IMG/VR virus record: IMGVR_UViG_2029527006_000005
Strand: one strand, 5' to 3'
DNA from: a virus
Lineage: Duplodnaviria; Heunggongvirae; Uroviricota; Caudoviricetes
DNA: 64,000 nucleotides
Numbering within the stretch: position 1 is the first letter of the stretch; each line of letters begins with the position of its first letter. The translations under genes were made by a program, and so were the position numbers. Shown one piece after another: positions 1-64,000 of the stretch. Under the pieces are notes generated by a model. It saw only the letters and a list, made by a program, of their open reading frames with translations, did no database searches and had not been told where the DNA came from.

Positions 1-254
1 TTATCTAGATAGTATTGACTACGGCTATAAGTGATATTGTCACAGAAGTATTTCATTTGTTCTTCAAATGGTATATAGATTACAGACTGTATATCTCTGC
101 GGTCAAGTTCTTCTTGTAGTTTATCGTATTCACGTTGATACTCCAGCACGGTATGTTGAATACTACTCAACCGATTCTTTTCAAATTTAATTAAAGAACC
201 TAGTGCATTCATTTCATCAAGAATATGTTTATCAGATTTTTCATTACCAATCAT
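1..254 (-). CDS. hypothetical protein, truncated by window edge
   Basis: ATG at 254 preceded by GAGG; frame open to the window start. Confidence 0.55.
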   Translation of the reverse strand, partial: MIGNEKSDKHILDEMNALGSLIKFEKNRLSSIQHTVLEYQREYDKLQEELDRRDIQSVIYIPFEEQMKYFCDNITYSRSQYYLD

Positions 255-267
255 ATTACCTCACTTA

Positions 268-289
268 AACGGGGAGAGTACTCTCCCCT
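268..289 (-). terminator. intrinsic terminator-like hairpin
   Basis: GGGGAG-AGTACT-CTCCCC palindrome followed by GTTT on the minus strand, downstream of ORF 295..519. Confidence 0.55.
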
Positions 290-294
290 GATAA

Positions 295-519
295 TTAGCA
301 GAAGTCAGAGCTAGATAGCCATTGACCACCAGAGTTACCGTGATAGTCACGTAGATATTCATCTTCGTTGATGTACTTCTCACAATAGAATTCTTTATCA
401 ATGATGTTTAGACTAAAGTTAACATCGTTATCATCAGCAATTTTCATTAGCTCACGAATCTTGATAGTGATTTCTTCAATGCGTAGATCGATTTCTTGTT
501 GTACTGGACTCTTAGACAT
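295..519 (-). CDS. hypothetical protein
   Basis: 74 aa ORF tightly packed in the minus-strand run. Confidence 0.7.
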   Translation of the reverse strand: MSKSPVQQEIDLRIEEITIKIRELMKIADDNDVNFSLNIIDKEFYCEKYINEDEYLRDYHGNSGGQWLSSSDFC

Positions 520-521
520 TA

Positions 522-776
522 TTACTTTCCTTTTGTTACTTTTATATTTTTCAAATTAGATAAATCAATTCCGAATAGACCCAAAAGCCCACGGAGCGTG
601 TACCAAATAATATGATGCACAATACAAGGCCACAAAATGAATGTGAGCAATGAATCTTTTAAAAACTCTGGTAGATATACTTCTCTTCCATAATCGCGAT
701 AATCATATAGAAGTACTCCTAAACCTCCTAGAAATCCACCAATCCAAATTAGAATAGCAAGTGTTATTAAACTCAT
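522..776 (-). CDS. small membrane protein (WP-motif paralogue)
   Basis: two hydrophobic segments, FILWP motif, basic C-terminus. Confidence 0.7.
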   Translation of the reverse strand: MSLITLAILIWIGGFLGGLGVLLYDYRDYGREVYLPEFLKDSLLTFILWPCIVHHIIWYTLRGLLGLFGIDLSNLKNIKVTKGK

Positions 777-994
777 ACCTTATCCTTCTTTTTCTTTTTA
801 AGTACTATTTTAGGAGATGCATGTAGTAATGCACCAAGTACGATTATCATAACAATAGGCCAACAAAAACCAGCTACTATATCAATGAATACATCACCTA
901 AAGTATATTCGTCACTTAGTACATAATCGATAATCCAGAAGAGTACGGTAAAACACCCACACAAGTATAGATATATTAGTACTTCATTAGGCAT
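773..994 (-). CDS. small membrane protein (WP-motif paralogue)
   Basis: start moved to MPNEVL at 994; two hydrophobic segments, GFCWP motif, poly-Lys tail. Confidence 0.65.
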   Translation of the reverse strand: MPNEVLIYLYLCGCFTVLFWIIDYVLSDEYTLGDVFIDIVAGFCWPIVMIIVLGALLHASPKIVLKKKKKDKV

Positions 995-1170
995 GAACGT
1001 ATACCCTCCCAAATAAACAATGATAAGAAGAAAGGCCACAGGATAGCAAGTCCGATGCTTGTGACAATGTTTACAAGCCACCAGCCAGCATTTAGTGGGA
1101 AGATTTCTGAAAGTACACACCATACAAAAATTACAGCAGCTACAATCAGATAGATATAAAGAATAGTCAT
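976..1170 (-). CDS. small membrane protein (WP-motif paralogue)
   Basis: two hydrophobic segments, AILWP motif. Confidence 0.7.
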   Translation of the reverse strand: MTILYIYLIVAAVIFVWCVLSEIFPLNAGWWLVNIVTSIGLAILWPFFLSLFIWEGIRSCLMKY

Positions 1171-1171
1171 T

Positions 1172-1429
1172 TTATTTCCTTTTTAGATGTACTGGTACAT
1201 GATAAAATGGATTGAAATCTGCACCATTGGTATCATGAATACATACGTTAAATGTTTTACCAGTGAGAACATCGGCGGGAGTTTCAATAAATTTGTGTAG
1301 AACATCGACATTGGTCGGTTCGGTTATCACAGTTACATCATAACCTTCTTCACGTAGTATAGCAGCAATTCTCATGCTTGTCAATGTTTTTCCACAATGA
1401 CTTGAACCTTCAATTTTAATTTTAATCAT
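1172..1429 (-). CDS. small protein with P-loop-like N-terminus
   Basis: IEGSSHCGKT resembles the Walker A of nucleotide kinases, but the protein is only 85 aa. Confidence 0.5.
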   Translation of the reverse strand: MIKIKIEGSSHCGKTLTSMRIAAILREEGYDVTVITEPTNVDVLHKFIETPADVLTGKTFNVCIHDTNGADFNPFYHVPVHLKRK

Positions 1430-1907
1430 TTATTGTACAAAGCTCCGAGTTGACTCTATCCATTCCTTCAGTGTCAGTGAAATGTATTTGTGTACCCACT
1501 GGATCTACTGTATGAATAGTGAATGTAACATCAGCTTCATCATCCATTTTAATAGATTTACCAATGTACTTTTGGCGAATAAGTTCAAGTACTGCATTAG
1601 CTTCTTTTGCAACACTGATTACCATTTCATACATAGTTAATATTGGTTCAGGATCTACAACTTCTTTTTGTATTGATACAAATCTAGTGTACGCAATTTG
1701 TTGTATTCCAATTTTAACCTTACAATACATGTGAAGTTTAGAATTTTTATCTACAGAAAAACCATACACCGAGTCAAATACATCTTCACTCTTTAGAGAA
1801 ATTTTAAATGTATCATTAAAGGGTTTTACATCCTGCATTAGAATTTGCTCTGCATTCTTTAAGTTTTTGAACTTATCTATTAATTCATCTTTAATCACGT
1901 AATTCAA
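1422..1907 (-). CDS. hypothetical protein (local paralogue group)
   Basis: 161 aa, overlaps neighbours; N-terminal DELIDKFKNL similar to adjacent ORFs. Confidence 0.7.
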   Translation of the reverse strand: MNYVIKDELIDKFKNLKNAEQILMQDVKPFNDTFKISLKSEDVFDSVYGFSVDKNSKLHMYCKVKIGIQQIAYTRFVSIQKEVVDPEPILTMYEMVISVAKEANAVLELIRQKYIGKSIKMDDEADVTFTIHTVDPVGTQIHFTDTEGMDRVNSELCTIND

Positions 1908-2412
1908 ACTCCTGTAGGCTTTTTACTAATATACTTCTATCAGGATTACGCAATTGAATCGTAATATTATTATAGAAGTCAATATCGGCTATACAATATA
2001 CATCACCATTTGATTGGTCCACAACAATACGATTCAAATACAGATCTTGAATCTGTTTTTTACTTTTGTTTATAATATTCCGTACTGAAAGAAAATTGGA
2101 ACAAACTTCTTCAATTTTCTTATGATTAGTTTTAAATGCATATACATCATACATTTGCATTTTAGTACTAAAAGTCTTCCATCCACTAGTAGTTCTGGGT
2201 TCATCTTGAACTGTAACTTTACAGTGCATGAGAATTCCACCACTACCTTGACTCAAACTAAGAGGATATATTTCATCAATACTATCATCATATTTGTGCT
2301 TAAGACGAAGGTTTTTTAATTCAAGTAAAGCACGTCCCTCAAATTGTTTTAGTATATTAATTAGACTATTGTGACGATCAATTAAATCGCAATTCATAAT
2401 ATAAATCCTCAC
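1891..2412 (-). CDS. hypothetical protein (local paralogue group)
   Basis: 173 aa; DLIDRHNSLI N-terminus. Confidence 0.7.
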   Translation of the reverse strand: MRIYIMNCDLIDRHNSLINILKQFEGRALLELKNLRLKHKYDDSIDEIYPLSLSQGSGGILMHCKVTVQDEPRTTSGWKTFSTKMQMYDVYAFKTNHKKIEEVCSNFLSVRNIINKSKKQIQDLYLNRIVVDQSNGDVYCIADIDFYNNITIQLRNPDRSILVKSLQEFELRD

Positions 2413-2752
2413 CAGCCAGTACTTCAGCCTTTTTTATTTCTGCACAAACCAAGAGATATGGATAAAGAATCTCTTCTATTCTATTAGACTTACCACGAAG
2501 TTCATCAACTGTAAATGTTCTCAATGAAGTTTGTGGCATTATTGGATACCCACTATTATCATATAGTTTTATTTCACTACCTAATAATTTTATTCCATCT
2601 TTGGTGATCACAATATTGGATACAGCAAGTCTAGTTCTTGAATTATTTGATAGTACTGAATTTAATGCTTTAACTGTACTGACTCTTAGTTCATCTAGTG
2701 CTAGAATAAGATTTTTGTACTTCTGTAAATTATCATTCATACATAATTCCAT
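2378..2752 (-). CDS. hypothetical protein (local paralogue group)
   Basis: 124 aa; NLQKYKNLI N-terminus. Confidence 0.65.
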   Translation of the reverse strand: MELCMNDNLQKYKNLILALDELRVSTVKALNSVLSNNSRTRLAVSNIVITKDGIKLLGSEIKLYDNSGYPIMPQTSLRTFTVDELRGKSNRIEEILYPYLLVCAEIKKAEVLAGEDLYYELRFN

Positions 2753-3240
2753 TCGGTGTAGTTAAAACGATTGATAGCCACTTCTCTACCACTTTCCCGG
2801 TGTTCAGCCTTGAGGTAAAATCTGTTTTCACCAATAGTTACTAAACGTGTAATTATATATATGTCCAAATCATAAGTACACATACATTCTCTTCCACGGT
2901 ACTTATCTTCCAAATCATCTCTGGCATCGTATGCGAGTGATAGTAATTGATAATATGCAGATGCACAAGGTTCAACTAAATTTGCCAATTCTGGACAATT
3001 ATTCATTTGTATCCAAAAAGCAGCTTCGGAAATACGGAAAGAACCTTTCTGTTTTTTAAGAAGATTGAAACGTAACTGTTCAATACCCGAATCATCAAAA
3101 TCCAGTACTAGATATTCATATCCATCAAGTACTAAAATTTTATTGCAAATCTGATACCTTATTGATTTTTCTAAACTTTTAGCACTAGTAATAAGTGATT
3201 CATACTTACGTCTTAAGTCGCAGTACTCAACTGTAATCAT
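2737..3240 (-). CDS. hypothetical protein (local paralogue group)
   Basis: 167 aa; DLRRKYESLI N-terminus. Confidence 0.7.
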   Translation of the reverse strand: MITVEYCDLRRKYESLITSAKSLEKSIRYQICNKILVLDGYEYLVLDFDDSGIEQLRFNLLKKQKGSFRISEAAFWIQMNNCPELANLVEPCASAYYQLLSLAYDARDDLEDKYRGRECMCTYDLDIYIITRLVTIGENRFYLKAEHRESGREVAINRFNYTEWNYV

Positions 3241-3629
3241 TCAATAATCCTTACTAGACGTGTTGCACCGTTACAGTACTGAATACAATACGGTCCGAAT
3301 TTACCATCAATATTATCCTGCATGAATCTTTCAGTACTTTCACCCATAGATTTAGCTGCTTGAGCAAGATTGAGATAATACATTTCCGTATCATCACTGT
3401 AATAAACATCTATAACAGCATGATTTCTGGGAATATGTACTTTACGGACGAAGTGATATTGTACTGTACGATCAACAATTTCATCAGGCTTAGTAAAGAA
3501 AGTTTTATCTTCACTCATTTCTACTACTAAAATGAAAAGCTGTAATGGATTATCAAAGCGAAGCATTTTCACTAAATCTTCAAAACCACTCTCACCACGT
3601 CTACCAATAAGAAAAGTATAATCTTCCAT
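3237..3629 (-). CDS. hypothetical protein
   Basis: 130 aa ORF with AGGA RBS. Confidence 0.7.
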   Translation of the reverse strand: MEDYTFLIGRRGESGFEDLVKMLRFDNPLQLFILVVEMSEDKTFFTKPDEIVDRTVQYHFVRKVHIPRNHAVIDVYYSDDTEMYYLNLAQAAKSMGESTERFMQDNIDGKFGPYCIQYCNGATRLVRIIE

Positions 3630-3640
3630 ATAGAATCCTT

Positions 3641-3664
3641 AAAAGGGCAGTGCAAGCACCGCCC
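3641..3664 (-). terminator. intrinsic terminator
   Basis: GGGCGGTGC-TT-GCACTGCCC-TTTT on the minus strand after pseT. Confidence 0.6.
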
Positions 3665-3669
3665 GTATT

Positions 3670-4602
3670 TTAGAAATTACCTTCAGCCACGGCAAAGACC
3701 TTTAGGCCGATTAGGTTCCTCCACATTTTCACGACTTGTTCGCGATCATCGAATACTTTGACGACTTTCATCTTACCATGAACGTGCTTCATGTACAACT
3801 CATATTTCACGATATCATCGCTACGGTTGTCATGTTCTTCACGCATGAAGATGTGATCAACTGGAACATTGTGTTTTTCAAACCATGCAAGGGTATCAGC
3901 CATACAGGTTTCATGACGACCACTCATGACGATTACTTTACGACCGAGGAAGTTCTTTTCTGCTAGTACAGAAAGGATTACTTCAGGATCGGGTTTATCG
4001 TCAAGTACTTTAGTCTCGTCATAAGGTCCACGGTTCCACATATGTGCAACAGTACCATCCACATCCACGATGATATATTCTTGAGCATCTTCTGCGAAGA
4101 ACTCAGAATTAACTACGTGTACAAAAGAACTGTACAAGTACTTCACTGCCATATCATCGATTACTGATTCAGGAACTGCTTTAACGCGGTTGATGTTACG
4201 AGCCTTACAGTGTTTTACGAATTCTTTTACTGCAAAGAACTCGTGAACAAAGTCTTTACCCTTTTTGAACTCAGTGAAGAAGTTCTGTTCTTTGTAAGTG
4301 TATCCATGTGCCTTAGCAAATGCTTTCCACTTCTCACGAACTGTTGGGTTAAGGTTCGTGTCAGAAACGATGATGTTCCACTTGTTAGCTGCTGCATGTT
4401 CCGCTGCACTGCACTGTACAGATTGTACGTACTGTTCGTTGTCTTTACGGAACTTGTAGTTCTGGTGTGTACCAGCCATTGTCTCACGCACGTCATCAAG
4501 GTTGACGTTTACCGTTTTGGACTTTGCAGTACGTACCTGCTCGTTAGCCCAAGTACTTTTACCGCACCCCGGAAGTCCCACCGTTAGTGTTAGTGTTGGC
4601 AT
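3670..4602 (-). CDS. pseT: polynucleotide 5'-kinase / 3'-phosphatase (T4 PseT-like)
   Basis: N-terminal Walker A GLPGCGKST; C-terminal HAD domain with DVDGT, SGR and FDDR; ends VAEGNF as in T4-type Pnk. Confidence 0.93.
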   Translation of the reverse strand: MPTLTLTVGLPGCGKSTWANEQVRTAKSKTVNVNLDDVRETMAGTHQNYKFRKDNEQYVQSVQCSAAEHAAANKWNIIVSDTNLNPTVREKWKAFAKAHGYTYKEQNFFTEFKKGKDFVHEFFAVKEFVKHCKARNINRVKAVPESVIDDMAVKYLYSSFVHVVNSEFFAEDAQEYIIVDVDGTVAHMWNRGPYDETKVLDDKPDPEVILSVLAEKNFLGRKVIVMSGRHETCMADTLAWFEKHNVPVDHIFMREEHDNRSDDIVKYELYMKHVHGKMKVVKVFDDREQVVKMWRNLIGLKVFAVAEGNF

Positions 4603-4813
4603 CTTTGTTTACTCCAAATTTGTCTGTAATGATATTCAAAACGTGTTCACCTACGCGAATACTCGCAGTATCTTTTGCACCACTGTATTTTAATGGTATC
4701 CACTCTAATTTAGCTTTGTGTAGAAAAGCTATACAACGACGATAATCACCTAATGAGAAAAATTTAACCACTGACATATCCTGTACTACACTGTGGGTAA
4801 CTTCTACTTTCAT
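4559..4813 (-). CDS. hypothetical protein
   Basis: 84 aa ORF with GGAG RBS. Confidence 0.6.
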   Translation of the reverse strand: MKVEVTHSVVQDMSVVKFFSLGDYRRCIAFLHKAKLEWIPLKYSGAKDTASIRVGEHVLNIITDKFGVNKDANTNTNGGTSGVR

Positions 4814-4823
4814 TTCTCTTCTC

Positions 4824-5174
4824 CTAAGCGTCTATAAAGTCATAATTATTGAACATCAAATCAATGTTGAAATATGCATCTGAATCAAAGTACAAACAAT
4901 TATCAATACAGTATATCTGATTTCCGATACCTTTGCAATGATTATATATGTCCTCTCGATCTTTTTCTGAGACTCCTGCACCTTTATCAATGCAGTACCA
5001 TTTCTCATTATAATGCATAATCGTTAGAACGTCAACCCTACGATTAGTCACGGTAATCTGTTCTCCCCATATTTTGAATGAACCTATTTTGATCATAGAT
5101 TCGTTCGGTCTTCGGTTTTTTGGGCTTGTGCTCCTTCTTGTACATAGTACTACTAATACCAAACGTGTTGGCAA
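4824..5174 (-). CDS. hypothetical protein (probable start at internal MIKIG)
   Basis: ORF track; the N-terminal extension overlaps the upstream gene. Confidence 0.55.
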   Translation of the reverse strand: MPTRLVLVVLCTRRSTSPKNRRPNESMIKIGSFKIWGEQITVTNRRVDVLTIMHYNEKWYCIDKGAGVSEKDREDIYNHCKGIGNQIYCIDNCLYFDSDAYFNIDLMFNNYDFIDA

Positions 5175-5307
5175 TCCGCTTCTTACTCTTCTTCACTCCC
5201 GCAAAGGAGCGTTTTGACTGCAAAGCGTCAATCTCTTGAAGTATTTTTCTATGTTCTTCTGGAGTACGGGTTTCTCCCTTTTTTAGTTTATATTTTGTGT
5301 TAGCCAT
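5044..5307 (-). CDS. small basic protein
   Basis: 87 aa, Lys/Arg rich, GGAG RBS. Confidence 0.65.
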   Translation of the reverse strand: MANTKYKLKKGETRTPEEHRKILQEIDALQSKRSFAGVKKSKKRIANTFGISSTMYKKEHKPKKPKTERIYDQNRFIQNMGRTDYRD

Positions 5308-5335
5308 AACTTCTCCATGTCTTGGCTTATATGTA

Positions 5336-6487
5336 TTAGAAGTCTTCTAACACATCTTTCATGTACTTCAACATCACTTCTTTGTAATCCACAGGTTTAT
5401 TGTTGTATAACGCAAAAGCAATACCTTGATGATTCAAATCCTTTGGCAAGTTACGCTGTACTACTAAAGCGAACTCTTTACGATCAAGATCTTTATAAGC
5501 ACTTACAAAATCCTGCACAGTCTGTTGTAAGTTATTATAGGTTGAAAATACTAATTTTTCCATACGCTCAATCTTATCTAAGCAGTACTGATCAGTACTA
5601 AACATCTGACGTAAATCATCCGATCCACCTGTTAGTACTGCTTCGTATAGACGGGAATCAACGTTAATACTATCCTTAGTGAAGTGCAATGCACAGTACC
5701 ACTCGGTCTTAATTTTAAACATTGTACCATCTTTTAATTGAACGACAAAACCTTCGATACCCGTCATTTTATAAACAGACTCAATCGAATCTTTTAAAGT
5801 ATGACACATTGGGAAGGTTTTGTCAATATCCCCGCTGTTAGAAAATACTGATTTATTATATAGTACCGGGAAACGTTTTTTCAACGCTTCACCTGTTAGT
5901 AGCTCACCAGTGCTGCGGTGACGCAAGTTTAGTACAGTCAACTCATCTTTCTGATATGGTAACACAATCCTGAACTCAGGGGAAGTGTACTCCAAATTCA
6001 CCGTGTACATCGCTAGGTCAGCTTCAATGATTGCCTGATGGAAATCATCATCTGCGTGAATTAACGCCGTAGAATTGATTGCATGGTCGCTGTGCATAGA
6101 TGTATGAGACTTGGTACGGATCACTCCGTCATTATCAGTGAAAGTACTGATAATCGAACCATCACGCTTATCCATAGCAATTGTAATTTCCGAAGATAGA
6201 ACATCCTTCGGGAACATCACTAATGGATTCTCATAAGCGTTAAAGAATTTCTGTGGTGTACGACACGCGACACGGATTAAAGAACCGTCCGGGCGAATCT
6301 CGAACATTGTACCACGACACTCTAATGCCGATGGCTCTAAGAAATCCGAATAGGAAGCAAGACGGTACGCAAAGGTACGATACAAGCCACCAGCAATTGA
6401 TTGTGTGTCACGGAAAAAGAATGCTTCGTTCTTTTCACATAACTGTAGTAACTCATTGTACAACGTAATGATTGAAGGGGTTGCCAT
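5336..6487 (-). CDS. rnlA: RNA ligase 1 (T4 RnlA family)
   Basis: ECRG and KFFN motifs, adenylation motif KRDGS, EGFV, FKIK; close to pseT; start set at MATPS. Confidence 0.92.
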   Translation of the reverse strand: MATPSIITLYNELLQLCEKNEAFFFRDTQSIAGGLYRTFAYRLASYSDFLEPSALECRGTMFEIRPDGSLIRVACRTPQKFFNAYENPLVMFPKDVLSSEITIAMDKRDGSIISTFTDNDGVIRTKSHTSMHSDHAINSTALIHADDDFHQAIIEADLAMYTVNLEYTSPEFRIVLPYQKDELTVLNLRHRSTGELLTGEALKKRFPVLYNKSVFSNSGDIDKTFPMCHTLKDSIESVYKMTGIEGFVVQLKDGTMFKIKTEWYCALHFTKDSINVDSRLYEAVLTGGSDDLRQMFSTDQYCLDKIERMEKLVFSTYNNLQQTVQDFVSAYKDLDRKEFALVVQRNLPKDLNHQGIAFALYNNKPVDYKEVMLKYMKDVLEDF

Positions 6488-7088
6488 GATTTTCTGCCTC
6501 AAATAGTAGTTCTAATGCATTTTCATACATAGAATCGATAATGTTTAATGATAGTTCTGCTGGAATGAACTCAGACAAATCCAAATCCAAGTGCTGGTAA
6601 TCCAAATCAAAACCAATACTGTGCTTTCTAGCAATCTTTTCCAAATAGTCATACACTTCACACGCAGGTTTGATGTACTGGTGATCTGGAAGATTGTACA
6701 ACATAGTCATTTGGAAATGCTCATCTTCTGCAATATTACGATCCACTTCTAGTGATTCGTCCATGTACACAATTTTAGTACTGTGCATAGGTAGATACAT
6801 CCACGAAGGATATAAAATAGTTCTACCACCATAGTTTTGTAGATTACCGAATAATGAAGGTTGGTTGGTTTCTCTGTCTTCTAACATCAATCCAATTCCA
6901 TTAGTACCTTTCTTTGAAGTCAAGTACATTTCATAGCGACTTAATGGATGAGATAATCCTACAAAACATTCAGAGAACATGTTTTTGTACTTTTTAGATT
7001 CTTTTAGTTCAAATACATCAACAGCAGTATGGAACCGCCATTGATTGACTAATTCAAAAAAGAACAACATAGATTGTATATTTTTCAT
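6453..7088 (-). CDS. FQ-motif paralogue family protein
   Basis: EDEHFQMTMLY. Confidence 0.7.
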   Translation of the reverse strand: MKNIQSMLFFFELVNQWRFHTAVDVFELKESKKYKNMFSECFVGLSHPLSRYEMYLTSKKGTNGIGLMLEDRETNQPSLFGNLQNYGGRTILYPSWMYLPMHSTKIVYMDESLEVDRNIAEDEHFQMTMLYNLPDHQYIKPACEVYDYLEKIARKHSIGFDLDYQHLDLDLSEFIPAELSLNIIDSMYENALELLFEAENHGNPFNHYVVQ

Positions 7089-7606
7089 ATTAATCCTTCT
7101 GGAATATCTAGGTTATCAAAATTCTCTTCCATGCCAATATCAATCATTGTGTTGGACATGTAGCATATTTTAGCTAAAGATGGACAGTACTTAGCAATAG
7201 CATCGTACATCTCTTGAGTACCGAAATTATAGATAGTATTCATTTGGAATACATACTCTTCATCAAAAGAATCCATCTTACGAGTTTCAATTGGCATCTC
7301 ATCAAAGTACGACCCAACATCTACTAAATGTGTAATGTCCACCATTTCACCTAATTTACCATACACAGTAAGTTTAGGATAGTATGTTTCATCTAATCGT
7401 ATTCTACTGTTCGGTGCTTTTGGTGAACTGCGAGAACAATCATAGATAGTAATAATCTCTCTACAAGTTTCTAAATTGTGAATACCAACTTTATAATGCG
7501 TAACATACGCTCGGTATGGACCAATTTGGTTATCAAAGAAATTGGATTCATTTTTATTACGATCATAAAGTTGTATTAAGTTAAACACTACTTCAACTAT
7601 ATTCAT
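7085..7606 (-). CDS. FQ-motif paralogue family protein
   Basis: EEYVFQMNTIY. Confidence 0.7.
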   Translation of the reverse strand: MNIVEVVFNLIQLYDRNKNESNFFDNQIGPYRAYVTHYKVGIHNLETCREIITIYDCSRSSPKAPNSRIRLDETYYPKLTVYGKLGEMVDITHLVDVGSYFDEMPIETRKMDSFDEEYVFQMNTIYNFGTQEMYDAIAKYCPSLAKICYMSNTMIDIGMEENFDNLDIPEGLI

Positions 7607-8217
7607 TTGGTCATCTCCAAAAACTCATAGGACAAGTTAGGCATGATACGTTGAGGTAGATTCCCAGAAACGAAACATTTGTGTTGCATCATCATTGGGC
7701 GAATCTTTTGTGCAAATTCGTAAAACGCCATAAGCTCATCAAGCTCTGGAAGAGAGCTAATGGCGGTACTCAACATGAAGTGGTTACCTTCTTCACATAC
7801 TTCATGGAAGGAATATTCCTCACATTCTTCACCAGCCCTCATCTTTATACGAACAAGTATATCATCTAAAAACTTTGGATTCAAGTGATATTTGATCATA
7901 CCACCCAAGCCAATGTAAATTTCCGATCTTTCTTTTGAGTCGTTTTTGAAATTCGATATCTCAAATCCATAATCTAACGTTTTATCACTGGCTGACCAAC
8001 CAGAGTACTCATACTCTTCAGTACGGTTACCACGTACATCATATGTACTCTCTGCGACATGAGAATGAGTCATTCCAAAGTCTTCATACTGTCTACGTTG
8101 CTTTACCTTTTTGTCTCTTAGATTGTACAAAGAATCAAAAGCATTAAGTACACTACGCTGTAAAGTTTTATAATCCCGCATATAAATTACTCCAGTACTC
8201 AAAGTCACCACCCTCAT
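7603..8217 (-). CDS. FQ-motif paralogue family protein (variant)
   Basis: EEGNHFMLSTAI. Confidence 0.65.
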   Translation of the reverse strand: MRVVTLSTGVIYMRDYKTLQRSVLNAFDSLYNLRDKKVKQRRQYEDFGMTHSHVAESTYDVRGNRTEEYEYSGWSASDKTLDYGFEISNFKNDSKERSEIYIGLGGMIKYHLNPKFLDDILVRIKMRAGEECEEYSFHEVCEEGNHFMLSTAISSLPELDELMAFYEFAQKIRPMMMQHKCFVSGNLPQRIMPNLSYEFLEMTK

Positions 8218-8701
8218 TTACAATCTTACGAACTAACGGAATAGGGTTTAACAACTTACCACGATAAGATCCATTAAATGAAATACCGTTTTCAATACAT
8301 TCAGTCATAGCTTGATATACTTGTTGAATTTCTTCAATATCAGTACTCAATTCAGCAAGTAAACTGTACTGAAAATATCCTTCCTCAGTGAGCAAATCTT
8401 CAGTACTAACTGTCATGTTGGTTCCACCAGTAACATACAAGGTAGTGCGGAAGTCTGTATTGTTGTTAGTAATGTACGCTCTTTTGGACGTAATGGCAAT
8501 ATAGTTACGTTCCATATAATGATTAAATGAACGATTCATCTTCATAGAGTAGCCATCGTTATACACTTCTAATTGACGACTATTCCTTTCCCATTTCCAC
8601 AACATATGGTTGTACTTGTACGCAATATCAAAATCGGAAACTTCTTCTTCTAACTCTTTGAATAGTTTAATTAAAGTACGGATATTTTCAAGATAATACA
8701 T
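8168..8701 (-). CDS. FQ-motif paralogue family protein
   Basis: EEGYFQYSLLA. Confidence 0.7.
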   Translation of the reverse strand: MYYLENIRTLIKLFKELEEEVSDFDIAYKYNHMLWKWERNSRQLEVYNDGYSMKMNRSFNHYMERNYIAITSKRAYITNNNTDFRTTLYVTGGTNMTVSTEDLLTEEGYFQYSLLAELSTDIEEIQQVYQAMTECIENGISFNGSYRGKLLNPIPLVRKIVNEGGDFEYWSNLYAGL

Positions 8702-8707
8702 AGAACC

Positions 8708-9013
8708 TCACTTGTTCCAATCACTTCCCATAGATTCAATCTCTTCAGCGATATCATAGATCTCACTTAGAGTTGCTTTTACCCAAAACACAGTTGAACT
8801 GGAAATACTTTCATATCTGTGATTTCCAGAATACAAGAATACAGTATCTTGAGTACATTCTACAGTACTGTCACCAATGGTAACATGGTCTAATAAAGTA
8901 TATTCTTTACCTTCTGGTTTTTTGTACACAGAAGTGTTGTGATCAATATTAATAGCTTCTAGTTGAAACCACACATCATTTGGAACTGCTCTGATATTAT
9001 AACTCATATTCAC
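8708..9013 (-). CDS. hypothetical protein
   Basis: 101 aa ORF. Confidence 0.6.
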   Translation of the reverse strand: MNMSYNIRAVPNDVWFQLEAINIDHNTSVYKKPEGKEYTLLDHVTIGDSTVECTQDTVFLYSGNHRYESISSSTVFWVKATLSEIYDIAEEIESMGSDWNK

Positions 9014-9020
9014 CTTCTAT

Positions 9021-9050
9021 TAAAAAGAGTACACGACATGTGTCGTGTAC
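9021..9050 (-). terminator. intrinsic terminator
   Basis: GTACACGACA-c-atGTCGTGTAC stem followed by TCTTTTT on the minus strand. Confidence 0.6.
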
Positions 9051-9057
9051 ATAATGA

Positions 9058-9789
9058 CTACATTAATGAAACCATTCCGAGAAGAATACTTTCATCAGGT
9101 CTTTGATATTTTTGTTTTTCTATTTTGAAGTAGAATGAATCAGCATCTTGTAAATCATAACGCTTTTTCAAACAACGAGTATAAGTACTGTTATTTGGAT
9201 GTACCCATTCGTACACCTGAACACCATCCTCATTATACCCATCAATACTTCTTCTGTTCCCTTCGTGCTTGTGGAAGTTCTTACTACGTTCAGTAAAAGT
9301 CTTTTCAGCAACACTATCAGGGAAATCGTATATGTATGGAACTTCTGTTAGTCTGAAGTAAAAGTATTTCTCATCTTCAGAGTAACCTAGAAGAACAGTT
9401 TCAGTACTAGTCACATTGTACTTCTCTTTACTCTTCTGTTCGTTTTCCATAATATCTTGTAGTACTTCTTTTAAAACAAGATCTGGTTCAGCATTAGGAT
9501 TGGATACCCCTGATACACGTCTTTCGATAATGAAATCAGTGAATCTCCTTTCTTCTTCTACTTCGCCATTCATATACATACCCACAAACTTGTCTTTATA
9601 TGACTTTACTGAGTACTGCATACCCTGTACTTCACTAAACACATCAGCCAATAGGTTAGCTTGTCCACACTGTACCCCTGACGAAGCCGCCGCAGTTGCG
9701 TATTCTGCCATGATTGGGTTTAGTGCTTGGAAACTAGCCATGTTTAACTCGTTTGCGAGTTCTTGTGCAAATTTAATTCGATCTAACAT
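9058..9789 (-). CDS. hypothetical protein, possible PD-(D/E)xK-like nuclease
   Basis: 243 aa; AE...LADV-x8-YSVKS spacing recalls restriction-endonuclease folds (weak). Confidence 0.4.
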   Translation of the reverse strand: MLDRIKFAQELANELNMASFQALNPIMAEYATAAASSGVQCGQANLLADVFSEVQGMQYSVKSYKDKFVGMYMNGEVEEERRFTDFIIERRVSGVSNPNAEPDLVLKEVLQDIMENEQKSKEKYNVTSTETVLLGYSEDEKYFYFRLTEVPYIYDFPDSVAEKTFTERSKNFHKHEGNRRSIDGYNEDGVQVYEWVHPNNSTYTRCLKKRYDLQDADSFYFKIEKQKYQRPDESILLGMVSLM

Positions 9790-9821
9790 CGTTCACATTC
9801 CTTGTGATTAAATCTGCTTTA

Positions 9822-10454
9822 CTACTCCTTAATTCCATATTTTTGTCTTAAATCTTCTATCTCTAAATCCACAATACATCCCGAACTCTTCATCAGTACT
9901 TTATCGACATGTTCACTTAGTAGTAAAAGATGTAATGCATTCATCGCAATGACGTATAAGAATTCTGGAGTTTCGGTATCTATCATACTGTGCTGAAACA
10001 TTGATGCTTCATCAGCTAAATCTATAGTATTAGTACGACCTTTACTATCTTTGATAATAAATTCAGTACTTATATTTTCTATTTTAATAGTCCATTCGTT
10101 GGGACTAAAATATCCAAGGGATATTAAATTAATTCTTGGAGAACGGACCATACCCAAATGGAATGTCTCTAGACTTGCTAGATGTTCAGTATTACCATGC
10201 ATATAAGTACCAATACGCGGCGTAGTACTTTGTACGTAAAATGTTTCCGAAGCAATTTCACCATCAATACGATGGAAGGTTTTATGCGTTTTAGCATCTC
10301 TGGAATTCATCAATGCTAATGGATAGTTTATGTGGTTGAATGGTAGTTCAGGAAGTTCATCAGCTTTCATGCGACTAATCTCCATCATGTACTCAATGTT
10401 TTTTATCATTCTTCCAAAGTTAAGTCTAGCTGCTTGTTCTTGCGTCATATTCAT
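9822..10454 (-). CDS. FQ-motif paralogue family protein
   Basis: DEASMFQHSMI; N-terminus MTQEQA similar to its neighbour. Confidence 0.7.
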   Translation of the reverse strand: MNMTQEQAARLNFGRMIKNIEYMMEISRMKADELPELPFNHINYPLALMNSRDAKTHKTFHRIDGEIASETFYVQSTTPRIGTYMHGNTEHLASLETFHLGMVRSPRINLISLGYFSPNEWTIKIENISTEFIIKDSKGRTNTIDLADEASMFQHSMIDTETPEFLYVIAMNALHLLLLSEHVDKVLMKSSGCIVDLEIEDLRQKYGIKE

Positions 10455-11040
10455 CCCTCAAATTACGGATACCTAAATCGAATTTTAAAAAATTACACTT
10501 CAGGGTAAGTTTATTCACATTGTGAGATTTATGCAATAACTTTCTCATATTCTTTGCAATATCTAAAAGATACAACGGCACACCACCGACTACTGAGTAC
10601 TGAAAAACTTCTGCTTCATCATTAATATTGACAGTAGATGTTAATATATTATTAGCAGTTGAGATATGCTTGAGAACATAATGTGGTGACTCTTCTTCGA
10701 TAATGATATACAAATCCCGACTACATTCATTATAGATAATATAATTATCAAGTTCAAAGCGACTATCTTTATATGCAGTAGTCATATAACACACAGATGG
10801 GTTGTACATACTATCTTTTGGTTTGAAATTGACGTAGATGCTGGGTTCGGTTGCGTACATATAAGTTCTGCCTAATTTCGCTGAATCTTCCATTACCATC
10901 TGGTCTTCTATGATATTATAATTTGCGTTTTTAAACCCTAGATCCATCATATGGATACCTTTAGCACTCATCTCTAGCATAAAGTCCATAGAATTGATAA
11001 TATTAGTTGAATTCAAAAGGGTTGCTTCTTCTTGTGTCAT
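10426..11040 (-). CDS. FQ-motif paralogue family protein
   Basis: DEAEVFQYSVV; N-terminus MTQEEA. Confidence 0.7.
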   Translation of the reverse strand: MTQEEATLLNSTNIINSMDFMLEMSAKGIHMMDLGFKNANYNIIEDQMVMEDSAKLGRTYMYATEPSIYVNFKPKDSMYNPSVCYMTTAYKDSRFELDNYIIYNECSRDLYIIIEEESPHYVLKHISTANNILTSTVNINDEAEVFQYSVVGGVPLYLLDIAKNMRKLLHKSHNVNKLTLKCNFLKFDLGIRNLRDEYDARTSS

Positions 11041-11086
11041 AAAGTCTCCAATTTTAGCTTAAAAGAAAACCCACATGTTAGTGGGT

Positions 11087-11239
11087 TTAGATATCTTTGT
11101 CAACAAGTCTTTCGTGAATTGTTTCATCACAAACACTACAGATAGTCTTTGCAATAACAATTCCACCATCTTGTCCTACACCATACGTACATATCGTATA
11201 TGCTAGTACTTCAACGTGACAGTACGGACAGTGTTTCAT
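11087..11239 (-). CDS. small Zn-ribbon protein (not in ORF track)
   Basis: 50 aa MKHCPYC...CSVC with two CxxC pairs; followed by a terminator hairpin at about 11064-11088. Confidence 0.6.
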   Translation of the reverse strand: MKHCPYCHVEVLAYTICTYGVGQDGGIVIAKTICSVCDETIHERLVDKDI

Positions 11240-11246
11240 TTCGCAA

Positions 11247-11462
11247 TCATCTTCCATCTTTAATCCTCGTTATTGATTCTTCAAGTAGATGCCAGAAGAA
11301 GCAACCACCGAATACCACAATGATACAACTAATGGCGTACAAGATATAAAAAGAACTAACTGGAATAATAGAAAGTACTACAAGGTAGAAGAACATAATC
11401 AAACAAATAACACAGATTGCAATTCTTCTAATAGCTATGCGAAGTCTATCTGATATACTCAT
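11247..11462 (-). CDS. small membrane protein
   Basis: two hydrophobic helices. Confidence 0.6.
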   Translation of the reverse strand: MSISDRLRIAIRRIAICVICLIMFFYLVVLSIIPVSSFYILYAISCIIVVFGGCFFWHLLEESITRIKDGR

Positions 11463-12070
11463 AGGCTTAGTGCCTGAATTGTATTCACTTGAGTACGAAG
11501 GATGAACTTCAAGTTCTCATAAACAGAACGATTTGAGAAGTTCTCTTTGCAAAGGCGAATCATATCAAAGTAATAATCCTCAGTCTCTTTACAGTACTCA
11601 GAAAGTTTTTCTGCACTGAACACACCCGGTGCAGTACTGAGATTATGAACACGGTCAATAAGTTTCACAATACTACATACTTCACATGTACTCAATACAT
11701 TGAAATACTTCTGGTATCCACACTCACCTGATTTAAACTTAGCAAGACGATCACTGTACTGGAGTACATTAGGAAATAGCTCTAGAAGCTCCTGACGCTT
11801 CTCTGGGTAGTCTTCAATCACGTCATGGACCAAGATTGCCTTATACACATCAAGTGGTTTAGAAAGCTGCTGGTGGAACGTGAGAGCGAATGCAATCATC
11901 TCTAGCTGATGACTGAACTCACGTGAGCCATCTTTGCGAGTATACACATGAATGTTCTCGCAGAAGATTAGTAGTTTGCGAAGATCGTTATAGCCGGGAT
12001 CAGCTAGAGCCAACCCCTCGATGATGCCAAGTACTTTAGTGCGTAGTTTATCATAATCGGTTTTAGGCAT
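11459..12070 (-). CDS. HD-domain phosphohydrolase, SpoT/Mesh1 (small alarmone hydrolase)-like
   Basis: H-x3-RKDG...H, VHDVIED and VKLIDRVHNL match the (p)ppGpp hydrolase HD signature. Confidence 0.8.
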   Translation of the reverse strand: MPKTDYDKLRTKVLGIIEGLALADPGYNDLRKLLIFCENIHVYTRKDGSREFSHQLEMIAFALTFHQQLSKPLDVYKAILVHDVIEDYPEKRQELLELFPNVLQYSDRLAKFKSGECGYQKYFNVLSTCEVCSIVKLIDRVHNLSTAPGVFSAEKLSEYCKETEDYYFDMIRLCKENFSNRSVYENLKFILRTQVNTIQALSL

Positions 12071-12072
12071 AA

Positions 12073-12690
12073 TTAGTCCTCGTCGTCATCATCATCGTCA
12101 TCGCCGTCCATATCAATTTCGATATACATATCATCGTCATCAATAATTTCAACAACAACCCCGTCTACCTTCATGTCTTTGAATATTACATCGTACTTTT
12201 CTTCAGAAGGAATTAGAATGAAGTCTGTAACATCTTCAATTGGTGGTAGTTTATCAAGATCAATGTCAGCACCAAGGGATTTTAGTTGGTTTAGTAGAGC
12301 CTCTTTGTACTCTTGGAATTTCTCTGGTGTTGGGAAGTCCATAATCATCTGAGCAATAATACCTTCGGAGCAACCGTAAGTAATACCAAGTTGACTATCT
12401 AATGCTACTTCAGCCCATAGAGGAACACGCATTTGACTCTGGATGTGTTCTAGTACTGCTTTAACTTTTTCATGACGATCACTATTAATGATGTAATCCA
12501 AGTTAAGTACTGTCATGTTCATATCTTCAATTGAACCTTCTTCTTCGAAAGCCCCGTAGTCATTGAAGACGTACTGCACATTATCAAAGTAATATGCTAC
12601 TGCAAAATCTTGGTCTTCACCCTTACCACGAATTGGACGTGGGGAGAAACCCATACGATGATAACGCATAAATGTATTGGTTGTAAACAC
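12073..12690 (-). CDS. acidic hypothetical protein
   Basis: 205 aa with a poly-Asp C-terminus. Confidence 0.7.
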   Translation of the reverse strand: MFTTNTFMRYHRMGFSPRPIRGKGEDQDFAVAYYFDNVQYVFNDYGAFEEEGSIEDMNMTVLNLDYIINSDRHEKVKAVLEHIQSQMRVPLWAEVALDSQLGITYGCSEGIIAQMIMDFPTPEKFQEYKEALLNQLKSLGADIDLDKLPPIEDVTDFILIPSEEKYDVIFKDMKVDGVVVEIIDDDDMYIEIDMDGDDDDDDDED

Positions 12691-12699
12691 TGTTGCTCC

Positions 12700-12939
12700 T
12701 TAGTTCATACTACTGCATACATAGATTGTATTGTTTCCCAAGTACAACAAAGTCGCTTTAGGATATTCATATACCATATCGTCTGCTTCAAAATAACAGA
12801 AAGATACGGTTTCATCTTGTAGTGATTCAATTAGATTTTTAGTACTGCTACTCATGTTCTGAAGATATACATGAATGTATGTTAAACCTTCTAGTGCAGT
12901 GCACCTCTCTGGGATGATATTTCCATTAATTGTTATCAT
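12700..12939 (-). CDS. hypothetical protein
   Basis: 79 aa, packed in the run. Confidence 0.6.
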   Translation of the reverse strand: MITINGNIIPERCTALEGLTYIHVYLQNMSSSTKNLIESLQDETVSFCYFEADDMVYEYPKATLLYLGNNTIYVCSSMN

Positions 12940-13228
12940 TGGTCATCCCCAAATAACTGGTTATATCGTCGTGACTCATTTCTTCATCACTCTCAATGTA
13001 GTTCATTAGAGAATCGATGGTTGAAAACAATTGAGCTAATTCATGAGCTTCCTCGCGAGTGTAAGAATAACCCATTGGAATCAAACTAGACTTCCATTCT
13101 CCCATACATTTGTGGGAAACGCAAGCAAAGATTTTCACTGCACCATTAAAAATACCAACATGACGGTAACCCGTCAATTCGTTGTCAGCCCAATGTACTG
13201 CTGGTGCTGGTCGTAATTCAAGTTCCAT
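12926..13228 (-). CDS. hypothetical protein
   Basis: 100 aa, packed in the run. Confidence 0.65.
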   Translation of the reverse strand: MELELRPAPAVHWADNELTGYRHVGIFNGAVKIFACVSHKCMGEWKSSLIPMGYSYTREEAHELAQLFSTIDSLMNYIESDEEMSHDDITSYLGMTNDNN

Positions 13229-13229
13229 A

Positions 13230-13766
13230 TCATTTCCTCATATGCGATTGAACGCCACAGAACATATCATATTTTAAGTACTCATCATCTCCGGGTAAAC
13301 ATATCTTGAATGTACCGAAGTCATTGTTCAGTACTGACTGACGCATTAAGGTACTACTGTATATGCATCCAGTTCTGTCTGAACCTGCGAGTACTGTCTT
13401 GATGGAGTTAAAATTATAGTTCACTCCGTTATATTTGTCAAGTGTTTTTTGAAATGAATCAGTTCTATCACTTCCACCCACAAATACAATTTCTTCGTAC
13501 TCACCGTTTAGGCCATCCATGATATCAAACAAGTTTTTGACATTTTCATCTTGGATTGTGTTAGCAATTTCTGGGAAGAACTTTGAAATATAGAACTGAC
13601 GAAGTTCTCTTGGAAGTGGATTTCTTTCTGTATCTATTGTTGAACTCAAGAAGAGTTTAACATCGGTAGAAGCATTCTGCAAAGATAATGCTTGTTCGAA
13701 TACTTTACCGTGACCTAAGTGTACGGGATTCATTCTCCCGTACATAAACACACAAGTTTTAGACAT
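13230..13766 (-). CDS. cytidyltransferase-like (HxGH nucleotidyltransferase) protein
   Basis: GRMNPVHLGH, NPL, VGGSDR and SSTLMR motifs typical of phage HIGH-superfamily proteins. Confidence 0.8.
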   Translation of the reverse strand: MSKTCVFMYGRMNPVHLGHGKVFEQALSLQNASTDVKLFLSSTIDTERNPLPRELRQFYISKFFPEIANTIQDENVKNLFDIMDGLNGEYEEIVFVGGSDRTDSFQKTLDKYNGVNYNFNSIKTVLAGSDRTGCIYSSTLMRQSVLNNDFGTFKICLPGDDEYLKYDMFCGVQSHMRK

Positions 13767-14286
13767 TTTTCATTACCAAACCTAAAGTTTTTAAGTACTG
13801 AACCTTTGCATCTGTTAAATTCCTATCAAGTACAATAATACAACTAGGGAAAGGTGCAGGGTTCTCCTTTTTAGTTACATCTCTATCAGGGTCAAAGAAC
13901 TTCAATCTTCCCTTAATAAAGCATATACAAGAACATTCTTTGGCTGCATAAAGTTGGAATGCTTTAGTATCAGTTCTAGAAGGAACTAGTATAACAACTG
14001 TGGCTCCCCTTTGATATGCATCAACTGCTTTGGTAAGCCATGTCTTAAGATCATCGTAAGGTGGGTTAAGCCAAACGATTTCAGTACCCCAATCCTGTAT
14101 TAGACTATTGTCTCCAGGAGTGTAGTACTTTTTACATAATGCACTATTGGGTAAACACGCTGCATCTAGTGTAAACTTCCAATGTGCATCTATGTCGCGA
14201 AATAACTCTCTTGGAGTATTCCATGTTTGAGATTCAGAAGAGTAATGTATACTCATATCTCTCTTTGCATTTCCTTTGCTACTCAT
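13759..14286 (-). CDS. phage DNA N6-adenine methyltransferase (phage Dam family)
   Basis: W-x-TP, FTLDAAC, catalytic WLNPPY, LVPSRTDT, GRLKF, APFPS. Confidence 0.88.
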   Translation of the reverse strand: MSSKGNAKRDMSIHYSSESQTWNTPRELFRDIDAHWKFTLDAACLPNSALCKKYYTPGDNSLIQDWGTEIVWLNPPYDDLKTWLTKAVDAYQRGATVVILVPSRTDTKAFQLYAAKECSCICFIKGRLKFFDPDRDVTKKENPAPFPSCIIVLDRNLTDAKVQYLKTLGLVMKNV

Positions 14287-14293
14287 AAAAATC

Positions 14294-14857
14294 CTATTTT
14301 AGACAGAACCTCATAATGTCATCAAATTCGGCACTATTGATTCTGTATTCGTCGTGAAGTTTAAAGTGGCTTCCATACAACATAAAGATGTTAAAAACTT
14401 CATCTTCAGCAAACTTGTATGTGTTAAATGATTCGTTATCTCCTTTAAATCCAATGAAGGACTTAATATCTTCAGTTACATCAGTACTGTTACTGTAGTA
14501 TAAAACCGTTTTTAACTCACCACTTATTGTATATTTCCTGTACTCACCTTGAACTCTGTTGTTATGGTCAGTATAATATACAGTATTGATATTCCCATTG
14601 TTATAGCGTTCCTCGCTATAACCACCATATTTCACAGAAAAAATGACAGGTTGTTGTGTAGGTCTAAAACTAATCTTTCCTACTTGCTTTCCTTCGTTGA
14701 ACTCAATAATATTACTGAGTTTATTGAAGTCCTTTGTAATTTTATATCCAGTAAAGTAATTCGGTACTTCGTTGTCATTGGGCTTGATAACTGTACCATC
14801 TTTCTGTTTATATGTTACTTCATTCATTGTCTGTGCTTCTCTTTTTGTTATGTACAA
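14294..14857 (-). CDS. MORN-variant repeat-like protein with divergent FQ-type motif
   Basis: YNNGNI...QGEYRKYTISGELK repeats; EDEVFNIFMLY. Confidence 0.55.
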   Translation of the reverse strand: MYITKREAQTMNEVTYKQKDGTVIKPNDNEVPNYFTGYKITKDFNKLSNIIEFNEGKQVGKISFRPTQQPVIFSVKYGGYSEERYNNGNINTVYYTDHNNRVQGEYRKYTISGELKTVLYYSNSTDVTEDIKSFIGFKGDNESFNTYKFAEDEVFNIFMLYGSHFKLHDEYRINSAEFDDIMRFCLK

Positions 14858-14959
14858 TCAACGAATCATTTCACTTCGTTCTATGATTCAGAGAAAGAAT
14901 AATTCAAATACTCACTAGCGTTCGTATTTTAATATTCTTTTCATTGGATTGTACTTTAA

Positions 14960-15500
14960 TTATTGACGAGGTTTGTTGATTCAATTTCATCCCCCCACAG
15001 GGAGGGAAGAAAAATATATTTGACGCTGGTGGTGTCATCATTTCATGTCACGAATTTCATATAAGAACGGAAGCGGGTTGCCCGGTTTCTTCCTATCGCG
15101 GTTCTATGCAACGGTCGTAGTCTTACTACACTAATACAATAACAACATGAACTGTTATTGTACTTATCACTCAAATTCTGGACGGAATAAGGGCTAGCCC
15201 TAAATTACGTCGCACTTGAATAAGGTGAATCCCTTATACATTATGGTAGGTGCGAATCCTATATGTCTATCGTGCCGTGAACACGCCAAGTCCTCTTGTA
15301 TTAATCGACTTGGTTTTAATAGCCGCATTGCCGTGGGTGGTACTAACTATGCCATCTCCTAACGGGTCTCATCTGCTATCGTACTGAATGAACTACTCAA
15401 CTGTCCTCTACATTTTCGAGTGAATCAGGTTATTTAAATTCCCCAGAACGGGGCCATTCAGAATTGAAAAGGGGTAAAGGACACACGCCTTTACCCCTAT
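14960..15500 (-). ncRNA. candidate long structured non-coding RNA / regulatory region
   Basis: about 600 bp with no ORF of 60 aa or more; higher GC than flanks; several stems; upstream TGTGATATAAT extended -10 at about 15501-15511. Confidence 0.4.
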
Positions 15501-15517
15501 ATTATATCACATTTTTG

Positions 15518-16411
15518 TCACTTTGTCTCAGAAATCTGAGCCATAATTTTGTTATGAAAACGTTTATAGTTTTCAATCTCATAGTCTGAAATGAACTTCC
15601 TAGCACTCAAAAATAATGAGTGATCATCCATCCAGAACTGCATACACTTCATGAAAAAATCAACACGCATATGCCACGTTTCAGTACAGCCATGCTCATC
15701 ATCATCAAATACACGCTTCCCAGCGAACAAGTGCTCACTAGTACTGTATTCTTCATACACAGCATCGTCATCATTATAGTTCCGCTTACGTTGCCCTGCG
15801 AACTGCTGAGTGCGGTTAATGCAGTCTGAACCCATCTTGAAGTACTTCACGTACTCCCAAACCACGAACGGATAAACAGCATCGTGAATGTTCTTGTAAT
15901 GCTCACCATCAGGAACAATACTGTAATCAGGCCGTGCGTTCGTCAAGCCGTCATGCTGACTCTCAGAACTTATACCGAACTGGAAGAACCGACCTTCTTC
16001 ATCTTCACCACAAGCCTTACCATAACCATAACGATTATCACCATATCGACACGCTTCATATGCACCTTTAGCAATGCACATCTTACCGCTTTCCATGTTG
16101 TACGCTATGTAATCGTAATCGTAAACACCATCTAACATGTACTGAAACATTGCTTCATCTGGAACATCAATTAGTACTTTGTACTCATTACGATCTAAAT
16201 GACGACAGTACTTGGATATTTTATGTGAAGCTGTTTCTGTAAATGTCATAAGCTCATGTGGATGCATAGCAAAACTTGCACGGTCACTTACATAACCATA
16301 TGGTTCTGCTATACAATCTTCCTCATCACAATCATCTCGTAATGTGTTGAAATCAATTATTAACTGTAATTTCATATTAATCGAAGTTCCAAGATTCTTC
16401 TTCGAAGTCAC
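15518..16411 (-). CDS. hypothetical protein with two FQ-like motifs
   Basis: 297 aa; DEAMFQYML and EGRFFQFGIS. Confidence 0.65.
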   Translation of the reverse strand: MTSKKNLGTSINMKLQLIIDFNTLRDDCDEEDCIAEPYGYVSDRASFAMHPHELMTFTETASHKISKYCRHLDRNEYKVLIDVPDEAMFQYMLDGVYDYDYIAYNMESGKMCIAKGAYEACRYGDNRYGYGKACGEDEEGRFFQFGISSESQHDGLTNARPDYSIVPDGEHYKNIHDAVYPFVVWEYVKYFKMGSDCINRTQQFAGQRKRNYNDDDAVYEEYSTSEHLFAGKRVFDDDEHGCTETWHMRVDFFMKCMQFWMDDHSLFLSARKFISDYEIENYKRFHNKIMAQISETK

Positions 16412-16727
16412 TTAGCATTTGTGCTAGTTCAGCCGCTTCACCAATACTAGCATCAAGCACTTCAAAGTCAATATTACAACCGTAATAACACTCTGATGCT
16501 TGCATTAGTTCATCATGAATCTCTTGTACAGATTTGTCTTTGTATAGGTTTAGATAGTGATCACCACTTTCAGATGTAATGTGTAATGCTACAATCATAG
16601 TATATCTCCTAAAATTTATAGAAGCCTTTAATGCTTCCGTCTTCGTTTCTTTGTGTACTAAAACTACCATCAGCATCTTTTCCAACCATCTCAAAGAAAT
16701 GGTGTAGTACTTCATGGTGACGAACAA
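16377..16727 (-). CDS. hypothetical protein (probable start at internal MIVAL)
   Basis: AGGAG RBS before the internal Met. Confidence 0.55.
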   Translation of the reverse strand: MFVTMKYYTISLRWLEKMLMVVLVHKETKTEALKASINFRRYTMIVALHITSESGDHYLNLYKDKSVQEIHDELMQASECYYGCNIDFEVLDASIGEAAELAQMLSDFEEESWNFD

Positions 16728-17373
16728 CTTTCTTCAAATCACTATTGTGAATGAAATTAGCAATGTCACTACTAACTGGTGGTAGATTGACATTCGGTAA
16801 ATCATTTACTACTTGAGCAATATCTAATAATTGCTCACATGTACGTTTAACAGAACTGAATTTCTTACGAGCATTTTTTATATAATCACTCGCTTTGTTA
16901 GTACCGTAAATGTAATCACGAACTCCCTCATAAGTAATACAATGAGTAATAGCCCAAAACTGTTGGATTTTGTATTCGCTCAAAATCTCACCCACTGTTT
17001 GCACATAGTCCGAAATCTCTACATCAAATAATAGTTCATCTTTGTTGAGAATATCTTTTGGGACGGTTAAACAATACTCACCAGTACTGAGATTAGTTGC
17101 GAAATGACCGTCTGGATGAACATTCACCCAACCTTCCAAGAAGTCAATTAGATGTGAGTCAACCATATTCCACATCGTTTTATTGTACTCTTTAACTAAA
17201 GGAAGAATACGTTCATTGTACTGTTCTTGATATAGATCCGCTTGGAAATTATCATCAAGAATTTCACGCATAGAAAGGGGGCGAAGTAGTTTGGTGTGAA
17301 TCTTTTTAGCTTCATCTTGAATGAAAAGGAATTGATTTACTTGGTATTGGCGAATTTCTTTAAGACTGTACAT
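16609..17373 (-). CDS. hypothetical protein
   Basis: 254 aa, GGAG RBS. Confidence 0.75.
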   Translation of the reverse strand: MYSLKEIRQYQVNQFLFIQDEAKKIHTKLLRPLSMREILDDNFQADLYQEQYNERILPLVKEYNKTMWNMVDSHLIDFLEGWVNVHPDGHFATNLSTGEYCLTVPKDILNKDELLFDVEISDYVQTVGEILSEYKIQQFWAITHCITYEGVRDYIYGTNKASDYIKNARKKFSSVKRTCEQLLDIAQVVNDLPNVNLPPVSSDIANFIHNSDLKKVVRHHEVLHHFFEMVGKDADGSFSTQRNEDGSIKGFYKF

Positions 17374-17428
17374 AAGTTCTCCAAAATTAAATTAAAAAAA
17401 GAGCAGGAGTTTCCCCCTGCTTTTTGGC

Positions 17429-17734
17429 TTAGTGATTAGTGCTGTAAGCGAATACAGGACGCATGTTTTCTAGTGGATTGACTTCAGGTTTAAGTACTGT
17501 TACTTTAACTTGATACTCTTCTCCAGTTGTTGGATGGGTTAGTGTTTCGAAATGAACACTATCAATAAACGTTTCGTATTCTTCTTGAGAACGTGCTGTT
17601 ACTGTACTGTATTTTTTCTTAGAATCAGCTTTAGCAGTAACACTTACTACTTCAACTTCTTCATTTTCAATATCATTGAAATCGCGTTCTTCTAGAGTTG
17701 CGAACATATCAAATTTGTTATTTCCATTTTCCAT
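17429..17734 (-). CDS. hypothetical protein
   Basis: 101 aa; followed by a terminator-like hairpin at about 17395-17425. Confidence 0.7.
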   Translation of the reverse strand: MENGNNKFDMFATLEERDFNDIENEEVEVVSVTAKADSKKKYSTVTARSQEEYETFIDSVHFETLTHPTTGEEYQVKVTVLKPEVNPLENMRPVFAYSTNH

Positions 17735-17762
17735 TTTTTAATTCCCTTTAAGTAATATGTTA

Positions 17763-18152
17763 TTATTCGATAATTAGTGAACCGTTGCGGTACATGTCTA
17801 GACGTTCTAGTACAGTCTTACGCTCAACGATCTCTGGAACTTCTTCATTCAACTGAGCACACGCTTCTACCATGAAGTCGTAGTCAGAATCACAATTATC
17901 TAGTACTGCTTTAAGTGTTTCCCAATCAGCAGAAACTTCTCCAGTTTTGCGATTGCGATAGGAAGGCCAGAGGTCACCGTACTCTTGAACGTCTTTACCG
18001 TGATAAACACGAATAGCATTGAATAGCTGGCCTATGGTAAAATATTTGGTGTGCTGCATATCTTCAAGACAACATAGTTTTTCACTACCTTCATGGTTAA
18101 TTAGCACTACGCCACCAACAGTCTTTAAGATTTGAGAATGATTAGTCTTCAT
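17763..18152 (-). CDS. hypothetical protein
   Basis: 129 aa, AAGGAGG RBS, TGTGATATAAT promoter upstream at about 18187-18197. Confidence 0.75.
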   Translation of the reverse strand: MKTNHSQILKTVGGVVLINHEGSEKLCCLEDMQHTKYFTIGQLFNAIRVYHGKDVQEYGDLWPSYRNRKTGEVSADWETLKAVLDNCDSDYDFMVEACAQLNEEVPEIVERKTVLERLDMYRNGSLIIE

Positions 18153-18197
18153 AATGTCGCCTCCTTACGAATTTTTATGATGATTTATTATATCACA

Positions 18198-18539
18198 TTA
18201 TTGGTCGTCTGTCCCAAGTTTTTCTTCAATGTGTTTCCACCACTGCCCGAAGTCATCTAGGATCATGTAAAATGTCTTTTCACATGGTTCATCGAAGTCC
18301 AAAATATGCTCCGAGTACAAATATGTTAAGTACTTTACATCACTTTTTGTTTTATTAAAACGCGAAGAAAGAATTAAAGAATCAATAGCACTCTTTTCGG
18401 TTGGTGTATTCAAAAGATACAACACAGTACCGTCAGGGTGAATAATCTCTTCCGCATTCTTCGGTTTCATTCTGTGACCTAAATTTGGAATCTTAGGTCC
18501 GTTCTTGAATTTGAGTTCTATCATCTTCCATAACCTCAA
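18198..18539 (-). CDS. hypothetical protein
   Basis: ORF track. Confidence 0.6.
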   Translation of the reverse strand: MRLWKMIELKFKNGPKIPNLGHRMKPKNAEEIIHPDGTVLYLLNTPTEKSAIDSLILSSRFNKTKSDVKYLTYLYSEHILDFDEPCEKTFYMILDDFGQWWKHIEEKLGTDDQ

Positions 18540-19389
18540 TAGAATTTAATAACTGCTTTATAAATGAAGAATGCTTATCCTGTTCTTTTAGTACCGAATA
18601 TGTATCTTCAATGTTCTTTTTAAAGAACACTCTGATCCCTTCCATAATTTCAAATAGAACTGGATCTGCAATCATATCAAAATTGAATGTAACATACTTG
18701 TTATAAACAAAATCAATACTTGCATCTTTATAATCAAAGTACTGCACATAATCTAATCTTTCAAAATTTTTGTGGAAATTAACTTTGATCTTATTCTTCT
18801 TCTCGTGATGGATACTCATTGAGTATGTTTCACGATTATTTCCGGTTGTCCGAATAGTAGTACGTAGTACTTTACCTTGATTGTTAACCTTTTCATAAAA
18901 GGATAACCCACTATGAGTACTAAAATTATGCTCTTGGTATTTCTTGAATTTTTCTACTCTGTAAGTAAACACATGTGGTACTATTGCACTAAGCACTTTT
19001 TCACCTCTGCGGGAAATATCCAAACCTTTAATGATAAAATTCTTATAGCAAACACCTTTTGATGGTCTGTGCACATAACCAATATCATCAAAACCACAAC
19101 TTTCAGAATGCTTTTCTTTGTTGTAGAAATTAGATGACGTGATTACATCTTGTATATTATCATCGTAGTACTTGCACCACCAGCCACGTTTATCTATCTT
19201 CAGCCATGTATTCTTTTCAAAGATAATGGTAAGTACTTGAGGGCTGCGTTTAGTTTCCAGTACTTTAGATGTAAAAATACTGGCATCGAAAGTACGCCCA
19301 TCGAACCAAAACTGATTTAAAAATTCATTGTACTCTTTCACTGAGTACCGCTTAAAATCAAAAATATTGTTTTTCATAGTACCCCACAA
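18493..19389 (-). CDS. hypothetical protein
   Basis: 298 aa ORF. Confidence 0.7.
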   Translation of the reverse strand: MWGTMKNNIFDFKRYSVKEYNEFLNQFWFDGRTFDASIFTSKVLETKRSPQVLTIIFEKNTWLKIDKRGWWCKYYDDNIQDVITSSNFYNKEKHSESCGFDDIGYVHRPSKGVCYKNFIIKGLDISRRGEKVLSAIVPHVFTYRVEKFKKYQEHNFSTHSGLSFYEKVNNQGKVLRTTIRTTGNNRETYSMSIHHEKKNKIKVNFHKNFERLDYVQYFDYKDASIDFVYNKYVTFNFDMIADPVLFEIMEGIRVFFKKNIEDTYSVLKEQDKHSSFIKQLLNSIEVMEDDRTQIQERT

Positions 19390-19392
19390 ATG

Positions 19393-19542
19393 TTAAAAGG
19401 ACGTGAAATCACGTCCTTTATGTTTAACTTTGCCATTCTTGGCTTCTTTTTTTTGATCAACAAAAGTCTTAGGTTTGTTGAAAGTTTCCATGTGCTTCGC
19501 AACTGGATTGTTTACAACAGGGTTCTTCTTTTTCTTTGACAT
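19393..19542 (-). CDS. small basic protein NPVAK...KHK (not in ORF track)
   Basis: 49 aa MSKKKKNPVVNNPVAKHMETFNKPK...KHKGRDFTSF; GGAG RBS; 3' end overlaps a hairpin. Confidence 0.65.
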   Translation of the reverse strand: MSKKKKNPVVNNPVAKHMETFNKPKTFVDQKKEAKNGKVKHKGRDFTSF

Positions 19543-19544
19543 GT

Positions 19545-20018
19545 TTACTCCAAGTCAGGGTTTTTAACTGAAAGACTCTCAATATCTGATGCATAGATCA
19601 TCACATGCGGTTTGTCTTCTGCTACCTTAAAGTCGTGGTAGCTGTCCTTCACAATGAAATTATCAAGGATAAATCCTTTAGTGAGGAATAGCATATACTT
19701 ATTATCATCTTTTGTCAAGTAAGTATTGCGACGATTTTCTACATTTCGTTGAGCAGTATCTTCTTCCGTATTTCTACAAACACGTTCGTTATATTCCTGA
19801 TGGGTATACATTGGCATTCCCATTACCCAAGACGATTCTGTACTAATTGTTACAATAAAAAGATTGCACTTATCCGAGTGGAAGCAATCATGCATAGACT
19901 TACTACACAAAAACAAGCATTGTATCACATCACGAAAATTAAACATAATATCGTGAATCTCAAAGGCATCTTGAGTGATAATATCTTGTACGGGACCACT
20001 CTCTTTTATTCCGATCAT
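19545..20018 (-). CDS. hypothetical protein
   Basis: 157 aa, AGGAG RBS. Confidence 0.7.
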   Translation of the reverse strand: MIGIKESGPVQDIITQDAFEIHDIMFNFRDVIQCLFLCSKSMHDCFHSDKCNLFIVTISTESSWVMGMPMYTHQEYNERVCRNTEEDTAQRNVENRRNTYLTKDDNKYMLFLTKGFILDNFIVKDSYHDFKVAEDKPHVMIYASDIESLSVKNPDLE

Positions 20019-20069
20019 AGTTCACTCCTTGAACCTATTCACGAGTACAATCCATGTACTCTCAATATA

Positions 20070-20555
20070 TCATTTAGCTTCTAGCTTATACGCCTCAACC
20101 GCTTCAGATACATTCTCGATAGCTTGATCGATAAATTCTTTACTAACTAAACGCGGGGAGGTCTTCATTTCTTTTAGAAGCTCTAGGTATTTAGTCATTA
20201 ATTCTGGGATGATTCCAAAGTCGAAATCATGCACAGTGCTGTACTGAAATAGTTCACCACCATCGACATACAAGCGATTGTACGAGGTTTTAAACCCACT
20301 TTCGAGTACTGTTAGGGTCAAATCCAAACCACGCTCATACGAGCCTACAGACACGATAGCAGGGTTGATAGCAATACTAGCATTCTTTGCATTATCACTA
20401 TAAACTAAACGTAAAGTTCCAGCACCAATAATAACAGTTAGGTCATCTGTATTAAGGGTAGTAATATCCCCAGAAACAGAAACTTTATTATTTAGACGGT
20501 CTTTAGTACTGAAAGATTTAGATAGCCGTGCAAATGCATCTTCAAGTTTATTCAT
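20070..20555 (-). CDS. FQ-motif paralogue family protein
   Basis: GGELFQYSTVH. Confidence 0.7.
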   Translation of the reverse strand: MNKLEDAFARLSKSFSTKDRLNNKVSVSGDITTLNTDDLTVIIGAGTLRLVYSDNAKNASIAINPAIVSVGSYERGLDLTLTVLESGFKTSYNRLYVDGGELFQYSTVHDFDFGIIPELMTKYLELLKEMKTSPRLVSKEFIDQAIENVSEAVEAYKLEAK

Positions 20556-20995
20556 TATTCGTAATCCTTTAGTAGTTCTACTAGTTTAACAATACTATCA
20601 TCACTGCAAGTGTACGATAGGTTTAGAAGGGTGTACTGGAAGAAATCAATTTCATTAATTCCACCATACGGTACTGGTTGGGCTTTACCTTGTTTGTCTG
20701 CCATGTAAACATCTTCTGCATCAAAACGCATAGAAAATGTATCACGTTCTTCTGGGTTCAAATACACAATAAAACGACCCAAGGATTTAGCAAGTTTTTC
20801 AATCCTGATGCTATTAGAACCATAACTGAACTCAGCATCACCGCGATCATTCTGGAAATGATAGAAGTTGATACCACCAATATTAGTATAGCCCTCTGTG
20901 TATAGAAGGTCTTTGTGGTGATACATAACTTGAATCAGTTCATCAAGCGTAGTCGTCCGAGTCTTATTTTTGGTTAGCGAAAATAAATGAATCAT
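20555..20995 (-). CDS. FQ-motif paralogue family protein
   Basis: EIDFFQYTLLN. Confidence 0.7.
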   Translation of the reverse strand: MIHLFSLTKNKTRTTTLDELIQVMYHHKDLLYTEGYTNIGGINFYHFQNDRGDAEFSYGSNSIRIEKLAKSLGRFIVYLNPEERDTFSMRFDAEDVYMADKQGKAQPVPYGGINEIDFFQYTLLNLSYTCSDDSIVKLVELLKDYE

Positions 20996-21446
20996 AAATT
21001 CCTCTGCACATGGATAACGTTTTAATCATTGTATCATAGTCGAACTTGACTTGCAACCCCCAACCACCCACACAATTTTGAGTGAAGAAAACACCCTCCA
21101 TCTCGTCAAGTGTGAACGCTTCATCAAACAAATTAGTCTGATATAATTCGGTCTTTGGATTGTATACCATCAAGAATTCAGTACTGTAACGTATTACTAA
21201 TTTCTTTGGACTAATCATAATCCTGCATAAATCTTGCAAGTACTCAGTGCGAATATGTAAGTTAATGTGATTCTTATGACCAGCACAACGAACATCCATC
21301 GCGTATCCATCACCGATAACAAAACCATTTCTGGGGGTAAATTCTTTACCCGCACTCATTGACAGGCAATCCTGTACAATATAATTGATTGTATCCAAGT
21401 TGTCAAGTATATCTACTTTACGCATATCTTCTCCTTTAAATCCCAA
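20964..21446 (-). CDS. FQ-motif paralogue family protein (variant)
   Basis: EGVFFTQNCV. Confidence 0.6.
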   Translation of the reverse strand: MGFKGEDMRKVDILDNLDTINYIVQDCLSMSAGKEFTPRNGFVIGDGYAMDVRCAGHKNHINLHIRTEYLQDLCRIMISPKKLVIRYSTEFLMVYNPKTELYQTNLFDEAFTLDEMEGVFFTQNCVGGWGLQVKFDYDTMIKTLSMCRGIYDSFIFANQK

Positions 21447-22005
21447 CCTTATGTATCAATGTACGACGAATTTTACGAACATACTGAGTCTTAAATGAAA
21501 ACGGGATATAAAGATGATAACCCTCTAATTCCGGGCAAGGTGCTGTAAGAATCTCTTCATAGGCTCTTTTAATTATATTGTACTCTGGTAGTTCTGGGTG
21601 GATCAACGATAACTGAAAATGCTCATCTTCAGTACATAACCCTTCCTTAAAGAATGTGTCAACATAATCATCAGTATCCAATAAATCTGAATTTTCAGAA
21701 TTAACAAAAGAATAACCAAAAAATTCATCATCTTTGTTGTAGGCAACACTGCAACCTGTATTACAAAATAATGAAATGCCAGTATCTTTGGATAAATGGA
21801 ATACATGTTCGGAACCGTAACCATCAATGTATGTTCTTATATATATTTTATCTTTATCAGTCCATACAAATTCTAGTTCATTACCATCGTCCATGCGAGT
21901 GTTTTGTTGATAACTATAAGCTACTTTTTGTTTCCTGAAATTCAAACAACGAATAGCTAGATCTCTACATAACTCGAAATGCTCTTTAAGTTCTTCATAG
22001 TTCAT
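21436..22005 (-). CDS. FQ-motif paralogue family protein
   Basis: EDEHFQLSLIH. Confidence 0.7.
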   Translation of the reverse strand: MNYEELKEHFELCRDLAIRCLNFRKQKVAYSYQQNTRMDDGNELEFVWTDKDKIYIRTYIDGYGSEHVFHLSKDTGISLFCNTGCSVAYNKDDEFFGYSFVNSENSDLLDTDDYVDTFFKEGLCTEDEHFQLSLIHPELPEYNIIKRAYEEILTAPCPELEGYHLYIPFSFKTQYVRKIRRTLIHKVGI

Positions 22006-22008
22006 TGG

Positions 22009-22647
22009 TTAAAATTCCTCAAAGTACAAACAAATGTCATCATAGATAGTGTTAAGAAGTTCAGTACTAACTTCTGGACAAAGATCCATATAGAAACACA
22101 TACCTTTCATTTCAGTACAATCCATAGTTAGTGCTTCCATATAACGTGGAAGGTCTTCGTACTTCAATACCATATCATCACGAATAAGTGATTGTTGAAA
22201 GTACTCTTCCTCGCTGATATTAATTACACCACCATCTAGCTTAGAATCCAAGTACTCATCTTCGTGATCATTCCCACTATCAAAGAATGTATACTCTTCA
22301 TTACGTTCATCACCTTCCATGAAGTTACGGCCCCATCCACGATGTGTACGGAGATTGATAATATACAAGTGCTCATGATTTCCAATTTCGCAAATCTCGT
22401 AACGTTCTTCGTGATCATCCATATCAAATGATACACGAACTAATGCATGTTCGTCTGCGTACTTAAACCCATACACCCTGCATAAGTATTGTGGCATGTA
22501 CTTTTCATAAGAGAATACTTTTGGTTTATTCTTATTAAGCAAAGCACCCAATTCTAGCATAAGTTTGTAACGATAGATATCTTCATCTACTTTGTCTTTA
22601 AAGGTTGAACGCATCATAAAAGTCATTGACAATATCCTCTGCCTCAT
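22009..22647 (-). CDS. FQ-motif paralogue family protein
   Basis: EEEYFQQSLIR. Confidence 0.7.
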   Translation of the reverse strand: MRQRILSMTFMMRSTFKDKVDEDIYRYKLMLELGALLNKNKPKVFSYEKYMPQYLCRVYGFKYADEHALVRVSFDMDDHEERYEICEIGNHEHLYIINLRTHRGWGRNFMEGDERNEEYTFFDSGNDHEDEYLDSKLDGGVINISEEEYFQQSLIRDDMVLKYEDLPRYMEALTMDCTEMKGMCFYMDLCPEVSTELLNTIYDDICLYFEEF

Positions 22648-23005
22648 CTTGGTTCATTGGTTCTACTGAAAGTATTTCGATACGTTCAGGTTCCCAGATC
22701 ATATAAGAATTACATGTATCTGGTTCGAAAAGATTTTTGTACTCAACTGAATTATATCCGTCACGAGTACAGGAATTGATTGTATCACGCCATGCTTGAC
22801 AGTCACCCATGTCATCCATAGCCACTACACGACCTAGATCTACTTCTAAGCGGTGCACATAGATCTCTAGCTCACCACTACCACAGTAGTTGCGAACCTT
22901 GCGTAAGGCCGCCTCAAGAGCACTGTGAATACCTCCCATATGAATCCCACCATATGGAACGTAAAAATCTTTAATTTTAACTGTACTTGCGTGATACAAA
23001 ATCAT
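22598..23005 (-). CDS. putative ADP-ribosyltransferase-like fold protein
   Basis: LYHAS, GIHMG, GYNSVEYKNLFE and SYMIWEPERI resemble polyvalent-protein ART domains. Confidence 0.5.
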   Translation of the reverse strand: MILYHASTVKIKDFYVPYGGIHMGGIHSALEAALRKVRNYCGSGELEIYVHRLEVDLGRVVAMDDMGDCQAWRDTINSCTRDGYNSVEYKNLFEPDTCNSYMIWEPERIEILSVEPMNQDEAEDIVNDFYDAFNL

Positions 23006-23006
23006 T

Positions 23007-23597
23007 TTAATATCCCCATAGTAATTCGTCTAAGCATTTATATGACGGATAGTAACACATCTGGGGTTCGATTGTCAAGCTATCATTATCATAAAGAGGA
23101 AGATTTCTCATACGATTCATGATCTCATTTAATTCTTCAGCAGTGTAAGTGTCCATGATAGTACTGTGCATGAATAACTCACTCTCTGCTTCAGCATCCA
23201 ATTGGCTGTCACGACAGTACCAACCAATCTCGTATTCTTTCTCTTCTAGACCATATACCCGTACTGGACATGTATCACAACAAGTAGCATTAGAATAAAT
23301 CTCTATCATGTTCACGGATAATCTGTTAGTTGGGTGTCTGGTAAAACATTGTCCTAGAGAAAGAATACCATTACGGTAGGAGTACTTATTTTCTTGATAA
23401 GAAATACTCATATAGTCAGGCCAGAAGTCTGCTGTTACTGGACCTTTTTGCTGTGCATGAATATTGAGATTAATACCATCACACGTCTTCTGAAAGTTAT
23501 GGTAACGCTGAATTAAAGCAAATAAAGAGAAGTACACTTTATCATTTAACATCATATCCATAACGGTTTTTAATTTTTGATCTCCAATCATTACCAC
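23007..23597 (-). CDS. FQ-motif paralogue family protein (variant)
   Basis: ESELFMHSTIM. Confidence 0.65.
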   Translation of the reverse strand: MVMIGDQKLKTVMDMMLNDKVYFSLFALIQRYHNFQKTCDGINLNIHAQQKGPVTADFWPDYMSISYQENKYSYRNGILSLGQCFTRHPTNRLSVNMIEIYSNATCCDTCPVRVYGLEEKEYEIGWYCRDSQLDAEAESELFMHSTIMDTYTAEELNEIMNRMRNLPLYDNDSLTIEPQMCYYPSYKCLDELLWGY

Positions 23598-24246
23598 ACC
23601 TTTCTGCCATTAATTCAATAAGTGCTTTACGTGCTGGAACAAAACGCAACACGTCTGTTGTACCTAATGCAAGAATTGATTCAGTACTGATATCATCCTT
23701 GAACATTTTTAAATGATCATGTACGAAGTGTACTAGATATGCACCATCAATTCTTTTTTGATCCCCTACCAGTAAAGCCTGAAACTCTGCTTCACGCATC
23801 GAATCATTGTCTATCCCCTCAAGAATCATATTATACACTATCGCAAAATCATTGTCAAAGTTGCGATATAAATTATCAATACAATCCATATGGGATAGTA
23901 CAAATCTGTACTTTGAATTGTTAGGGGAAGTGAAGTTCTTAATATGATTCTTACTACTTGTAATAGTAATTAATCTATCATAACCTTCATCGTATGTAAT
24001 AGCATTGTGTAAATTTACTTCAGGCCATCCAAAGCTAAAACGGTATGACCGAATCTTTTCACCTTTCTCGTGAGGGATATAATGCTGACCACCAATACCA
24101 CTTCTGTACTTTGCTAAATCTGGGTAATTATCATTGTAGAGTTTAAACATGTACATAATATCTAAAATGTACCCAGATAGCTTTTTCATCTTTTCGTATG
24201 AAGTCTTCATGCTAAATTTAATAACCCCCATACCTTTTGAGTACAA
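23542..24246 (-). CDS. FQ-motif paralogue family protein
   Basis: REAEFQALLV. Confidence 0.65.
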   Translation of the reverse strand: MYSKGMGVIKFSMKTSYEKMKKLSGYILDIMYMFKLYNDNYPDLAKYRSGIGGQHYIPHEKGEKIRSYRFSFGWPEVNLHNAITYDEGYDRLITITSSKNHIKNFTSPNNSKYRFVLSHMDCIDNLYRNFDNDFAIVYNMILEGIDNDSMREAEFQALLVGDQKRIDGAYLVHFVHDHLKMFKDDISTESILALGTTDVLRFVPARKALIELMAERCGNDWRSKIKNRYGYDVK

Positions 24247-24785
24247 TAATCTTTGAGTTTAATGTCGTTAAGTTCCTCTTTATTCTCGGCAATTGAAATG
24301 GCATAATCAGGTGGACAGAACTCACTAAAGTGATGATAATGTTCCCTCATCATTACATAATCCGAATAATCAGGAACCGAAGCCAAAGTACTCAACTGAA
24401 ATATTTCCTCTTCAGTAATATCAATTGGTACTTGAGATAGTTCTACTGTACTATTTCCAATCACAATATCAGTACTGGAAGAATTCATATACATATTCAT
24501 ACGTTTTGAAATCGTATCACCAAAACCACTAAACATCAACCTAGATTCTTTTGGCATAAGCATATTTGGTGAAGGAGAGACATTGAATATTTTAATTCTA
24601 AAGATTGATATATTATCACGGTGTTTAACATCAAATGTAGTTTCATACTCATCTTTGTATAAACACATCTTCAACAATCCCATACAACCATCATAGCTCA
24701 TCATTAAGTCTACATAGAAAGAAGGTACATTATTATTGAAATGTATTACTGCTTTTAATAAGTTTGTGTAATCTTTGAAATCCAT
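24207..24785 (-). CDS. FQ-motif paralogue family protein
   Basis: EEEIFQLSTLA. Confidence 0.7.
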   Translation of the reverse strand: MDFKDYTNLLKAVIHFNNNVPSFYVDLMMSYDGCMGLLKMCLYKDEYETTFDVKHRDNISIFRIKIFNVSPSPNMLMPKESRLMFSGFGDTISKRMNMYMNSSSTDIVIGNSTVELSQVPIDITEEEIFQLSTLASVPDYSDYVMMREHYHHFSEFCPPDYAISIAENKEELNDIKLKDYCTQKVWGLLNLA

Positions 24786-25267
24786 GCCATGCCCTCATCT
24801 AGAATTGAATCAATAATCTCAAAGTTTTCATCACTCATGCGGTTGACCATAATAGTATTAATATCTGGGTTTAAATTCTTTAGTACTGCTAGAATAGTTA
24901 ACGCACGTGCATCCGGTACAATCAAATCCGATAGGAAGAAAAGTTCTTCCTCGTTATTACCATCCCATTCTGGAACTAATACTGTCTTATTATCAACTAG
25001 CAATTCATTACCTTGACACCTACGCCAGAACATAAGAATACCATTTACAGTCGTATCCATTCTATTTTCTAGTACTGGATTCGGATGATTGAAAGTTCCA
25101 ATTCCAAATACTGGAAGATTGTAATCATTATTCAGGATTTGAAATCCAGAACCAGCAGTACTATAATTCGTATTGAACTCGAATTTACCTTTAGTAATAC
25201 GGTTACCAATACAAGAGTAAGGTTGTAATGCGTCAACTTTTTTACAGAAGTTTAAAATATCAGTCAT
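24755..25267 (-). CDS. FQ-motif paralogue family protein (variant)
   Basis: EEELFFLSDLI. Confidence 0.65.
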   Translation of the reverse strand: MTDILNFCKKVDALQPYSCIGNRITKGKFEFNTNYSTAGSGFQILNNDYNLPVFGIGTFNHPNPVLENRMDTTVNGILMFWRRCQGNELLVDNKTVLVPEWDGNNEEELFFLSDLIVPDARALTILAVLKNLNPDINTIMVNRMSDENFEIIDSILDEGMAWISKITQTY

Positions 25268-25778
25268 GGAATGTATCTCTCAATTTAGTAAGTTCTTCAA
25301 TAATAGTATCAACACAGAATGTATGATTAGAGTACGAAAGAACACTAATTCCATTCGGGTTGTTGTACTTATAATGAGACATAATCGCAATCTCATCAAT
25401 TGCGGTGTTATCATAAATTGTACTCAACTGGAAGATCTCACCTTCACCCTCACCAGTTTCAATGTTAACCGGGAATAAATTGATAGAAACACTATCCTTA
25501 CCACCAATATAATCCATGTGTTTACATTCACTAAGACGAATAGAACTCGCTTGGTGTTCAGAACCATAACATATAGGAGCCACTTTAGACTCCCTTGTTG
25601 AAATGTGATAAAGAGTTGTAATGTTCAAAACAGTATAAAGACTAATACCCATATCATCATTGTGGAAAGTAATACCAACATTATCATACAGTGTTTTACA
25701 GAAGTTCTTCCCCTCAAATGCATAAAGAGGTAATAGTTCTTCCAAGAGTTTTAGTACTTTATAATGTTTCTGATACAT
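25260..25778 (-). CDS. FQ-motif paralogue family protein
   Basis: EGEIFQLSTIY. Confidence 0.7.
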   Translation of the reverse strand: MYQKHYKVLKLLEELLPLYAFEGKNFCKTLYDNVGITFHNDDMGISLYTVLNITTLYHISTRESKVAPICYGSEHQASSIRLSECKHMDYIGGKDSVSINLFPVNIETGEGEGEIFQLSTIYDNTAIDEIAIMSHYKYNNPNGISVLSYSNHTFCVDTIIEELTKLRDTFHD

Positions 25779-26422
25779 TAGATATCCTCTTTTAAATTCT
25801 GTACAAAAGTAACAATCTTACTTTCTACTTCATCAATGATTGAATCATCAACAACAGTAGGAAGGTTTATGTACTGATCATATTTCTTTTCATTCTTCGC
25901 TACGTAACCGTCAAACATGTTATCAACGATATTAAGTAAACTGAAGATACAGTACAACCCAAATGAATGACCATCAAAGGCAGTAACAGTACTGTGTTGG
26001 AATTCCAACTCTTCCATCTCATCACGTACAATCAAAGAACCACCAGCTTCTACTGGAAGCGACTCAAGCTCAATAGCTTCGTGTGCATTCTTTTCAGTGA
26101 AACGTAATGTAGTCTTTTTACCTGATAGTACTAAAGATTTACCAGTTAAGTAATTTTCAGGACTGTAGTAACCGTTATTTTCAGCTAGATGCGTTTTGAG
26201 AATAGTATTACCATTATGTGTCTCATTGTTCATAATCATAACAATGAACTCATTACTCCCACGTGTATAGAATAAACGCAAGGAATGTGTATCATTAACA
26301 TCACCCAAATCCCACATCATTCTGTGCTTGATTTCAGTACTGTCAGATTGATCTAAAAGTACAGTCGCTTGTTGAATGTACTTAATCATACGGTAGTGCT
26401 TTAACATGCTATTGTGATTCAT
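25778..26422 (-). CDS. FQ-motif paralogue family protein
   Basis: EELEFQHSTVT. Confidence 0.7.
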   Translation of the reverse strand: MNHNSMLKHYRMIKYIQQATVLLDQSDSTEIKHRMMWDLGDVNDTHSLRLFYTRGSNEFIVMIMNNETHNGNTILKTHLAENNGYYSPENYLTGKSLVLSGKKTTLRFTEKNAHEAIELESLPVEAGGSLIVRDEMEELEFQHSTVTAFDGHSFGLYCIFSLLNIVDNMFDGYVAKNEKKYDQYINLPTVVDDSIIDEVESKIVTFVQNLKEDI

Positions 26423-27048
26423 TATAGTATCCTGTATCTTCTGAATAATGGCCTACTTGTAAAATAATTATACAGATAATCATTCTCCAAGTCAACCCCT
26501 CTGTGGAAATTATATACCACAAAATCGATGTTCTTCAGCCGCAATGCTTGAAAGTCAATGACGTTGTACATCATATCACGCATAAATTTGTTGTCCACTG
26601 TGAAGTCCACTGCTACTTTGCGTTCAGCCGCATCACACGTTTGATCATACGGAATATATTCTTCTAGTACATCTCCACTATCTAAGTAACCACTACGCAT
26701 AGTCAAGCACTGATCACTGAGTGAAGTTAATATAACACTATCAGTGTACATATAATAGTTCACGTGAGTATGGCTTGTTATTAACCCTTCGGATGCATAG
26801 AATGTTATCACGTCATTGTTTAGTGAAGCTACATTCTTCTTCTCAAGTACAAGTTTCTTTACTGACTTATTATTACCTAAATCTTCAGTATCAACCCTTA
26901 AAGCAAACTCACCCAAGTCAATAAGATCTTTGCGATGGATTAGTCTTTCCCATTCTATGTCAAGCATTGAACTGAACTTAATAAGCTCTCTATATATCGT
27001 GTCAAGTGTGTTCATAAGACCCCCATAAAAGAAAAGGCAGTGTATCAC
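26422..27048 (-). CDS. hypothetical protein within the paralogue array, motif not evident
   Basis: about 200 aa, same size class as the family. Confidence 0.65.
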   Translation of the reverse strand: MIHCLFFYGGLMNTLDTIYRELIKFSSMLDIEWERLIHRKDLIDLGEFALRVDTEDLGNNKSVKKLVLEKKNVASLNNDVITFYASEGLITSHTHVNYYMYTDSVILTSLSDQCLTMRSGYLDSGDVLEEYIPYDQTCDAAERKVAVDFTVDNKFMRDMMYNVIDFQALRLKNIDFVVYNFHRGVDLENDYLYNYFTSRPLFRRYRIL

Positions 27049-27060
27049 GATACACCGCCT
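27033..27060 (-). terminator. intrinsic terminator
   Basis: AGGCGGTGTATC-GT-GATACACTGCCT-TTTCTTTT on the minus strand. Confidence 0.65.
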
Positions 27061-27069
27061 GTGTCAACA

Positions 27070-27624
27070 TCAACATGCCGCTTCTGCTTCAAAAATATCA
27101 ATCATAGCTTGAACCGCTTCAGTACTGAAGGATAACAAGCGAGTCGCATTTAGTGCAAAATAATAATCGTTATTCATTGTGTTATGATAACAGTACTCAA
27201 TGTATGAAGCAAATAGTTCTATTTCATTATCTACAACCATACGCTGGAATAGTTCATCATCAGTACCATTGACAATTATTTCAATTTCAGCACACTCTGG
27301 ATTGTTATCAAAATTGATAATCTTACGCTCTAAGCAAGTCTCTAAACTATGCATAGTTAGAAGTATATCACCTAGATTGGTTTTTTGTATATGCATAGTA
27401 CCTTCAGAACTTCTGTCCAAATAAGTATGACACGCAACTAAGAACCAATCATCTATTGTACTTTTAAGTACTGAACTATGATGTTCGCGATTAATAACAT
27501 CAGTCCCAACAAAAACAGTCATCTTTGCTAAATCAGTAATATTTCTGCACATGTGCCGTTTATTGTCATGTATATCCATGATGCAATCAATAAGTTTCTT
27601 TATTAGATCGAATTTGGCAAACAT
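27070..27624 (-). CDS. FQ-motif paralogue family protein
   Basis: DDELFQRMVV. Confidence 0.7.
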   Translation of the reverse strand: MFAKFDLIKKLIDCIMDIHDNKRHMCRNITDLAKMTVFVGTDVINREHHSSVLKSTIDDWFLVACHTYLDRSSEGTMHIQKTNLGDILLTMHSLETCLERKIINFDNNPECAEIEIIVNGTDDELFQRMVVDNEIELFASYIEYCYHNTMNNDYYFALNATRLLSFSTEAVQAMIDIFEAEAAC

Positions 27625-28217
27625 TTCTTTTTCATCTCCTGAAGTTCAGAATGAGCATCATAGATTTTCTGTACTGAATTAGCAAAACAAATATAAACCT
27701 TAGTGTGGTTTTCTTCACAGAGAGTATCTTTCAACATGAAGTTCAATACCATAGCATTGATTTCATCAGTACTATATACTAGACCCTTCTGGAATAATTC
27801 ACCCCGTAACTCTTCTTCATTATTAACATGTATTAGAGTAGGAAGATATACCTCATCACCTTGTATATCCCGCCAGAACCAATTACGATCATTCACTACT
27901 AAGATTTCACCACTACCTTCTCGAATGCACATACGCTTCTTGTCTGACTGATAGCGAGTACTGTATGGTCTGTTGTCATCCATAGGATCAGTATTAGCTG
28001 CTACAATAAATGAATTATAATAGTTCACATCTTCAGAATTCAACTGCAATGCAATACTATTTTGTATCTTCAGGATTTTGTACTTTGAACTCTCATATAG
28101 TACTGCATCCATCTGGGTTACATCATCTAATACCATGTAATCAGCTATGTCACGAATCAATAAACAAACTTCTTGTACTGCTAACCACTCCAAATAACTA
28201 CAATCTGCTAAATTCAT
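27603..28217 (-). CDS. FQ-motif paralogue family protein
   Basis: RGELFQKGLVY; start moved to MNLADC (GGAG RBS). Confidence 0.7.
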   Translation of the reverse strand: MNLADCSYLEWLAVQEVCLLIRDIADYMVLDDVTQMDAVLYESSKYKILKIQNSIALQLNSEDVNYYNSFIVAANTDPMDDNRPYSTRYQSDKKRMCIREGSGEILVVNDRNWFWRDIQGDEVYLPTLIHVNNEEELRGELFQKGLVYSTDEINAMVLNFMLKDTLCEENHTKVYICFANSVQKIYDAHSELQEMKKKCLPNSI

Positions 28218-28346
28218 CTTAATCTCCAACTTAAACGCAATCTCATAGCACCGTCGCCCGGTCGCCCCCCGATTACACTTTATTTGCACTTTGTGAAGCG
28301 AAAATTTTTTTACGCCCCGGCACGCATATCCTCCGGGGGGTAACAT

Positions 28347-28982
28347 TTATTTATGCTTTGTAATTTCCATCATTTCGGCTAATTTCTTGTTCACATTCAT
28401 AATAGCTGTATCTAAACGTTTAATCTGTAACAAACTCTGTCCGTAATAAATCATTTCACCTAACTTGTACTCCGCATCACGTAAACCCATCCACGTAGCA
28501 GCACCATCCGTCAAACGACTATCAATACACATCTGTGTCTGGAATAATGTCTCATCTGGTAGCTCCATAATATCTAAACCATCAGGCAATTGTACTGCAC
28601 TGTTCTCGTACTTAACTTGTGCAAACAAAGGGGTATTACGCATTACGTACTGAATGTAATTACTATCTTCTGTACTTTTAATAACTGAATGTGTTGGAAT
28701 TGGCTTCAATGGGATAATGGGCATGTTACGATTTAAACTAACGTACATTGAATTACCTTTACCAACAGATAAATCTATTTCGTCTGATTTTCCCGTTCCT
28801 GCACTAAAAAAATACTTCTCTTCTTCAAACAATGCCTGTACTTCATTGTAGGTCACTCCACGTGCTCTGTGCTCACGAATCAACCACAACCCAGCAGCAA
28901 TGTGCGGTAAATATTCATTACCGATTATGTACTGATCACGGAACTTCTTACCCTCTTTACTCACTTTTAATTTTAATGACAT
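28347..28982 (-). CDS. FQ-motif paralogue family protein
   Basis: DETLFQTQMCI. Confidence 0.7.
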   Translation of the reverse strand: MSLKLKVSKEGKKFRDQYIIGNEYLPHIAAGLWLIREHRARGVTYNEVQALFEEEKYFFSAGTGKSDEIDLSVGKGNSMYVSLNRNMPIIPLKPIPTHSVIKSTEDSNYIQYVMRNTPLFAQVKYENSAVQLPDGLDIMELPDETLFQTQMCIDSRLTDGAATWMGLRDAEYKLGEMIYYGQSLLQIKRLDTAIMNVNKKLAEMMEITKHK

Positions 28983-29649
28983 ATTCTTCTAATGCCTCAA
29001 TAATTTCATCGTAAGGAATCACTATAACATTATCCACCGCGATTGTCAATACTCCCGTAAGGATATCACACGTATTAACTAAATCATCGCCCTTCTCAAA
29101 GGTACGCTTGATTTGATCAATACCCATCGAAAAATCACTCAACACCTTATCAGCATCTAATGCCATATCAGGCTCGCAACTCACATTGTGCTGGAATAAC
29201 TCGCATTCTAACGCATCGTAACCATCCTCAAAGGGATTCTCTAAACTGAATACCCTTGGCCTACCCTTCTGTACTACGGCCCCTGCTGACACCATAGCGA
29301 TATCCTGAAGCGATTTATAGGAACTCTGCCACGATAACCAATGACCATCTGTACTGATAATCGGTACTGCATTCTCGAATTTACTATAATGACACGCTCT
29401 GAACTCAGCAATGGGTACAAATAACATACCACTCATTGTCGGTACTTCAATCTGTAATGAAGCAACCCATACATCATTTGTGTGATCAGGGTGGTAATAC
29501 TTCTTCGGTACTCGTATACGAAAACCTTGCGGTACTGAACCTACTACTTTACGATCAATACAACGTGGCATTGCCTCCATTATCTGTACTAACCTTTGTA
29601 ATTTAATACTGTTCAAAGCCTGTGTATCCATTGTATCCATTGAATCCAT
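28957..29649 (-). CDS. FQ-motif paralogue family protein
   Basis: ECELFQHNVS. Confidence 0.7.
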   Translation of the reverse strand: MDSMDTMDTQALNSIKLQRLVQIMEAMPRCIDRKVVGSVPQGFRIRVPKKYYHPDHTNDVWVASLQIEVPTMSGMLFVPIAEFRACHYSKFENAVPIISTDGHWLSWQSSYKSLQDIAMVSAGAVVQKGRPRVFSLENPFEDGYDALECELFQHNVSCEPDMALDADKVLSDFSMGIDQIKRTFEKGDDLVNTCDILTGVLTIAVDNVIVIPYDEIIEALEEYVIKIKSE

Positions 29650-30247
29650 ACTGTTCTCTCATCAATTTGATAATGTTCAATACGCCCTCACAATGGTTCA
29701 ACGGATCTGCACCTAACCACATTTGAATGTTAGGTAACTTCCGTCTACGCCACTCGAACGCAAACATCAAAGCATTAATAACTTCAACCTTCTGTACTAA
29801 ACTCTCTTGGAACAAAAACATCTCCGTATCTGGATCTGTCATGTCCATCATTTCGTACTCAAAATATATATCACTAATGATACTTTTACGGAATATAATT
29901 CTATCACTATCTTTGTTTAATGATATATGACTCGTTACTGTATCATTTAATAATACTACGTTTAACTCTATGTTTGTGGTATAATCCCAATTGTACTTTA
30001 AAACCGTTTTATTAACACACGCTATATGAAAAAACTGCTTTTTATCTTTATAATTATAATTGAAAAAACCACCATCCCTTTCAAAACCTACAACAACATC
30101 ATTCTCAAAATTCCATGACTGTACATTGAATACTTTTTGTTGTATGTCTTTATTCTTCAGGTACTCATTCGTGATACCAATTAATGCCATCGCTTCCTCT
30201 AGGTAATCAATGCATTGACGCACCTCTTGTACTGTTAATATGTTCAT
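29603..30247 (-). CDS. FQ-motif paralogue family protein
   Basis: EMFLFQESLVQ. Confidence 0.7.
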   Translation of the reverse strand: MNILTVQEVRQCIDYLEEAMALIGITNEYLKNKDIQQKVFNVQSWNFENDVVVGFERDGGFFNYNYKDKKQFFHIACVNKTVLKYNWDYTTNIELNVVLLNDTVTSHISLNKDSDRIIFRKSIISDIYFEYEMMDMTDPDTEMFLFQESLVQKVEVINALMFAFEWRRRKLPNIQMWLGADPLNHCEGVLNIIKLMREQYGFNGYNGYTGFEQY

Positions 30248-30813
30248 AACTTTGGCTCCCCAAGCTGTACGTATAATTCATTGAAGCGTTTATTCTGGTA
30301 ATATTCTATGGTACTCTCCATGCTCTCTATTACACGATCTAATACATTTAAGGACCACACGTGTACAAAAGCAAACCTAGGCATCTTTAATTCATGTAAT
30401 GCGTACATAATACAAAACTCATCGTACAACTTATCATGTATTAAACTCTGCTGAAATAAAAATGATTCCTTATCGTTGAAATCTAATTCATATTTCGTAC
30501 CATCTTCATCATCGATATCCCGCACGAATGCTGTACTATTTGGATTGTAAATTATTACATTGTGCTGATTACCCTTGATAATTTTCTTATCCGAAATGTA
30601 ATTGTAATCCCACATATCCCCCCAAGCGATCTTGTGATCGATAACAGGGTCACTACCCTGATACCACACGCAATCACCCCTATCATGAAAAGCTGATACC
30701 ATCAAAGGACTTCTGCATATTGGTGTATCACATGTGTATGTGTACAACTGCTCCAATAAGGAATCAATCTTGCATATTTTCTGTGCGTACTCTATGTGCC
30801 AATCTTGCATCAA
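30244..30813 (-). CDS. FQ-motif paralogue family protein
   Basis: ESFLFQQSLIH. Confidence 0.7.
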   Translation of the reverse strand: MMQDWHIEYAQKICKIDSLLEQLYTYTCDTPICRSPLMVSAFHDRGDCVWYQGSDPVIDHKIAWGDMWDYNYISDKKIIKGNQHNVIIYNPNSTAFVRDIDDEDGTKYELDFNDKESFLFQQSLIHDKLYDEFCIMYALHELKMPRFAFVHVWSLNVLDRVIESMESTIEYYQNKRFNELYVQLGEPKL

Positions 30814-31366
30814 CTTCCCCTATGAATTCTGCTGTACTGTTCTGTACATATTCTAAAATCTCTAATAAACCCTGTAATGAATATGCATTAAAACGTAATG
30901 TGAAATTGTGCTTGAACTCATTCTCTTTAAGATACAACCAAAATCCTACATCAATTTCTTGTTCTGTGCTTTGTACTAAACTCTGCTGGAATAGCCATTC
31001 CTCGGTCAAATTCTTACGCTCATGGAATGCATGATGTATACGTATTGTATCACCTGTATCAAACGAAAAACGTAAAGCTACTCCTTTCGCCCTGTGAGGT
31101 TCTCCCATAATGAATGAAACACTATTACACAAGGACTTTGCAAGGACTCTACTCTCTTCATCGGTGGGATGATTGAAATATTCTAATGCACCTCTGCTTA
31201 TTGTAAAACATTTTGGTACTTGCATCTTAATATCATTACGCATAGCTTCGCAATTCTTAATTACAAATAATGTGTACGTATCATATAATGTCTTTAAGGC
31301 TTCCATCGCCTGTCCGTACTCGTGTCTCTCGATCATAAATCTTCTCCAAATCAGCAAGAAATACAT
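30764..31366 (-). CDS. FQ-motif paralogue family protein
   Basis: EEWLFQQSLVQ. Confidence 0.7.
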   Translation of the reverse strand: MYFLLIWRRFMIERHEYGQAMEALKTLYDTYTLFVIKNCEAMRNDIKMQVPKCFTISRGALEYFNHPTDEESRVLAKSLCNSVSFIMGEPHRAKGVALRFSFDTGDTIRIHHAFHERKNLTEEWLFQQSLVQSTEQEIDVGFWLYLKENEFKHNFTLRFNAYSLQGLLEILEYVQNSTAEFIGEVDARLAHRVRTENMQD

Positions 31367-31868
31367 CTACATCAAACCATAAATTCTGATGGAAGGTTCC
31401 CAATATCCCAGCATTATGCATAGCGGATACAACGTACTGACAATGTACAACCTCTGGTTTCGCTACGAATTGCAACTGCTCATACATAGCCTCATCCATC
31501 TCTTCTGTACTAAGGATATCATGAACTGAAAAGGTATTGCAAGAACTTTCGTACAAAAAATCCATCGTGTTTTCAATGTTTACACTACAATACGTACAAT
31601 TCTGTACATCTCTGTAATTAGCAAAATTCGTATCGTCTGTTGTACTAATCAATGTGTATGTATTCAAAAGATTCTTTTTGTTATAATACAACATGTGCTC
31701 AAGGTCACCATCTAAATGTAAACTCATCTCGATTTTTATTGTACCACATGAACTAAAATATGTACCCTTACCATCGTAATTTACAATAAATGCTTTGTAC
31801 TTCTCTAACCATTCAAAGCACTTTAGGATTTTATTTGTGTAATTTGTTGTGTACTCAAATGTGTACAT
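31281..31868 (-). CDS. FQ-motif paralogue family protein (YEQ variant)
   Basis: DEAMYEQLQFV. Confidence 0.65.
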   Translation of the reverse strand: MYTFEYTTNYTNKILKCFEWLEKYKAFIVNYDGKGTYFSSCGTIKIEMSLHLDGDLEHMLYYNKKNLLNTYTLISTTDDTNFANYRDVQNCTYCSVNIENTMDFLYESSCNTFSVHDILSTEEMDEAMYEQLQFVAKPEVVHCQYVVSAMHNAGILGTFHQNLWFDVDVFLADLEKIYDRETRVRTGDGSLKDII

Positions 31869-32401
31869 AGCACCTCCTGGAACAACGTAATTAACTCTCT
31901 TGGACTGTGTACTAAATTCTCATAATACACCAACTGCCTCTCTTGACTATCCAAAATACTCATGAGAATAATACAATTCACTACATCTTTAGTGTGTACA
32001 AATTCTAATTGATCATACATCTCTTGGGTTATCTCTGTACTTTTAAGATACTGATAACATGATAACTCTCTGTGCATTATACCTATGTCAAATGTTGTAT
32101 TGCACTTCTGATGGAAATTGTAAAAACGATATCCACCTTCTCCATTGTCAACCCAACTGCCATCAGTAGGATCTAAATTGTAAAAACCAATAGTACAAAT
32201 TTCGTACTGGTCTTTACTTAAACGCCATGCATTACCCTCAACGCCATGTACTAAATTCCGTAACTCAAAACCATTTGTTAAACCAATAGGCTTACCCCAG
32301 CACGAATATGTTCTAGTACTGTAAACTAAATCCATCAATTCAATTATATCTTGTGCATATTGCTTTACTTCTTCAAATGTCTCTAACTCAATTAGTTTCA
32401 T
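31823..32401 (-). CDS. FQ-motif paralogue family protein (YDQ variant)
   Basis: TQEMYDQLEFV. Confidence 0.65.
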   Translation of the reverse strand: MKLIELETFEEVKQYAQDIIELMDLVYSTRTYSCWGKPIGLTNGFELRNLVHGVEGNAWRLSKDQYEICTIGFYNLDPTDGSWVDNGEGGYRFYNFHQKCNTTFDIGIMHRELSCYQYLKSTEITQEMYDQLEFVHTKDVVNCIILMSILDSQERQLVYYENLVHSPRELITLFQEVLCTHLSTQQITQIKS

Positions 32402-32915
32402 ATAAAGCTAATCCTTCATCAATATTAATATATTCTAAATTGACTTTAAATGGCGTAGTACATACCTTCATCAACTCCAAATATAATTCTAATGTATCAT
32501 ATGCATGATTTGGTAGTACTAAACTCTGCTGGAATAATACGTCCTCAGTATAAATGCTAGGATCTTTAATTGTAAATTTCGTTTCATCTGTAAAACCTGA
32601 TATACTTGTAATGTACTCATCTTTTCCACCAGTAGGAGAGAAACAAATAATATCTGTCTTTTCAGTCATCCATCTCTCTTGTGAACAAGTATTCCAATAA
32701 TCACCTGCACAAATAACAAATGCATGATCTTGCATATGACATGATACATTAAGACCATCAGGTGTATCGTACTCATCATGTGCATCATCAAACAATTCTG
32801 AACTATGTCTGTATCCATAATGATCCATGTAAGTACTAGGATCAGCTAGAAAGTACTTCACTAATTTTGCTAACTTCCTAGCTAAGATGGTAGTTTCTGA
32901 TTCCGTATTTTTCAT
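32388..32915 (-). CDS. FQ-motif paralogue family protein
   Basis: EDVLFQQSLVL. Confidence 0.7.
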   Translation of the reverse strand: MKNTESETTILARKLAKLVKYFLADPSTYMDHYGYRHSSELFDDAHDEYDTPDGLNVSCHMQDHAFVICAGDYWNTCSQERWMTEKTDIICFSPTGGKDEYITSISGFTDETKFTIKDPSIYTEDVLFQQSLVLPNHAYDTLELYLELMKVCTTPFKVNLEYINIDEGLALYETN

Positions 32916-33462
32916 CTAATACCTCATATAATTCTTCTATCTTAGGACTGAACCACACCCTAAAAGATGTATCGTATTCTTTAAAGTACTGTACAAATTG
33001 TACTACATTTAAAATAGTATCGCTATACACAGTACTGAATTGGAATTCTTCATCTTCATTGAGTAGGTTGTGTTGTAATGTACTAACTGTCTGACCTTCA
33101 CCATCAACCTCAATATCTACTTCATCTGCCCTCTTATGATTGATGTAGATAAAATCAGTATAGTAATCATCATTGTAAAAAGTTGGTGGTGCACTAACTC
33201 TTTCATGTGTATTCTCTAGACAGAACATGTATTGATCTTTCTGTATCTCAAGTTCATTAGTACTAACAAGATACATCTCTTGATTGTTCTCATGAACATG
33301 CATAGAAAAGTCTTTGTTAATGTAATAAATTTCATAATGCTGATAGATAGATATGCATTTCATCTTGTGCTTATCTTGCATAAAACTCTTCATGAAAGCA
33401 ATTACATTTTCTACCTTAAGACATAACTCTTTGTTAGTCCACTTTGACTTGTAATAGTTCAT
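32878..33462 (-). CDS. FQ-motif paralogue family protein
   Basis: EDEEFQFSTVY. Confidence 0.7.
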   Translation of the reverse strand: MNYYKSKWTNKELCLKVENVIAFMKSFMQDKHKMKCISIYQHYEIYYINKDFSMHVHENNQEMYLVSTNELEIQKDQYMFCLENTHERVSAPPTFYNDDYYTDFIYINHKRADEVDIEVDGEGQTVSTLQHNLLNEDEEFQFSTVYSDTILNVVQFVQYFKEYDTSFRVWFSPKIEELYEVLDEKYGIRNYHLS

Positions 33463-33978
33463 CTATTCTCCTACTAAGTCTCTGTCCTTGGGGAATGTTA
33501 AAGCATGTTTACATTCAGCCATAATCGTTGGTAATAATTCAATATTGTACTCTAAGCGTGTTATACCATATAACTCATCTTTCCTACTTCTGATATATGA
33601 AAGAGTTAACAAGTCCCTATTAAGTACTGGTGTGTACAAAAGAGAGTACTGGAAGTGTTCAGCTTCAGAATGAAGATCATCGTATAACTCAATACCAGTA
33701 CATCCATCATCATAATCAAGATGATAAAATTCTGATTGGTCCAAAAACATAACCACACGTTGTCCAGTGTTGTAAGACATTTGTAAATCTATAGGTCTAG
33801 TACTGTAAGCAAATATACGGGTACGTTCATCACTATTATAATAGAAAAAAGATTTACCAGAATCATCTGCATGGAGAGTACTACTAATATAAGGATTACT
33901 ATTAGCTATTCCTAGATAGAACCATTTGATCATCTTGAAGATATCTTGAGCGTACTTTAAATCTTCATCGTAAGTCAT
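33463..33978 (-). CDS. FQ-motif paralogue family protein
   Basis: EAEHFQYSLLY; N-terminal DLKYAQDI. Confidence 0.7.
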   Translation of the reverse strand: MTYDEDLKYAQDIFKMIKWFYLGIANSNPYISSTLHADDSGKSFFYYNSDERTRIFAYSTRPIDLQMSYNTGQRVVMFLDQSEFYHLDYDDGCTGIELYDDLHSEAEHFQYSLLYTPVLNRDLLTLSYIRSRKDELYGITRLEYNIELLPTIMAECKHALTFPKDRDLVGE

Positions 33979-34445
33979 AGTTTAACCTCATCTAGTCTTT
34001 TAAGTACTTCATCAATAAATTCTGTATGTACACTGAAGTACTTGTATGGGGCCATTGGAACCGAATTAAGTGTCTTAACAATGACAGCAGCTTTCAATAC
34101 TTCATCTTGTAGTAATAGTTGTCGTTGGAAGTACCAACCTTCATCGATTGGATCATCGCTGACTTCATAGGTGTTGGGATTGTACATTACCTTGAAGTAT
34201 TTTGTGTGCGGTGCATAGATTATCCGTGAAGATCCAATAAAGGTTGAACCTTCGTCTTCACGTTCTTCTAAGTATGAGAATACAGGATTAAACCCATCAC
34301 CTAATTGTATAGTGTATTCATTACAATCTTTATTCATTTTGAAGTTTTGAATGCCACGTGCTTTTAAAAGGTCACCTGATATTAGTGCTTCACGGATGCG
34401 TAGAACCTTGTTTGCGTATTCTAAATCTTCTTCATATTGAGTCAT
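33975..34445 (-). CDS. FQ-motif paralogue family protein
   Basis: DEGWYFQRQLL; N-terminal DLEYANKVLRIREALISG. Confidence 0.7.
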   Translation of the reverse strand: MTQYEEDLEYANKVLRIREALISGDLLKARGIQNFKMNKDCNEYTIQLGDGFNPVFSYLEEREDEGSTFIGSSRIIYAPHTKYFKVMYNPNTYEVSDDPIDEGWYFQRQLLLQDEVLKAAVIVKTLNSVPMAPYKYFSVHTEFIDEVLKRLDEVKL

Positions 34446-34926
34446 CAGTGCCGTCCAGTTTAGCTAATAGAATGGGAACATAGCACCAGAAGAGTTTGAA
34501 GCGATTAAACTTTGGCATTGCTTCTGTGTGCAAATGGTTCATCACAGTCTTGGACCGAACCTGTTCCAAAGAGTACAGCATCGTGTCTTGGAAGTGTTGA
34601 GCTTCATCGTATCCGGGGAGTAAATGATAGACGCAATGCTGTTTATCAAATACCGTTGTATCTACAACCCTAGAAAGGCTAGTGATGTGAACAAGTGATT
34701 TATCAGTAATAATAGAACCAGTATTTTCATAATCATCTTTCTGGGTAATGTCACCAATCACCCTGCGAGCACCATCTTTGAAAATATGGAATATCCTTCC
34801 CTTCCCGTAGATAGAGTTAGTTAATCCGTAATGCACACCGTGACCTTCATTAAGTTCCCCGGATAGTAATGCATTACGTATACGCATTATATCTTTTGCA
34901 TATTGTAAGTCATCGTGGTAGCTCAT
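34432..34926 (-). CDS. FQ-motif paralogue family protein
   Basis: DEAQHFQDTMLYS; N-terminal DLQYAKDIMRIRNALLSG. Confidence 0.7.
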   Translation of the reverse strand: MSYHDDLQYAKDIMRIRNALLSGELNEGHGVHYGLTNSIYGKGRIFHIFKDGARRVIGDITQKDDYENTGSIITDKSLVHITSLSRVVDTTVFDKQHCVYHLLPGYDEAQHFQDTMLYSLEQVRSKTVMNHLHTEAMPKFNRFKLFWCYVPILLAKLDGTDDSI

Positions 34927-35450
34927 TCAATTTCTCCCAAGAGTTTACGCATGTTTTGTGCGTTCCTGAAGTATAGCTTGAAGTTATTGTATTTCTCCAT
35001 TGGGTTCGCGTATAAGAGATTGGCAACCACAATGAAATGCAATTGTCTATCAGAGTACAACAAACTGTCTTGGAAGTATTGCCCCTCGTCGTAATTCGGG
35101 TTTAGCTTGAATGAACGAGTGCCATCCACCGTAAGTATACCATCTGCTGAATCTTGATGGAAATCAATCGTTTTAGAAGTAATTAATGTTCCAAGTTTGT
35201 TTTCTGATTTGTAATGCAAATGTCCCAATGTATATGGCCTTTGACCGAACTCAGTATAGAACCGTTTACCTTTAATAGTATTGAATTGTGTGCGATCCAT
35301 ATCAATCTTACAAGTAACCTTTTGGGCTTGACCAATGGAACCATCAATTAAACCATCCCTAAGACGAAGAATATATTGTGCATATTTTAAAGATTCAAGA
35401 TATTTGTCCATTGTTCCCCCAGAATTTATGTCCAATAAGTATAGCACCAA
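34923..35450 (-). CDS. FQ-motif paralogue family protein
   Basis: DEGQYFQDSLLYS; N-terminal LKYAQYILRLRDGLIDG. Confidence 0.7.
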   Translation of the reverse strand: MVLYLLDINSGGTMDKYLESLKYAQYILRLRDGLIDGSIGQAQKVTCKIDMDRTQFNTIKGKRFYTEFGQRPYTLGHLHYKSENKLGTLITSKTIDFHQDSADGILTVDGTRSFKLNPNYDEGQYFQDSLLYSDRQLHFIVVANLLYANPMEKYNNFKLYFRNAQNMRKLLGEIE

Positions 35451-35638
35451 AAAACCAATATGTCAAATACACATATCAGTTTTTTAAGGTGGCTAAGGCT
35501 GACTGGCCTTAACTAAGCAAAAAAATTTTGCATAGTCCATAAAACTTTTTTATAGAAAAGTCTAACAGTTACCTACTCAAATTATAACTAACGTAATTAT
35601 TTTTCGAATGAGATAAAATTTGACTTAGTACTAAATCC

Positions 35639-35845
35639 TTATTCCACAAATACAGTACACCCTGTGCCGCCATAGTCTACGTGGGCGAACTGCCCTACCT
35701 GCCGCTTGGCTAGCCTACCTGCTAGCTGGCGTACAGTCTTAGCACTGATAGGTAACTGCTTAAGTACTAAAGCCGTAGCCTCATCAATGCTATCCACGCT
35801 GCCTACAGTGCATCCTAAGCAGCCCTCTACTCTATATGTTGTCAT
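35639..35845 (-). CDS. hypothetical early protein
   Basis: GGAGG RBS before MTTYRV. Confidence 0.7.
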   Translation of the reverse strand: MTTYRVEGCLGCTVGSVDSIDEATALVLKQLPISAKTVRQLAGRLAKRQVGQFAHVDYGGTGCTVFVE

Positions 35846-35908
35846 GGTATTACCTCCAATAGATAAAGCCACCAGCGTTATGCTAGTGGCCTTACGTTTG
35901 ATTATGTA

Positions 35909-36307
35909 TTAGAACTTGAATGCTTTTGCTGCTGCGTTACGCAGTGCAATCTCATTCAGTACTTTGCCTAACTGCTCGGCGTTGATGATGCCCTTCTCCA
36001 TTGCCTCACGCACGTCACCGTGGAAGGAACCGAAGCCCACGCGAGAGATACGGATCTGGTCAAGGCCAGTAATGTAAAGCCCTGCGATTTTCTCTGACGT
36101 GAATACAGCATCTACGCTATACTCTATGTTGCCGTCGTTGACGTTCTCAATGCTGACGGTTTGATTAGTAGCCCACGCCATACACTCACAGATAGTGCGG
36201 GTGGCTCCCGGAGATACGGTTTGATTGTCCATCGCGTATCGCAGAGCGTCGATGCCGAAAGTGTTAGCTACTGCAACAACATCAGAGAAATGATTTAATG
36301 TGAACAT
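35909..36307 (-). CDS. hypothetical early protein
   Basis: AGGAG RBS before MFTLNH; preceded by a promoter-stem-loop cassette. Confidence 0.75.
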   Translation of the reverse strand: MFTLNHFSDVVAVANTFGIDALRYAMDNQTVSPGATRTICECMAWATNQTVSIENVNDGNIEYSVDAVFTSEKIAGLYITGLDQIRISRVGFGSFHGDVREAMEKGIINAEQLGKVLNEIALRNAAAKAFKF

Positions 36308-36484
36308 GGTGTATCTCCTAGAGACCGGAGGGAGAACCATTTCCCCCTCTCGATGTAAAACATTATACAGGAACGGATGTACTATGCAAGTACTTTCTAC
36401 AATCTTTTTAAAAGAATTTAGTACTTAAAAGCTATAGACGGATCTCTGCACCCTGTGGGTTACGGCTTATCTGCCAATGACCTT

Positions 36485-36513
36485 AGTATAGGCCACCAGC
36501 AGATTATAGTCAA
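36485..36513 (-). promoter_or_regulatory. sigma70 promoter with a Chi site in its spacer
   Basis: TTGACT-17-TATACT; GCTGGTGG at 36493-36500. Confidence 0.75.
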
Positions 36514-36776
36514 GAGGCTTTTGGTAATTTCTTCAGTACTTTTTTCAGTACTGCCAGATCATCACCTTTGTGTAATACCTTGCCACCGAGATCATTTAGC
36601 TGGTATGATCCATCCACGAAGTAGCGGAGGAAGTAATCAGGCTCACAGTTATTCTCTTCATCTGTGTTATGATAGATTGCGAAGTACTCAAGTACTTCAT
36701 CTTCATCATTCACATCATTCCAATCGTCAACGTTGCCGATACCAAAGATTCGATTAAGAGCAATAGATAATTTCAT
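36510..36776 (-). CDS. hypothetical acidic early protein
   Basis: AGGAG RBS before MKLSIA. Confidence 0.7.
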   Translation of the reverse strand: MKLSIALNRIFGIGNVDDWNDVNDEDEVLEYFAIYHNTDEENNCEPDYFLRYFVDGSYQLNDLGGKVLHKGDDLAVLKKVLKKLPKAS

Positions 36777-36845
36777 TTTGTATCTCCTGTTTAAGTACTG
36801 ATATAATAGCAAAAGGGATGACTCTCGTCAACCCTTTATTTTGTG

Positions 36846-37013
36846 TTACAGTCTGGTTACTTTCACCTCGTAGCCGTGTGCGGTGAAGTACTGAGTGTCA
36901 TCTGTGTGCATCGCTAACAGGTCATCAATGCTCACTCCGTAGTGCTCGTGTACATCACCTGCGGTCAATCGAGCGTTGTCAACCATGAAGAACTGAGTAC
37001 GATACTTAGACAT
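36846..37013 (-). CDS. small hypothetical protein (not in ORF track)
   Basis: 55 aa MSKYRTQFF... directly behind a cassette RBS. Confidence 0.65.
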   Translation of the reverse strand: MSKYRTQFFMVDNARLTAGDVHEHYGVSIDDLLAMHTDDTQYFTAHGYEVKVTRL

Positions 37014-37142
37014 AATGTTTTCCTTAATTTAGGGGAGAACCATTTCTCTCCCTATGCAAAACATTATACAGTATCTGGGGGAGTATGCAAGTACTTTTAT
37101 CAATTATTTTTGCTCTTGACAAAGTACTTGCATTGCTATATA

Positions 37143-37676
37143 TTAGCAATCCATTTCACGCCAGCTAGCTGGTACATCGTAAGTTTCTACATCGCCACCA
37201 GCACTATCCAAATCACCAGCGTTCGGGCAGCAAGGGGAGCATAAGAAGTACTTCCCTACAGTCTTGCTATCCATCACACAGATTGTATTGTTATCAGTGT
37301 TATAGATAACAGTAGTGTCATCGATTGTTGCTACGTGGATATCACCTGTAAACTCTTCGTACTGGCGATCATGTTCTTCCACCAGTTCAGTGAGATCATT
37401 ACCTTCCTCATCTTGCAGATTGTTAAGGAAGTCAAGCATTACATCTTGAATGCGAGCGAGGTAAGTACTGAATAATTCATTCTCTTCCTGCTCAGGAGTA
37501 ACGAAACCATGTTTTGCCGCAAACTCGATATCACATTCTAATCTGCGTGAATCGATGCCATTACAGAAGATATCATGCAGTACATCACCGTTTACGTTGT
37601 TCGCGTTGATATAGCCGTAAGCGATACCAGTAACAGGGTTAACGTTGATCATATCTCGTACATTGTTGTGAATCAT
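37143..37676 (-). CDS. hypothetical early protein
   Basis: NPVTGIAYGYI...CSPCCPNAGDLD; behind a cassette RBS. Confidence 0.75.
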   Translation of the reverse strand: MIHNNVRDMINVNPVTGIAYGYINANNVNGDVLHDIFCNGIDSRRLECDIEFAAKHGFVTPEQEENELFSTYLARIQDVMLDFLNNLQDEEGNDLTELVEEHDRQYEEFTGDIHVATIDDTTVIYNTDNNTICVMDSKTVGKYFLCSPCCPNAGDLDSAGGDVETYDVPASWREMDC

Positions 37677-37908
37677 GATTTCATTCCTTAACTTGGAGAG
37701 AAGAACCATTTCCCCTCTCGATGTAAAACATTATACGATGTTTGGGAGTAGTATTCAAGTACTTTTTGAAATTTATTTTATCCGTATTTGATTTAGTACT
37801 TCGATGAAAAAATATACAATCCTTAAACGGTTTTGTGCACCCTGTGGGTTAGCTTGTTTCCGTAAACATATAATAGCAAAAAGGGCCGACCGAAGTCAAC
37901 CCTTTCTT

Positions 37909-38082
37909 TTAAATAATTTCAACGCGATCACTAACACCTTTGGCGTGTGCTTTCAGTACTTCATTGCGTTGCCAATTGTCAAGAGACTTAAGCTCTTTGT
38001 ATTCGTTGTCGGTCCACTGGCGATCTGTGTTACCGATCTCGTACCACTTTTGTTTGAGTGCGTCCAGTTCTACGTGTACCAT
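37909..38082 (-). CDS. small hypothetical protein (not in ORF track)
   Basis: 57 aa MVHVELDALKQKW..., GAGGG RBS, own promoter. Confidence 0.6.
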   Translation of the reverse strand: MVHVELDALKQKWYEIGNTDRQWTDNEYKELKSLDNWQRNEVLKAHAKGVSDRVEII

Positions 38083-38303
38083 GTTGTAACCCTCTCTGTT
38101 AAGATGTATACATTATATGATAGTGCACCAGCAATGTCAAGGAATATTCAAATATTGTTTCATTTGATTCCAGTACTGAATTGTGCTAGGATCATTAATT
38201 GCATTTCCTACGTATAGCACTGTTAGTACTAATAAGATTAAGCCGGGTAGTCTCATGATTATTCCTAAGCAAAAGGGCTGACATATGTCAACCCTTATTT
38301 GTT

Positions 38304-38519
38304 TTATTCGATACCGCCATCAGTAGGCCAGTGATCGCGAATGAATTGCAAGCTGTTTGGTGTGAAGTTCTTCACCAGTGCTACCCTGTGTGCTTCAGCC
38401 AGTTCTTTAGTACTGAAGTCTGCACCGGGTTGATAGTGCTGGTTATTCATCGCGTAGTCCAAGTATACTACATCGTATGGCTTGGAGTTGGTATCGGACC
38501 ATTTGCGAACTTTAAACAT
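38304..38519 (-). CDS. hypothetical protein, tandem paralogue of 38574..38828
   Basis: both begin MFKVRKWS-x5-PYDVV and share YQP...F.RxxWP. Confidence 0.75.
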   Translation of the reverse strand: MFKVRKWSDTNSKPYDVVYLDYAMNNQHYQPGADFSTKELAEAHRVALVKNFTPNSLQFIRDHWPTDGGIE

Positions 38520-38573
38520 TTTGCTTTCCTTCTTGAGTTGATGGATTCATTATATACCCACCAGCTAAGAGAG

Positions 38574-38828
38574 TCAATCTTTTTTCTTTGGTTTCTTATC
38601 TTTTTCTTTTGGTTCTTCTTTGGGTTCTTCGGGCCAGTTCTCTCTAACAAACTCAAATGATCCAGTACTATATGATGCTCTGTCAAGTGTTATCTTGTAA
38701 CGCTCGGCATCTGTTTTAGTTCTGAATGTAATATGTGGTTGATAGTATACCTTCTTTAATGCAAAATCTATAAACACCACATCATAAGGTAATGCGTTGC
38801 TGGTGGACCACTTACGGACTTTAAACAT
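38574..38828 (-). CDS. hypothetical protein, tandem paralogue of 38304..38519
   Basis: shared motifs with partner; Lys/Glu-rich tail. Confidence 0.75.
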   Translation of the reverse strand: MFKVRKWSTSNALPYDVVFIDFALKKVYYQPHITFRTKTDAERYKITLDRASYSTGSFEFVRENWPEEPKEEPKEKDKKPKKKD

Positions 38829-38889
38829 AGTTACTTCCTCTTAGTTGATAGGATAATTAGCACCCTATCAACTATTTAAGAAGTACACT

Positions 38890-39477
38890 CTAAATGCAGA
38901 GCTTTTCGCGGTTCTTTAGTTTGCCCGACGCAAGACCATTCCAGATGTTAGTACTGAATCCGTAATCTAACATCTTCACTACACCACTACGAGACACGCC
39001 CATGTTACGTGGTGATATGTCTGCGAAGTTGTTCGTAAATGCGTTGTCGTCCGTGTTGCTCACGTCTTTGTATAGACGGCGTTCAACGTTACTACGTGCT
39101 GTACGCGAGGTACGCCACAACCGCATAGAGTAGCTATTGAATAGATTTTTGTTTGATAGTTTGTCAAGTCTTTCCATCACAATAAAGAAATCTTTCCAGT
39201 GACATGCTTCGATCAGTACTTTAGCAAAGGAACGTTTCATACCAGTGAATGAGTAATCAACCAAATTCCATACACGGATTTCGTTTTCGTTTTGCTTGAC
39301 ACCAGTCCCGCCTTTGGCTACCTTCACCACCAGCGTATCACTTAATGCAAACACTTCGCGGCTACTACCTGCACCCAATCGAGTCAAGTTCTCTTTGCAG
39401 TACTTAAGCATCTCAGTATTAGTGCTCAGGTGACCTAGTTCGTGTAAGTGTAGTTTAGCTGCTTTGGTGAGGTACAT
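38890..39477 (-). CDS. protein kinase-like (Hanks/APH superfamily) protein
   Basis: LGAGSSREVF, VVKVAK, QNENE, IVMERL, DISPRNMG, MLDYG; start set at MYLTK with AGGAG RBS. Confidence 0.8.
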   Translation of the reverse strand: MYLTKAAKLHLHELGHLSTNTEMLKYCKENLTRLGAGSSREVFALSDTLVVKVAKGGTGVKQNENEIRVWNLVDYSFTGMKRSFAKVLIEACHWKDFFIVMERLDKLSNKNLFNSYSMRLWRTSRTARSNVERRLYKDVSNTDDNAFTNNFADISPRNMGVSRSGVVKMLDYGFSTNIWNGLASGKLKNREKLCI

Positions 39478-39544
39478 AGTATTACTCCTTCGTTTCGATA
39501 TAGATATAATAGCAAAAGGGCTGACATGTGTCAACCCTTTTTTA

Positions 39545-39823
39545 TTAATGCGTTCTAAATGCTTTGTCTGCTGACGGTGGAATATCACCCTTGCGTACAC
39601 CAAACGTATGTAGTGGTGCTTTCTGGTTCTTTGTGCTATACACTTTACCAGTACTTTGTGCAATATTCATCATGTATTGTCCATCTTGTGAAACGAATAT
39701 ACGATGGTCATCAGTACTGAATTTTGGAACAAACTGGAAACCTTGAGATTTCAATGTTTGTGGTAGCTGATCCAGTTGAATAGTAGACCACTGCTTTACA
39801 GTGTCTAAGTCTGTGCGTATCAT
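39545..39823 (-). CDS. hypothetical early protein
   Basis: AGGAG RBS. Confidence 0.65.
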   Translation of the reverse strand: MIRTDLDTVKQWSTIQLDQLPQTLKSQGFQFVPKFSTDDHRIFVSQDGQYMMNIAQSTGKVYSTKNQKAPLHTFGVRKGDIPPSADKAFRTH

Positions 39824-39992
39824 AATGATCTCCTTGTAATGTTACAAGGTTATTTATTGATACGGCAAACCTCCGCTAAATCTTCGATGCTGGCCCCTTG
39901 CTCGTGCAGGTTGACAAGATCAAAGATATGATCATTGCAGTACTGGACCGCTGCTTTATCACCTCTGATTAGAGCAATTATTTGCTGGTAAA

Positions 39993-40208
39993 TCATTTAC
40001 GTAAACACCCCATGATAATGCCCTGTAATAACTGACGCTTAACCGGATGATTGGCTACTGTTGCTTTGATGCGATTAGCTTCACGTAGTATACCATCACA
40101 CTGTTCCTTTGTCAATTTATCGATGACTAGTTGCGTGTTAGTACTTTGTACTGTACCCTCTTGCATTTTGAATCGGATACCGTTTAAAATTAATGAATGA
40201 GTTGGCAT
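39993..40208 (-). CDS. hypothetical early protein
   Basis: GGAG RBS. Confidence 0.65.
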   Translation of the reverse strand: MPTHSLILNGIRFKMQEGTVQSTNTQLVIDKLTKEQCDGILREANRIKATVANHPVKRQLLQGIIMGCLRK

Positions 40209-40220
40209 GGTAATCTCCCT

Positions 40221-40421
40221 TTAGTTATCGCATGAGATTACCTCTTTGTTCGTGTACTTCACTTTGTAGTATCCATTTAGTGAACGCCATTCGTAGATGT
40301 ATGAGAGTATATTACCATCTAGGTCATCGTCTGTCAAGCCTGTAATTTCGGCGTGATGGGTTTCGTAATTGTCCTCATTGGGTTTAAGTCCCTTCAAGGT
40401 TACTCGTACTGTTATTGACAC
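40221..40421 (-). CDS. hypothetical early protein
   Basis: GTG start with AGGAG RBS. Confidence 0.6.
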   Translation of the reverse strand: MSITVRVTLKGLKPNEDNYETHHAEITGLTDDDLDGNILSYIYEWRSLNGYYKVKYTNKEVISCDN

Positions 40422-40675
40422 GTGTACTCCTTTGTGATACCATCGAATTGCATAATGATATTGTTTCCGTGCAGGATATATGTTACAGTACCGAATCGAT
40501 CTTTAGCCACGAATAAACCGGGCTTGACTTCTTCGGCAACAACATGTTCGTTTGTGTCCACCAGCGAAGTGTTATCAATGATAAATCGAGTACTGAAACC
40601 ATCAGCACTACAGATCAAGTCCTGTGCTAATACTGGAGTACTGAAGAGTGCAGCGAGTAAGAGTAAATGTTTCAT
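40412..40675 (-). CDS. small secreted/periplasmic protein
   Basis: signal peptide MKHLLLLAALFSTPVLA; two Cys near the ends of the mature chain. Confidence 0.7.
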   Translation of the reverse strand: MKHLLLLAALFSTPVLAQDLICSADGFSTRFIIDNTSLVDTNEHVVAEEVKPGLFVAKDRFGTVTYILHGNNIIMQFDGITKEYTCQ

Positions 40676-40741
40676 CGTTTGGTCCTCTTTGGTTGTACTG
40701 ATATAATAACAAAAAAGGCTGACATATGTCAACCTCTTTTT

Positions 40742-41260
40742 TTAATCTTCGTAAGTGAATGGTGTGATTGCATCGCTAATGTATTCAACAATAGCTAATG
40801 GATCGTCTTCACGTGCTGTAATCTCTGCTGTAGCTCTGTATGCGGCCTGTAGAGCGTTTTTAACTTTAGCCGGGGCTACCTCTTTAAGTTCTGCAATTAA
40901 TCGCTTAGAATGGCGTACATCGCCTTTAAACGCTGCTTTCCAATCATCTTGTAAAGTACTGATAAGAGTTTTAGAATCTTTTGGCATTGGTTTCTGTACT
41001 TCTGGTTCTGGTGTTGGCTTACCACCCATTAAGCCTAGGGATTGGAAGTATCTTAGTTTCTCGTCTGGTTTCATTCGAGAGGTATCGACTAGTGTATCGG
41101 TTACTGTGTTTGCTTTACCTGCTGCCCCTGTTCCTTGATTACGGGAGCCACGCGATCCCTGTCCTGCGTTATGGCTATTACTGCGGCGGTTCTCATCGCT
41201 CCACTTGTCCGAGTGTCCAGCGAGAGTAGCACCTGATTTAGAGCGGAATTGACCCGGCAT
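40742..41260 (-). CDS. hypothetical protein with low-complexity N-terminus
   Basis: AGGAG RBS before MPGQF. Confidence 0.7.
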   Translation of the reverse strand: MPGQFRSKSGATLAGHSDKWSDENRRSNSHNAGQGSRGSRNQGTGAAGKANTVTDTLVDTSRMKPDEKLRYFQSLGLMGGKPTPEPEVQKPMPKDSKTLISTLQDDWKAAFKGDVRHSKRLIAELKEVAPAKVKNALQAAYRATAEITAREDDPLAIVEYISDAITPFTYED

Positions 41261-41576
41261 AATTAATTCTCCTGTGCATGAATTATAGATATATTTATGC
41301 ACCCTGTGGGTTAGCTTGTTTCTATGCGTATATAATAACAAAAGGGCTGACTCTCGTCAACCCATTTTTTACATGTATTTTAAATATAATCTGTCAAATG
41401 ATTCTAATGCTACAACAGCGTTTGATGTTACAATTCTTTCCCTTCCACATCTTACGGTGAAGTTCTGTCCGTCAAAAGTCATGATTACATCATTGATGTT
41501 TCGAATACGTTTCATTTGGTTCTTTCCAATATGTGCTACCCTATGGAAAGTATTATACCAAATGATCCAATAGTGA

Positions 41577-41828
41577 TCAACGCTGATTTACAAAATCATT
41601 GTACTTTTCGTGAGACATTAAATGTAGTTGCTTTTCTTTGTCAATTACGATACGCTCAGTTCGGGAAATATCCAGTACTTGGAATAGTCCGTTACTCAGT
41701 TTGCGAGCGTGGAGATCACCACTTATGAAACTGTTAGCTGCTTTGACAGCCTTCTCTACAATCTTCTTTTGCGGCTTGTAGTGCAGTTTCATGAAATTAC
41801 CGTTGACTAATTCGACTTGCTTTTTCAT
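41577..41828 (-). CDS. small protein, possible ParE/RelE-like fold
   Basis: 83 aa; ARKL...LDI...RIV...LMSHEKYN pattern; recalled similarity, unverified. Confidence 0.45.
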   Translation of the reverse strand: MKKQVELVNGNFMKLHYKPQKKIVEKAVKAANSFISGDLHARKLSNGLFQVLDISRTERIVIDKEKQLHLMSHEKYNDFVNQR

Positions 41829-41871
41829 TTTGGTTTCTCTTAAAGGTGGGGGATTTCTCCCCCTGTGTTGG

Positions 41872-42243
41872 TTAGCTACGGGCGAGACTAGCAGCCAGTA
41901 GTGCGGCGGTGCGTGAGCGGCGAACAAGTACATTCACGTTATTACCCTTGCGATCTTTCAGGGTGTAGCTGTGATTGTGCACTTGACGTGAGTCCACCAG
42001 CGGCAAACCCATAATATCACGCGGTTCTACTGGCTCAAGTGCTACGTCCATCACTTCAGCCTGAAGCATTGCAGCAAGCTGTGCGACGGCCTCAGACTTA
42101 GGAGCTTCTACCGTGTATTGTACTTCCCAACGCTTACCAGCAGGAGCATCAGCACCGTTATCAATGATCTTGCCGTCATAATCTACTTTAGCGTGTCGTG
42201 CATCGTTACGGGTTTTGCAGAACACAGATTTGATAGTAGCCAT
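41872..42243 (-). CDS. hypothetical early protein
   Basis: GAGG RBS, own promoter. Confidence 0.7.
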   Translation of the reverse strand: MATIKSVFCKTRNDARHAKVDYDGKIIDNGADAPAGKRWEVQYTVEAPKSEAVAQLAAMLQAEVMDVALEPVEPRDIMGLPLVDSRQVHNHSYTLKDRKGNNVNVLVRRSRTAALLAASLARS

Positions 42244-42451
42244 TTTTGTACTTCCTCTTTGTGGTTGATGTAAGTATTATACTTTAATGTCGATTCGGTG
42301 TCTAGTACTTTTTACTTCTTTTTGATGCTCTTTTACTTCTTTGACAATCCTTTCTTGTTGGGGAATACTGTAAGTATTATACACTGTCCGGTAGATTGGT
42401 GCAACTGGTGTAATCATCTTTAAGTACTCCCCTTGTGTTTAAAGTATTATA

Positions 42452-42769
42452 TCACAGTGAAGCGAGGGAACCAAGGAAAATCTCTGCTTCTTCCATCGTT
42501 ACAACCCTTGCGTTCTGTCCGTTCAAAAAGATAGTAGCAATGTCTTTTTCTGCTCTGTGGCGGGTGATGTAACGTTTTATATCATTACGCCCTGATGCTG
42601 GTAAGTGGTTACCTTCCAAGTAGTAACCGCTGTAAATGCAATCTTTGCCTGTCCACGGATTCTTTACCATAATGGCAAAGTTACGATCAGAGCTACCCAG
42701 AGTACTATACATAGTATGACCAACTGGAGAGGTGTCGATTGTTTTTCGCATTGCTGAATGTAAAGCCAT
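42452..42769 (-). CDS. hypothetical early protein
   Basis: GAGG RBS, own promoter. Confidence 0.7.
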   Translation of the reverse strand: MALHSAMRKTIDTSPVGHTMYSTLGSSDRNFAIMVKNPWTGKDCIYSGYYLEGNHLPASGRNDIKRYITRHRAEKDIATIFLNGQNARVVTMEEAEIFLGSLASL

Positions 42770-42870
42770 TTTTTAAATCCTCGTTTGTTTAAAGGTTCTT
42801 TCTCGTCTTGATGTAAGTATTATACAGTACTGTAAGAGGGAGTCAACAACTATTTTCAAAATAAAAGTAC

Positions 42871-42999
42871 TTGACACCGCGATCTGTTTTTGGTATTATA
42901 TATCCCATAGAGACAACTAACCCACAGGGTGGGATAATCTATCCAAATTTTATAGTACTGTACAAATAAACAGGGGAGTGGTTAGCTCCCCATTGTGTT
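42871..42999 (+). ncRNA. candidate ~90 nt small RNA unit
   Basis: TTGACA-17-TATTAT, ACCCACAGGGTG, AGTACTGTACAAATAAAC, GGGGAG/CTCCCC hairpin; no ORF. Confidence 0.55.
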
Positions 43000-43642
43000 A
43001 CATTTTGCGGATTGCTTTCACGGTATCTTTTACAGATTTACCCGCTAACAAAAGTTCTTCAATCTTCGCGTACTGCTCAGTTGTCAGGTCTTCGCCCGTC
43101 TGTGCCAGTACTGCTTCGTATTGAGATTCTTTCATTTTCATTTCCTCGGTTGTTTGCTGTTGATGTAAGTATTATAAAGTACTCGCTCAGTAAATGCAAG
43201 TACTTTTAATCATTACGCCTCTCTTACACTACGATATGATCCTTTAATATCTTGCAGCTTTTTGACACGTTGCCACGCATCACCAGCCGAATAACCCCAT
43301 TCACGCACGAGGGTTACACCACCAGATTTAAGAATCACTTCAAATACAAATTCTTTTTTCATAGTATCTTGATCCCCTCATAACCACCAGCGATGGCAGA
43401 ATGGAAATCAATCTTTGTTTCGTGTGAGATCCATTTAGCCTTTAATACAGTACCTACCGGATAGAAACTAGTAGCCCAATCCATTACTTCGGCGTGTTGT
43501 TCTTCTCGCTCTTTACGCTCAGTACTAACCAGCATTTTAGTAGTGAAGTTCGAAGTACTTACATCCAGAGAGTAGATAGACTATTTTTTTAATTCCTTGT
43601 TTGCTTAAGATGGGACTATTATATAATAGCCCCTGTGTACTG

Positions 43643-44182
43643 TCAAGCCTTATCTTTTAGATAATCAGGTAAATCTGTATTCTGATAATCTAACTCTTTA
43701 AGTACTTGCTTATCCTTAGTACTGTTTGAGATAATATCAAAATCGTAGATTCTGATAAGTTTCCCGCCGTAGTTCCCTGCATCGCTGTTATGCGTTACAC
43801 CTTGAGCAGTAAAGAAAGCGGCTAACTCTTTAGCAATCTTATGTAAGCCTTTAACATTCCAGTACAGCCACAATTCAAAGCGATGTGCGGTCATTGTTTC
43901 GCGTTGGCTAAACTCTTTCTTAAACAGTTTCGCCAGCTTTTGAGTACAATACACATTACACCAGTATTGCAGGTTCGGGATTGTTATCTCTACGTTGCTT
44001 GCGTGTTGTTCCTCTTTGAGTTCCACTGTCAAGGCGTACACTGATCGCCCGTAATGCTCGGCCCACAGATAAGAGTTCGTACAGTAGAGACCAACACCAT
44101 ACTGCGTACTATGGATTTTTGCACCCAGATAACCCGGACGATGATCAAACTTGCTGGAGCCGTGATAAAGGGTAGTAATCAT
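43643..44182 (-). CDS. putative ADP-ribosyltransferase-like (H-Y-Y type) protein
   Basis: LYHGS...YGVGLYCT...AEHYG motif series; start at MITTL. Confidence 0.6.
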   Translation of the reverse strand: MITTLYHGSSKFDHRPGYLGAKIHSTQYGVGLYCTNSYLWAEHYGRSVYALTVELKEEQHASNVEITIPNLQYWCNVYCTQKLAKLFKKEFSQRETMTAHRFELWLYWNVKGLHKIAKELAAFFTAQGVTHNSDAGNYGGKLIRIYDFDIISNSTKDKQVLKELDYQNTDLPDYLKDKA

Positions 44183-44238
44183 TTTGTGTATCTCGTTTCG
44201 TTTCAATGAATACATTATGCCAGTACTTGCAAAGTATG

Positions 44239-44727
44239 TCAACTGCTTTTGGAATATTTCTTTTTCCATGTAAAGGCGGTTGCATATGATACATTTAATT
44301 CATTAGCTAGCCTTTGTATACCATAACCATTATAATAGGTTGTCTGAATGTAGTCTATGATTTCCGGTGTTAATTTACTACTGAAATTATTCATTCCCCA
44401 TTGTTCACGCAATAAACCATTATCAGCCGCATGTTTTGTATTTTCTTGAACCGTCGCCCATTCAAGATTAGAATAATGATTATTTTGTTTATTTCCATCT
44501 TTATGATTGACAACGGTTTGATTTGGTGCTGCTGGTGGGAGAAAATTCAATGCTACCAAACGGTGTGCTTTGCAATTCTTTCCTTGACCTTCAAACCAAA
44601 GTTGTAGTATACTATAACCATCTTTATCGGTTGCTTGCTTACGTATGCGTCCTGTCTTGCGTGTTCGCACGTCGCCAAACTCTGACACCTCATAATTGCT
44701 ATTCTCTTTAAGTACTTTCCATTCCAT
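44239..44727 (-). CDS. NUMOD4-HNH homing endonuclease
   Basis: EWK...YEVSEFGDVR (NUMOD4), AHRLVA, VNHKDGNKQNNHYSNLEW. Confidence 0.9.
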   Translation of the reverse strand: MEWKVLKENSNYEVSEFGDVRTRKTGRIRKQATDKDGYSILQLWFEGQGKNCKAHRLVALNFLPPAAPNQTVVNHKDGNKQNNHYSNLEWATVQENTKHAADNGLLREQWGMNNFSSKLTPEIIDYIQTTYYNGYGIQRLANELNVSYATAFTWKKKYSKSS

Positions 44728-44801
44728 AAAATATCCTTTTGTCAATCCCTTATTAAGAATATTATATCACAAAAATAATCGATTGTCCCAAAAATAAATG
44801 C

Positions 44802-44928
44802 TTGACAGCCCACCAGCATTTTGGTATTCTATATCCCATAGAAACAATTAGCCCACAGGGTGCGGAAATGTATCTATAGGTTATAGTACTGTACAAATAA
44901 ACAGGGGAGTCATTGCTCCCCTTTGTGT
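44802..44928 (+). ncRNA. candidate ~90 nt small RNA unit
   Basis: TTGACA...TATTCT promoter, GCCCACAGGGTGC, same 3' module and hairpin as the 42871 unit. Confidence 0.55.
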
Positions 44929-45257
44929 TATTCTTCTGCGTCTAAATCCAGATCCCCGTAGGCACTTTCCAGTAGTTCCCCTGTGTGATCATCAGCAAGG
45001 AAATTGTCTTCATAGTTAACGTCAACGCCGACAATGTAGAACTGGCGATCATCGGGATCATTAAAGTTAATTGATTGGATGTTAGCCATTACTGTATTGA
45101 TACCCAATACGCCGCCGTCATCAGTAACAAAGTACTGATATTTTTCATAGCCGCCAGAGTTGAAACCGTAGTTAATATTTGCTACGCCGTCATCCAGTCG
45201 AATCGCCTGAGAGATAAATTCATTTTCGAAGTTGGCTTGAACGTTGGAGATAGTCAT
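44928..45257 (-). CDS. hypothetical early protein
   Basis: GGY...TDDGGVL...VNYED...ESAYG; cassette RBS. Confidence 0.75.
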   Translation of the reverse strand: MTISNVQANFENEFISQAIRLDDGVANINYGFNSGGYEKYQYFVTDDGGVLGINTVMANIQSINFNDPDDRQFYIVGVDVNYEDNFLADDHTGELLESAYGDLDLDAEE

Positions 45258-45348
45258 TGTACTTTCCTTAATTAGTGGGGGAAGATGTTTTCCCCCTATG
45301 CAAATCATTATACGCTTATCAGGGAGTAATGCAAGTACTTTTTAGTAC

Positions 45349-45684
45349 TTAATTACGCCGGGATTCTGCCAGGAAATCATTCTGCCACTCGCAGAGTTCT
45401 TCCATGTTTTCTTTGTCGTGTAAATCACTTGCCGCTTGCAATATGATCAATTTAATCATATCATTGATTGTCAGGTCGTCAGTGTTTACGTCATAACCTT
45501 TGAGTACTTCACGCATATCATCTAACTGATATGATCCAACCTGTCCGAGTAACTGACACAACGCTTTACTGCTAGCTTCTGCCTTTTCGCGGGTAGTTGC
45601 TAACTCATACACCATATCGTATGATGGGAACACCAGCACCAGCTTATTACAATCTGACTGCCATTCTAAATCAGGTTCACGCAT
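45349..45684 (-). CDS. hypothetical early protein
   Basis: cassette RBS before MREPD. Confidence 0.7.
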   Translation of the reverse strand: MREPDLEWQSDCNKLVLVFPSYDMVYELATTREKAEASSKALCQLLGQVGSYQLDDMREVLKGYDVNTDDLTINDMIKLIILQAASDLHDKENMEELCEWQNDFLAESRRN

Positions 45685-45763
45685 GACCTTTTCCTTAATT
45701 AGTGGGGGAAGTTGTTTCCCCCTATGCAAATCATTATACGCTTATCAGGGAGTAATGCAAGTA

Positions 45764-45994
45764 CTATTTGAATGAATTTACGATATAATTTACAGCGTCA
45801 TCATTCAGTTCTGCCATAGCATTTTTGATCACTTCACGCAGTTTTTCATCTGCGGCTAACTGGCTGCTGTTGCTGCCGTTCAACGCTTCACGCCATGTAT
45901 CTTCATGTGCCTGTGAAATGTTGCGTACCTGTGAGAGTCGAGAAGACAGTAAGATACGAGTCAGTACTTGAGCGATGATTTCACGTTGTTCCAT
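45764..45994 (-). CDS. hypothetical early protein
   Basis: GAGG RBS. Confidence 0.7.
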   Translation of the reverse strand: MEQREIIAQVLTRILLSSRLSQVRNISQAHEDTWREALNGSNSSQLAADEKLREVIKNAMAELNDDAVNYIVNSFK

Positions 45995-46057
45995 TTGGTA
46001 GTTCCTCTTTGCTTAAGATGGGACTATTATATAATAGTCCCGTTTAGTTGTCCAGTA

Positions 46058-46525
46058 CTATTTCACATTAATTTCCAGATATTCAGGCTTAATGCGATCT
46101 TGATTGTAAAGCTCATTTGCTTCTGCTAATGTCTGCACTTGGACACCAGCCGCTTTAAAATAGCGTGTAAGCGTTTCTAAGAGCTTTTCCGGTGTATTGG
46201 TAGTTTTACGTGTCTTAATCTTGTCATGACCCATAGCATAGTACTGCTTGCGTGGAATCGTGCTAATCGCTGAGTAGTACGGTTCCATTTCCAGCTTATC
46301 AGTGATATTATCATCACTGCCAAACTTCATGCCGTGGATTGCAAAAGTCATACGCATAGTGTCATTTTCGCGAATATTTGAACTGCAATCTTTTTGATCA
46401 CGAGTCATACCAAACGCCAGACAAACATCGCCACCCAATGGCAGACGTCCAACGTGTACCCAACCGTTAGGGAATACTGCGAGGAAAGCGGCTGATACTT
46501 TTGCGGTGAACTCTTTGCTATTCAT
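46058..46525 (-). CDS. hypothetical early protein
   Basis: 155 aa behind a cassette. Confidence 0.75.
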   Translation of the reverse strand: MNSKEFTAKVSAAFLAVFPNGWVHVGRLPLGGDVCLAFGMTRDQKDCSSNIRENDTMRMTFAIHGMKFGSDDNITDKLEMEPYYSAISTIPRKQYYAMGHDKIKTRKTTNTPEKLLETLTRYFKAAGVQVQTLAEANELYNQDRIKPEYLEINVK

Positions 46526-47159
46526 AATCTCTTTCTCTTAATTAGTGGGGGAAGATGTTTCCCCCATGCAAAACATTATACAGTACTGAAAAAGTAATGC
46601 AAGTACTTTTTAGATATTAAAGGAGTCAGCATAACGTTGCAATGACTGCCAACTAATGTTATAATGCTTTGCTGCTCGCATGATTGATTCGGTTTCTGTG
46701 CACTGCGTTTTCTGCTCAATATGGAAAGCATAATCAAGAGCACCTTCGTAATCGCTTGAATCAAATTCTTTCTCATCCATTGCTTTGTCCTCTTTGTTAA
46801 GTTAGAAGTATTATAACACAGTAAACACATAAAGCAAGAACTATTTCAGTACTATAATATAACAGACAGACCATCGCACCCTGTGGGTTAGTAGCTTATC
46901 TGCCAATGACTATATAATACCGCATTGGCAGTTTGGTGTCAATCCTTTTTATCATCTTTTTTATCAGATAAGAAATCAGGTAATTTAGTACTTGGATTAT
47001 CCCAATCAATTTCGTTATAATGATTAGTGCCGTTAATTTCATCCAGTACTCGAATTGTTTCTTTTACCGTTTCGATTGTAACCTTTGCCATGTTGCCCCC
47101 TGTTTGCTGTACTGATATAATAACAAAAGGGCTGACATTAGTCAACCCCTTTTAAAACT

Positions 47160-47585
47160 TTATTGATTTGACAAACGGGCATCCAGTGCAATGCGTACCT
47201 CGTTTAATGAGTCGATGATGCTTCCAGTAGTTTGTCCTAACTGGTTATACATCCAGTCCTCAGAAGTAACAAGACGATCCATTTCTGAAAGTACTTTCTC
47301 AGCCGCTTTCAGTTTGTCATGCCATTCATTCATTTGATTGTACTGGCGTACTGTGTAAGAATCACCAGCCAGATCTACAGGTACTTTAAACACCAGAATC
47401 TGACGGGCTTGCTTATCCATATCTTTGAACAGATCGGATGACTCTCTGAAAGTACTGTCAACAATAGTACCAGTAAGTTTATCGTAATCGATAAACACTT
47501 GCGTTTCACCGATCAGCCCTTCCGCACGAATGGTAGGGGAGTTAGCGTCGTTCGCGAAACCGGTCATGTTAACTTTGTTGCTCAT
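47160..47585 (-). CDS. hypothetical early protein
   Basis: 141 aa behind a cassette. Confidence 0.75.
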   Translation of the reverse strand: MSNKVNMTGFANDANSPTIRAEGLIGETQVFIDYDKLTGTIVDSTFRESSDLFKDMDKQARQILVFKVPVDLAGDSYTVRQYNQMNEWHDKLKAAEKVLSEMDRLVTSEDWMYNQLGQTTGSIIDSLNEVRIALDARLSNQ

Positions 47586-47668
47586 GGGACTTTCCTTAAT
47601 TAGTGGGGGAGGTTATCTCCCCCTATGCAAAACATTATACGCTATTCAGAGAGTAATGCAAGTACTTT

Positions 47669-47974
47669 TTACAAGAAAGATACCAGCGAGGATTTAACAA
47701 TAACCTCCGCTGTTACTTCGTCGTCTACTTCGGTCACGCACTTAAGAGTAACGCACCAATCGCCACCAGCAAAGTACCACGTATGGGGCTGATCACCTTC
47801 CTGATATGAGTTCTTATCTTTCAGGTCGGAACCGTCAAACGTTGGCATACCTTCCTCAAAGGCGTACAATTCAGCCTCTGCCAGATCCTTAGCCAGAATC
47901 AAACGCTTAAGGTTGGTTTCATATTCACCAATACGCTGCGTGATGTGAGCTACGAACAGTTTGGATTTTAACAT
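47669..47974 (-). CDS. hypothetical early protein
   Basis: 101 aa, own promoter. Confidence 0.7.
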   Translation of the reverse strand: MLKSKLFVAHITQRIGEYETNLKRLILAKDLAEAELYAFEEGMPTFDGSDLKDKNSYQEGDQPHTWYFAGGDWCVTLKCVTEVDDEVTAEVIVKSSLVSFL

Positions 47975-48046
47975 TTTGTTTCTCTTTGCTTAAGTGATGT
48001 AAGTATTATAAAGTACTCGCAAAGTATATGCAAGTACTTTTATTAC

Positions 48047-48283
48047 TTACTCCACGTTATCCCCGATCATGTTTGCAGAAAAACGAATGATCTCATATAC
48101 TGCACGTAATGATTGACCACCGATACAAGTATCGACCAGATCCCCCGCTGAGTTGTACTTTTCCAGTGTATAACCACCAGCAACAGGTTGCACTTTATAA
48201 CGATACTTTGCACCCATCGCAGACAGCTTGTTATTCAGTACTGACAGGTAATGATCAACTTCGGTACGGGTTACTTTAGCCAT
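48047..48283 (-). CDS. hypothetical early protein
   Basis: 78 aa behind a cassette. Confidence 0.7.
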   Translation of the reverse strand: MAKVTRTEVDHYLSVLNNKLSAMGAKYRYKVQPVAGGYTLEKYNSAGDLVDTCIGGQSLRAVYEIIRFSANMIGDNVE

Positions 48284-48374
48284 GATTCTATTCTCTTAAT
48301 TAGGAGGGGAACCATTTCCCCTCTCTATGTAAAACATTATACGCTCTTTGGAATACTTTGCAAGTACTTTTTAC

Positions 48375-48737
48375 TTAATGTTTAACTTCGTTATATACTT
48401 TAACACTACGGGCATCAATTACTAACTGACTATAATTTGAAACTATATTTTTAAAGAATGGAACGTTTTTATACATGATTTGCACACGTTCCTGTGTCAA
48501 GCGACGAATTAATAAAATCAATTCATATTTCTTTTGGGTATAATATGCCTGTAATACAGTGTCAAGATACGCCGATTGTTCTGGAGTACTTTGTCCAAGT
48601 TCAACACAACGCTTGACAACAGTCTCGATTGAGTCTAGTATCTCACTTCTTACCATACGGTTATCACCAATTAAGATATGGTGTACTGCCCACATTTCAA
48701 CATCTGTGTGTTTGGTTGTATATGCTGGCTGGTGCAT
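48375..48737 (-). CDS. hypothetical early protein
   Basis: 120 aa, own promoter. Confidence 0.65.
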   Translation of the reverse strand: MHQPAYTTKHTDVEMWAVHHILIGDNRMVRSEILDSIETVVKRCVELGQSTPEQSAYLDTVLQAYYTQKKYELILLIRRLTQERVQIMYKNVPFFKNIVSNYSQLVIDARSVKVYNEVKH

Positions 48738-48817
48738 GATAGTATCTCTCTTCGCTTAATTGATGTAAGTATTATAAAGTACTCTCACACTATTTGCAAG
48801 AGTACTTTTGATAATAA

Positions 48818-49192
48818 TTAATTCAAGTAACGAATGAATCCTTGCGAGTCCAGAGCAGAGAAACCATTCTCTACAAAGATATTGCCGCGTATACCTTTGG
48901 CTACTGCGTTATAACTGGCAGACTTGAACACGTTCCCCTCAAAGTCTACACTACCGCAGGAGCTACGCCCGTATTGCATGATCTGCCCCGTTTCGTTACT
49001 CAGTTCGACGCGATCAATCTTCCAGTACTTCGGAGACTTGCGAACTTCAAAGGCGATTGCATACGGCATCTTATCAGGGCTAAACTGTACATCTTTGCGA
49101 CGGATCATTTCTTCCAACATCGCCACCAGTTCAACAGGTACAGTCTCAGCACTTGCACCACGTCCGAACAATACACGCTTAAAAGTAACCAT
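48818..49192 (-). CDS. hypothetical early protein
   Basis: KYWKI...GNVFKSASYNAVAKGIRGNI; GAGG RBS. Confidence 0.7.
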   Translation of the reverse strand: MVTFKRVLFGRGASAETVPVELVAMLEEMIRRKDVQFSPDKMPYAIAFEVRKSPKYWKIDRVELSNETGQIMQYGRSSCGSVDFEGNVFKSASYNAVAKGIRGNIFVENGFSALDSQGFIRYLN

Positions 49193-49546
49193 CTTTATAT
49201 CCTCTGTTTGGTTGATGTAAGTATTATATTAGAGTACTAAAACGAATGCAAGTACTTTTGATAATAAAATCCCAGCTATTACAATAAGCAGTACCGCACC
49301 CATTGCACCGAAACCGATCCACATTGCCGCCAATAAAGAACCAACAGGATTTTGTCGAATTTCATTAATCATTTTGTGTTACCCTTCGTTTGGTTGATAT
49401 AGGTATTATACTCTATTCCCAAAGTACTGCAAGCATTATTTTCAAATTATTTTCATTAAAAAAGTACTTGACAATATCGCAGTACTTTGGCATAATACAG
49501 TCATTGAAACAAATAGCCCACAGGGTGGGGGAATCCGTCTGTTGAT

Positions 49547-49565
49547 GTAAATGATTATCATTCTC
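49547..49565. promoter_or_regulatory. Fur-box-like site
   Basis: reverse complement GAGAATGATAATCATTTAC matches GATAATGATAATCATTATC at 16/19. Confidence 0.7.
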
Positions 49566-49647
49566 AAGTACTGAATACTTCTCCGCACCCTATGGGTCAC
49601 GCCTTTGTTCTGGCTTAAAAGTATTATCTCATTAAGCCAGTACTTTG

Positions 49648-50050
49648 TCAACGTTTTATTTCTTCGTAAGGATTTGGGCGTAACGTTGGCGGCATCTCTA
49701 AATGTGAGAAGTTAAACGAGTTCCCACGGTTCGCACGTCCGATCATTTGGATCTGATTAGGGTAGAATCCTGTTAGCCAATCATCTACCCAGATGATCCC
49801 CACGCCTTCATTGATGCGTTCTACCAGTACTTTACGCTTTTGTTTACGCTTCTTTATTCTCCGCTGATGGGCGTTCGTTATCCCATTGTGGTGCGGTGTA
49901 GTGTAACGATTTTTCACAACCTTCTCCCAACACTTTTTCAACCCGTTCTCTTTCGAATTGATTTGCCTCAGTTCTGGATAATAGTTTATCATACTTTGGA
50001 GGCGTGTCAACTACTTTTTCAATCTCATTCAGTACTTGACATTGATTCAT
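49648..50050 (-). pseudogene. possibly frameshifted early gene (two overlapping frames)
   Basis: ORF 49844..50050 has the RBS; ORF 49648..50010 continues in another frame. Confidence 0.35.
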
Positions 50051-50095
50051 TTTAAAGCTCCTGTAAGCCCCTATGCGGGGCTTTAACTTAAAGGG

Positions 50096-50338
50096 TTAGC
50101 AGTACAAGGATTCTTTATTCCAAGCCCCTGCAATGGGTTTTAGAGCGGTAGGATCGAGTGCTATCACCTCTTTGCGGAAAACAATATAATTGATTTCCTT
50201 GTGATATACTACCCGCTCATACATTTTCCCGCCTACAATGAAACATACATACCCGCTCCAGTGTGGTTTATCACCTACTGTTACCATAGAGCGACGGGCG
50301 GTAGTGTTTGGGTCGATGAGTTGGTCAATAGTTCGCAT
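50096..50338 (-). CDS. hypothetical early protein
   Basis: GAGG RBS before MRTID. Confidence 0.65.
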   Translation of the reverse strand: MRTIDQLIDPNTTARRSMVTVGDKPHWSGYVCFIVGGKMYERVVYHKEINYIVFRKEVIALDPTALKPIAGAWNKESLYC

Positions 50339-50403
50339 TGCTTTTCCTCTTTGCTTAATGTAGGGATATGATACCATATCCCCGTAATGTGTCAAGTACT
50401 TTT

Positions 50404-50784
50404 TTATACTGCTACAGATGTAACAATACGGCAATCATCACCAAGTACTTCTACAATTTCTTTCAAAGTCAAGGTAAATTTTACCTTCCCGTTCGCTTTC
50501 AGTACTTGCACCTCATTAGGCCAGATGCCACCGCAACGGAAATAGTAGTCACGGCAAAACTTCAAAAGAGCTTGACAAAGAAACGCATCTTTGTTAAGTT
50601 CACGGCGATTAACTACGCGGGTAGTGATCCCCTCCGCTTTGTAGTCTGCCATTGTTTCTTTTGCGTCTTTGCTGCTAGTCGCTTCGCCAACGTCAGCCCA
50701 TCCATAAGTAGGCACGTATTCCTGTACCATCTTAACAGTACTGAATTTGTTAAAGGTCTGTGCTGGAGTGATTTGATTAGGCAT
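50404..50784 (-). CDS. hypothetical early protein
   Basis: 126 aa, own promoter. Confidence 0.7.
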   Translation of the reverse strand: MPNQITPAQTFNKFSTVKMVQEYVPTYGWADVGEATSSKDAKETMADYKAEGITTRVVNRRELNKDAFLCQALLKFCRDYYFRCGGIWPNEVQVLKANGKVKFTLTLKEIVEVLGDDCRIVTSVAV

Positions 50785-50868
50785 AGTAATATTCTCTTAA
50801 TAGTGTTTCGTTTCGATAAAGTCATTATGCCAGTACTCGATCAGTATGTCAAGTACTGGAGTAAAACT

Positions 50869-51072
50869 TTATACGCCGTAGATCAAATTACTTGCTTTCC
50901 ACTTCCCATCTACTTTACGATGAGTCTCGATAAACATGTTATTGATTGGTGAACGATACCCGATCAAGTCACAACCGTTTCGTGTTGCGGAGATCTTAGC
51001 ACCTTTCTCAGTCAGACCAGTTTCATTGAATACTGACATGTAAACAAAACCCCATACCTTTTGCATCTTCAT
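50869..51072 (-). CDS. hypothetical early protein
   Basis: cassette RBS before MKMQK. Confidence 0.7.
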   Translation of the reverse strand: MKMQKVWGFVYMSVFNETGLTEKGAKISATRNGCDLIGYRSPINNMFIETHRKVDGKWKASNLIYGV

Positions 51073-51175
51073 TTCCTTAATTAATGGGGGAAGATGTTTC
51101 CCCCTATGCAAAACATTATACAGTACTGCAAAAGTAATGCAAGTACGTTCTTCAAATAATATTCAGAAAAAGATG

Positions 51176-51304
51176 TTGACAAGCTGGTGGAGTACTGGCA
51201 TAATACACGCATAGACAAAAACTAACCCACAGGGTGCAGCAGTCCGTCTGTATGATTTAGTACTGTACAAATAAACAGGGGAAGCAATTGCCTCCCCTTC
51301 GTGT
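51176..51304 (+). ncRNA. candidate ~90 nt small RNA unit
   Basis: TTGACA-17-CATAAT, AACCCACAGGGTGCAGCAGTCCGTCT, AGTACTGTAC, GGGGA...TCCCC hairpin. Confidence 0.55.
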
Positions 51305-51537
51305 TATTCTTTCAGAAGTTCAAAGTCGCCGTGGGTCAAATCTTCTGGTTCCCAATCGATCACGTTCCCGATCACGTTCCCGCTTTGAATGTCAACCACT
51401 TCACGGGAGGACTCAAAAATTTCGTATTGCCCAGTAGTTAAACCTTCTAGTACTTGTTGTTCTGTCAGTGATGAATCCACCAGCTTGATTGACACGGAAA
51501 CCATTTCTTTACGCACGAAACCAATTGAGATTGCCAT
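51304..51537 (-). CDS. hypothetical early protein
   Basis: cassette RBS before MAISI. Confidence 0.7.
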   Translation of the reverse strand: MAISIGFVRKEMVSVSIKLVDSSLTEQQVLEGLTTGQYEIFESSREVVDIQSGNVIGNVIDWEPEDLTHGDFELLKE

Positions 51538-51619
51538 GATTCTTTTCCTTAATAGTGGGAGAGAACTATTTCCCTCCCTATGCAAAACATTATACAGTAC
51601 TGAATGAGTAATGCAAGTA

Positions 51620-51880
51620 TTATCTCATAGATCTATGCCAACAATTTCTAGGATCTCTTTTGAAAGTACTATCATGATCCGCTTGACATTCTACGCAGTA
51701 CTTGCAACCCTTAACAGCTTCACGCCTACGCTCAGGAATAGCCCTAGAACAGTCTAGGCAGTGCGTTCTACTTTCGGTAGTACTATCCCCTAGCTGTTTC
51801 CTTGCGTGGCGTATGGCGGCGTTTAGAACGGCCTGAATCTCTTCTTGCTCTGCACCATCTTTTGCAAAACCTACTGCCAT
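51620..51880 (-). CDS. TraR/DksA-family C4 zinc-finger protein
   Basis: MAVGFAKDG-x-EQEEI N-terminus, CLDC-x3-IPERRREAVKGCKYCVECQ, ends SMR (YbiI-like). Confidence 0.88.
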   Translation of the reverse strand: MAVGFAKDGAEQEEIQAVLNAAIRHARKQLGDSTTESRTHCLDCSRAIPERRREAVKGCKYCVECQADHDSTFKRDPRNCWHRSMR

Positions 51881-51936
51881 AAATCCCCCAATAAAAAAGG
51901 CTACCAAGTGGTAGCCTTTTGTGTTAAGCTGTTAAG

Positions 51937-52560
51937 TTATTCAGCGAAAGCGGCTGCTGCTGCTTCTTTATCCACTGCGTGAGCAAGGATAAAATCTTTA
52001 TGGGTAGTGTACCCGCCAGCGGTCATAGCGTCTTTGAGTACCTGCACCATGTTACCAGAAGTTGGCATGTTGTACTGTTTGCCGTCAACCGTTACAGGGA
52101 TGCGGGTAAAGGTGTATTTTGGCTCTTTGTTAACATCGCCGTACTTCTTAGCGATTGCCGCCGTTGCTGCCGCTTCTGCCGCTTCGAGGTCAAGACCCAT
52201 GCCGTTTACAGTGTCCATGAGGAACTTGAGCATGTTTTCTTTTTCTACTTTGATTTCTTCGTCACGTTTGGCGATTTCAGCGAGGCGATCCGCTTTCTTC
52301 GCTTCACGGCGTTGTGCTGCTTCTTCTGCCGCCTGTGCCGCCGCTTTTGCGTTCTCTTTGAGTACTTCTTTCGCGTCTTTAACTGCGAGGGAGAAAGTCA
52401 TACCCAATTTAGATACGCCGTCTTTGTCGCCGCCAATCTTCGCGAGGATAATCGCGAGTGCTTTGTGATCACCAGCTTCGAGAGCGGATTTAAGGGTTAC
52501 ACGTGATGCTGCTTCTGCGTTGTTGGTAGCGGTGTTTGCGTTAGTGTTGATAGTAGTCAT
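51937..52560 (-). CDS. putative H-NS/MvaT-like nucleoid-associated protein
   Basis: Ala/Glu/Lys coiled coil, NGMGLDLE linker, C-terminal PKY...SGN...VLKDAM...GY...DFIL resembling the H-NS DNA-binding domain. Confidence 0.5.
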   Translation of the reverse strand: MTTINTNANTATNNAEAASRVTLKSALEAGDHKALAIILAKIGGDKDGVSKLGMTFSLAVKDAKEVLKENAKAAAQAAEEAAQRREAKKADRLAEIAKRDEEIKVEKENMLKFLMDTVNGMGLDLEAAEAAATAAIAKKYGDVNKEPKYTFTRIPVTVDGKQYNMPTSGNMVQVLKDAMTAGGYTTHKDFILAHAVDKEAAAAAFAE

Positions 52561-52958
52561 TTGTATTTCCTCTTAAAGTTTAGTTAGGTTGTTTGCTGTC
52601 TACGTGGTCATTATCTCAATTTCCCACCAGCTTGTCAAGTACTTTTTAAAACTCTTTTCAATCTTTCTTTCCGAGTCAGCACCAGATATTCATACGACTT
52701 ACTGGCTGTCTACTTAGGGAAGTTAATCTGTCCCGCCGCTCTATGTGATACAGTATGCCTGTTTCCGTTCCATCCGTCAAGTACTTTTTAAGAGATTGAC
52801 AATCTTTTTTTCATTTTCCTTATATTTCAGTACTAAAGCATAACGCCACCAGCAAGCCTATAACGCGTTTAAAGTACTGCCCTAATATGTTTGCTTGCAT
52901 TATTCGTTGAACGGCTTATAGAGCGATACAGAGCGTTTAAATTCATTTGAAAAAGATG

Positions 52959-53090
52959 TTGACAGTACTGATCAAATCCTGTATTATGTATCTCATGAAA
53001 ACAAGCTAACCCATAGGGTGCAGCAGTCCGTCTATAGGATTTAGTACTGTACAAAATAACAGGGGAAGCAATTGCCTCCCCTTGTGTTAT
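52959..53090 (+). ncRNA. candidate ~90 nt small RNA unit
   Basis: TTGACA-17-TATTAT, AACCCATAGGGTGCAGCAGTCCGTCT; close copy of the 51176 unit. Confidence 0.55.
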
Positions 53091-53092
53091 CA

Positions 53093-53539
53093 TTACGCCC
53101 AGATATCACCGCCGATCTTCTGGCAAATGCTAGTACTGACATAGTTGCAATTCATAAGCTCATTGGTTGTGAACAATCCACTGTAGGAGTCTGCCCCGAT
53201 CTTGATACGCTTTTCAACGTGAATACGGGAACAGAAAAATACTTGCTTACTGGTAGTAACCCAAATGCTAGTGCCTAATTCAAAGTGCTGTTGTTCTTCT
53301 GGTAGTTGGCGAGTCTCTATCTCGATATGATACCAGTCTTGCAACGGACGGCCTTTGTAAAAATTGAAGTGATCAATGACCGTTTCCAGATTCGTTTCAG
53401 TATCTACTACCGACACGATCACGGCCTCTTTCTCTTCCATTTGCAGTACTGCCATTGCTTCATGTACAGTGTTTGCGGTTACGTTAGCATCGGTTACGTT
53501 GCCGTCTGGAGTCTTGAAAGTCAGGTAGTAGATAGTCAT
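53093..53539 (-). CDS. hypothetical early protein
   Basis: 148 aa behind a cassette. Confidence 0.7.
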   Translation of the reverse strand: MTIYYLTFKTPDGNVTDANVTANTVHEAMAVLQMEEKEAVIVSVVDTETNLETVIDHFNFYKGRPLQDWYHIEIETRQLPEEQQHFELGTSIWVTTSKQVFFCSRIHVEKRIKIGADSYSGLFTTNELMNCNYVSTSICQKIGGDIWA

Positions 53540-53622
53540 TTTCGTTTCTCTTAATAGTGGGGGAAGATGTTCCCCCTATGCAAATCATTATACGCTTATC
53601 AGGGAGTAATGCAAGTACTTTC

Positions 53623-54240
53623 TTATGCAATTCCCAAAACTTCGCCCGCCTGATTTACTTTAAAATCGTATTCATTAGCTTCGATAGTAGACCAAAGTGC
53701 TTCATCACTTGATTGATAATCATTCTCATCATCAAGCTCTTTATAAACTTTGCTTGACAAGTCGCGAATTGTATCAGTCAAAAACTCTTCCAGTACTTCA
53801 CTCGCTAAAACTTGTTTGTGTGTAAAGTCGATATTATAATCAAGCTCTACGCTACCGCTTACAGTGTTTTCGTGACTGTAGCGGGAAGATCCACGGTTTA
53901 CTTTCGCGTGAATCTCTTCATCGGCAATGATACGATGCAAGCGACGGAATTTAGACCACGCTTTAACCTTGCGTAAAAACTTCTCAAGATTGATATAGTA
54001 GTCAGTACTGATAGATGCACCGTCGCCCTGTGAGCAAAAACCAGACCATTCGATCTCTGCATTATAAATGCCGTATTCAGTGTCTAAATCCGCTTTCCAC
54101 TGATCAGTAATATCTACAGACCAATAAGGGGTAGAGTCCTGATTCTCTAACGCTCGCATAATCTCAATTGCCTGTGCTTTCTGTGCTTCATTCAGTGCGT
54201 CATAAGATACTGCTTTGATAACGTCGATGATGTTTTCCAT
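53623..54240 (-). CDS. conserved hypothetical protein (SGFxSQGDGA motif)
   Basis: WSGFCSQGDGAS, RYSHEN, DYQSSDEA..IEANEYDF; function unknown. Confidence 0.7.
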   Translation of the reverse strand: MENIIDVIKAVSYDALNEAQKAQAIEIMRALENQDSTPYWSVDITDQWKADLDTEYGIYNAEIEWSGFCSQGDGASISTDYYINLEKFLRKVKAWSKFRRLHRIIADEEIHAKVNRGSSRYSHENTVSGSVELDYNIDFTHKQVLASEVLEEFLTDTIRDLSSKVYKELDDENDYQSSDEALWSTIEANEYDFKVNQAGEVLGIA

Positions 54241-54324
54241 AATGCTTTCCTTAATGAGTTGTTTCGTTTGTATGTAAGTATTATAAAGTACTCGCAGAAT
54301 AAAGCAAGTACTTTTAATACTAAC

Positions 54325-54567
54325 TTACAAAGTACCGTTAGCGATCATTTCGTCGGCATTCATAAAGGCCGTTACTTTGTATTCTGAAATATCCACACAA
54401 GGGCAAACAAAACGCTCAAGGTATACAATAGTGCAGTACTGATAACCCTCACGCTCAAAGAAGCGACTAAGCAGATCGTGCAAGTGGTTGGCGTTATCTT
54501 CTGATACTACAACCGCATAAACAATCGCCTTACCTACTGTTGGAGTCATTTTAACAATGCGTAACAT
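54325..54567 (-). CDS. hypothetical early protein
   Basis: AAGGA RBS, own promoter. Confidence 0.65.
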   Translation of the reverse strand: MLRIVKMTPTVGKAIVYAVVVSEDNANHLHDLLSRFFEREGYQYCTIVYLERFVCPCVDISEYKVTAFMNADEMIANGTL

Positions 54568-54809
54568 GTTATTTCCTTAATGTGTTTGTGTGTCTCGTTT
54601 CGATGTAGCTATTATGCAATAGGTAGAAATAGAATGCAAGTACTTTCTCAATTCTTTTTTTATCCTTCCTTATATACATATAGTACTAAATTATTTTCGA
54701 TTTTCTTTTAAAAAGATGTTGACTCCAGCACAGGAAACCCGTATAATGTTTTACATGGAGGCGAAACTCCCGAACCCACAGGGTGCGGAAATGTATCATA
54801 TGAGCGAAA

Positions 54810-54824
54810 TGATAATCATTCGCA
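54810..54824. promoter_or_regulatory. Fur-box-like site
   Basis: TGATAAT-C-ATTCGCA versus 7-1-7 consensus TGATAATnATTATCA. Confidence 0.65.
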
Positions 54825-55060
54825 TTTAAAAAATTAAGGACAGACCCCCGCACCCTGTGGGCTTGAGCATTGTTCTTGCTATGTGTATATAATATCAAAG
54901 TACTGGCAACGTGTCAACAACTTTTTTGCAAAAATAAATGCTTGACATTCCCCCCAGATATTGAGACAATAGCCGTGAACAAAAAAAGCTGATTTGCGAT
55001 ACTGCCGGGAATTATATCTCGACGCGGTAGGCTAGCCAATGGAAAAAACAGGCCAGTACT

Positions 55061-55180
55061 GCAAACGATAATCATTATCATTCTCATCAGCAAATGAGAA
55101 TCAATATCATTCGCAAATGCAAATGAGAACTATTCGCACCTGAGAACCATTCTCAAAAGGAGAACGCTTATCATTCGCAC
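55061..55180. promoter_or_regulatory. tandem array of about five Fur-box-like sites
   Basis: GATAATCATTATCATTCTC (17/19 on reverse strand), TGAGAATCAATATCA, TGAGAACTATTCGCA, TGAGAACCATTCTCA, GGAGAACGCTTATCA. Confidence 0.7.
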
Positions 55181-56176
55181 AAACGCAACTAGCACAACTA
55201 CGCCCAAAATCCGTCCAGAGTACAGGACAAGTACACCCAAAATCCATCCAACATTTCTCACCCTAAAAAGTAACCAGTACTACAATAGTCTTCTCATTCT
55301 TGTGGAGTAACTGTTGCAGTACTGGAAAGCGAATATAGTTCATTTCTTACAGTGGGGATTCTCCCTTCTTATTATTCTTACCTTTACTGTCCTCTATACA
55401 CTAGAGGCTCATTTGAATTCACTTAATATCAGTACTGAATACGTGCACAGTAAGCAGTACTGTTTAGCCTTTTATCTTACAAGAGGTCAGGAGTGTCCGA
55501 CTTCACCATCGCCCTATGACAACTATTATGCCTAAAACCCACCAGCATGTCAACAACTATTTTTCAGTACTGATACTGTTAATTCATCCAGTACTGGTAT
55601 TATGTACATACACGTACACGCAGGGTGGATTCCCAGCTATGACATGTTACCATAGTTCCGCTAACGTGTCAAGTACTTTTGGAGGATCGGCTAACGCGTT
55701 GGTGAGTACTCGAACATTGGGCTGAAGGTTGGTAGGTACTCCAAAATTTCTAGGATCGAGATTTAGGATGGAGTACTTTCCAGATTTTAGCTGAAGGGTG
55801 GATGGTACTTTCCCTGAAAGGTGAAAGGGCTTTTACAAAACAAGGTACAAGTACTTTTCAGTACTTTATACTTCTCTTTAAAGAGAAGATATAGCGGAAG
55901 GGGTCAGTACTGAAGGGTGTGACGCGTGAGTGCTATACTGTAGCTCTCTATGATAGTTGCATCTGTAACTAATCCCCTGAGCTTTTTAAAAATAAAAATA
56001 CTGTACACCTTAACAGTTGGGTATTTTTACAGGTGTTGAATCCTTTCGATAAGCTCCTGTGAGTCGCAATCTACAGGAGCGACACCTGTACTATGTAGTA
56101 CTGAAGTCTTGTCTACGGGCTTCCTATGCGTTCTGGTGTGGTATGGTATAGGATGTTCTTTGTGGTGTCTATAGGG

Positions 56177-56191
56177 TAAATATGTTATAAT
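56177..56191 (+). promoter_or_regulatory. composite TAAATA + extended -10 promoter
   Basis: TAAATATGTTATAAT; the motif recurs at 57370 and 61861. Confidence 0.65.
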
Positions 56192-56212
56192 GATAATTAT
56201 ATAGGGGGATAT

Positions 56213-57331
56213 ATGATACCTTTTGCGAGGATAGTTACTTACGGGAATGTAGTACAAAGAGTTCAGATAGTTAAGGTTATCTGTTCATATTCCAACGTAT
56301 ACGTTTTGTACGGTGATGGTGAGTTATATGGATGTGGGGCTAATAACACGTTACAATTAAACGTAGCTGGTACACAAACACGTAAGGATTGGGTATTAGT
56401 TGCTAGTGGTGTACAAGATGCTTGGTGTGGTGCATATAGTGTAGTATATTATAATGGTAGTACCTACCGTATGCATGGTAGTATTTTGCCACTTGGAAGT
56501 ACTTCAGGATCTACGACAATAGCGTTGGGTGGTATAGATGTAACTAGTACGTTCCCTGCATATAATGTTGTACGGGATATAACGGTGGGTCAAGAGACTA
56601 TGCACTACCTTCACTCTAATGGATATGTCATATATGGTCGTGGAAACAATGCTACTTTATATACATTAGGAGGTGGTATTACTAGTGCACAGAATACATT
56701 TACTAGTGTAATGACGCTTGGTGGTGCTACTATAGTTGATATGTATGAAACACAAGATGATACTGTATTTTTAACTAGTACAGGAGATGTACGGGCATGT
56801 GGTAAGAGTACTTATGGTGCGATTGGATTACCTGCTGGGGGTTATGCGACGATGTTAGTAAGGACGAGTTCTGCTTCATTGATTGGTGGTAACTCTATGA
56901 GTACTATAGTTTATAAAGGTGGTGGTATTATAGATTATGCGGGTTGGCAGTACAATGGTCAATTGGGTAATGGATTAGCTACTAACGTACAGGTAACTTC
57001 TTTTACGAGGAATAGTACTGGTGTTGACACTGATATTCATAAAATAGGGAAGTCACAAACTGGATCATATATTAATATGTTTGCTACTACTGGTGGTGAT
57101 ATATATACAACGGGTATATTTGGTCGAAATGGGACGAATTCGGCATTAAGTTCATGGACGAAGACATTAACGGTTCCGAATTACGATCCTGAAAAGTCTG
57201 CGTTATATATGTGTTCTAACTTCACGTTAGTATACGATGGTGTTAGTAAGATTTATGTTACTGGTAGTCCTGTGTATTTGCCGGGAAGTATATCATCGGT
57301 GCAGTGGGATGAGCTTCAAATGCCGAGATAA
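56213..57331 (+). CDS. RCC1/BLIP-II-like beta-propeller protein, MIPFAR family
   Basis: N-terminal MIPFARIVTYGN; GELYGCGAN, GDVRACG and NGQLGNG repeats. Confidence 0.75.
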   Translation: MIPFARIVTYGNVVQRVQIVKVICSYSNVYVLYGDGELYGCGANNTLQLNVAGTQTRKDWVLVASGVQDAWCGAYSVVYYNGSTYRMHGSILPLGSTSGSTTIALGGIDVTSTFPAYNVVRDITVGQETMHYLHSNGYVIYGRGNNATLYTLGGGITSAQNTFTSVMTLGGATIVDMYETQDDTVFLTSTGDVRACGKSTYGAIGLPAGGYATMLVRTSSASLIGGNSMSTIVYKGGGIIDYAGWQYNGQLGNGLATNVQVTSFTRNSTGVDTDIHKIGKSQTGSYINMFATTGGDIYTTGIFGRNGTNSALSSWTKTLTVPNYDPEKSALYMCSNFTLVYDGVSKIYVTGSPVYLPGSISSVQWDELQMPR

Positions 57332-57336
57332 TAATA

Positions 57337-57366
57337 GGTCAGTACAGGAGTGTACTGGCCTTTTTT
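57337..57366 (+). terminator. intrinsic terminator
   Basis: GGTCAGTACA-GGAG-TGTACTGGCC-TTTTTT. Confidence 0.8.
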
Positions 57367-57369
57367 GGT

Positions 57370-57384
57370 TAAATATGATATAAT
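57370..57384 (+). promoter_or_regulatory. composite TAAATA + extended -10 promoter
   Basis: TAAATATGATATAAT. Confidence 0.65.
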
Positions 57385-57404
57385 GATTAATTATGGGGGA
57401 TTAT

Positions 57405-58583
57405 ATGATACCATTTGCGAGAATAATGAAATATGGTAATAAATTACAGACGAGGAAGGTAATCAAAATATCTGCGGGTTTAACTGGATGGGTTATGCTC
57501 ATGGATAATGGTGATCTGTACTGTTATGGTAATGGGCCGATGGGTGATGGAAAGAATGAGTTCAGATCTGAATGGACATTCATTAATTCGAATGTAAGAA
57601 ACTTTTGGGTAGATCCTATAAATGTTTTTATAGTAGTACAGAAGGATGATAATACGGTTGAGTACTGTGGTGATCAGAGATATATTACTGGTCTTACGAA
57701 TCAGCCTATTATATTAAATTTTACTGTTGACAGTATGTTCGCGTCCAAGACTACTAGAGTGAAAGATATTAAGTTCAACACAACCCAATATAGTGTTGGA
57801 TTAATTACAAGTACTGGAGTATTTTATCTACGTGGTTCACAGCGTGCATTAAATGGTGGTACTTCTCCACTTTCATCGTGGACACAGTTTAACACTGGTA
57901 TAATTGCATTAGCGAGTAGTAGTACGAACTGGTGGACTATTAATTCGGTGGGTAACGTAATGGGTGGTGGGCAAAATATTTCACAAATATTCAATAACTC
58001 AGCCGAGAACACATTTGTTTCTTACCCAACGAGTATTGGTACTACTGCTAACGTAGATGATACAAATTTATTAAGTGGTCAGTATTGGGTATCTTTTAAT
58101 AGCTCCGCGAACAAGAATAGTTATTACGGAAGAGGTTTCAATTCCAATGGACAGTTTGGTAATGGTACTACAACTACATTAAGGGCAACAACTATTATTT
58201 CATCATCTTGGCCTAATTTGGGTTCTATGAAGAATACTGGTGCATCGAATTATGACACTATTACTTGCATTATGTATTATACTACGGGTGGTTTGATATA
58301 CTACAGTGGTTACAGTGCATATCGTGTTCCGGGTGTTGCTGCGGGGAAAAATACGATGACTGCATTTACTGTTCCTTTTGATGTTAACTTAATTGAGTAC
58401 TTATATCTTGATAGGCAGAGTACATATGCTTTCTTATCTGATGGTAGAATTTTCATGATTGGTCGTTATTTTAATAGTGCTGGTTTACAAGAGAACACGG
58501 ATTACACTGATGTTACTTCTATGTTTGGTGCATTTGAAAAAGCATATACAAGGGAAACGATGATTAATGGGAGGAATGTATGA
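57405..58583 (+). CDS. RCC1-like beta-propeller protein, MIPFAR family
   Basis: MIPFARIMKYGN; GDLYCYG, GFNSNGQFGNG. Confidence 0.75.
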   Translation: MIPFARIMKYGNKLQTRKVIKISAGLTGWVMLMDNGDLYCYGNGPMGDGKNEFRSEWTFINSNVRNFWVDPINVFIVVQKDDNTVEYCGDQRYITGLTNQPIILNFTVDSMFASKTTRVKDIKFNTTQYSVGLITSTGVFYLRGSQRALNGGTSPLSSWTQFNTGIIALASSSTNWWTINSVGNVMGGGQNISQIFNNSAENTFVSYPTSIGTTANVDDTNLLSGQYWVSFNSSANKNSYYGRGFNSNGQFGNGTTTTLRATTIISSSWPNLGSMKNTGASNYDTITCIMYYTTGGLIYYSGYSAYRVPGVAAGKNTMTAFTVPFDVNLIEYLYLDRQSTYAFLSDGRIFMIGRYFNSAGLQENTDYTDVTSMFGAFEKAYTRETMINGRNV

Positions 58584-59503
58584 TACCATTTGCTAGGATA
58601 CTTGAATATGGTAATAAAGCGAAAGTACTATTCAAGGGAATAATACAGCAATTAACACCGGGAGCGGGATATCAGCCTGTGGGTCGTAATAACACGTGTA
58701 GTGCCTTATGTACTACAAATAACAGGATATATTTCTTTGGTGGATTGAATGCTGGTGGGACATTTTTAAATGATTTGTTTTATTATGATATGTTATTGAA
58801 TAGGTACACACAATTATCTAGTACTGGATTGGGTGCATACAGGAGTGCGGCGATGAGTTATTGTGCTGCTGATGGATATGTATATTGTTTTGGTGGTGCG
58901 AATGCGGCTAACCAAGGGCAGACGCAATTCTTTAGGATAAATGTTAGTACTGGAGCGATGGCATTAGTTACTGGAGATACTAATAGGCCAGCGGGGAAAT
59001 TTTCTCAAACTGTGATATGTAAGAATAATGAGTTATTCTTTTTTGGTGGTGGAAGTACTGCGGATCGACAAGTAATTACTAAGTACAATGTTACTACTAA
59101 GGTATGGACGGTAGTACGTACAGGAGTGACTTCTCCTGATTTAATAGGTGGTCCGAATTGTGCTATAGTATATAATGATAAGATGTATGTAGCGGCTAAT
59201 GATGGTTTATATGAGTTTAATACGACGAGTTATATATTAACGAAGATGCCTAATCAGCCAGCGTCTTTTACGAGCGGTGGTTATAGTTTTGTTATACGAG
59301 GTGATTGGTACTTTATGAATAATTACGGTACTAATGCGTTATCGAAGTACAATTCTGCTGATGGAACATGGTCGGTTGTTGGTACAATTAATCACGGTAC
59401 TGAGCTTTTTAGTGGTTGGAATGGATATACGGATGAGAATGGTTTTGTATTGTTTGGCGGTGCAGCCAATGAGAGAAGTACAAGAATAAGAAAGATAAGT
59501 TAA
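58580..59503 (+). CDS. Kelch-like beta-propeller protein, MIPFAR family
   Basis: MIPFARILEYGN; repeated IYFFGG/VYCFGG/LFFFGG...Y(D/N)...W Kelch blades. Confidence 0.8.
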   Translation: MIPFARILEYGNKAKVLFKGIIQQLTPGAGYQPVGRNNTCSALCTTNNRIYFFGGLNAGGTFLNDLFYYDMLLNRYTQLSSTGLGAYRSAAMSYCAADGYVYCFGGANAANQGQTQFFRINVSTGAMALVTGDTNRPAGKFSQTVICKNNELFFFGGGSTADRQVITKYNVTTKVWTVVRTGVTSPDLIGGPNCAIVYNDKMYVAANDGLYEFNTTSYILTKMPNQPASFTSGGYSFVIRGDWYFMNNYGTNALSKYNSADGTWSVVGTINHGTELFSGWNGYTDENGFVLFGGAANERSTRIRKIS

Positions 59504-59513
59504 GGAGAGGATT

Positions 59514-60662
59514 ATGATACCTTTTGCGAGGATAGTTAAGTACGGAAATATTATAGAGCCGGTGCCTGTGATAAAAAAGATTTTGGCGTCTGCTAACTGG
59601 TGTATGATTTTATATGAAAATGGGGATTTATACGTTCGAGGTCAAAACTCTGGAAGTACATTTGGTGATGGTTCTGCACAAAATACGATATACACTGGTG
59701 ATTGGAGATTAAGCACAACCGGGATAAAAGATATATGGTCTGGTGCAGGTACAACTTTCTGTACTACAATGGATAATAGGGTATTGAGTTCAGGTGCGAT
59801 ACGTGGATTAACTGGAGGAACGGCGAGTAGTACTAATATTTTCACGGACAGGAGTAGTACATTTATATCAGCGGGATTACAACCAAGTGATATAGTAGAT
59901 ATGTCAGTTGGGGCGTATGATATATTTGTATTAACGGTTACTGGAGAGGTGTACAGTGGTGGTACTAATTTTTCTGGACAACATGGAGTTGGTAATACGA
60001 CTGCCAGAGCATTTGGATTGAACACAAGTTTTGTTAATGTGAAGAAAATAAGTTCAAGTACAGGGCAAGCTGGCACATGTTGGCATTTGGACACATCGGG
60101 AAATTTTTATGGTGCGGGTGATGGTTCAGTGGGTCAAATATTAGGTACAGCCAGTACTAGTGCACAGAAGTTGATTAGTACTGGTGTTATTGATTATACA
60201 GCTAGTACAAATTGTTTTTTCATTACCAAGAATGATGGTTTATATTGTGCTGGTTCACAATTCAATGGACAATTAGGTGATGGTGTAATGAGTTCTAATA
60301 TAGGAAACGTTGGTAGAACATCCTTATATAAGTTAACACAATTTACAAGTCCCCCATCTTATATCAGGAATGATTTATATATGACGGTGCTACGTTATAA
60401 TGATACTTGGTATGTAACGGGTAATATTACTAAAAGCGGAGCGGGTTCCAATTCTATGAGTTCAGTATTTGTAGTGAACAATACTGATATACCGGATACT
60501 AATACACCCAAATGGGTATGTGGTGGTAATAATTCTTATGTAGTATCTGGTGCGGGAGTATTGTATGGTACGGGTACATATTCAGCTAGTACTGATTTAT
60601 TGCCGGGATATACGACAGCCCAATATACATTTGTACCCCTGTCATTACGTGGTATAGAATAA
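59514..60662 (+). CDS. RCC1-like beta-propeller protein, MIPFAR family
   Basis: MIPFARIVKYGN; GDLYVRGQN, GEVYSGGTNFSGQHGVG, NGQLGDG. Confidence 0.78.
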   Translation: MIPFARIVKYGNIIEPVPVIKKILASANWCMILYENGDLYVRGQNSGSTFGDGSAQNTIYTGDWRLSTTGIKDIWSGAGTTFCTTMDNRVLSSGAIRGLTGGTASSTNIFTDRSSTFISAGLQPSDIVDMSVGAYDIFVLTVTGEVYSGGTNFSGQHGVGNTTARAFGLNTSFVNVKKISSSTGQAGTCWHLDTSGNFYGAGDGSVGQILGTASTSAQKLISTGVIDYTASTNCFFITKNDGLYCAGSQFNGQLGDGVMSSNIGNVGRTSLYKLTQFTSPPSYIRNDLYMTVLRYNDTWYVTGNITKSGAGSNSMSSVFVVNNTDIPDTNTPKWVCGGNNSYVVSGAGVLYGTGTYSASTDLLPGYTTAQYTFVPLSLRGIE

Positions 60663-60672
60663 GGAGAGAGAA

Positions 60673-61821
60673 ATGATACCATTTGTTAGAATATTGGGTT
60701 ATGGAAATACTGCACCCAAGCCGAAGGAGTTTCCAAAAGCGATCCAAAACATATTATCAGTGACGATGTATTTGGACACGACAACATCTAAATTGTATGC
60801 ATTAGGAACTAATGCTTCGGGTCAGCTTGGTACTGGTGATAGAAATGATACTACTGGTGGTACATTCATGGAAGTACTATCAGGAGTTGAGAGTTATTAT
60901 TTGGGTAATAGTGGGACCGTATGTATTATGTTGAATGGTACGATTATGTTTAGTGGGAGTAGTAATTACTATTCGAATCCTAATGGTAATTTGTATGCAT
61001 GGACGGACATTACGGCATCGTTTACTGCTATAGGTTTAGTTGCTTCGGACATTAAAGACGCGGTATTAAGTACTGGTATGTTCTTTTTATTGAATGATGG
61101 TTCGTATGCGTGTGTTGGTTCAGTTACTTATTCTCAATGGGGTATAGGTTCACCAGTAGTTGTGCGTAATTTAACTCGATATACTTCTAGTTTTGGGGCG
61201 ATAGATGAGGTATGTGGGACATATGAAAGTACTATAATACGTATAGGTGGTAAAGTTTACCGTTCTGGATATTCTGTTAGTTCTACTGGTACTACTGTAC
61301 AAAACCCGCAATGGACTGCTATACCGGGTTTAGATAATGTAGTGACGATGGGAACTGTTTATCAGGCAGAATATTATTTTCTATCCAGTGGTGCGATATA
61401 TACATGTGGTTTTAATCAGTTATCATCATTAAAGTTATCTCAAACGACTTCTGGATATTATGCTAATCCCGTGCAATCATTATCTACATTCAATCCGTTA
61501 ACGGAATTGCGATGTATATCTAGTGTTGCAAGTAGTGGTACACAGTCACCTATTATGTACAATGATGGTAAGTACTATATATGTGGTCAGAACTCTAATG
61601 GTAAATTGGGTGTTGGATTAACTAATAATCCGGTATCACCGTTGCATGAGATGGATATGTCTAACTTAGATGCTGCTGTTAAATACGTGGCATCGGATTC
61701 TGTTAACAGAACATGGGTAATGGATACTAATAAGAAATTGTATGCATGTGGTACGGTGAATATTACTGGATTTGGGAGTTACAATAAGCCGACGATAGTA
61801 ACTAATATGCCGTGGTATTAA
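60673..61821 (+). CDS. RCC1-like beta-propeller protein, MIPFAR family
   Basis: MIPFVRILGYGN; LYALGTNASGQLGTG, CGQNSNGKLGVG. Confidence 0.78.
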   Translation: MIPFVRILGYGNTAPKPKEFPKAIQNILSVTMYLDTTTSKLYALGTNASGQLGTGDRNDTTGGTFMEVLSGVESYYLGNSGTVCIMLNGTIMFSGSSNYYSNPNGNLYAWTDITASFTAIGLVASDIKDAVLSTGMFFLLNDGSYACVGSVTYSQWGIGSPVVVRNLTRYTSSFGAIDEVCGTYESTIIRIGGKVYRSGYSVSSTGTTVQNPQWTAIPGLDNVVTMGTVYQAEYYFLSSGAIYTCGFNQLSSLKLSQTTSGYYANPVQSLSTFNPLTELRCISSVASSGTQSPIMYNDGKYYICGQNSNGKLGVGLTNNPVSPLHEMDMSNLDAAVKYVASDSVNRTWVMDTNKKLYACGTVNITGFGSYNKPTIVTNMPWY

Positions 61822-61826
61822 ATATA

Positions 61827-61857
61827 GGCCAGTACAGTTGTAGTACTGGCCTTTTTT
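61827..61857 (+). terminator. intrinsic terminator
   Basis: GGCCAGTAC...GTACTGGCC-TTTTTT. Confidence 0.8.
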
Positions 61858-61860
61858 CGT

Positions 61861-61875
61861 TAAATATGGTATAAT
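61861..61875 (+). promoter_or_regulatory. composite TAAATA + extended -10 promoter
   Basis: TAAATATGGTATAAT. Confidence 0.65.
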
Positions 61876-61895
61876 GATAAATTATGGAGGGAACT

Positions 61896-63059
61896 ATGAT
61901 TCCATTTGCAAGGATATTGAGTTATGGTAATAAAGTTGCGGGGTTATCTAAAATAAAAGATTTACAGGCTAATGACACGCATTTAATGTTATTAACGACT
62001 GATGGTGATATGTGGGCGTATGGTTATAGTAATAGTGGTTCTATGGGAATTGGTACTACTGTACCTCAAGCGAATCAAGGTTGGTACAAGAGTAATATAA
62101 GTAATGTTAGATTATTCAGTTCTAACAGATTGACGAGTACAATAGCTGTTACTACCGACAATAAGGTATATGTATGTGGAAGTATTGTGGCTGCGAAATT
62201 CAGTACTCCAAACTTGCCAACATCGAATCTGTCATGGTTGGATGTAACGGATCATATACCACAAGAGATTTTAGATGCAGGGATTAAGCAGATATATAAC
62301 CAGACGAACTATGTTGCTATATTAACTAATAACAATGTAGTGTACAGTGTTGCATTTACGTTAGGTGATTCGAGTGTTGTGGTTGAACGTACATGGCGAC
62401 GTAATACTGCTACATCAATAGTACCTGATAAGATTGTAGGTTTTGAGCAGACAGCTAGTGGGTTTGTTTTTATAGTACAGGATAGTTCTGGGTATCTTTA
62501 TGGTTTAGGTTATAATGGTAACCGAATAATAAGTTCTGCGGCTACAAGTACATTTACTACATATACACAATTAGGGACATTGGCGTACCTTGATTATCAG
62601 ATTGCTAATGGTGGTACATTCAGTACTGGTATATTGAGTGATGGTCGTGCGGTACATTGTGGTTCATTAACTGGAGTTGCGAGTTTTAACAACACATTAA
62701 CTGCTGCGAGTAACGTTCCATTAAAAGTTGCTGCATTTGCAGGATGTGGTATAGGGGTAATACAATCTAACAGAATGCTTGGTGCTTATACGTCGAACCA
62801 GTTGCCGATTGCTAGTGCAGGTAATACTAATAGTGGAAGTGTTGTTATTATACGTAACATGCCGGGTAGTATGTCCAGTGCAGATATAAAGTTCATGTGT
62901 GGTAATGGTAGTACTAGTACAGGGAATAAGAACATGTATGTATTGTATCAGGATGTTAATGGTAAAAGTACAATATTTGGATTAGGATTTTGTGTAGGAC
63001 AAGGTGCTTCAGTGAACCAGCCATTTGTTAAGATAGATTTACCGGGAGGGTTAGAATGA
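61896..63059 (+). CDS. RCC1-like beta-propeller protein, MIPFAR family
   Basis: MIPFARILSYGN; GDMWAYGYSNSGSMGIG, GYLYGLGYN. Confidence 0.75.
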   Translation: MIPFARILSYGNKVAGLSKIKDLQANDTHLMLLTTDGDMWAYGYSNSGSMGIGTTVPQANQGWYKSNISNVRLFSSNRLTSTIAVTTDNKVYVCGSIVAAKFSTPNLPTSNLSWLDVTDHIPQEILDAGIKQIYNQTNYVAILTNNNVVYSVAFTLGDSSVVVERTWRRNTATSIVPDKIVGFEQTASGFVFIVQDSSGYLYGLGYNGNRIISSAATSTFTTYTQLGTLAYLDYQIANGGTFSTGILSDGRAVHCGSLTGVASFNNTLTAASNVPLKVAAFAGCGIGVIQSNRMLGAYTSNQLPIASAGNTNSGSVVIIRNMPGSMSSADIKFMCGNGSTSTGNKNMYVLYQDVNGKSTIFGLGFCVGQGASVNQPFVKIDLPGGLE

Positions 63060-64000
63060 TACCATTTGCTAGAGTGTTAGATTATGGGAATAGAGCACCA
63101 GTACCGGGGATTAATTACAGAATATATAGTACTATAAATTCTTTTTTATTTCACGATGTTGGTAAATCAAAATTATATGGGATGGCTGATGATGGTGGAA
63201 TGATCGGGTTTCCTAATACCACGGCCTATGGTACATTTACATTATGCTTATCCGATGTACAGACAGTATTGACTAAGAATCAAGCTGGTAGTTCATTTAG
63301 TGCTGTGCGTAAAAATGACGGCACTATATGGTTTTGTGGTACATCCGGGTCAGTACTAGGTGGTAGTGCTAGATACAGTCAATGGGAAAATCATACTGCA
63401 TTGTTTACAGCATCTGGATTAGATCCATTAAATGTAAAGGAGATTAATTCTTATAATAATTTGAAATTAAATGTAGTAATGAATAATGGTGATTTATGGT
63501 GTTGTGGAAAGAATAACGTCACGGCAAAATCATCGTTTGGAACTGGAACTAACAATGATAGTTTCGGTGCATTTGTTAAAGTACCGCTTAGTGGTGTTGT
63601 CACTGCACATGGAAACTGTTATATCAGTGGTAGTACGTTGTATCAGACCGGTACGAATTCTTTATATCAGTACGGGAATGGTACAACAAATGGTGGTCCG
63701 GGATTAACCCAAATAGCAACTGATGTAGTAGATGTGAGAACTGCTTGGCAGGGAACTTATTATCTTTCAAGTACAGGTGATGCTTATGGTGCAGGTACTC
63801 CTTTTAACGTATCATCTTATGGTAATGAGTTTGCTCAAGGTGCATCATCTTCGGCAATTCCTTTTTTTAAAGTTCTGAGTTCTAATGTAGATAGTATTGA
63901 ATCCTGTATGGGTAATATGAGTTTCCATGTACTTAATGATAGAATGTATAGTACTGGATTAAATCGCAGTTCAGTATTCGGTACTGGTGGTGGTAGTAAT
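63056..64000 (+). CDS. RCC1-like beta-propeller protein, MIPFAR family, truncated by window edge
   Basis: ATG at 63056 overlaps the upstream TGA; reads MIPFARVLDYGN; absent from the ORF track, consistent with no stop before the edge. Confidence 0.75.
   Translation, partial: MIPFARVLDYGNRAPVPGINYRIYSTINSFLFHDVGKSKLYGMADDGGMIGFPNTTAYGTFTLCLSDVQTVLTKNQAGSSFSAVRKNDGTIWFCGTSGSVLGGSARYSQWENHTALFTASGLDPLNVKEINSYNNLKLNVVMNNGDLWCCGKNNVTAKSSFGTGTNNDSFGAFVKVPLSGVVTAHGNCYISGSTLYQTGTNSLYQYGNGTTNGGPGLTQIATDVVDVRTAWQGTYYLSSTGDAYGAGTPFNVSSYGNEFAQGASSSAIPFFKVLSSNVDSIESCMGNMSFHVLNDRMYSTGLNRSSVFGTGGGSN

Follow-up and report, generated by a model that had tools for sequence, protein, structure and literature searches.

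AGTACT, a palindrome in large excess throughout the DNA of a Rak2-like jumbo phage

Results

Features of the window

The window, that is, the whole stretch of 64,000 nucleotides that was analysed, comes from IMG/VR record IMGVR_UViG_2029527006_000005 (Caudoviricetes) and is part of a giant enterobacterial phage, a Rak2-like jumbo phage. It is made up of a left arm, a terminal-repeat-like early region of ∼20 kb and the repeat junction, with a G+C content of 37.7%. Twenty-four of the 64 palindromic hexamers have been lost from this genome and GCGC is gone entirely; GATC is not avoided (189 copies observed, 219 expected). The phage is described as a T4-derived giant with unmodified DNA. The features considered below are the following.

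1–64000, no strand: 257 dispersed copies of AGTACT, with a GTAC core, A/T outer positions and weak symmetric flanks
13759–14286, minus strand: Dam-family adenine methyltransferase gene, assigned by a PF05869 profile match
28105–32314, minus strand: the sole AGTACT-free stretch, with six tandem genes of no assigned function (28347–31868)
34432–35450, minus strand: two genes beside the repeat boundary, with a mirror bias and no AGTACT
35601–55780, minus strand: terminal-repeat-like early region of small genes and host-type promoters, with 6.1 AGTACT per kb
45309–45348, minus strand: example of an early promoter cassette, AAA-AGTAC-TTGCAT-N16-TATAAT
47975–48046, minus strand: example of a two-site promoter, with AGTACT abutting the −35 element and a second copy at −19 to −14, just upstream of TATAAT
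55100–55911, no strand: non-coding outer end of the repeat, the densest AGTACT patch (14.8 per kb)

AGTACT is over-represented in all codon phases and between genes

AGTACT was found 257 times in the window, as compared with 22.0 ± 4.75 copies (maximum 37) in 100 dinucleotide-preserving shuffles, an excess over chance of ∼12-fold. It is the top-ranked hexamer of the window; the next unrelated word occurs 91 times. The original prediction had proposed that AGTACT is over-represented, and this was borne out. The chance rate that it gave, about one site per 3 kb, is correct at this G+C content, and its local counts, 12 copies in 55276–55911 and 5 in 43521–44227, are exact. Markov models of order 1, 2 and 3 gave expectations of 21.7, 50.7 and 110.7 copies. 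At order 4 the expectation was 224.3 and the excess just 1.15-fold (z 5.1, rank 2 among all hexamers). The order-4 model over-corrects, because the hexamer itself accounts for 257 of the 369 copies of AGTAC and 257 of the 414 copies of GTACT.

Two hundred of the sites lie in coding DNA, distributed over the codon phases as 85, 50 and 65. Shuffling of synonymous codons within genes left 59.5 ± 6.7 coding sites (maximum 77), and shuffling of codon order left 26.4. The density was 6.3 per kb in intergenic DNA versus 3.55 per kb in coding DNA, a ratio of 1.8. The Ser-Thr dipeptide occurred 150 times as against 80 expected; AGTACT has pushed up the Ser-Thr count, and the amino-acid sequence is bent toward the word. 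The excess acts on the DNA itself and is genome-wide, under selection in all codon phases and between genes. A palindrome far above composition and low-order Markov expectation, in all frames and in non-coding DNA beyond codon usage, is what characterizes HIP1 in cyanobacteria, and the comparison with HIP1 drawn in the prediction was apt as a description.

The site is symmetric, with a strict core and tolerant outer positions

Variants of AGTACT at the outer positions were enriched 1.7–3.8-fold, those at the inner positions being near 1. The flanks follow a weak, symmetric pattern, TT-n-(A/C)-AGTACT-(T/G)-n-AA, in which A/C at −1 is mirrored by T/G at +6 and T at −3 by A at +8; the rarest base at −1 is always G. 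With a sequence that equals its reverse complement and with symmetric flanks, AGTACT is not an oriented self word of the Chi type. The sites are evenly spread within genes (KS p = 0.26), which excludes a preference for gene ends or recombination junctions. Inter-site gaps in Klebsiella phage fENko-Kae01 are near-exponential (CV 1.07), which speaks against regularly spaced priming or packaging marks. A peak at a spacing of 20–22 bp was present in all jumbo relatives.

Two known sites that resemble AGTACT were compared with it. The LexA operator, taken as CTGT-N8-ACAG, would be formed by two CAGTACTG sites 18 bp apart. TACTG-N10-CAGTA occurred just 1–6 times per genome, there was no general 18 bp spacing peak, and A is as frequent as C at −1 in the jumbo clade, where CTG is not required. 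LexA operators, or a sponge of their half-sites, are excluded. AGTACT is also the core of the site of the nucleoid-occlusion protein SlmA, the 12 bp palindrome GTRAGYRCTYAC, in which SlmA strongly requires G1 and T2 and a purine at position 3 (PMC3020112). This GTR flank is under-represented at phage AGTACT sites, at 0.4–0.7 times background: 6 observed versus 15 expected in the window, 40 versus 77 in EJP2, 20 versus 51 in RaK2, 33 versus 78 in Hallingskeid and 3 versus 8 in a provirus described below. Full SlmA sites numbered just 0–1 per genome.

AGTACT is concentrated in the early region and fused to early promoters

AGTACT is twice as dense in 35601–55780 as in the rest of the window. This region is syntenic by blastn with 83–19793 of fENko-Kae01, which is its 19.7 kb direct terminal repeat as annotated in OR228459. 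The outer end of the repeat corresponds to the genome terminus in fENko-Kae01, the first 610 bp of which hold 11 copies. Chi (GCTGGTGG) is also enriched in the window, with 25 copies versus 0.57 expected (44-fold), mostly in the repeat and oriented.

The statement of the original prediction that AGTACT abuts many −35 boxes held: 16 promoter-like sites between 36.3 and 54.3 kb have AGTACT joined directly to the −35 TTG. In the promoter at 45309–45348, for example, the final T of AGTACT (45334–45339) doubles as the first T of the −35 element. A −10-proximal AGTACT was present in eight promoters and both sites in four; the two sites of the promoter at 47975–48046 start at 48012 and 48033, a distance of 21 bp. 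About 20 early promoters hold AGTACT at two fixed places, two helical turns apart. Promoter positions take up only ∼24 of the 257 sites. The word had also been placed in terminator hairpins, but none of the predicted terminator stems contains it; three terminators are directly followed by ...TTTGTAC-AGTACT.

One operon lacks the triplet ACT

There is no AGTACT in 28105–32314 because the triplet ACT is missing from the sense strand. GTAC is still 4.3-fold enriched there, and the sense strand has 36 copies of AGTAC, none followed by T, an 8-fold enrichment on one strand. The two genes at 34432–35450 show the mirror bias, AGT being nearly absent from their sense strand (3 copies versus 22 expected). 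Recent import of the ACT-free block is excluded: the purged palindromes are missing from it as well, GTAC is enriched, and there are syntenic orthologues in fENko-Kae01. The genes of the operon had no Pfam or PHROG match. Just six homologues turned up among 1.8 billion representatives, and a confident model (pLDDT 84) had no fold match in the PDB. The operon points to a second activity that would act on one strand, either RNA or single-stranded DNA, and read a three-letter word there.

The word is shared by jumbo relatives and is rare in the host

Six jumbo relatives from several genera carry 937–1313 copies of AGTACT each, versus 137–200 of the reversed word; Erwinia phage Hallingskeid has 1313. 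When the window was aligned with fENko-Kae01, 80 of 133 AGTACT sites (60%) were identical, compared with 26.6% of all hexamers at a nucleotide identity of 76.9%, which argues for purifying selection on the word. Between phage genera, some of the sites have stayed in place and others have turned over. In the 4.64 Mb of E. coli K-12 there are 400 copies versus 1147 of the reversed word, and its DNA is 47 times poorer in AGTACT than the window. Triple AGTACT clusters, when looked for across bacterial genomes, gave unrelated matches only. In our literature search no paper linked jumbo phages to AGTACT, and the one on fENko-Kae01 is silent on the word; as far as this search went, a genome-wide AGTACT signal in jumbo phages has not been described previously.

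The same word fills unrelated small proviruses

AGTACT was also in 13- to 14-fold excess in an unrelated family of small proviruses of Enterobacterales, with 136 copies versus 10 expected in one and 126 versus 8.7 in another; one of the two tested is 97% complete. Their hosts are Leclercia, Phytobacter and Yersinia, and they encode a serine recombinase and a lambda-type terminase. GCGC is absent from them and the flank pattern is the same as in the jumbo phages; both AGTACT-rich lineages are without ∼25 palindromic hexamers and all GCGC. Intergenic AGTACT in the small provirus is not located at −35 elements. No near match to such a provirus was present in complete E. coli genomes.

A phage-encoded reader common to both lineages was sought by comparison of gene content. 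BLASTP and phmmer turned up just two shared proteins, an endolysin and a mobile, sporadically occurring AP2-like protein; the latter has 221 residues, was found in neither RaK2 nor Hallingskeid and is broken in fENko-Kae01. No replication or topoisomerase gene was detectably in common. Neither this comparison nor the analysis of the window yielded a reader of AGTACT.

The methyltransferase gene is not linked to AGTACT

The product of 13759–14286 matched PF05869 at 106 bits (cut-off 28.1) over profile positions 7–150 of 169, and by this match belongs to the Dam family. The family is present in three jumbo relatives and absent from the two AGTACT-rich small proviruses. PF01555, the N4/N6 methyltransferase class of M.ScaI, was not found in the five genomes tested, and a search for a protein like RE_ScaI found nothing, the control genomes being silent too. 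A published nanopore comparison of native with amplified Hallingskeid DNA reported only GATC and CCWGG to be modified (PMC11780129). A link between the gene and AGTACT, as the prediction had offered for this orphan methylase, was not supported. The wider proposal of a genome-wide self-mark stands in part: the signal on the DNA is kept by selection, but the methylase partner is not upheld.

Discussion

We tentatively favour the view that a factor with two-fold symmetry, most simply a DNA-binding protein acting as a dimer, recognizes AGTACT as a dispersed site on double-stranded DNA. In its favour are the excess on the DNA itself, the conservation of the sites, their symmetric flanks and graded specificity, and the fixed positions in promoters, along with the occurrence of the trait throughout the jumbo clade, the same word in an unrelated provirus lineage and the contrast with the host. 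A factor bound at both promoter positions would control early transcription, and through the hundreds of intragenic sites it would also be loaded onto the phage chromosome along its entire length; E. coli K-12 DNA, so much poorer in the word, could not load it in this way. Against this, the analysis yielded no reader, few of the sites are at promoters and the benefit of each intragenic site is hard to see, while the near-exponential gaps in fENko-Kae01 give no pointer to ordered spacing. A further point against it is that the intergenic sites of the small provirus are not at −35 elements. The reader may be a nucleoid, packaging or repair protein, the other candidates of the original prediction.

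The factor may well be host-encoded, since the two lineages share the word and its flank pattern but no candidate gene. In the particular form in which a conserved Enterobacterales factor reads AGTACT, and Rak2-like phages and small serine-recombinase proviruses filled their genomes with it independently, this is rather unlikely. The filling would recruit or divert the factor, as some phages do with Chi, and the host chromosome would keep AGTACT rare for the same reason. The enrichment of Chi in the same DNA offers a precedent for a word read by the host and makes it plausible that a second word, too, has a host reader. Sequence searches could, however, miss a phage protein common to both lineages if it is small and evolves fast. 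A host repressor on early promoters would also harm the phage, so that a host factor would need an activating or protective role.

Rather than being bound by such a factor, AGTACT could be the substrate of a symmetric DNA enzyme of phage or host: a type II topoisomerase that makes the 4-base staggered cut A^GTAC^T, a nuclease, an enzyme of recombination, or a primase using it as template. We consider this unlikely. The palindromic core and tolerant outer bases fit a two-fold-symmetric enzyme too, the sites are most crowded at the genome terminus and in the early cassettes, which are prone to recombination, and the one-strand enrichment of AGTAC, a 5-of-6 word, in the ACT-free block looks as if the strands were read separately. 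The spacing of sites is nevertheless random and not regular, and the proviruses have no replication or topoisomerase gene detectably in common with the jumbo phages. The published cleavage preference of gyrase, T^GRYC, does not fit GTAC.

That the word has no reader, and is a by-product of mutation or repair bias or a safe word left by the purge of other palindromes, is quite improbable. The purge is common to both AGTACT-rich lineages and the order-4 Markov excess is small. Yet palindromes that were not purged are near expectation, with no general rise, and the losses are far too small to supply ∼800 extra sites (GGTACC and CGTACG, 74 copies expected in fENko-Kae01). AGTACT is also conserved over twice as well as average hexamers, and amino-acid sequence is bent toward it. 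We know of no repair system that yields a 10-fold rise of a hexamer.

A signal in RNA, in which an RNase or RNA-binding protein would determine how long mRNAs last by reading AGUACU in them, is very unlikely. Operon mRNAs without any ACU suggest action on short words in single-stranded RNA or DNA, and the early transcripts have more sites than any others; but in sense-oriented data the two flanks mirror each other, the sense strand outside the ACT-free block has AGTACV and BGTACT in about equal numbers, and site density is highest inside promoters and in terminal DNA that is not transcribed. Equally improbable is a mark of the HIP1 type, in which AGTACT is modified by a phage methyltransferase and stays frequent through the modification or a repair bias coupled to it. 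HIP1 is tied to methyltransferases in the literature and the Dam-family gene of the window is conserved in jumbo relatives. This reading is already largely refuted by the lack of that family in the AGTACT-rich proviruses, the lack of PF01555 enzymes in the five genomes tested and the methylome of Hallingskeid, which for all its AGTACT sites lists GATC and CCWGG only (PMC11780129); that GATC is unavoided in the window fits a Dam enzyme acting on GATC. Loading of SlmA to block cell division during infection, which as the work of a host protein would account for both the convergence of the two lineages and the depletion of the word in the host, is made extremely improbable by the under-represented GTR flanks and the near-absence of full sites.

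Among known systems, HIP1 (GCGATCGC) is likewise a short palindrome far over chance genome-wide, in all frames and spacers, and maintained by selection. AGTACT differs in being a 6-mer carried by phages of Enterobacterales and not by a cellular chromosome, in having no cognate methyltransferase among the genes found, in its fixed early-promoter positions and in the depletion of the word in the hosts. Chi in phages is likewise short, greatly exceeds chance and clusters near DNA ends, but it is asymmetric, works in one orientation and is read by RecBCD, whereas AGTACT is palindromic and 10 times denser here. The SlmA site of E. coli (GTGAGTACTCAC) is palindromic with an identical 6 bp core and has a dimeric host reader; the flanks that SlmA needs set it apart. 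Repressor sites can also be genome-wide, as with the stoperators of Cluster A mycobacteriophages and the genome-coating early-promoter repressors SPO1 TF1 and phi29 p6. These resemble AGTACT in having many copies of one site, inside genes and at early promoters. Stoperators, however, are asymmetric, oriented with transcription and number 20–35 per genome, unlike the about 900–1300 palindromic AGTACT sites, for which no protein was identified.

If a defined factor reads AGTACT, phages that are under development for therapy against Klebsiella, E. coli and Salmonella would have a new DNA signal that spans the genome, and there would be a handle on early-gene control and on the distinction of self from host DNA in a T4-derived giant phage. 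Were the reader a host protein, this would be a second case, like that of Chi, in which phages write into their genomes a word that the host reads, and it would reveal a host function on which these phages depend or which they disarm. Being both large and conserved, the signal is a cheap experimental target.

Identity and layout of the window

By megablast the window belongs with the Rak2-like jumbo phages of Enterobacterales and lies closest to Klebsiella phage fENko-Kae01 (Kae01) and the Salmonella phages Munch, 7t3 and SE_PL, with ~77–80% identity in the alignable parts. Synteny with Kae01 gave the following layout.

1–35.4 kb: corresponds to about 51.6–19.8 kb of Kae01
35.4–55.8 kb: corresponds to the 19.7-kb direct terminal repeat of Kae01
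Past 55.8 kb: runs on into the region preceding the right repeat copy in Kae01

The continuation past 55.8 kb indicates that the two repeat copies were collapsed in the assembly. Five tandem paralogous genes of 372–396 residues each (56213–63059, plus strand) form the window's only sizeable paralogue family, as judged by BLASTP.

AGTACT is selected on DNA and shared by the clade

AGTACT occurs 257 times in the window, as compared with 22.0 ± 4.75 in dinucleotide-preserving shuffles, and is its commonest hexamer by a wide margin; the local counts of the original prediction were exact on recount. Markov models of orders 1, 2, 3 and 4 gave expectations of 21.7, 50.7, 110.7 and 224.3. At order 4 the excess was nearly absorbed (z = 5.1, second of 4096 words), because most copies of AGTAC and GTACT sit inside the hexamer itself; the near-absorption was therefore not taken as the refutation that the original prediction had specified. 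The predicted over-representation also withstood codon-based controls: the 200 coding sites (85/50/65 by phase) compare with 59.5 ± 6.7 after synonymous shuffling within each gene, and with 26.4 after shuffling of codon order. Site density was 6.3 per kb in intergenic and 3.55 per kb in coding DNA, with an even spread along genes (KS p = 0.26). The Ser-Thr dipeptide occurs at 1.9 times expectation in the window proteins, indicating that AGTACT pressure has changed protein sequences. Across a 30 kb alignment with Kae01 (76.9% identity), 60% of the window sites (80 of 133) had AGTACT in Kae01 too, as compared with 26.6% for all hexamers; 53 sites were present only in the window and 57 only in Kae01.

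Counts in other genomes were set against those of the reversed word, TCATGA.

Occurrences of AGTACT and TCATGA per genome
Genome: AGTACT; TCATGA
Kae01: 941; 150
Hallingskeid (Erwinia phage): 1313; 200
RaK2: 937; 142
fHe-Yen9-04: 1008; 137
pEa_SNUABM_12: 1078; 154
EJP2: 1312; 159
E. coli K-12: 400; 1147

AGTACT density in the window is ~47 times that in K-12. In these phages other palindromes have been purged to an extreme: Kae01 lacks 24 of the 64 palindromic hexamers, among them AAGCTT (0 versus 121 expected), and is likewise purged of GCGC (0 versus 357) and CCWGG (1 versus 230); the purged words are also absent from the window. As the unpurged palindromes lie near expectation, AGTACT is the lone exception, in the opposite direction. 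We conclude that the AGTACT signal is real, strong, selected on DNA and common to the whole phage clade. A literature search found no paper describing AGTACT in jumbo phages.

A second AGTACT-rich lineage

Small AGTACT-rich proviruses surfaced when IMG/VR was scanned for clusters of the word, and two of them were analysed over their whole length: G001 (32.5 kb, 97% complete; 136 sites versus 10 expected) and G003 (28.3 kb; 126 versus 8.7). Both lack GCGC and are missing 25–28 palindromic hexamers. Their genes include those for a large serine recombinase, for a terminase and portal of lambda type, and for a capsid-protease fusion, and relatives with the same signature were found in chromosomes of Leclercia, Phytobacter and Yersinia. 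The flanks of their AGTACT sites match the jumbo-phage pattern (C at -1 in 57–60%, G rarest, T at -3/-4).

When every provirus ORF was compared with the full ORF sets of the window and of four jumbo genomes (BLASTP and phmmer), only two proteins were common to the lineages. The first is an endolysin (PF00959). The second, an AP2-like protein of 221 residues and of the homing-endonuclease-associated type, does not occur in RaK2 or Hallingskeid, and its Kae01 copy is broken.

G001 2389–3054: AP2-like protein gene
EJP2 99308–99916: AP2-like protein gene
Kae01 113054–113724: AP2-like protein gene

This gene, itself devoid of AGTACT, is probably mobile. In this comparison no shared phage-encoded factor that would read AGTACT was visible, which places real weight on a host-encoded reader; a small, fast-evolving phage protein common to both lineages may also serve. 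A host and a phage origin are about equally likely. A flank pattern common to two lineages that share no candidate gene is a new observation.

In G001 a perfect LexA box, TACTGTATATGCATACAGTA, separates two small genes that diverge from each other (9142–9240), and the lysis-lysogeny switch of this provirus may thus be under direct SOS control.

Anatomy and placement of the word

The core of the signal is GTAC, which is enriched 3.1-fold. Single changes at the outer positions leave enrichment (TGTACT/AGTACA 3.8-fold, GGTACT 2.2-fold, CGTACT 1.9-fold), inner-position variants are near 1-fold, and the palindromes GGTACC and CGTACG have no copies in the window. Flank bias is weak but symmetric, with A or C at -1 (G always rarest), T at -3/-4, and a 3' flank mirroring the 5' flank; the symmetry survives in sense-oriented data since almost all window genes share one strand. 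On this sequence evidence, the symmetric flanks argue for reading on double-stranded DNA by a two-fold symmetric agent.

Sites are unevenly placed along the window.

1–28 kb: 3.2 AGTACT per kb
35601–55780, minus strand, repeat-like early region: 6.1 per kb
55100–55911, non-coding, outer repeat end: 14.8 per kb

Both repeat copies of Kae01 carry 55–68 sites per 10 kb, as compared with ~20 elsewhere, and its first 610 bp hold 11. The predicted association with -35 boxes was borne out at 16 promoter-like sites of the early region, where the word is fused to the -35 TTG (consensus AAAAGTAC-TTGCAT-N16-TATAAT). Eight promoter-like sites carry AGTACT at -19 to -14, and four have both positions filled, 20–21 bp apart; a 20–22 bp spacing peak is present in all jumbo relatives. 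Only about 24 copies among the 257 are placed at promoters in this way. The proposed location in terminator hairpins was not confirmed, as 0 predicted terminator stems contain the word.

The best explanation, which we hold tentatively, has a symmetric DNA-binding factor recognizing AGTACT as a dispersed site. Such a factor would bind the sites scattered over the genome and would also act at the early promoters.

Small genes at 36.3–54.3 kb are preceded by about 20 early promoter cassettes that are almost identical (AAAAGTAC-TTGCAT-TACT...-TATAAT). Many of the cassettes lead into a G-rich hairpin plus a ribosome-binding site, and as a group they are similar to the promoter-early stem-loop cassettes of T4-type phages. 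The same region is rich in the E. coli Chi sequence GCTGGTGG, an enrichment newly noted here: the window has 25 copies versus 0.57 expected, of which 18 fall within 35869–55546 and 19 are on the minus strand, and Kae01 has 46 versus 2.4 expected, each repeat copy holding 14. Most copies are oriented for recognition by RecBCD coming in from the right genome end.

Alternative explanations

A role for AGTACT as the substrate site of an enzyme is unlikely, and an excess arising as a by-product, with no reader behind it, is quite improbable. That the word marks DNA for methylation is very doubtful. The gene at 13759–14286, proposed as the partner methylase, encodes a PF05869 Dam-family enzyme; Kae01, RaK2 and EJP2 have members of this family and both AGTACT-rich proviruses lack it, an exclusion that is new here. 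PF01555, a class with N4-cytosine enzymes such as M.ScaI among its members, was absent from all five genomes tested; control genomes responded. An RE_ScaI search gave no match, with control genomes equally silent. The window shows no avoidance of GATC, which would follow from protection of that motif by the Dam enzyme. Nanopore comparison of native and amplified DNA from Hallingskeid, which carries 1313 AGTACT sites, and Kaldavass reported as modified motifs only GATC and CCWGG, plus TGCAT in Kaldavass (PMC11780129), and so speaks against AGTACT modification. The proposed methylase partnership is thus unsupported. Equally doubtful is a signal at the RNA level.

Loading of the host protein SlmA can be virtually dismissed: its site GTGAGTACTCAC contains AGTACT, but binding strongly needs G1, T2, A4, G5 and a purine at position 3, according to the study in which the site was defined (PMC3020112), and the GTR flank occurs at phage sites at 0.4–0.7 times background in every genome tested, with 0–1 complete sites per genome. 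If anything, the flanks suggest that phage sites avoid becoming SlmA sites; this quantitative rejection is also new. LexA was considered as well, as CAGTACTG combines the two half-site words of LexA and a perfect box occurs in the divergent regulatory region of the provirus. It was rejected: LexA-type spacing is not enriched, and -1 in the jumbo clade is as often A as C.

An AGTACT-free block lacks ACT on its sense strand

A 4.2-kb gap is free of AGTACT.

28105–32314: AGTACT-free gap
28347–31868, minus strand: six tandem genes within the gap
34432–35450, minus strand: two genes at the inner repeat boundary

The gap holds 57 copies of GTAC (13 expected) and 36 of AGTAC on the sense strand, the next base always being A, G or C. 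It is therefore not free of AGTACT pressure, and does show that pressure still at work where no more than five letters of the word are permitted. AGTACT is missing because ACT is missing from the sense strand of the six genes, a mechanism newly recognized here: their sense strand (within 28105–31991) contains 0 ACT versus 65–82 expected, in all frames. On the same strand TCT (6 versus 51) and CTC (NCTC, 2 versus 25) are nearly absent too, with CCT and GCT normal. On the plus strand this appears as an AGT-free run of 3892 bp, equal to 83 mean gaps. We conclude that the ACT-free block is a matter separate from AGTACT.

Recent import of the block is contradicted by its composition and synteny. 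It lacks every purged palindrome, and Kae01 encodes syntenic orthologues of its proteins (37–42% identity), indicating resident, fast-evolving DNA. For one protein of the block, 1.8 billion representatives yielded only six homologues; its fold was predicted with confidence (pLDDT 84) and had no match in the PDB.

An ACT- or AGT-free run was the top trinucleotide outlier in Kae01 (about 23.6–26.0 kb), EJP2 (14.8–17.0 kb) and Hallingskeid (357.9–362.2 kb); none was seen among the outliers of RaK2 or the proviruses. mRNAs without ACA resist MazF. By analogy, this strand-specific, frame-independent triplet loss suggests an mRNA or DNA strand immune to a single-strand RNA or DNA enzyme reading a three-letter word. 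The genes at 34432–35450 show a mirror bias, with AGT on the sense strand at 3 versus 22 expected and GAG, TAG and CAG low too, and a weaker form of the same pattern is present at 19.7–21.1 kb of Kae01.

What the first reader, a model, noticed from the sequence alone, without database searches (positions are those of the whole stretch)
6453..35450. About 32 highly diverged genes sharing little beyond a short acidic-F-Q-x-S-phi motif
Seen: 6 ORFs at 6.4-11 kb and 26 at 20-35.5 kb, of about 145-235 aa, mostly look unrelated in their N-terminal two-thirds. Each carries E/D-E-x-phi-F-Q-x-(S/T)-(L/T/M)-phi or a close variant in the C-terminal part (e.g. EDEHFQLSLIH, EEWLFQQSLVQ, EAEHFQYSLLY). Neighbouring genes are most alike, implying tandem expansion. 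A variant motif is also attached to a MORN-like protein (14294) and occurs twice in 15518. Inference: a modular adaptor repertoire in which variable domains bind different host targets and the conserved motif docks on one common partner (scaffold, protease or packaging factor), by analogy with F-box-type systems.
Basis: partly seen in the sequence, partly recalled or inferred. Interest (0 to 1): 0.82.

Follow-up and report, generated by a model that had tools for sequence, protein, structure and literature searches.

The report
Diverged early-gene family in jumbo phage
A giant phage of enterobacteria devotes about 20 kb next to its terminal repeat to roughly 25-30 fast-evolving copies of one small protein with no recognisable known fold, and the shared "EE..FQ.SL" signature is a built-in helix of that fold, not a portable docking tag, so this is a real, uncharacterised viral multigene family whose function is still unknown.

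Summary
The motif occurs in 23 of 36 array ORFs, against 2 of 75 elsewhere and 0.2 in shuffles.

Profile searches place 22 window ORFs firmly in one family. Six more are probable, four are possible, and four embedded ORFs are unrelated.

The family is not a set of unrelated domains carrying a tag.
- AlphaFold with a 72-sequence family alignment gives one compact domain (pLDDT 93.6).
- The layout is an N-terminal helix, a seven-strand beta region, then a helical C-terminal part.
- The motif is the first C-terminal helix and by far the most conserved segment.
- The beta region is hypervariable and rich in insertions.

No PDB fold, Pfam family or solved relative matches. Only uncharacterised proteins of RaK2/121Q-type jumbo phages do.

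The array is collinear with Salmonella phage Munch, but members are about 34% identical against about 79% for neighbouring genes. Recent dN/dS is about 0.13.

The array starts just inside the terminal repeat behind a sigma-70 consensus promoter. Members are essentially absent from two relatives' particle proteomes.

My best reading is an early, non-structural, host-directed multigene family. Function is inferred, not shown.

The scan's earlier notes on this array come from this same genome only.

The parts
20070..35411 (-). Main array: 28 tightly packed, mostly overlapping ORFs (18 firm, 4 probable, 3 possible members, 3 unrelated)
   Evidence: Gene-to-gene gaps run from -86 to +21 nt. Collinear with Munch 21.3-36.2 kb by reciprocal best hits.
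6453..11040 (-). Second block: 8 ORFs (4 firm, 2 probable, 1 possible, 1 unrelated), next to Rnl1 RNA ligase and PNKP
   Evidence: Collinear with Munch 44.9-49.0 kb.
35438..35466 (-). Sigma-70 consensus promoter (TTGACA-17-TATACT with TG) directly upstream of the first array gene
   Evidence: It lies inside the TTG-extended ORF, so the gene probably starts at the ATG at 35411. The profile alignment begins at residue 14.
34923..35411 (-). Firm member; motif DEGQYFQDSLLY
   Evidence: Seed of the iterative search. A5 profile E = 1.1e-38, though it is in the training set.
34432..34926 (-). Firm member and the modelled protein; motif DEAQHFQDTMLY
   Evidence: AlphaFold pLDDT 93.6, pTM 0.89. E = 2.3e-40.
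34570..34614 (-). Motif segment of the modelled member (residues 105-119): helix 108-115 plus M-L-Y-S
   Evidence: Mean conservation is 2.26 bits, against 0.69 in the beta region.
33975..34445 (-). Firm member; DEGWYFQRQLLL
   Evidence: E = 2.7e-40. BLASTP links it to 34432 and 34923.
33463..33978 (-). Firm member; SEAEHFQYSLLY
   Evidence: E = 2.8e-29. The first AlphaFold model is low confidence but has the same order of elements.
32878..33462 (-). Firm member; NEDEEFQFSTVY
   Evidence: E = 4.6e-24.
32388..32915 (-). Firm member; TEDVLFQQSLVL
   Evidence: E = 7.1e-21.
31823..32401 (-). Firm member with variant motif (M-Y-D-Q-L-E-F)
   Evidence: E = 9.9e-21. N-terminal part alone gives z = 9.8 in the leave-out test.
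31281..31868 (-). Firm member with variant motif (M-Y-E-Q-L-Q-F)
   Evidence: E = 6.1e-22.
30764..31366 (-). Firm member; TEEWLFQQSLVQ
   Evidence: E = 1.1e-22.
30244..30813 (-). Firm member; KESFLFQQSLIH
   Evidence: E = 2.8e-28.
29603..30247 (-). Firm member; TEMFLFQESLVQ
   Evidence: E = 1.7e-20. Against its 68%-identical orthologue, 39 of 74 beta positions differ but only 3 of 41 C-helix positions.
28957..29649 (-). Possible member; ECELFQHNVSC
   Evidence: hhalign P = 0.031, aligned at the motif columns.
28347..28982 (-). Possible member; PDETLFQTQMCI
   Evidence: hhalign P = 0.061, aligned at the motif columns.
27603..28217 (-). Firm member; RGELFQKGLVY. The true start is probably the ATG at 28217.
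   Evidence: E = 2e-16. The database copy P0013 is 204 aa.
27070..27624 (-). Firm member; TDDELFQRMVVD
   Evidence: E = 4.8e-9. N-terminal part alone gives z = 6.0.
26422..27048 (-). Embedded ORF with no evidence of membership
   Evidence: hhalign P = 0.68. A terminator-like hairpin lies at 27060-27035.
25778..26422 (-). Firm member; MEELEFQHSTVT
   Evidence: E = 3.3e-6 against the A5 profile, and it is not in that training set.
25260..25778 (-). Firm member; GEGEIFQLSTIY
   Evidence: E = 3.5e-20.
24755..25267 (-). Possible member (E-E-L-F-F-L-S)
   Evidence: hhalign P = 0.027 over 61 columns at the motif position.
24207..24785 (-). Firm member; TEEEIFQLSTLA
   Evidence: E = 4.8e-16. BLASTP links it to 6453.
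23542..24246 (-). Probable member; REAEFQALLVG
   Evidence: hhalign P = 0.008.
23007..23597 (-). Probable member (E-S-E-L-F-M-H-S-T)
   Evidence: hhalign P = 9.8e-5 over 38 columns.
22598..23005 (-). Embedded unrelated gene (phrog_11632), slower evolving
   Evidence: hhalign P = 0.34. 65% identical to Munch and 52% to EJP2. PHROG match.
22009..22647 (-). Firm member; SEEEYFQQSLIR
   Evidence: E = 2.1e-17.
21436..22005 (-). Firm member; TEDEHFQLSLIH
   Evidence: E = 3.5e-20. Munch orthologue is 36% identical. Against its 69%-identical orthologue, 32 of 64 beta positions differ and 0 of 16 motif positions.
20964..21446 (-). Embedded unrelated gene (phrog_15293)
   Evidence: hhalign P = 0.29. 69% identical to Munch.
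20555..20995 (-). Probable member; EIDFFQYTLLN
   Evidence: hhalign P = 0.009.
20070..20555 (-). Probable member; GGELFQYSTVH. Its fENko-Kae01 orthologue is the only array gene flagged by LC-MS/MS.
   Evidence: hhalign P = 8.5e-4. ENKO_077 annotation.
10426..11040 (-). Firm member; DEAEVFQYSVVG
   Evidence: E = 2.3e-12. BLASTP pair with 9822.
9822..10454 (-). Firm member; DEASMFQHSMID
   Evidence: E = 4e-12.
9058..9789 (-). Embedded unrelated gene (phrog_16105), 95% identical to Munch
8708..9013 (-). Possible short member
   Evidence: hhalign P = 0.069, aligned at the motif columns.
8168..8701 (-). Firm member; TEEGYFQYSLLA
   Evidence: E = 3.8e-18.
7603..8217 (-). Probable member (E-E-G-N-H-F-M-L-S-T)
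   Evidence: hhalign P = 8.8e-4.
7085..7606 (-). Probable member; DEEYVFQMNTIY
   Evidence: hhalign P = 1.8e-4.
6453..7088 (-). Firm member; AEDEHFQMTMLY
   Evidence: E = 4.6e-14. phrog_32531 at E = 4e-12.
14294..14857 (-). Separate conserved gene (phrog_16210) with a motif-like AEDEVFNIFMLY near its C-terminus; relation to the family is unproven
   Evidence: hhalign P = 0.016 at the motif columns. No MORN match in Pfam. 80% identical to Munch.

Best explanation
The two blocks encode one ancient, tandemly expanded multigene family of small (about 150-215 aa), mostly acidic, soluble single-domain proteins. The family is specific to RaK2/121Q/Munch-type jumbo phages.

All members share one alpha/beta fold with no detectable relative among solved structures. 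It consists of:
- a conserved N-terminal helix;
- a hypervariable, insertion-rich seven-strand antiparallel beta region;
- a conserved helical C-terminal part.

The [TSD]-E-E-x-[YH]-F-Q-x-S-L-[LI]-Y signature is the first helix of the C-terminal part plus the turn that follows it. I read it as the keystone where the helical base meets the sheet. F, L, L/I and Y would pack into the core. The invariant E, Q and S would form either a buried polar network or a small common ligand or partner site.

The genes are the first unique genes inside the terminal repeat. They sit behind host-type sigma-70 promoters, are packed as overlapping operon-like units, and are not virion components in relatives. I therefore infer they are made early by host RNA polymerase and act inside the cell.

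Their beta regions diverge far faster than their helical base and than neighbouring genes, while recent dN/dS stays low. I infer that each paralogue uses its variable sheet or loops to engage a different host molecule, for takeover or counter-defence. The closest analogy is the terminal multigene families of large eukaryotic DNA viruses.

Shown: family, fold prediction, conservation pattern, synteny, rates.
Inferred: burial of the motif, early timing, host-directed function.
For: Family:
- An iterative HMM search from one seed gathers 62 full-length members in three phages.
- A window-only profile finds 23, 31 and (with A5) 42 matches in Munch, EJP2 and phAPEC6.
- The same kind of profile finds only 59 hits among 1.84 billion representatives. 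All real ones are 116-212 aa and aligned over nearly the full length.

Fold:
- AlphaFold gives pLDDT 93.6 and pTM 0.89 for one domain.
- BFVD models of distant members match at TM 0.5-0.74.
- PDB Foldseek finds nothing below E = 0.1, and the exhaustive VIA search peaks at Z = 3.2.
- There are no Pfam or PDB sequence matches. The family is split over at least 13 PHROGs of unknown function.

Motif as an integral helix:
- DSSP places a helix at 108-115.
- E108 is present in 69 of 72 sequences, F112 in 68, Q113 in 72 and S115 in 62. Only positions 110 and 114 vary.
- No insertions occur in the motif, against 14 per sequence in the beta region.

Rates:
- Family members are 34% identical (median) to their Munch orthologues, against 79% for flanking genes (Mann-Whitney p = 6e-7).
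- In 53-92% identical orthologue pairs, 32% of beta positions differ, against 19-20% in the helices and 10% in the motif.
- Munch versus fENko-Kae01 dN/dS is 0.127, so the genes are constrained.

Context:
- The array starts 86 nt after the annotated DTR in fENko-Kae01 and just after the 21,296-bp DTR of Munch (PMC8273493).
- A consensus promoter lies at 35466-35438.
- Genes overlap.
- None of the roughly 42 phAPEC6 matches is among that phage's 62 virion proteins. One of 27 array genes is flagged by LC-MS/MS in fENko-Kae01.
- Neighbouring genes include Rnl1, PNKP and Dam.
Against: - No coordinates were available, so burial of the motif is inferred from helix periodicity and conservation only.
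- A fully invariant Gln plus near-invariant Glu and Ser is more than packing usually demands. It could mark a catalytic or partner-binding site.
- No expression data exist for this phage. The sigma-70 scan as a whole is not enriched over shuffles (85 found, 81 expected).
- Recent dN/dS (0.13) shows no positive selection. The fast long-term divergence could reflect weak constraint on the beta region or recombination rather than an arms race: dS is also 2.3-fold higher in the array.
- The proteome evidence comes from relatives, not from this phage.
- No host target, toxicity or defence phenotype is known for any member.
Confidence: 0.6

Rival explanations
1. Adaptor repertoire. The conserved helix and its invariant E/Q/S form a surface patch that binds one common partner, either a host machine or a phage protein such as the embedded conserved genes 20964 or 22598. 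The variable beta face recruits different targets to that partner.
For: - The conserved-versus-variable split is strong.
- Polar residues are invariant in a family with about 13% mean identity.
- Two slowly evolving unrelated genes sit inside the array in all relatives examined.
Against: - The motif sits in an ordered helix in which six of eight positions are conserved and which continues into a hydrophobic L-[LI]-Y. That leaves little exposed variable surface typical of a docking site.
- No adaptor-type domain appears in Pfam.
- No partner has been identified, and no multimer test was possible.
Confidence: 0.17
2. Enzyme or small-ligand-binding family. E, Q, S and the aromatic residues form a catalytic or nucleotide/second-messenger-binding pocket between the helical base and the sheet. 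Paralogues differ in substrate or ligand, for example signalling molecules of host defence systems.
For: - The Glu/Gln/Ser/Phe set is invariant or nearly so.
- The two-layer helix-on-sheet architecture could hold a pocket.
- Neighbouring genes counter host nucleases and restriction (Rnl1, PNKP, Dam).
Against: - There is no similarity to any enzyme or ligand-binding fold.
- About 30 paralogues is many for an enzyme family in one phage.
- Residues outside the motif that could line a pocket are not conserved.
Confidence: 0.13
3. Packaged internal or ejection proteins, or protease substrates. The motif would be a capsid-targeting or cleavage signal, like T4 internal proteins or phiKZ inner-body paralogues.
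For: - 121Q and phAPEC6 have an inner body (PMC5646251, PMC7247149).
- Paralogous head-protein families exist in other jumbo phages (my own knowledge).
- One array orthologue, ENKO_077, was detected by LC-MS/MS.
Against: - No family match is among the 62 phAPEC6 virion proteins, and 26 of 27 fENko-Kae01 array genes are not flagged.
- The motif is internal and helical.
- T4-type prohead proteases cleave after Glu in L/I-x-E contexts (established knowledge), not at F-Q.
- The array has an early-type position and promoter.
Confidence: 0.04
4. Genome filler. The array consists of duplicated genes kept only to fill an enlarged capsid (the ratchet idea of Hua et al. 2017), drifting under little selection, and the motif is merely what is needed for folding.
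For: [quoted passage not shown]
- Divergence is extreme.
Against: - dN/dS is 0.127, similar to flanking genes at 0.10.
- Most array ORFs have a reciprocal-best-hit orthologue in Munch, in conserved order, despite about 34% identity.
- No pseudogenes were seen.
- Polar residues are invariant.
Confidence: 0.06

Closest known systems
Terminal multigene families of large eukaryotic DNA viruses (ASFV MGF360/505/110; poxvirus Bcl-2-like and other terminal families). Comparison from my own knowledge.
   Same: - Tandem arrays of strongly diverged paralogues lie next to the terminal repeats.
- One fold persists while pairwise identity is nearly gone.
- The proteins are non-structural.
- They diverge much faster than core genes.
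   Different: - There is no sequence or fold relation.
- The host is a bacterium.
- No function in host range or immune evasion has been shown here.
- The family has one sharply conserved helix motif.
[quoted passage not shown]
   Same: - Both are very large paralogue arrays in a jumbo phage.
- The 121Q remark probably refers to this same family. The 121Q-like phAPEC6 has 42 profile matches, far more than its roughly 10 RCC1-type genes.
   Different: - The published remark is one sentence, with no family definition, motif, fold or function.
- The members are in fact not 'very similar'.
- The phage G family is a zinc ribbon with a plausible DNA-binding role.
Terminal-repeat-associated host-takeover or pre-early gene blocks (SPO1 genes 37-60; T5 first-step-transfer genes; T7 gene 0.3). 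Comparison from my own knowledge.
   Same: - The genes sit at or next to the terminal repeat.
- They have strong host-type promoters.
- They encode small non-structural proteins that are often acidic.
   Different: - Those blocks hold unrelated genes, not about 30 paralogues of one fold.
- Timing and DNA-entry polarity are not known for this phage.
F-box / SCF substrate adaptors
   Same: A conserved element combined with a variable, possibly target-binding part, in many paralogues.
   Different: - An F-box is a separate domain of about 45 residues joined to a distinct substrate-binding domain, and it binds Skp1.
- Here there is one domain, the conserved element is an internal helix, no F-box profile matches, and bacteria have no SCF.

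Membership tests
F-box-type modular adaptor | A recognisable F-box (or other adaptor) domain by profile | tested here: not met
   No F-box or adaptor family appeared among Pfam matches of 72 members at E <= 1.
F-box-type modular adaptor | Two-module architecture: a docking module plus a separate, structurally unrelated target-binding domain | tested here: not met
   AlphaFold gives a single compact domain, pTM 0.89. Profile alignments span the full length in nearly all members.
F-box-type modular adaptor | A shared binding partner for the conserved element | not testable with these tools
   No multimer prediction or interaction data were available.
Short linear docking motif (SLiM) | Lies in a disordered or flexible, exposed segment and works independently of its context | tested here: not met
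   - The motif is helix 108-115, with block pLDDT 96.
- It always lies at 0.57-0.78 of protein length.
- Flanking positions are conserved and there are no insertions.
Protease site of TEV/3C type (E-x-x-Y-x-Q|S/G) | Gln directly followed by Ser or Gly in an extended, accessible segment | tested here: not met
   The consensus is F-Q-x-S, with a variable residue after Q, and it lies inside a helix.
Packaged internal-head or inner-body paralogue families (T4 IP, phiKZ type) | Detected in purified virions | tested here: not met
   This was tested in relatives only. None of about 42 matches is among the 62 phAPEC6 virion proteins. One of 27 array genes is flagged in fENko-Kae01.
Known structural superfamilies (START/Bet v 1, lipocalin, NTF2-like and others) | Significant structural alignment covering the domain | tested here: inconclusive
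   The best Foldseek PDB hit has E = 0.17 and TM about 0.2. The best VIA-wide hit has Z = 3.2, rmsd 4.8 A and 88 aligned residues.
Any Pfam, NCBI-style or solved-protein family by sequence | Profile match above threshold | tested here: not met
   - No Pfam family is shared by more than 2 of 72 members, and the best of those is E = 0.068.
- The family profile finds 0 PDB sequences at E <= 10.
- The only PHROG matches are families of unknown function.
Viral terminal multigene family (as a kind, not by homology) | A tandem array beside the terminal repeat, one fold, extreme divergence, and purifying selection on each copy | tested here: met
Viral terminal multigene family (as a kind, not by homology) | A role in host range or counter-defence | not testable with these tools
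   This needs genetics or biochemistry.

The most novel reading that the evidence does not exclude
The family is a phage-encoded repertoire of binders built on a previously unseen fold. A constant helical base, locked by the E-E-x-x-F-Q-x-S helix, presents a rapidly diversifying beta face. Each of the roughly 30 early-expressed paralogues neutralises or hijacks a different host defence or housekeeping factor. This would be a bacterial-virus counterpart of the terminal multigene families of ASFV and poxviruses. The invariant E/Q/S might additionally couple all of them to one shared host machine.
Probability: 0.3. Interest if true: 0.85.

Novelty: new variant of a known kind. Interest (0 to 1): 0.62.

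Why it matters
Roughly 20 kb, about 5% of a 362-kb phage genome, is invested in one uncharacterised family. The same is true across the RaK2/121Q/Munch clade.

The family is absent from Pfam and split across at least 13 PHROGs. It has no detectable structural relative. Published work gives it no more than one passing sentence.

Defining it as one fold with a constant base and a hypervariable face turns about 30 'hypothetical proteins' per genome into a testable system. Open questions include which host factors or defence systems each copy addresses, and whether large phages, like large eukaryotic viruses, keep terminal multigene families for host interaction. The fold itself may also be of interest as a natural diversifiable scaffold.

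Tried and rejected
Searches and tools that gave nothing useful:
- BLASTP all-against-all links only four small groups.
- The search for related loci in viral contigs with one member found nothing.
- The search for homologous proteins is word-limited and gave only 2 and 7 hits.
- No whole genome is held for this window.
- The ESM Atlas gave no usable lead. Capsid-family feature hits share few features, and the Atlas's own model is poor.
- Pfam, the PDB sequence profile and the PDB fold searches were all negative.

Structure prediction limits:
I did not try another route.
- The first AlphaFold run, with 21 window paralogues only, gave pLDDT 59. It was superseded.

A false hit:
- P0004 (773 aa, 14 matched stretches) is a translated tandem repeat containing F-Q-H-P-L-I-L, not a fused relative.

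Ideas considered and rejected:
- The TEV-site resemblance fails on Q-x-S spacing and the helical context.
- DUF956 and Roc hits are single, sub-threshold matches.
- 'MORN-like' for 14294 has no Pfam support.
- Positive selection was not detected between Munch and fENko-Kae01, which are too close and give w about 0.13.

A method limit:
- Local hhalign comparisons capture only the motif plus the next helix, even for a true member. They grade doubtful ORFs but do not prove full-length homology.

Full report
WHAT THE WINDOW IS

The window belongs to a jumbo phage. Its own proteins are recorded on a contig of 361,872 bp.

At the DNA level only 284 nt match anything in the phage collection: 81% identity to Salmonella phages Munch, 7t3, SE_PL and PHA46 and to Klebsiella phage fENko-Kae01. 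At the protein level the region is collinear with those phages and, more loosely, with the Asteriusvirus EJP2.

In all of these records the genes in question are annotated 'hypothetical protein'.

THE OBSERVATION

The minus strand carries 8 ORFs at 6453-11040 and 28 at 20070-35450. Most overlap their neighbour by a few to some tens of bases.

A loose version of the motif is present in 23 of these 36 ORFs. It is present in 2 of 75 other ORFs of the window. Shuffled versions of the same proteins give 0.21 on average and at most 2. The motif always sits at 57-78% of the protein length.

Pairwise BLASTP sees almost nothing. It finds four small groups, three of them made of adjacent genes.

ONE FAMILY

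An iterative profile search started from a single member (34923) converges on 62 proteins in this window, Munch and EJP2. The alignments cover essentially the whole profile.

Profiles find many matches in relatives:
- A profile of window members alone finds 23 matches in Munch and 31 in EJP2.
- The later 72-sequence profile finds 42 matches in phAPEC6.

Against 1.84 billion representative proteins the window-only profile finds only 59 hits at E <= 1e-3. One, P0004, is a translated tandem repeat. The rest are 116-212 aa, aligned end to end, and nearly all carry [TSD]-E-E-x-[YH]-F-Q-x-S-L-[LI]-Y.

Grading of the 36 array ORFs:
- Firm (22 ORFs). With the 72-sequence profile, 22 window ORFs score E < 1e-5. 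One of these, 25778, was not in the training set.
- Probable (6 ORFs). Profile-profile comparison of each doubtful ORF, together with its Munch or EJP2 orthologues where it has one, against the family gives P < 0.01 for 7085, 7603, 20070, 20555, 23007 and 23542.
- Possible (4 ORFs). The same comparison gives P = 0.03-0.07 for 8708, 24755, 28347 and 28957.
- Unrelated (4 ORFs). 9058, 20964, 22598 and 26422 give P > 0.29, like four unrelated control genes.

All the probable and possible ORFs align at the motif columns.

With the motif cut out and close relatives excluded from the profile, the N-terminal part of 5 of 20 members and the C-terminal part of 7 of 20 still beat all 200 shuffles. About 0.1 would be expected by chance. 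Homology outside the motif is therefore real but faint.

ONE FOLD, AND WHERE THE MOTIF SITS

AlphaFold with only the 21 window paralogues gave a poor model, pLDDT 59. With 72 family sequences (window proteins plus database hits) the model of 34432-34926 reaches pLDDT 93.6 and pTM 0.89. It is a single domain:
- helix 3-22;
- seven strands between residues 32 and 101;
- helix 108-115;
- helix 120-134;
- strand 142-146;
- helix 147-158.

The low-confidence first model has the same order of elements.

In BFVD the model matches, over its whole length, independently predicted structures of uncharacterised proteins. These come from GAP32, 121Q, SP27, RaK2, Yersinia fHe-Yen9-03/04, Erwinia pEa_SNUABM_47 and Serratia BF. 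TM scores reach 0.74 at 9-28% identity.

No relative was found among known structures or families:
- Foldseek against the PDB gives nothing below E = 0.17.
- The exhaustive VIA search peaks at Z = 3.2, well under the Z of 7-8 that the tool reports as typical for unmatched models.
- The family profile hits no PDB sequence at E <= 10.
- No Pfam family recurs among the 72 members.
- PHROGs scatters the family over at least 13 families, all of unknown function.

Per-column conservation on the model:

| Segment | Mean conservation (bits) | Inserted residues per sequence |
|---|---|---|
| Motif, 105-119 | 2.26 | 0 |
| N-terminal helix | 1.35 | 1.4 |
| Helix 120-134 | 1.09 | 0 |
| C-terminal remainder, 135-158 | 1.08 | 2.8 |
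| Beta region | 0.69 | about 14 |

Within the 72 sequences, E108 is present in 69, F112 in 68, Q113 in all 72 and S115 in 62.

In helix 108-115 only positions 110 and 114 are free to vary. Positions 108, 111, 112, 115 and 116 form a continuous conserved stripe, and the helix runs into L-[LI]-Y.

This is what one expects of a central helix packed on more than one side. It is not what one expects of a linear docking peptide. I could not obtain coordinates, so burial remains an inference.

EVOLUTION

Gene by gene, the array is collinear with Munch. Nearly every ORF is a reciprocal best hit.

Long-term divergence:
- Family members are 27-60% identical to their Munch orthologues, median 34%.
- Interspersed and flanking non-family genes have a median of 79%, and up to 95% (Mann-Whitney p = 6e-7).
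- Even within the genus Asteriusvirus, an EJP2 member has no tblastn match in phAPEC6 at E <= 1e-5.

Where the changes fall, in eleven orthologue pairs with a closer relative (53-92% identity):
- 32% of beta-region positions and 30% of insert positions differ.
- 19-20% of helix positions differ.
- 10% of motif positions differ.
- In two pairs, half of the beta positions differ while the helices are nearly unchanged.

Recent selection, between the very close phages Munch and fENko-Kae01:
- Pooled dN/dS is 0.127 for family members and 0.10 for flanking genes. The copies are therefore under purifying selection and are not decaying.
- Both dN and dS are 2-3 times higher in the array. That could reflect exchange of diverged alleles.
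- Positive selection was not demonstrated.

CONTEXT AND LIKELY TIMING

In fENko-Kae01 the annotated direct terminal repeat ends at 19,736 and the first array gene starts at 19,822. In Munch the repeat is 21,296 bp and the array starts at about 21.3 kb.

In the window the orthologue of a gene near the inner end of the Munch repeat lies at 35909-36340. The array is therefore the first unique block inside the repeat, and it is read away from the repeat.

Promoter signals:
- A near-perfect sigma-70 promoter with an extended -10 lies at 35466-35438, just upstream of the probable start of the first gene at 35411.
- Other sites matching 11-12 of 12 consensus positions lie at 29049, 26495, 23858 and 21406.
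- The scan as a whole is not enriched over shuffles.

For the related phage CBB, the authors proposed that RpoD-type promoters followed by many short hypothetical genes mark the early, host-takeover region (PMC5259590).

Proteome data from relatives:
- In phAPEC6 the family matches fall on gp407c-gp466c, gp054c, gp083c-093c and gp119c-134c. None is among the 62 virion proteins found by mass spectrometry (PMC7247149).
- In fENko-Kae01 only the last array gene, ENKO_077, is flagged as seen by LC-MS/MS. Its window orthologue is 20070.

Other features:
- The proteins are mostly acidic, with mean pI 5.2 against 6.6 for other ORFs.
- The neighbours of the second block and of the gap between blocks include T4-type RNA ligase 1, PNKP, Dam methylase, a cytidylyltransferase-like protein and an HD-domain protein. 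phAPEC6's authors relate this kind of gene set to countering host anticodon nucleases and restriction.

INTERPRETATION

Shown:
- a real, statistically overwhelming motif;
- one family of about 25-30 genes in this window;
- one confidently predicted fold with no detectable known relative;
- a conserved helical base and a hypervariable beta region;
- ancient synteny with very fast divergence;
- present-day purifying selection.

Inferred:
- The motif is a core or functional-site helix.
- The genes are early and non-structural.
- The variable face gives each copy its own, probably host-derived, target.

Its intuition of a constant element plus a variable recognition part survives in modified form.

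A common partner or ligand at the invariant E/Q/S remains possible (about 0.17 for a partner, about 0.13 for catalysis or a ligand). Packaging and 'filler' readings are unlikely.

COMPARISON WITH WHAT IS KNOWN

The closest analogues in kind are the terminal multigene families of ASFV and poxviruses, and the large lineage-specific expansions noted in jumbo phages. The latter include about 35 zinc ribbons in phage G (PMC7824862).

[quoted passage not shown] A 2026 review repeats the remark. This is probably the same array, but no paper I could find defines the family, its motif, its fold or its function.

I therefore rate it a new variant of a known kind: a virus terminal multigene family, here in a phage and on an apparently new fold.

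LIMITS

- No coordinates or multimer predictions were available.
- No whole genome is held for the window.
- Proteins of annotated phage records could not be used for folding.
- The scan's earlier notes on this array come from this same genome only.

Noticed in passing
window 56213-64000 (+): At least seven tandem ORFs of about 310-400 aa sit on the opposite strand. Three were tested and all have RCC1-like repeats (PF25390, RCC1). Relatives annotate these as 'DNA condensation protein', and several are virion proteins in phAPEC6 (gp003-010, gp549, gp551). This is a second, separate paralogue array in the same window.
   Followed up: partly
window 22598-23005 (-) and 20964-21446 (-): Two unrelated genes (phrog_11632 and phrog_15293, unknown function) are embedded in the array and conserved in position. 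They evolve much more slowly than the family: 65-69% identical to Munch and 39-52% to EJP2. They are candidates for a partner or regulator of the family. No Pfam or PDB match was found.
   Followed up: partly
window 14294-14857 (-): This is a conserved gene (phrog_16210, 80% identical to Munch) with AEDEVFNIFMLY near its C-terminus. The string aligns at the family's motif columns (hhalign P = 0.016). Its fENko-Kae01 orthologue ENKO_086 is flagged as detected by LC-MS/MS. There is no MORN match in Pfam.
   Followed up: partly
window 3670-6502 (-), 11459-14286 (-): A repair and anti-restriction neighbourhood: PNKP (kinase plus HAD phosphatase), T4-type RNA ligase 1, an HD-domain protein, a cytidylyltransferase-like protein and a Dam methyltransferase.
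   Followed up: partly
window 27603-28346 (-) and 34923-35450 (-): The longest-ORF starts are probably wrong. The database copy of 27603 starts at the Met 43 codons in (28217). The profile alignment of 34923 starts at residue 14 (ATG at 35411), downstream of the promoter at 35466-35438.
   Followed up: partly
Munch (L001) versus fENko-Kae01 (L061), array region: Synonymous divergence in the array (dS 0.064) is about 2.3 times that of the adjacent non-family genes (0.028), at the same dN/dS. This may indicate recombinational exchange of array alleles between phages that infect Salmonella and Klebsiella.
   Followed up: no
phAPEC6 MK817115 50-71 kb (L060): A further set of shorter ORFs (about 120-150 aa, gp083c-093c and gp119c-134c) gives weak matches to the central and motif part of the family profile. 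This may be a truncated or derived sub-family elsewhere in Asteriusvirus genomes.
   Followed up: no
database protein P0004 (773 aa): This repeat protein, made of about 14 copies of a 53-residue unit containing F-Q-H-P-L-I-L, scores E = 4e-21 against the family profile. It is a translated tandem DNA repeat and a false positive. It would contaminate automated family building.
   Followed up: yes

Follow-up and report, generated by a model that had tools for sequence, protein, structure and literature searches.

In a Munch/RaK2-like jumbo phage that infects gut bacteria, the terminal repeat (~20 kb) holds twelve copies of a compact cassette, in which a sigma70 promoter, an optional 5' hairpin and a CCC-NNN-GGG hairpin are followed, 11-12 nt on, by a site matching the consensus for transcriptional pausing. 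From this arrangement we consider it fairly likely that the cassettes park host RNA polymerase (RNAP) as barriers about every 2 kb. More tentatively, for the ~ten gene-less cassettes per terminal repeat of RaK2-like jumbo phages, we propose an array of RNAPs locked against a facing RNAP, LexA or Fur, in which RNAP may play a structural role and barrier strength may follow the SOS and iron state. What is new in this analysis is the predicted geometry of the cassette, i.e. a hairpin, a pause site and an obstacle at a fixed distance.

Distribution of the cassettes

The pattern (A/G)CCC(ACA/ATA)GGGTG matched the window (the whole 64-kb stretch of DNA analyzed) exactly 12 times, always within 36.4-54.9 kb, against a chance expectation of 0.008 per window; an initial sequence-only reading, which had counted 12 copies, 6 per strand and only in the early region, was therefore borne out. 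That reading had also reported a near-consensus sigma70 promoter pointing the same way for the copies it measured, and we found TTGAC-N17/18-TAnnnT upstream on the same strand of all 12. The gap between promoter and motif, measured from the end of the -10 element, is 19-26 nt rather than the 18-25 nt first given. The positions of the units are listed in Table 1, the higher coordinate being the motif start on the minus strand.

Table 1 Cassettes and associated features in the window. Pause positions were derived from the sequence register.
Feature	Position	Strand	Elements
Direct terminal repeat/early region, holds all 12 units	35550..55890 (limits approximate)	-	matches to fENko-Kae01
Unit 1	36440..36513	-	-35 at 36513; 5' hairpin; motif 36449-36460; predicted pause 3' end 36440; following promoter's -35 at 36389
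Unit 2	37829..37899	-	motif 37838-37849; predicted pause 37829; following promoter's -35 at 37758
Unit 3	41291..41360	-	motif 41300-41311; predicted pause 41291; leader of gene 40742-41260
172-aa virion protein gene, PHROG 16530	40742..41260	-	transcribed through unit 3
Unit 4, antisense	42871..42991	+	-35 at 42871; motif 42920-42931; predicted pause 42940; putative LexA box 42958-42973; oncoming terminator hairpin 42973-42991
Unit 5, antisense	44802..44921	+	-35 at 44802; motif 44851-44862; predicted pause 44871; putative LexA box 44889-44904; terminator hairpin 44904-44921
Unit 6	46868..46942	-	motif 46877-46888; predicted pause 46868; following promoter's -35 at 46837
Units 7 + 8, head-to-head	49468..49651	.	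motif starts 49516 (+), 49597 (-); predicted pauses 49536 (+), 49577 (-), 41 bp apart; putative Fur box core 49550-49562, centered between both
Unit 9, antisense	51176..51297	+	-35 at 51176; motif 51225-51236; predicted pause 51245; putative LexA box 51263-51278; terminator hairpin 51278-51297
Unit 10, antisense	52959..53081	+	-35 at 52959; motif 53009-53020; predicted pause 53029; putative LexA box 53047-53062; terminator hairpin 53062-53081
Units 11 + 12, head-to-head	54719..54917	.	motif starts 54774 (+), 54862 (-); predicted pauses 54794 (+), 54842 (-), 48 bp apart; 19-bp putative Fur array 54808-54826 between them

Eleven of the 12 units contain no ORF, as had been claimed for all twelve; the exception is the copy at 41311, which leads the 172-aa virion-protein gene. 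Unit spacing in the window is regular (mean 2.0 kb, coefficient of variation 0.31 vs 0.81 with random placement, p 0.002), and the corresponding p values in five relatives were 0.008-0.11. The region holding the units has ~40 strong early promoters, and ARAGORN returned zero tRNA. The GC skew changes sign near the edge of the repeat.

Conservation in related phages

Positions 46185-55382 of the window match 508-10016 of fENko-Kae01, whose terminal repeat is annotated as 1-19736. The unit is conserved across the clade: in five genera or groups, the terminal repeat holds 9-12 copies. A search of related jumbo phages was among the checks that the sequence-only reading had proposed. We compared 225 distinct units, counts over which overstate independence because the units are related by descent. 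The distant relative PA5oct has a terminal repeat without the unit. The link between a unit of the unit 3 type and the virion gene is present in only part of the clade, being absent in GAP32-, CBB- and Yen9-like phages, and the only annotation obtained for the linked protein was 'virion structural protein'.

In agreement with the initial impression that the element belongs to no described family, Rfam 15 at gathering score gave 0 matches in the window, and E-value thresholds yielded only chance-level ones (E 1-4). The promoter-plus-motif pattern gave 9 single matches in GTDB, none enterobacterial, so that no similar element to mimic was seen in enterobacterial genomes, and among the matches listed in a looser viral scan most were single, in unrelated contigs and without the downstream signature. 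Among openly accessible papers, term searches in those on CBB, Kae01, fEgEco12 and Sharanji gave no mention of the element.

Motif hairpin and pause-like site

The motif folds as a CCC-NNN-GGG hairpin, and 11-12 nt beyond its end comes a G-10, t-3, g-2, Y-1, R+1 site, at +34 to +41 of the transcript. In the best register over the 225 units, G-10, Y-1 and R+1 were each present in 100%, t-3 in 87% and g-2 in 53%, the stem ended at -12/-11 and 97.8% of cells were paired; the second-best register scored 64%, and G-10 was retained when the search left the core out. In E. coli the pause consensus is g-11 G-10 t-3 g-2 Y-1 G+1, and pause hairpins are effective once the stem reaches -13 to -11 (PMC11077087). 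The units share G-10 and Y-1 (plus t-3 and g-2) and a stem end at -11 to -13 with class I pauses, and their predicted layout fits best that of a hairpin-stabilized pause. Within the window this layout accompanied 12 of 12 motif-promoters vs 0 of 45 other promoter-like sites, a comparison in which the layout test was itself designed from the motif.

Several details depart from the E. coli pattern. The +1 base, a purine in all units, is A in 68% and G in 32%, whereas the consensus has G; the -11 base is U instead of g; and the hairpin is short (3-4 bp, about -3.4 kcal/mol), with a 3- or 4-nt loop, a closing pair alternating between A-U and G-U, and one compensated inner pair. The pause model gives no account of the conserved UCU at +2 to +4. 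An alternative hairpin between GGGUG and YRYCY predicts the Y-1/R+1 pair equally well; covariation (5/500 shuffles) lends it some support, subject to the tool's own caveat, and it cannot form simultaneously on both RNAPs of a 30-bp pair because too little is transcribed.

Upstream, a 5' hairpin with freely covarying stems and recurring purine-rich loops is predicted in 174 of 176 long leaders; it is absent from about a fifth of units. Such loops would be superfluous for a simple barrier, which counts against that reading. GGA occurs at most once per unit and is found in about half of the loops or fewer, whereas CsrB/RsmB-type RNAs repeat it in their hairpin loops.

Obstacles downstream of the pause-like site

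About half of the units have an obstacle at a fixed distance, and 88 of 225 (4 of 12 in the window) have no identifiable backstop. In the window, 8 of 12 units are aimed at a terminator, at a repressor site or at a partner unit. Head-to-head pairs without a Fur box, all from relatives, place their pause sites exactly 30 bp apart in every one of the 19 distinct spacers, which form 11 clusters at 80% identity and average 55% identity. Cryo-EM of head-on RNAP collisions shows spans of 26, 29 and 31 bp, and the half-life of the collision rises from 6 to 150 min when the nascent RNA carries a hairpin (PMC13082048). The 30-bp pairs lie within this 26-31 bp range; in the window, the plus-strand copies at 49516 and 54774 each pair with a minus-strand copy around a putative Fur box, at 41 and 48 bp, a pairing that the sequence-only reading had passed over.

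Fur boxes are AATGAT-type hexamer palindromes that can be extended in 6-bp steps, and the putative arrays between paired units (13, 19 and 25 bp) have this form. Pairs with a Fur box have 41, 48, 51 or 52 bp between pauses, and the distance from pause to array was 13-14 bp in 16 of 16 scored, the 52-bp pairs being 14+25+14. Another Fur-like array, at 55060-55180, has no copy of the motif, so Fur binding is predicted to be used independently as well.

LexA (SOS) boxes are CTG[T/G]-N8-[A/C]CAG palindromes, a form found in four units of the window. Among the relatives' units and ours, the putative box starts at offset 30-31 in 36 of 43, with varying spacers and both half-site types, and the stem of the oncoming terminator begins at offset 46 in 30 of 37, LexA box or not. 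As a control, the gap to the next same-strand promoter ranges from 26 to 95, and these spacers therefore accept indels. LexA is a documented roadblock to elongation (PMC10310618); Fur is not known to be named as one there. AGTACT was rejected as a sixth backstop, being enriched 9-18-fold throughout, with scattered offsets once LexA units were removed.

The four antisense units, the only ones facing an oncoming gene stream, had been described as opposing all local genes and sharing a 3' module that ends in a hairpin. Orientation and sharing were confirmed, and the module proved to be a LexA-type box (CTGT-N8-ACAG) followed by a terminator. Since the U-tract is better on the minus strand, the hairpin is that of the oncoming genes, bidirectional at best. 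The predicted ~90-nt RNA has the right length if transcription runs to this hairpin, but it concerns 4 of 12 units and would have to pass both pause and LexA box; the proposed multicopy family of promoters and folded RNAs is supported by its conserved copies and fully covarying 5' hairpin.

Possible function of the cassettes

We propose that RNAP would initiate, make an RNA of about 34-44 nt and pause; the hairpin, lodged in the RNA exit channel, would then block backward sliding. Forward motion would be blocked some 14-17 bp further on by Fur, LexA, a facing RNAP or one ending transcription at the oncoming terminator, and pause and backstop together would yield a long-lived complex. The weakest step is the purpose, which would be to set barriers every ~2 kb against read-through traffic among the strong early promoters; judging from the layout, a traffic-barrier role is probable. 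The short RNAs would be by-products, freed when trailing polymerases dislodge the complex, and loss of LexA or Fur binding would weaken some barriers. Because roadblocks are strongly relieved by GreB and collided pairs are pushed off by the RNAPs behind them, the complexes may not last long in cells. We rejected a role in blocking RecBCD, as this enzyme evicts RNAP, including stalled complexes (10.1101/142224).

If true, the cassettes would be a natural, selected case of transcription serving only to place polymerase, with a sequence rule (30 bp, more per Fur site) tied to newly solved collision structures, and LexA and Fur would serve a lytic phage as mechanical stops rather than as repressors of promoters. 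The module would then have a testable mechanism, and an RNAP-parking cassette of ~120-180 bp would be a tool for in-cell collision studies and insulators.

The RNA could instead be the product. Trans-acting RNAs of ~40-50 nt (to ~90 nt), with 3' ends set by pausing and collision, might bind a defense enzyme or other host protein as a sponge or decoy; this is the main rival, and on balance we find it unlikely. It would explain the near-universal covarying 5' hairpin of long leaders with its recurring loops; a second hairpin would close at the 3' end of the released RNA, many copies behind strong promoters suit stoichiometric action, and the terminal repeat of PA5oct yields abundant ncRNAs (PMC7318152), though PA5oct lacks the element. 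Dosage, however, needs neither even 2-kb spacing nor placement against terminators, an ordinary U-tract terminator would be a simpler route to such an RNA, and the incomplete occurrence of the 5' hairpin, the scarcity of GGA compared with CsrB-type sponges, and the lack of an Rfam match or a similar element in enterobacterial genomes all argue against it. We regard as improbable a loading station, at which the pause would give a phage factor, whether antiterminator, modifying enzyme or Nun-like lock, time to dock on the 5' hairpin and change RNAP. The nut sites of lambdoid phages and the put RNAs of HK022 let RNAP read through the terminators of operons lying downstream. The units resemble them as promoter-proximal elements with two small hairpins that may act on RNAP, their GNRA-like loops resemble boxB, and in some members of the clade one unit is the leader of the conserved virion-protein gene. 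Yet that gene link is missing in the three groups named above, and the 8 dead-end units lead into no operon with suppressed terminators, so that an antiterminated RNAP would have no useful destination.

That the motif acts as DNA, i.e. as a phage-repressor operator, with LexA and Fur boxes only as decoys titrating host repressors, seems very improbable. A near-palindromic, highly conserved core and the motif-less Fur-like array speak for it, but decoys need no fixed distance from the motif, and a loop of 3 or 4 nt, a G-U wobble favored on the transcribed strand and the compensated inner pair fit an operator in double-stranded DNA poorly; of the two actions on RNAP suggested at the outset, operator or pause element, the pause fits best. 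The lowest probability goes to the units being recombination cassettes of the PeSL type or supplying RNA primers for replication that starts in the terminal repeats. In favor are the skew change, the two orientations of the units and the resemblance to the PeSLs of the T4-type phages RB49 and phi1 (PMC2839356), which are likewise repeated sigma70 cassettes with stem-loops among small, variable early genes; a strong promoter in a repeated intergenic cassette is common to 12 of 12 units. PeSLs, however, drive the next gene, finish with a ribosome-binding site and start codon, and have stem-loops that are promoter-near terminators, whereas only unit 3 has such a 3' end, most units drive no gene and half face against genes. 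Neither the 30-bp rule nor the repressor boxes would be accounted for, and the skew tracks gene strand.

Comparison with known systems

Parked RNAP, the reading we favor, has its closest counterparts in hairpin-stabilized pauses, protein roadblocks and programmed head-on collisions. Class I pauses such as the his leader (PMC11077087, PMC5842316, PMC6336406) share with the units the stem end at -12/-11 and G-10, t-3, g-2 and Y-1; the units differ in their 3-4-bp stem, 3-4-nt loop and mostly A at +1, are without leader peptide or attenuator, and are coupled to a downstream obstacle. Protein roadblocks, including LexA (PMC10310618), also have a repressor site after the promoter, just ahead of the halted RNAP, whereas the units combine phage-encoded putative host-repressor sites with a pause signal and regulate no gene. 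In E. coli bidirectional terminators (10.1101/2022.10.23.513370; PMC13082048), a nascent hairpin positions convergent, mutually blocking RNAPs, and the cryo-EM spacing of 26-31 bp includes the 30 bp of the Fur-less pairs. There the two RNAPs collide in the space separating convergent genes, and a single hairpin serves as the end of both mRNAs; in the units, dedicated gene-less promoters would fire 35-45 nt into the collision, each RNAP has its own hairpin, Fur and LexA are possible backstops, and the arrangement repeats every 2 kb.

A clade-wide element of the terminal repeat

The motif (A/G)CCC(ACA/ATA)GGGTG occurs 12 times in the window, six times on each strand and only between 36.4 and 54.9 kb, against an expected count of 0.008; the sequence-only reading had counted the copies and placed them in the early region correctly. 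Every copy follows a near-consensus sigma70 promoter on the same strand, also as that reading had proposed, with 19-26 nt between the -10 and the start of the motif rather than 18-25 nt. At ~78% identity, the region aligns with the direct terminal repeat (19.7 kb) found in Klebsiella phage fENko-Kae01 and in the Salmonella phages Munch and SE_PL, which places the window phage, as a Munch-like member, among the RaK2-like jumbo phages.

Five whole genomes show the motif nearly restricted to the terminal repeat (Kae01, 18 of 22 matches; Muenster, 8 of 8; Hallingskeid, 10 of 10; GAP32, 12 of 12; 121Q, 9 of 10), which bears out the conservation in related jumbo phages that had been sought. In a strict promoter-anchored scan of viral sequences, 19 stretches matched (9 contigs, 8 of them 109-378 kb long); a GTDB scan returned nine single matches, all unrelated, and the terminal repeat of PA5oct contains no unit (promoter, hairpins, motif, and predicted pause site). 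The element is real and clade-wide. It is apparently undescribed, an unreported arrangement of known parts: it matches no Rfam family and term searches of genome papers on clade members found no mention of it, in agreement with the earlier statement that no described family was recognized. With pairs counted once, the units of the window are spaced at a mean of 2.0 kb; their CV is 0.31, and placing units randomly among the gene boundaries gives 0.81 (p 0.002); the same test in five relatives gave p values of 0.008-0.11.

RNA folding and predicted pause site

We collected 225 distinct units. The predicted transcript start lies ~7 nt past the -10 and is mostly A. In 174 of 176 long leaders a 5' hairpin folds, whose stems covary freely and whose loops are rich in purines, and the motif hairpin has a 3-4 bp stem and a 3- or 4-nt loop. 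Because the loop length and the closing pair (A-U or G-U) vary and one C-G pair is compensated by U-A, the motif appears to be a folded RNA, and these same features disfavour a duplex DNA operator.

With offsets counted from 0 at the initial G of GGGTG, all 225 units have G at offset 4, a pyrimidine at 13, and a purine at 14; 87% have T at 11 and 53% have G at 12. With the RNA 3' end set at offset 13, these bases read G-10, t-3, g-2, Y-1, R+1, the E. coli consensus pause being g-11 G-10 t-3 g-2 Y-1 G+1 (PMC11077087); the best other register reaches at most 64%. In this predicted register the stem of the motif hairpin extends to -12/-11, and pause hairpins are effective with stems reaching -13 to -11 (PMC11077087). 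G-10 is kept when the core is excluded from scoring, GGGCG and GGATG variants included. The layout, in a test modelled on the motif itself, was found at 12 of 12 motif promoters versus 0 of 45 other promoter-like sites in the window, and the predicted paused RNAs there are 34-41 nt long. Of the options in the sequence-only reading, the pause element fits best, with the caveats that +1 is mostly A, versus G in the E. coli consensus, and that an alternative hairpin pairing GGGUG with a YRYCY block, for which covariation support is weak, predicts the same Y/R pair.

Proposed backstops at fixed distances

The evidence for backstops ahead of the pause does not depend on which hairpin forms. In head-to-head pairs lacking Fur boxes, the predicted 3' ends are exactly 30 bp apart in 32 of 32 unit readings, representing 19 distinct spacers and 11 clusters at 80% identity. 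In cryo-EM structures of head-on E. coli RNAP collisions the active sites are 26, 29, and 31 bp apart, and a nascent hairpin lengthens the collided polymerases' half-life from 6 to 150 min (PMC13082048). Pairs with predicted Fur boxes are 41, 48, 51, or 52 bp apart, the two pairs of the window being of the 41-bp and 48-bp types; the Fur arrays are 13, 19, or 25 bp long, with one pause or both 13-14 bp away, and usually both at ~14-16 bp.

The sequence previously taken for the 3' module of a small RNA is a predicted LexA box. Clade-wide, 36 of 43 units have the start of such a box at offset 30-31, with many different spacers, and LexA is listed among natural roadblocks (PMC10310618). The hairpin behind the box, formerly read as the end of that small RNA, shows a better U-tract on the gene strand than on the other, i.e. 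it is the terminator of the oncoming genes. In 30 of 37 units the stem of this terminator starts at offset 46, whether a LexA box is present or absent, and a polymerase terminating there would halt ~25-26 bp from the pause, a distance that would be close to that of the tightest collision class. The next promoter on the same strand, by contrast, lies at a distance that varies from 26 to 95, and thus these AT-rich spacers change length when unconstrained. No backstop was identifiable in 88 of 225 units. One unit each of Hallingskeid (L004:2486, minus) and 121Q (L011:3712, plus) carries, in place of the repressor box of other units, two GATC sites 11 bp apart at offsets 28 and 39; SeqA at such paired sites is possibly a further backstop.

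Proposed mechanism and alternatives

The promoter, hairpins, pause-consensus bases, fixed distances, and regular spacing are seen in the DNA, and from them we infer the remainder: with moderate probability, the units park host polymerase. The host enzyme would pause at ~+35 to +44, where the motif hairpin would keep it from sliding back and a facing polymerase, Fur, or LexA would keep it from moving on. Since collided polymerases do not bypass one another and are freed by trailing ones (10.1101/2022.10.23.513370), each unit would be a barrier that can be renewed, with short RNAs released along the way. The present analysis derived the pause register, the 30-bp rule, and the distances to Fur boxes, LexA boxes, and terminators. 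Such a unit would operate like a class I pause coupled to a programmed collision or roadblock; it differs from a bidirectional terminator between convergent genes, and also from PeSL (PMC2839356), as 11 of 12 units lack a ribosome-binding site.

The least secure step is the purpose, which is most likely to block read-through among roughly 40 strong early promoters, because antisense units keep a constant distance behind the terminators of genes. Protection from RecBCD is an unlikely purpose. The main rival, compatible with parking, holds that a trans-acting RNA is the product that matters; a plain barrier leaves the conserved 5'-hairpin loops and a UCU block unexplained.

Other features of the terminal repeat and neighbouring DNA

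Further features of the window are collected below. The second cassette class comprises true look-alikes of PeSL. By known Chi polarity, the Chi sites would affect RecBCD that comes in at the genome's right end; their strand bias is alike in four relatives.

Further features in the window
Feature	Position	Strand	Remarks
Second repeated cassette class	36389, 37090, 37758, 45334, 45760, 46602, 47661, 48363, 51142, 51616, 53614	minus	promoter, G-run/C-run 5' hairpin, ribosome-binding site, start codon
Coupled terminator-promoters	36831, 37899, 39534, 40732, 41360, 47145	minus	-35 hexamer within the upstream gene's terminator hairpin; -10 after its T-tract
Chi sites	35869-55539		dense and polarised, 15 on the gene strand vs 3 on the other; several within promoter spacers
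Fur-like boxes	55060-55180		at least six, overlapping; motif absent; predicted genome end ~700 bp away
Virion protein gene (PHROG 16530)	40742-41260		conserved in 71 phage records; N-terminal region conserved, Gly/Arg/Ser-rich
Candidate HNH endonuclease gene	44239-44745		assigned by eye and position
Candidate protein kinase gene	38890-39545		assigned by eye and position
Six tandem ORFs	56213-63059	plus	307-396 aa
AGTACT	1-64000		9-18x over expectation (2.9-6.2 per kb vs 0.33)
GCGC; CCWGG	1-64000		0 copies in all 64 kb; 3 copies

The repeats of Munch, Kae01, and Muenster have annotated HNH endonuclease and protein kinase genes, and in Munch and Kae01 an HNH gene or remnant is inserted between the virion protein gene and the unit upstream of it. 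At the position of the six tandem ORFs, relatives carry tandem RCC1-like genes.

Follow-up and report, generated by a model that had tools for sequence, protein, structure and literature searches.

Predicted Fur operators in a dense array near the inferred edge of the direct terminal repeat of a RaK2-like jumbo phage

Phages are known to sense the state of their host through host regulators that act at the promoters of particular genes, as with the LexA boxes of temperate phages, the Fur-controlled stx1 promoter and the PhoB boxes of cyanophages. In these cases the phage reads host physiology via a host transcription factor, and the boxes sit at the promoters of identifiable genes. The usual form of Fur repression depends on boxes overlapping a -35 or -10 element; in addition, multicopy Fur boxes titrate Fur, which is the FURTA principle. 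The Fur operator clusters of E. coli itself (among them fepA-fes, fepB-entC, fhuA and ryhB) consist of a 19-bp palindromic motif in overlapping copies offset by 6 bp, with several sites per cluster, and they overlap the promoter of an iron-regulated gene. Chen et al. 2007 (PMC2189734) describe Fur sites as clustered, with neighbors offset by 3 or 6 bases. A phage region of a different kind is the injection stop signal (iss) of phage T5, annotated at 9140-10149 of NC_005859, which corresponds to Repeat Region 3 of the left terminal repeat and overruns the repeat boundary by 270 bp (Davison, 10.1101/866236). The same paper is the source of the estimate of ~9618 for the first-step shear point of T5 DNA; in treating the iss region it discusses DnaA boxes and does not mention Fur.

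The array considered here lies in a window (the whole stretch of DNA that was analyzed, 64,000 nucleotides of IMG/VR record IMGVR_UViG_2029527006_000005) belonging to a lytic RaK2-like jumbo phage, whose closest relatives are the Salmonella phages 7t3, SE_PL, PHA46 and Munch and the Klebsiella phage fENko-Kae01 (Kae01 below), at ~73% identity over 54553-56233. The array shares with the E. coli Fur clusters the 19-bp motif, the overlaps with 6-bp offset and the grouping of many sites, but lies ~85 nt downstream of a promoter with no gene behind it, and it is denser than all nine host operator regions sampled, with six hits of at least 12 bits in 120 bp as against one or two. Unlike the LexA, stx1 and PhoB boxes of other phages it is an orphan, placed in a putative control region at the repeat edge of a lytic phage. 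As on FURTA plasmids, many copies of the boxes could titrate Fur; however, FURTA owes its effect to the artificially high copy number of a laboratory system, and the fixed slot of the array argues for action in cis, so that the array has more the look of a set place where a host regulator docks than of a sponge free to lie anywhere. The features of the region are collected in Table 1.

Table 1. Predicted features of the Fur-box array, its surroundings and the related cassettes (positions in the window)
Feature	Position	Strand	Remarks
Gene-free stretch	54568-56212		~1.6 kb, without conserved ORF
Inferred direct-terminal-repeat boundary	~55891		by homology; 18-bp palindrome at 55871-55892
Tandem Fur-box array	55061-55184	n/a	matrix hits and consensus matches
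Overlapping 19-mer pairs	starts 55061/55067, 55090/55096, 55160/55166		6-bp offset in each pair
Single Fur box	start 55119		
Weak palindromic box	near 55136-55156		
Sigma70-type promoter (P+2)	54942-54970	+	10/12, extended -10; aims through the array to the repeat boundary
Leader hairpin	55000-55029	+	between P+2 and array; consensus fold, seven lineages
Inward promoter-like site	55011-55039	-	10/12; convergent with P+2; array upstream of its -35
Two 27-nt repeat copies	55191-55250		right edge of slot; repeat family D7
Two inward promoter-like sites	55553-55525, 55672-55644	-	11/12 and 10/12; between array and boundary
LexA-box-like sites	55433-55452, 55574-55593; third core 56001		regex scan
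Cassette with convergent promoters	54719-54917		promoters 54719-54747 (+) and 54917-54889 (-)
Second cassette of like build	49468-49650		convergent promoters, 14-bp inverted repeat; Fur box 49547-49565 (19.3 bits) in hairpin loop
LexA cassettes	42958, 44889, 51263, 53047		perfect CTGT-N8-ACAG ~50 nt past plus-strand promoter
Fur-like box in minus-strand gene 53623-54240	53715-53733		14.2 bits

The gene-free stretch of ~1.6 kb reported in the preliminary description was recovered with its limits in the flanking genes, the minus-strand genes ending at 54567 and the plus-strand genes beginning at 56213, with a reversal of GC skew between them. Cumulative GC skew has its minimum near 55000-56000, and the G+C content around the array is ~38-41%. 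The accompanying statement that no gene lies downstream of the array holds for ~1 kb, up to the plus-strand gene at 56213 beyond the repeat boundary. A hidden gene 3' of the array was considered and rejected, since the open reading frames of the stretch match the relatives equally in every frame and with an amino-acid identity lower than that of the nucleotides. Position 1 of the Munch record and the terminal-repeat boundary of Kae01, which was defined by PhageTerm (PMC11218385), both align to ~55891; by this homology the array would lie ~706-830 bp inside the edge of a direct terminal repeat of ~20 kb, upstream of all the small early-type genes in the repeat. The gene-free region spans the boundary, with ~1.3 kb inside and ~0.3 kb outside, and the repeat edge forms the physical terminus at one repeat copy and the inner edge at the other. 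Adjoining the boundary, a block at about 55733-55892 is the sole gene-free part kept in 121Q-like phages (~76%); it stops close to the boundary palindrome and is a candidate terminase or terminus recognition site. Chi octamers are dense over 35869-55546 and show a strand bias of 15 to 3, in the orientation that RecBCD would recognize on coming from the far end of the repeat.

The boxes were scored with a symmetric weight matrix made from ten real E. coli Fur operators. The sites came from nine Fur-controlled intergenic regions of E. coli K-12 (fepA-fes, fepD-entS, fepB-entC, fhuA, cirA, fiu, tonB, exbB and ryhB), which form the calibration set, and within the 22 kb E. coli ent-fep region the known operators alone reach 12 bits. 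The array scores 19.7 bits at 55061, 19.3 at 55067, 16.6 at 55090, 16.0 at 55160, 14.4 at 55096 and 13.1 at 55119, and its top two boxes exceed all ten training operators (9.8-18.0 bits). Against the 19-bp Fur consensus there are 17 matching positions at 55067, 16 at 55061, 49547 and 53715, 15 at 55090 and 14 at 54805, 55096 and 55160, whereas the best site in each of the nine E. coli regions reaches just 12-16/19 with the same consensus. The Fur boxes first described as lying within 120 bp, the best of them at 17/19, are borne out by six hits of at least 12 bits in 55061-55184; so are the single boxes noted at 49547 and 54810, the latter being the 19-mer that starts at 54805. Outside the array these two boxes score 19.3 and 14.3 bits and the box at 53715 scores 14.2 bits.

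Such a density is not expected by chance. The window holds 11 positions of at least 12 bits against 1.65 +/- 1.1 in 100 order-2 Markov simulations, and the six in its densest 120 bp compare with a maximum of 2 in the same simulations. A comparison of the Fur matrix scores with AT-matched shuffled sequence, as had been proposed, places the array far above background: dinucleotide-preserving shuffles of the array (n=1000) gave a mean of 0.01 hits and a maximum of 1, against the six observed. The array thus resembles Fur operators both in motif, at the level of real sites (13.1-19.7 bits, 14-17/19), and in spacing, with pairs 6 bp apart; it departs from them in that it overlaps no -35/-10 promoter, there being just weak 9/12 promoter-like matches inside it. 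The predicted Fur boxes match the motif at least as well as the host's own operators.

The plus-strand promoter said earlier to point through the array from 54942-54970 was found by promoter scan and is conserved in relatives; both of its hexamers are kept in Kae01 and 7t3, and promoter-like hexamers stand at its position in RaK2, Hallingskeid, vB_Ec-M-J, EJP2 and CBB. Its predicted transcript would start at ~54977, and the first Fur box starts 91 nt past its -10 element. The segment 54977-55200 has a fold z-score of -3.06, and the consensus fold of the leader hairpin across seven lineages has 13 predicted pairs, 5 of them with compensatory changes. The inward promoter-like site at 55039-55011, whose -35 lies ~22-145 bp downstream of the array, is kept in Kae01 and 7t3 and readable in EJP2 but is not evident in vB_Ec-M-J or Hallingskeid, though the slot is kept in both. 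The 27-nt repeat motif at the right edge of the slot trails Fur-type arrays and the Met-type arrays described below alike in the relatives.

A comparable organization is found on a smaller scale along the repeat. In the cassette at 54719-54917 the promoters flank a 14-bp perfect inverted repeat (54775-54788/54848-54861) with a Fur box, 54805-54823, in its loop, and both loop and box are unchanged in Kae01 and 7t3; the Fur box of the second cassette has an identical counterpart at the matching place in Kae01 and RaK2. In the four LexA cassettes the LexA core comes immediately before a GC-rich hairpin that has a T-rich tail. The order of promoter, structured leader and host-repressor box recurs in two Fur and four LexA cassettes here and also in rV5. 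The box at 53715-53733 lies within a gene; its homologous site in Kae01 scores 19.0 bits, and RaK2 ORF327 (annotated as similar to rV5 gp180), whose homology to the 53623-54240 gene is suggested by gene order, carries a 13.2-bit box. This box may be functional, or coding constraint may explain it.

A Fur-type array occupies the same slot in four more lineages, the Kae01 group, RaK2, KP13-7 and the Erwinia phage Hallingskeid, and the conservation of the boxes spans genera. The flanks of the slot have diverged to ~70% identity or less among the lineages; in Kae01, Munch and 7t3 the Fur boxes are kept at homologous places, the window having one additional 29-nt unit, and in RaK2, KP13-7 and Hallingskeid the arrays follow the same leader landmark despite flanks that are far more diverged. 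In whole-genome counts of Fur matches with at most 3 mismatches, made for Kae01/7t3, RaK2, CBB and vB_Ec-M-J, the matches of Kae01/7t3 and RaK2 cluster within the initial 7.3 kb of the repeat, and CBB and the 121Q-like vB_Ec-M-J have none in those 7.3 kb.

In vB_Ec-M-J, EJP2 and CBB the slot instead holds an array in strict 8-bp register that is MetJ-box-like and not Fur-type. These Met-type arrays have 16-25 units, of which the majority unit is the MetJ box consensus or 1-2 bases off it. Their match to the tandem MetJ consensus is as good as that of the actual metJ-metB and metF operators (25/32 and 31/40, against 24/32 and 28/40 for metJ-metB and 18-20/32 for controls). Position 3 of the unit is A in about half and C in about half of the copies, however, while it is A in all ten real met boxes sampled, and the assignment of the 8-bp arrays as MetJ-type operators is consequently tentative. 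The Met-type arrays, which occur in 121Q-like, CBB-like and other RaK2-like phages, share with the Fur array the distance from the promoter, the flanking motifs and a position ~0.7-0.85 kb from the boundary, and differ in operator type, in the 8-bp period and in the number of units; whichever array type is present, the first box lies 88-99 nt past the -10 element in all seven lineages measured. Neither a Fur nor a MetJ homolog is encoded in five complete related genomes, so that a phage-encoded Fur or MetJ was rejected and host Fur is the likely ligand of the Fur array. A role of the array at the RNA level was likewise rejected, since in sister lineages the sequence is exchanged completely and the slot is retained.

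Related arrays extend to two other phage groups. In rV5-like phages and in AAS21 and KEY, which are T5-like, the Fur-array query also finds matches in non-coding DNA; the Met-type query matches T5-like phages of Vibrio and Aeromonas, and an array in 8-bp register is present in a T5-like Vibrio phage. The 138-kb genome of rV5 has a single strong consensus match, a 20.4-bit Fur box that comes after a promoter and GC-rich palindromes, in that order. The T5-like AAS21 has six Fur hits in ~180 bp, with no upstream promoter detected, and in the T5-like Pontus the array is of Met type and has DnaA boxes after it; the alternation between Fur and Met types is thus also present in a second phage family. 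The T5 iss itself contains a Fur-box cluster at about 9549-9718 (17.2, 17.1, 13.7, 10.8 and 10.8 bits), five hits of at least 10 bits where shuffles give 0.045, and this cluster encloses the estimated shear point; nearby are DnaA boxes and, at about 9409-9428, a perfect LexA box. The T5 iss and the gene-free stretch of the window are both untranslated and repeat-dense, straddle a repeat boundary (in the window the inferred one), are conserved across a phage family and carry boxes for host DNA-binding proteins, Fur boxes in both and a perfect LexA box in T5 where the window has LexA-like sites. They differ in that the T5 array has no preceding promoter-leader unit and in that the iss has conserved pairs of DnaA boxes, whereas a search for the DnaA box (TTWTNCACA) found none in 54568-56212, the nearest being at 49910. 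Judged by this analogy, the known system to which the array region appears closest is the T5 stop-signal region, minus its DnaA boxes.

The fixed slot, the conserved promoter and leader, and the exchange of operator type with the surroundings kept point to a position-dependent role in cis. The reading tentatively favored here, to which we assign a probability of about 0.38, is that the array is a cis-acting, iron-dependent docking site or barrier for Fur at the edge of the direct terminal repeat. In an iron-replete cell, dimers of Fe2+-Fur would coat ~125 bp and make a protein barrier that stops or stalls host RNA polymerase traveling from the 54942 promoter toward the repeat boundary, and that also hinders polymerases from the two inward promoters nearer the boundary (55553 and 55672); the early-gene side would thereby be insulated from the terminal 0.7 kb. 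Loss of metal by Fur would lift the barrier and so tie traffic at the repeat edge to the physiological state of the host. A MetJ-type array would serve this purpose in the sister phages, as single LexA or Fur boxes would in the smaller promoter cassettes of the repeat; any host repressor with cooperative binding to tandem sites could take the role. The preliminary description had offered bound Fur as an iron-sensing roadblock, and the position of the array downstream of the 54942 promoter fits this geometry. Several points count against a barrier: the array boxes overlap no strong -35 or -10 element; a roadblock should need far fewer boxes than the 16-25 of the Met-type arrays; no upstream promoter is detectable for the comparable Fur array of AAS21; an outward transcript from the left-end repeat copy would simply stop where the DNA does; and the inward transcripts from 55553 and 55672 would be hindered too.

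The main rival to the barrier is a checkpoint on DNA transfer of the T5 type, in which the array would belong to a jumbo-phage equivalent of the T5 stop signal: host proteins bound along the inner repeat edge would halt genome entry for a time or permit it, or would keep hold of DNA already inside, rather than control transcription. Its appeal comes from T5, where the iss combines a Fur cluster around the estimated first-step shear point with a perfect LexA box and DnaA boxes and where, as in the window, the untranslated region spans the repeat boundary; the recurrence of Fur/Met alternation in T5-like phages (AAS21 and Pontus) and the Chi orientation bias in the repeat, which fits entry from the far end, also agree with it. 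The checkpoint is nevertheless rather improbable in that two-step injection is not reported for RaK2-like myoviruses in the literature searched, the T5 stop point is a rough estimate, no mechanism is at hand by which soluble cytoplasmic repressors on entered DNA would halt further entry, and the tight link to promoter and leader in the jumbo phages is left unexplained. A sponge acting in trans, the headline of the preliminary description, would draw off Fur as genome replication multiplies the arrays, relieving repression of host iron uptake or of the manganese ribonucleotide reductase that Fur represses. It needs no set position, yet the slot, at 88-99 nt past the -10 element and behind a conserved leader hairpin, is fixed to within ~10 nt relative to a conserved promoter in seven lineages, and a swap from Fur to MetJ-type boxes would change the derepressed regulon while the surroundings of the slot are kept. 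There are, moreover, just ~six to seven distinct sites per repeat copy, and similar arrays occur in T5-like phages; the annotation of T5 A1 gives it a part in the breakdown of host DNA and the shut-off of host gene expression, so that derepression of host genes would be pointless there. Very high scores without promoter overlap, the two copies per genome that a place in the terminal repeat provides, and very long Met-type arrays in sister phages that look built for capacity all speak for a sponge, which on balance we consider quite unlikely, though some titration may arise as a side effect. What survives of the original Fur interpretation is therefore the quality of the boxes, the plausibility of host Fur and the roadblock; derepression of host iron uptake by a sponge is disfavored by the fixed slot, the MetJ-type swap and the T5-like arrays.

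Two further explanations replace either the target or the ligand, and both are very unlikely. In one, Fur would exert conventional control over the 55039-55011 promoter, repressing it by spreading or activating it by displacing a silencer such as H-NS, as described for E. coli ftnA. The array has a suitable place for this upstream of the -35 of that promoter, and AT-rich phage DNA of the local composition would suit H-NS; against it, the promoter is not recognizable in vB_Ec-M-J or Hallingskeid, where the slot is conserved, and to our knowledge MetJ is not an anti-silencer. The upstream region of ftnA reaches at best 9.3 bits with the matrix and is consequently a poor sequence parallel; an ftnA-type upstream Fur array was rejected in that capacity and kept as a weak functional analogy. 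In the other, the boxes would be sites for a phage protein (origin iterons, small-terminase repeats or sites of an early repressor) that merely resemble Fur boxes. Repeat arrays near genome ends are typical of packaging and origin sites, the cumulative GC skew minimum lies close by, and most proteins of the RaK2-like group are without known function. This coincidence is hard to reconcile with a match to the host-operator matrix that surpasses those of the host sites themselves and is repeated across three phage families, or with the wholly different array in the slot of relatives that have homologous replication and packaging genes; in iterons or terminase repeats the type of repeat should be conserved among phages with homologous initiator and terminase, and here it is not. 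The block at 55733-55865 beside the boundary is a better candidate for a packaging site, and the five complete related genomes encode no Fur-family protein.

An orphan, super-dense operator array at a terminal-repeat edge is not described in the literature searched. No paper was found on Fur or MetJ arrays in these phages, nothing relevant emerged on Fur boxes in jumbo phages, on met boxes in phages, on titration of Fur by phages, on Fur at the T5 stop signal or on transcription-factor decoys of lytic phages, and the CBB and fENko-Kae01 papers do not mention Fur- or MetJ-type sites. The array is of added interest in being exchangeable between Fur and MetJ types and in being shared in kind with the unexplained injection stop signal of T5. 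A broader proposal, to which we give little credence at present, is that large lytic phages whose terminal repeats are long (RaK2-, rV5- and T5-like) build the control of the repeat edge from interchangeable arrays for host repressors, that such arrays are the core of the T5 iss, and that delivery or the early program would in this way be tied to the health of the host; it is comparably doubtful that in these arrays Fur would report iron and MetJ S-adenosylmethionine, with LexA and DnaA boxes nearby. If Fur binds, fur mutants, iron chelation and box mutations would offer a direct and cheap handle on a 50-year-old question in T5, and there would be a handle as well on the early program of jumbo phages of Klebsiella, Salmonella and E. 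coli that are candidates for therapy. Iron limitation is the normal condition in the host animal, where such phage therapy would act.

Two minor observations concern the wider neighborhood of the array. Between a pair of minus-strand genes, at 54267-54331, a 20-bp inverted repeat with 85% complementarity may form an intergenic hairpin. It gave the single match in an Rfam scan of 54200-56300, a sub-threshold chance match to a microRNA family, which indicates that no known RNA family is present in that interval. The palindromic hexamer AGTACT occurs 257 times in the window against ~21 expected from composition; it is found throughout, often in promoter spacers or just before the -35 or -10 element, and is densest at 54000-56000.
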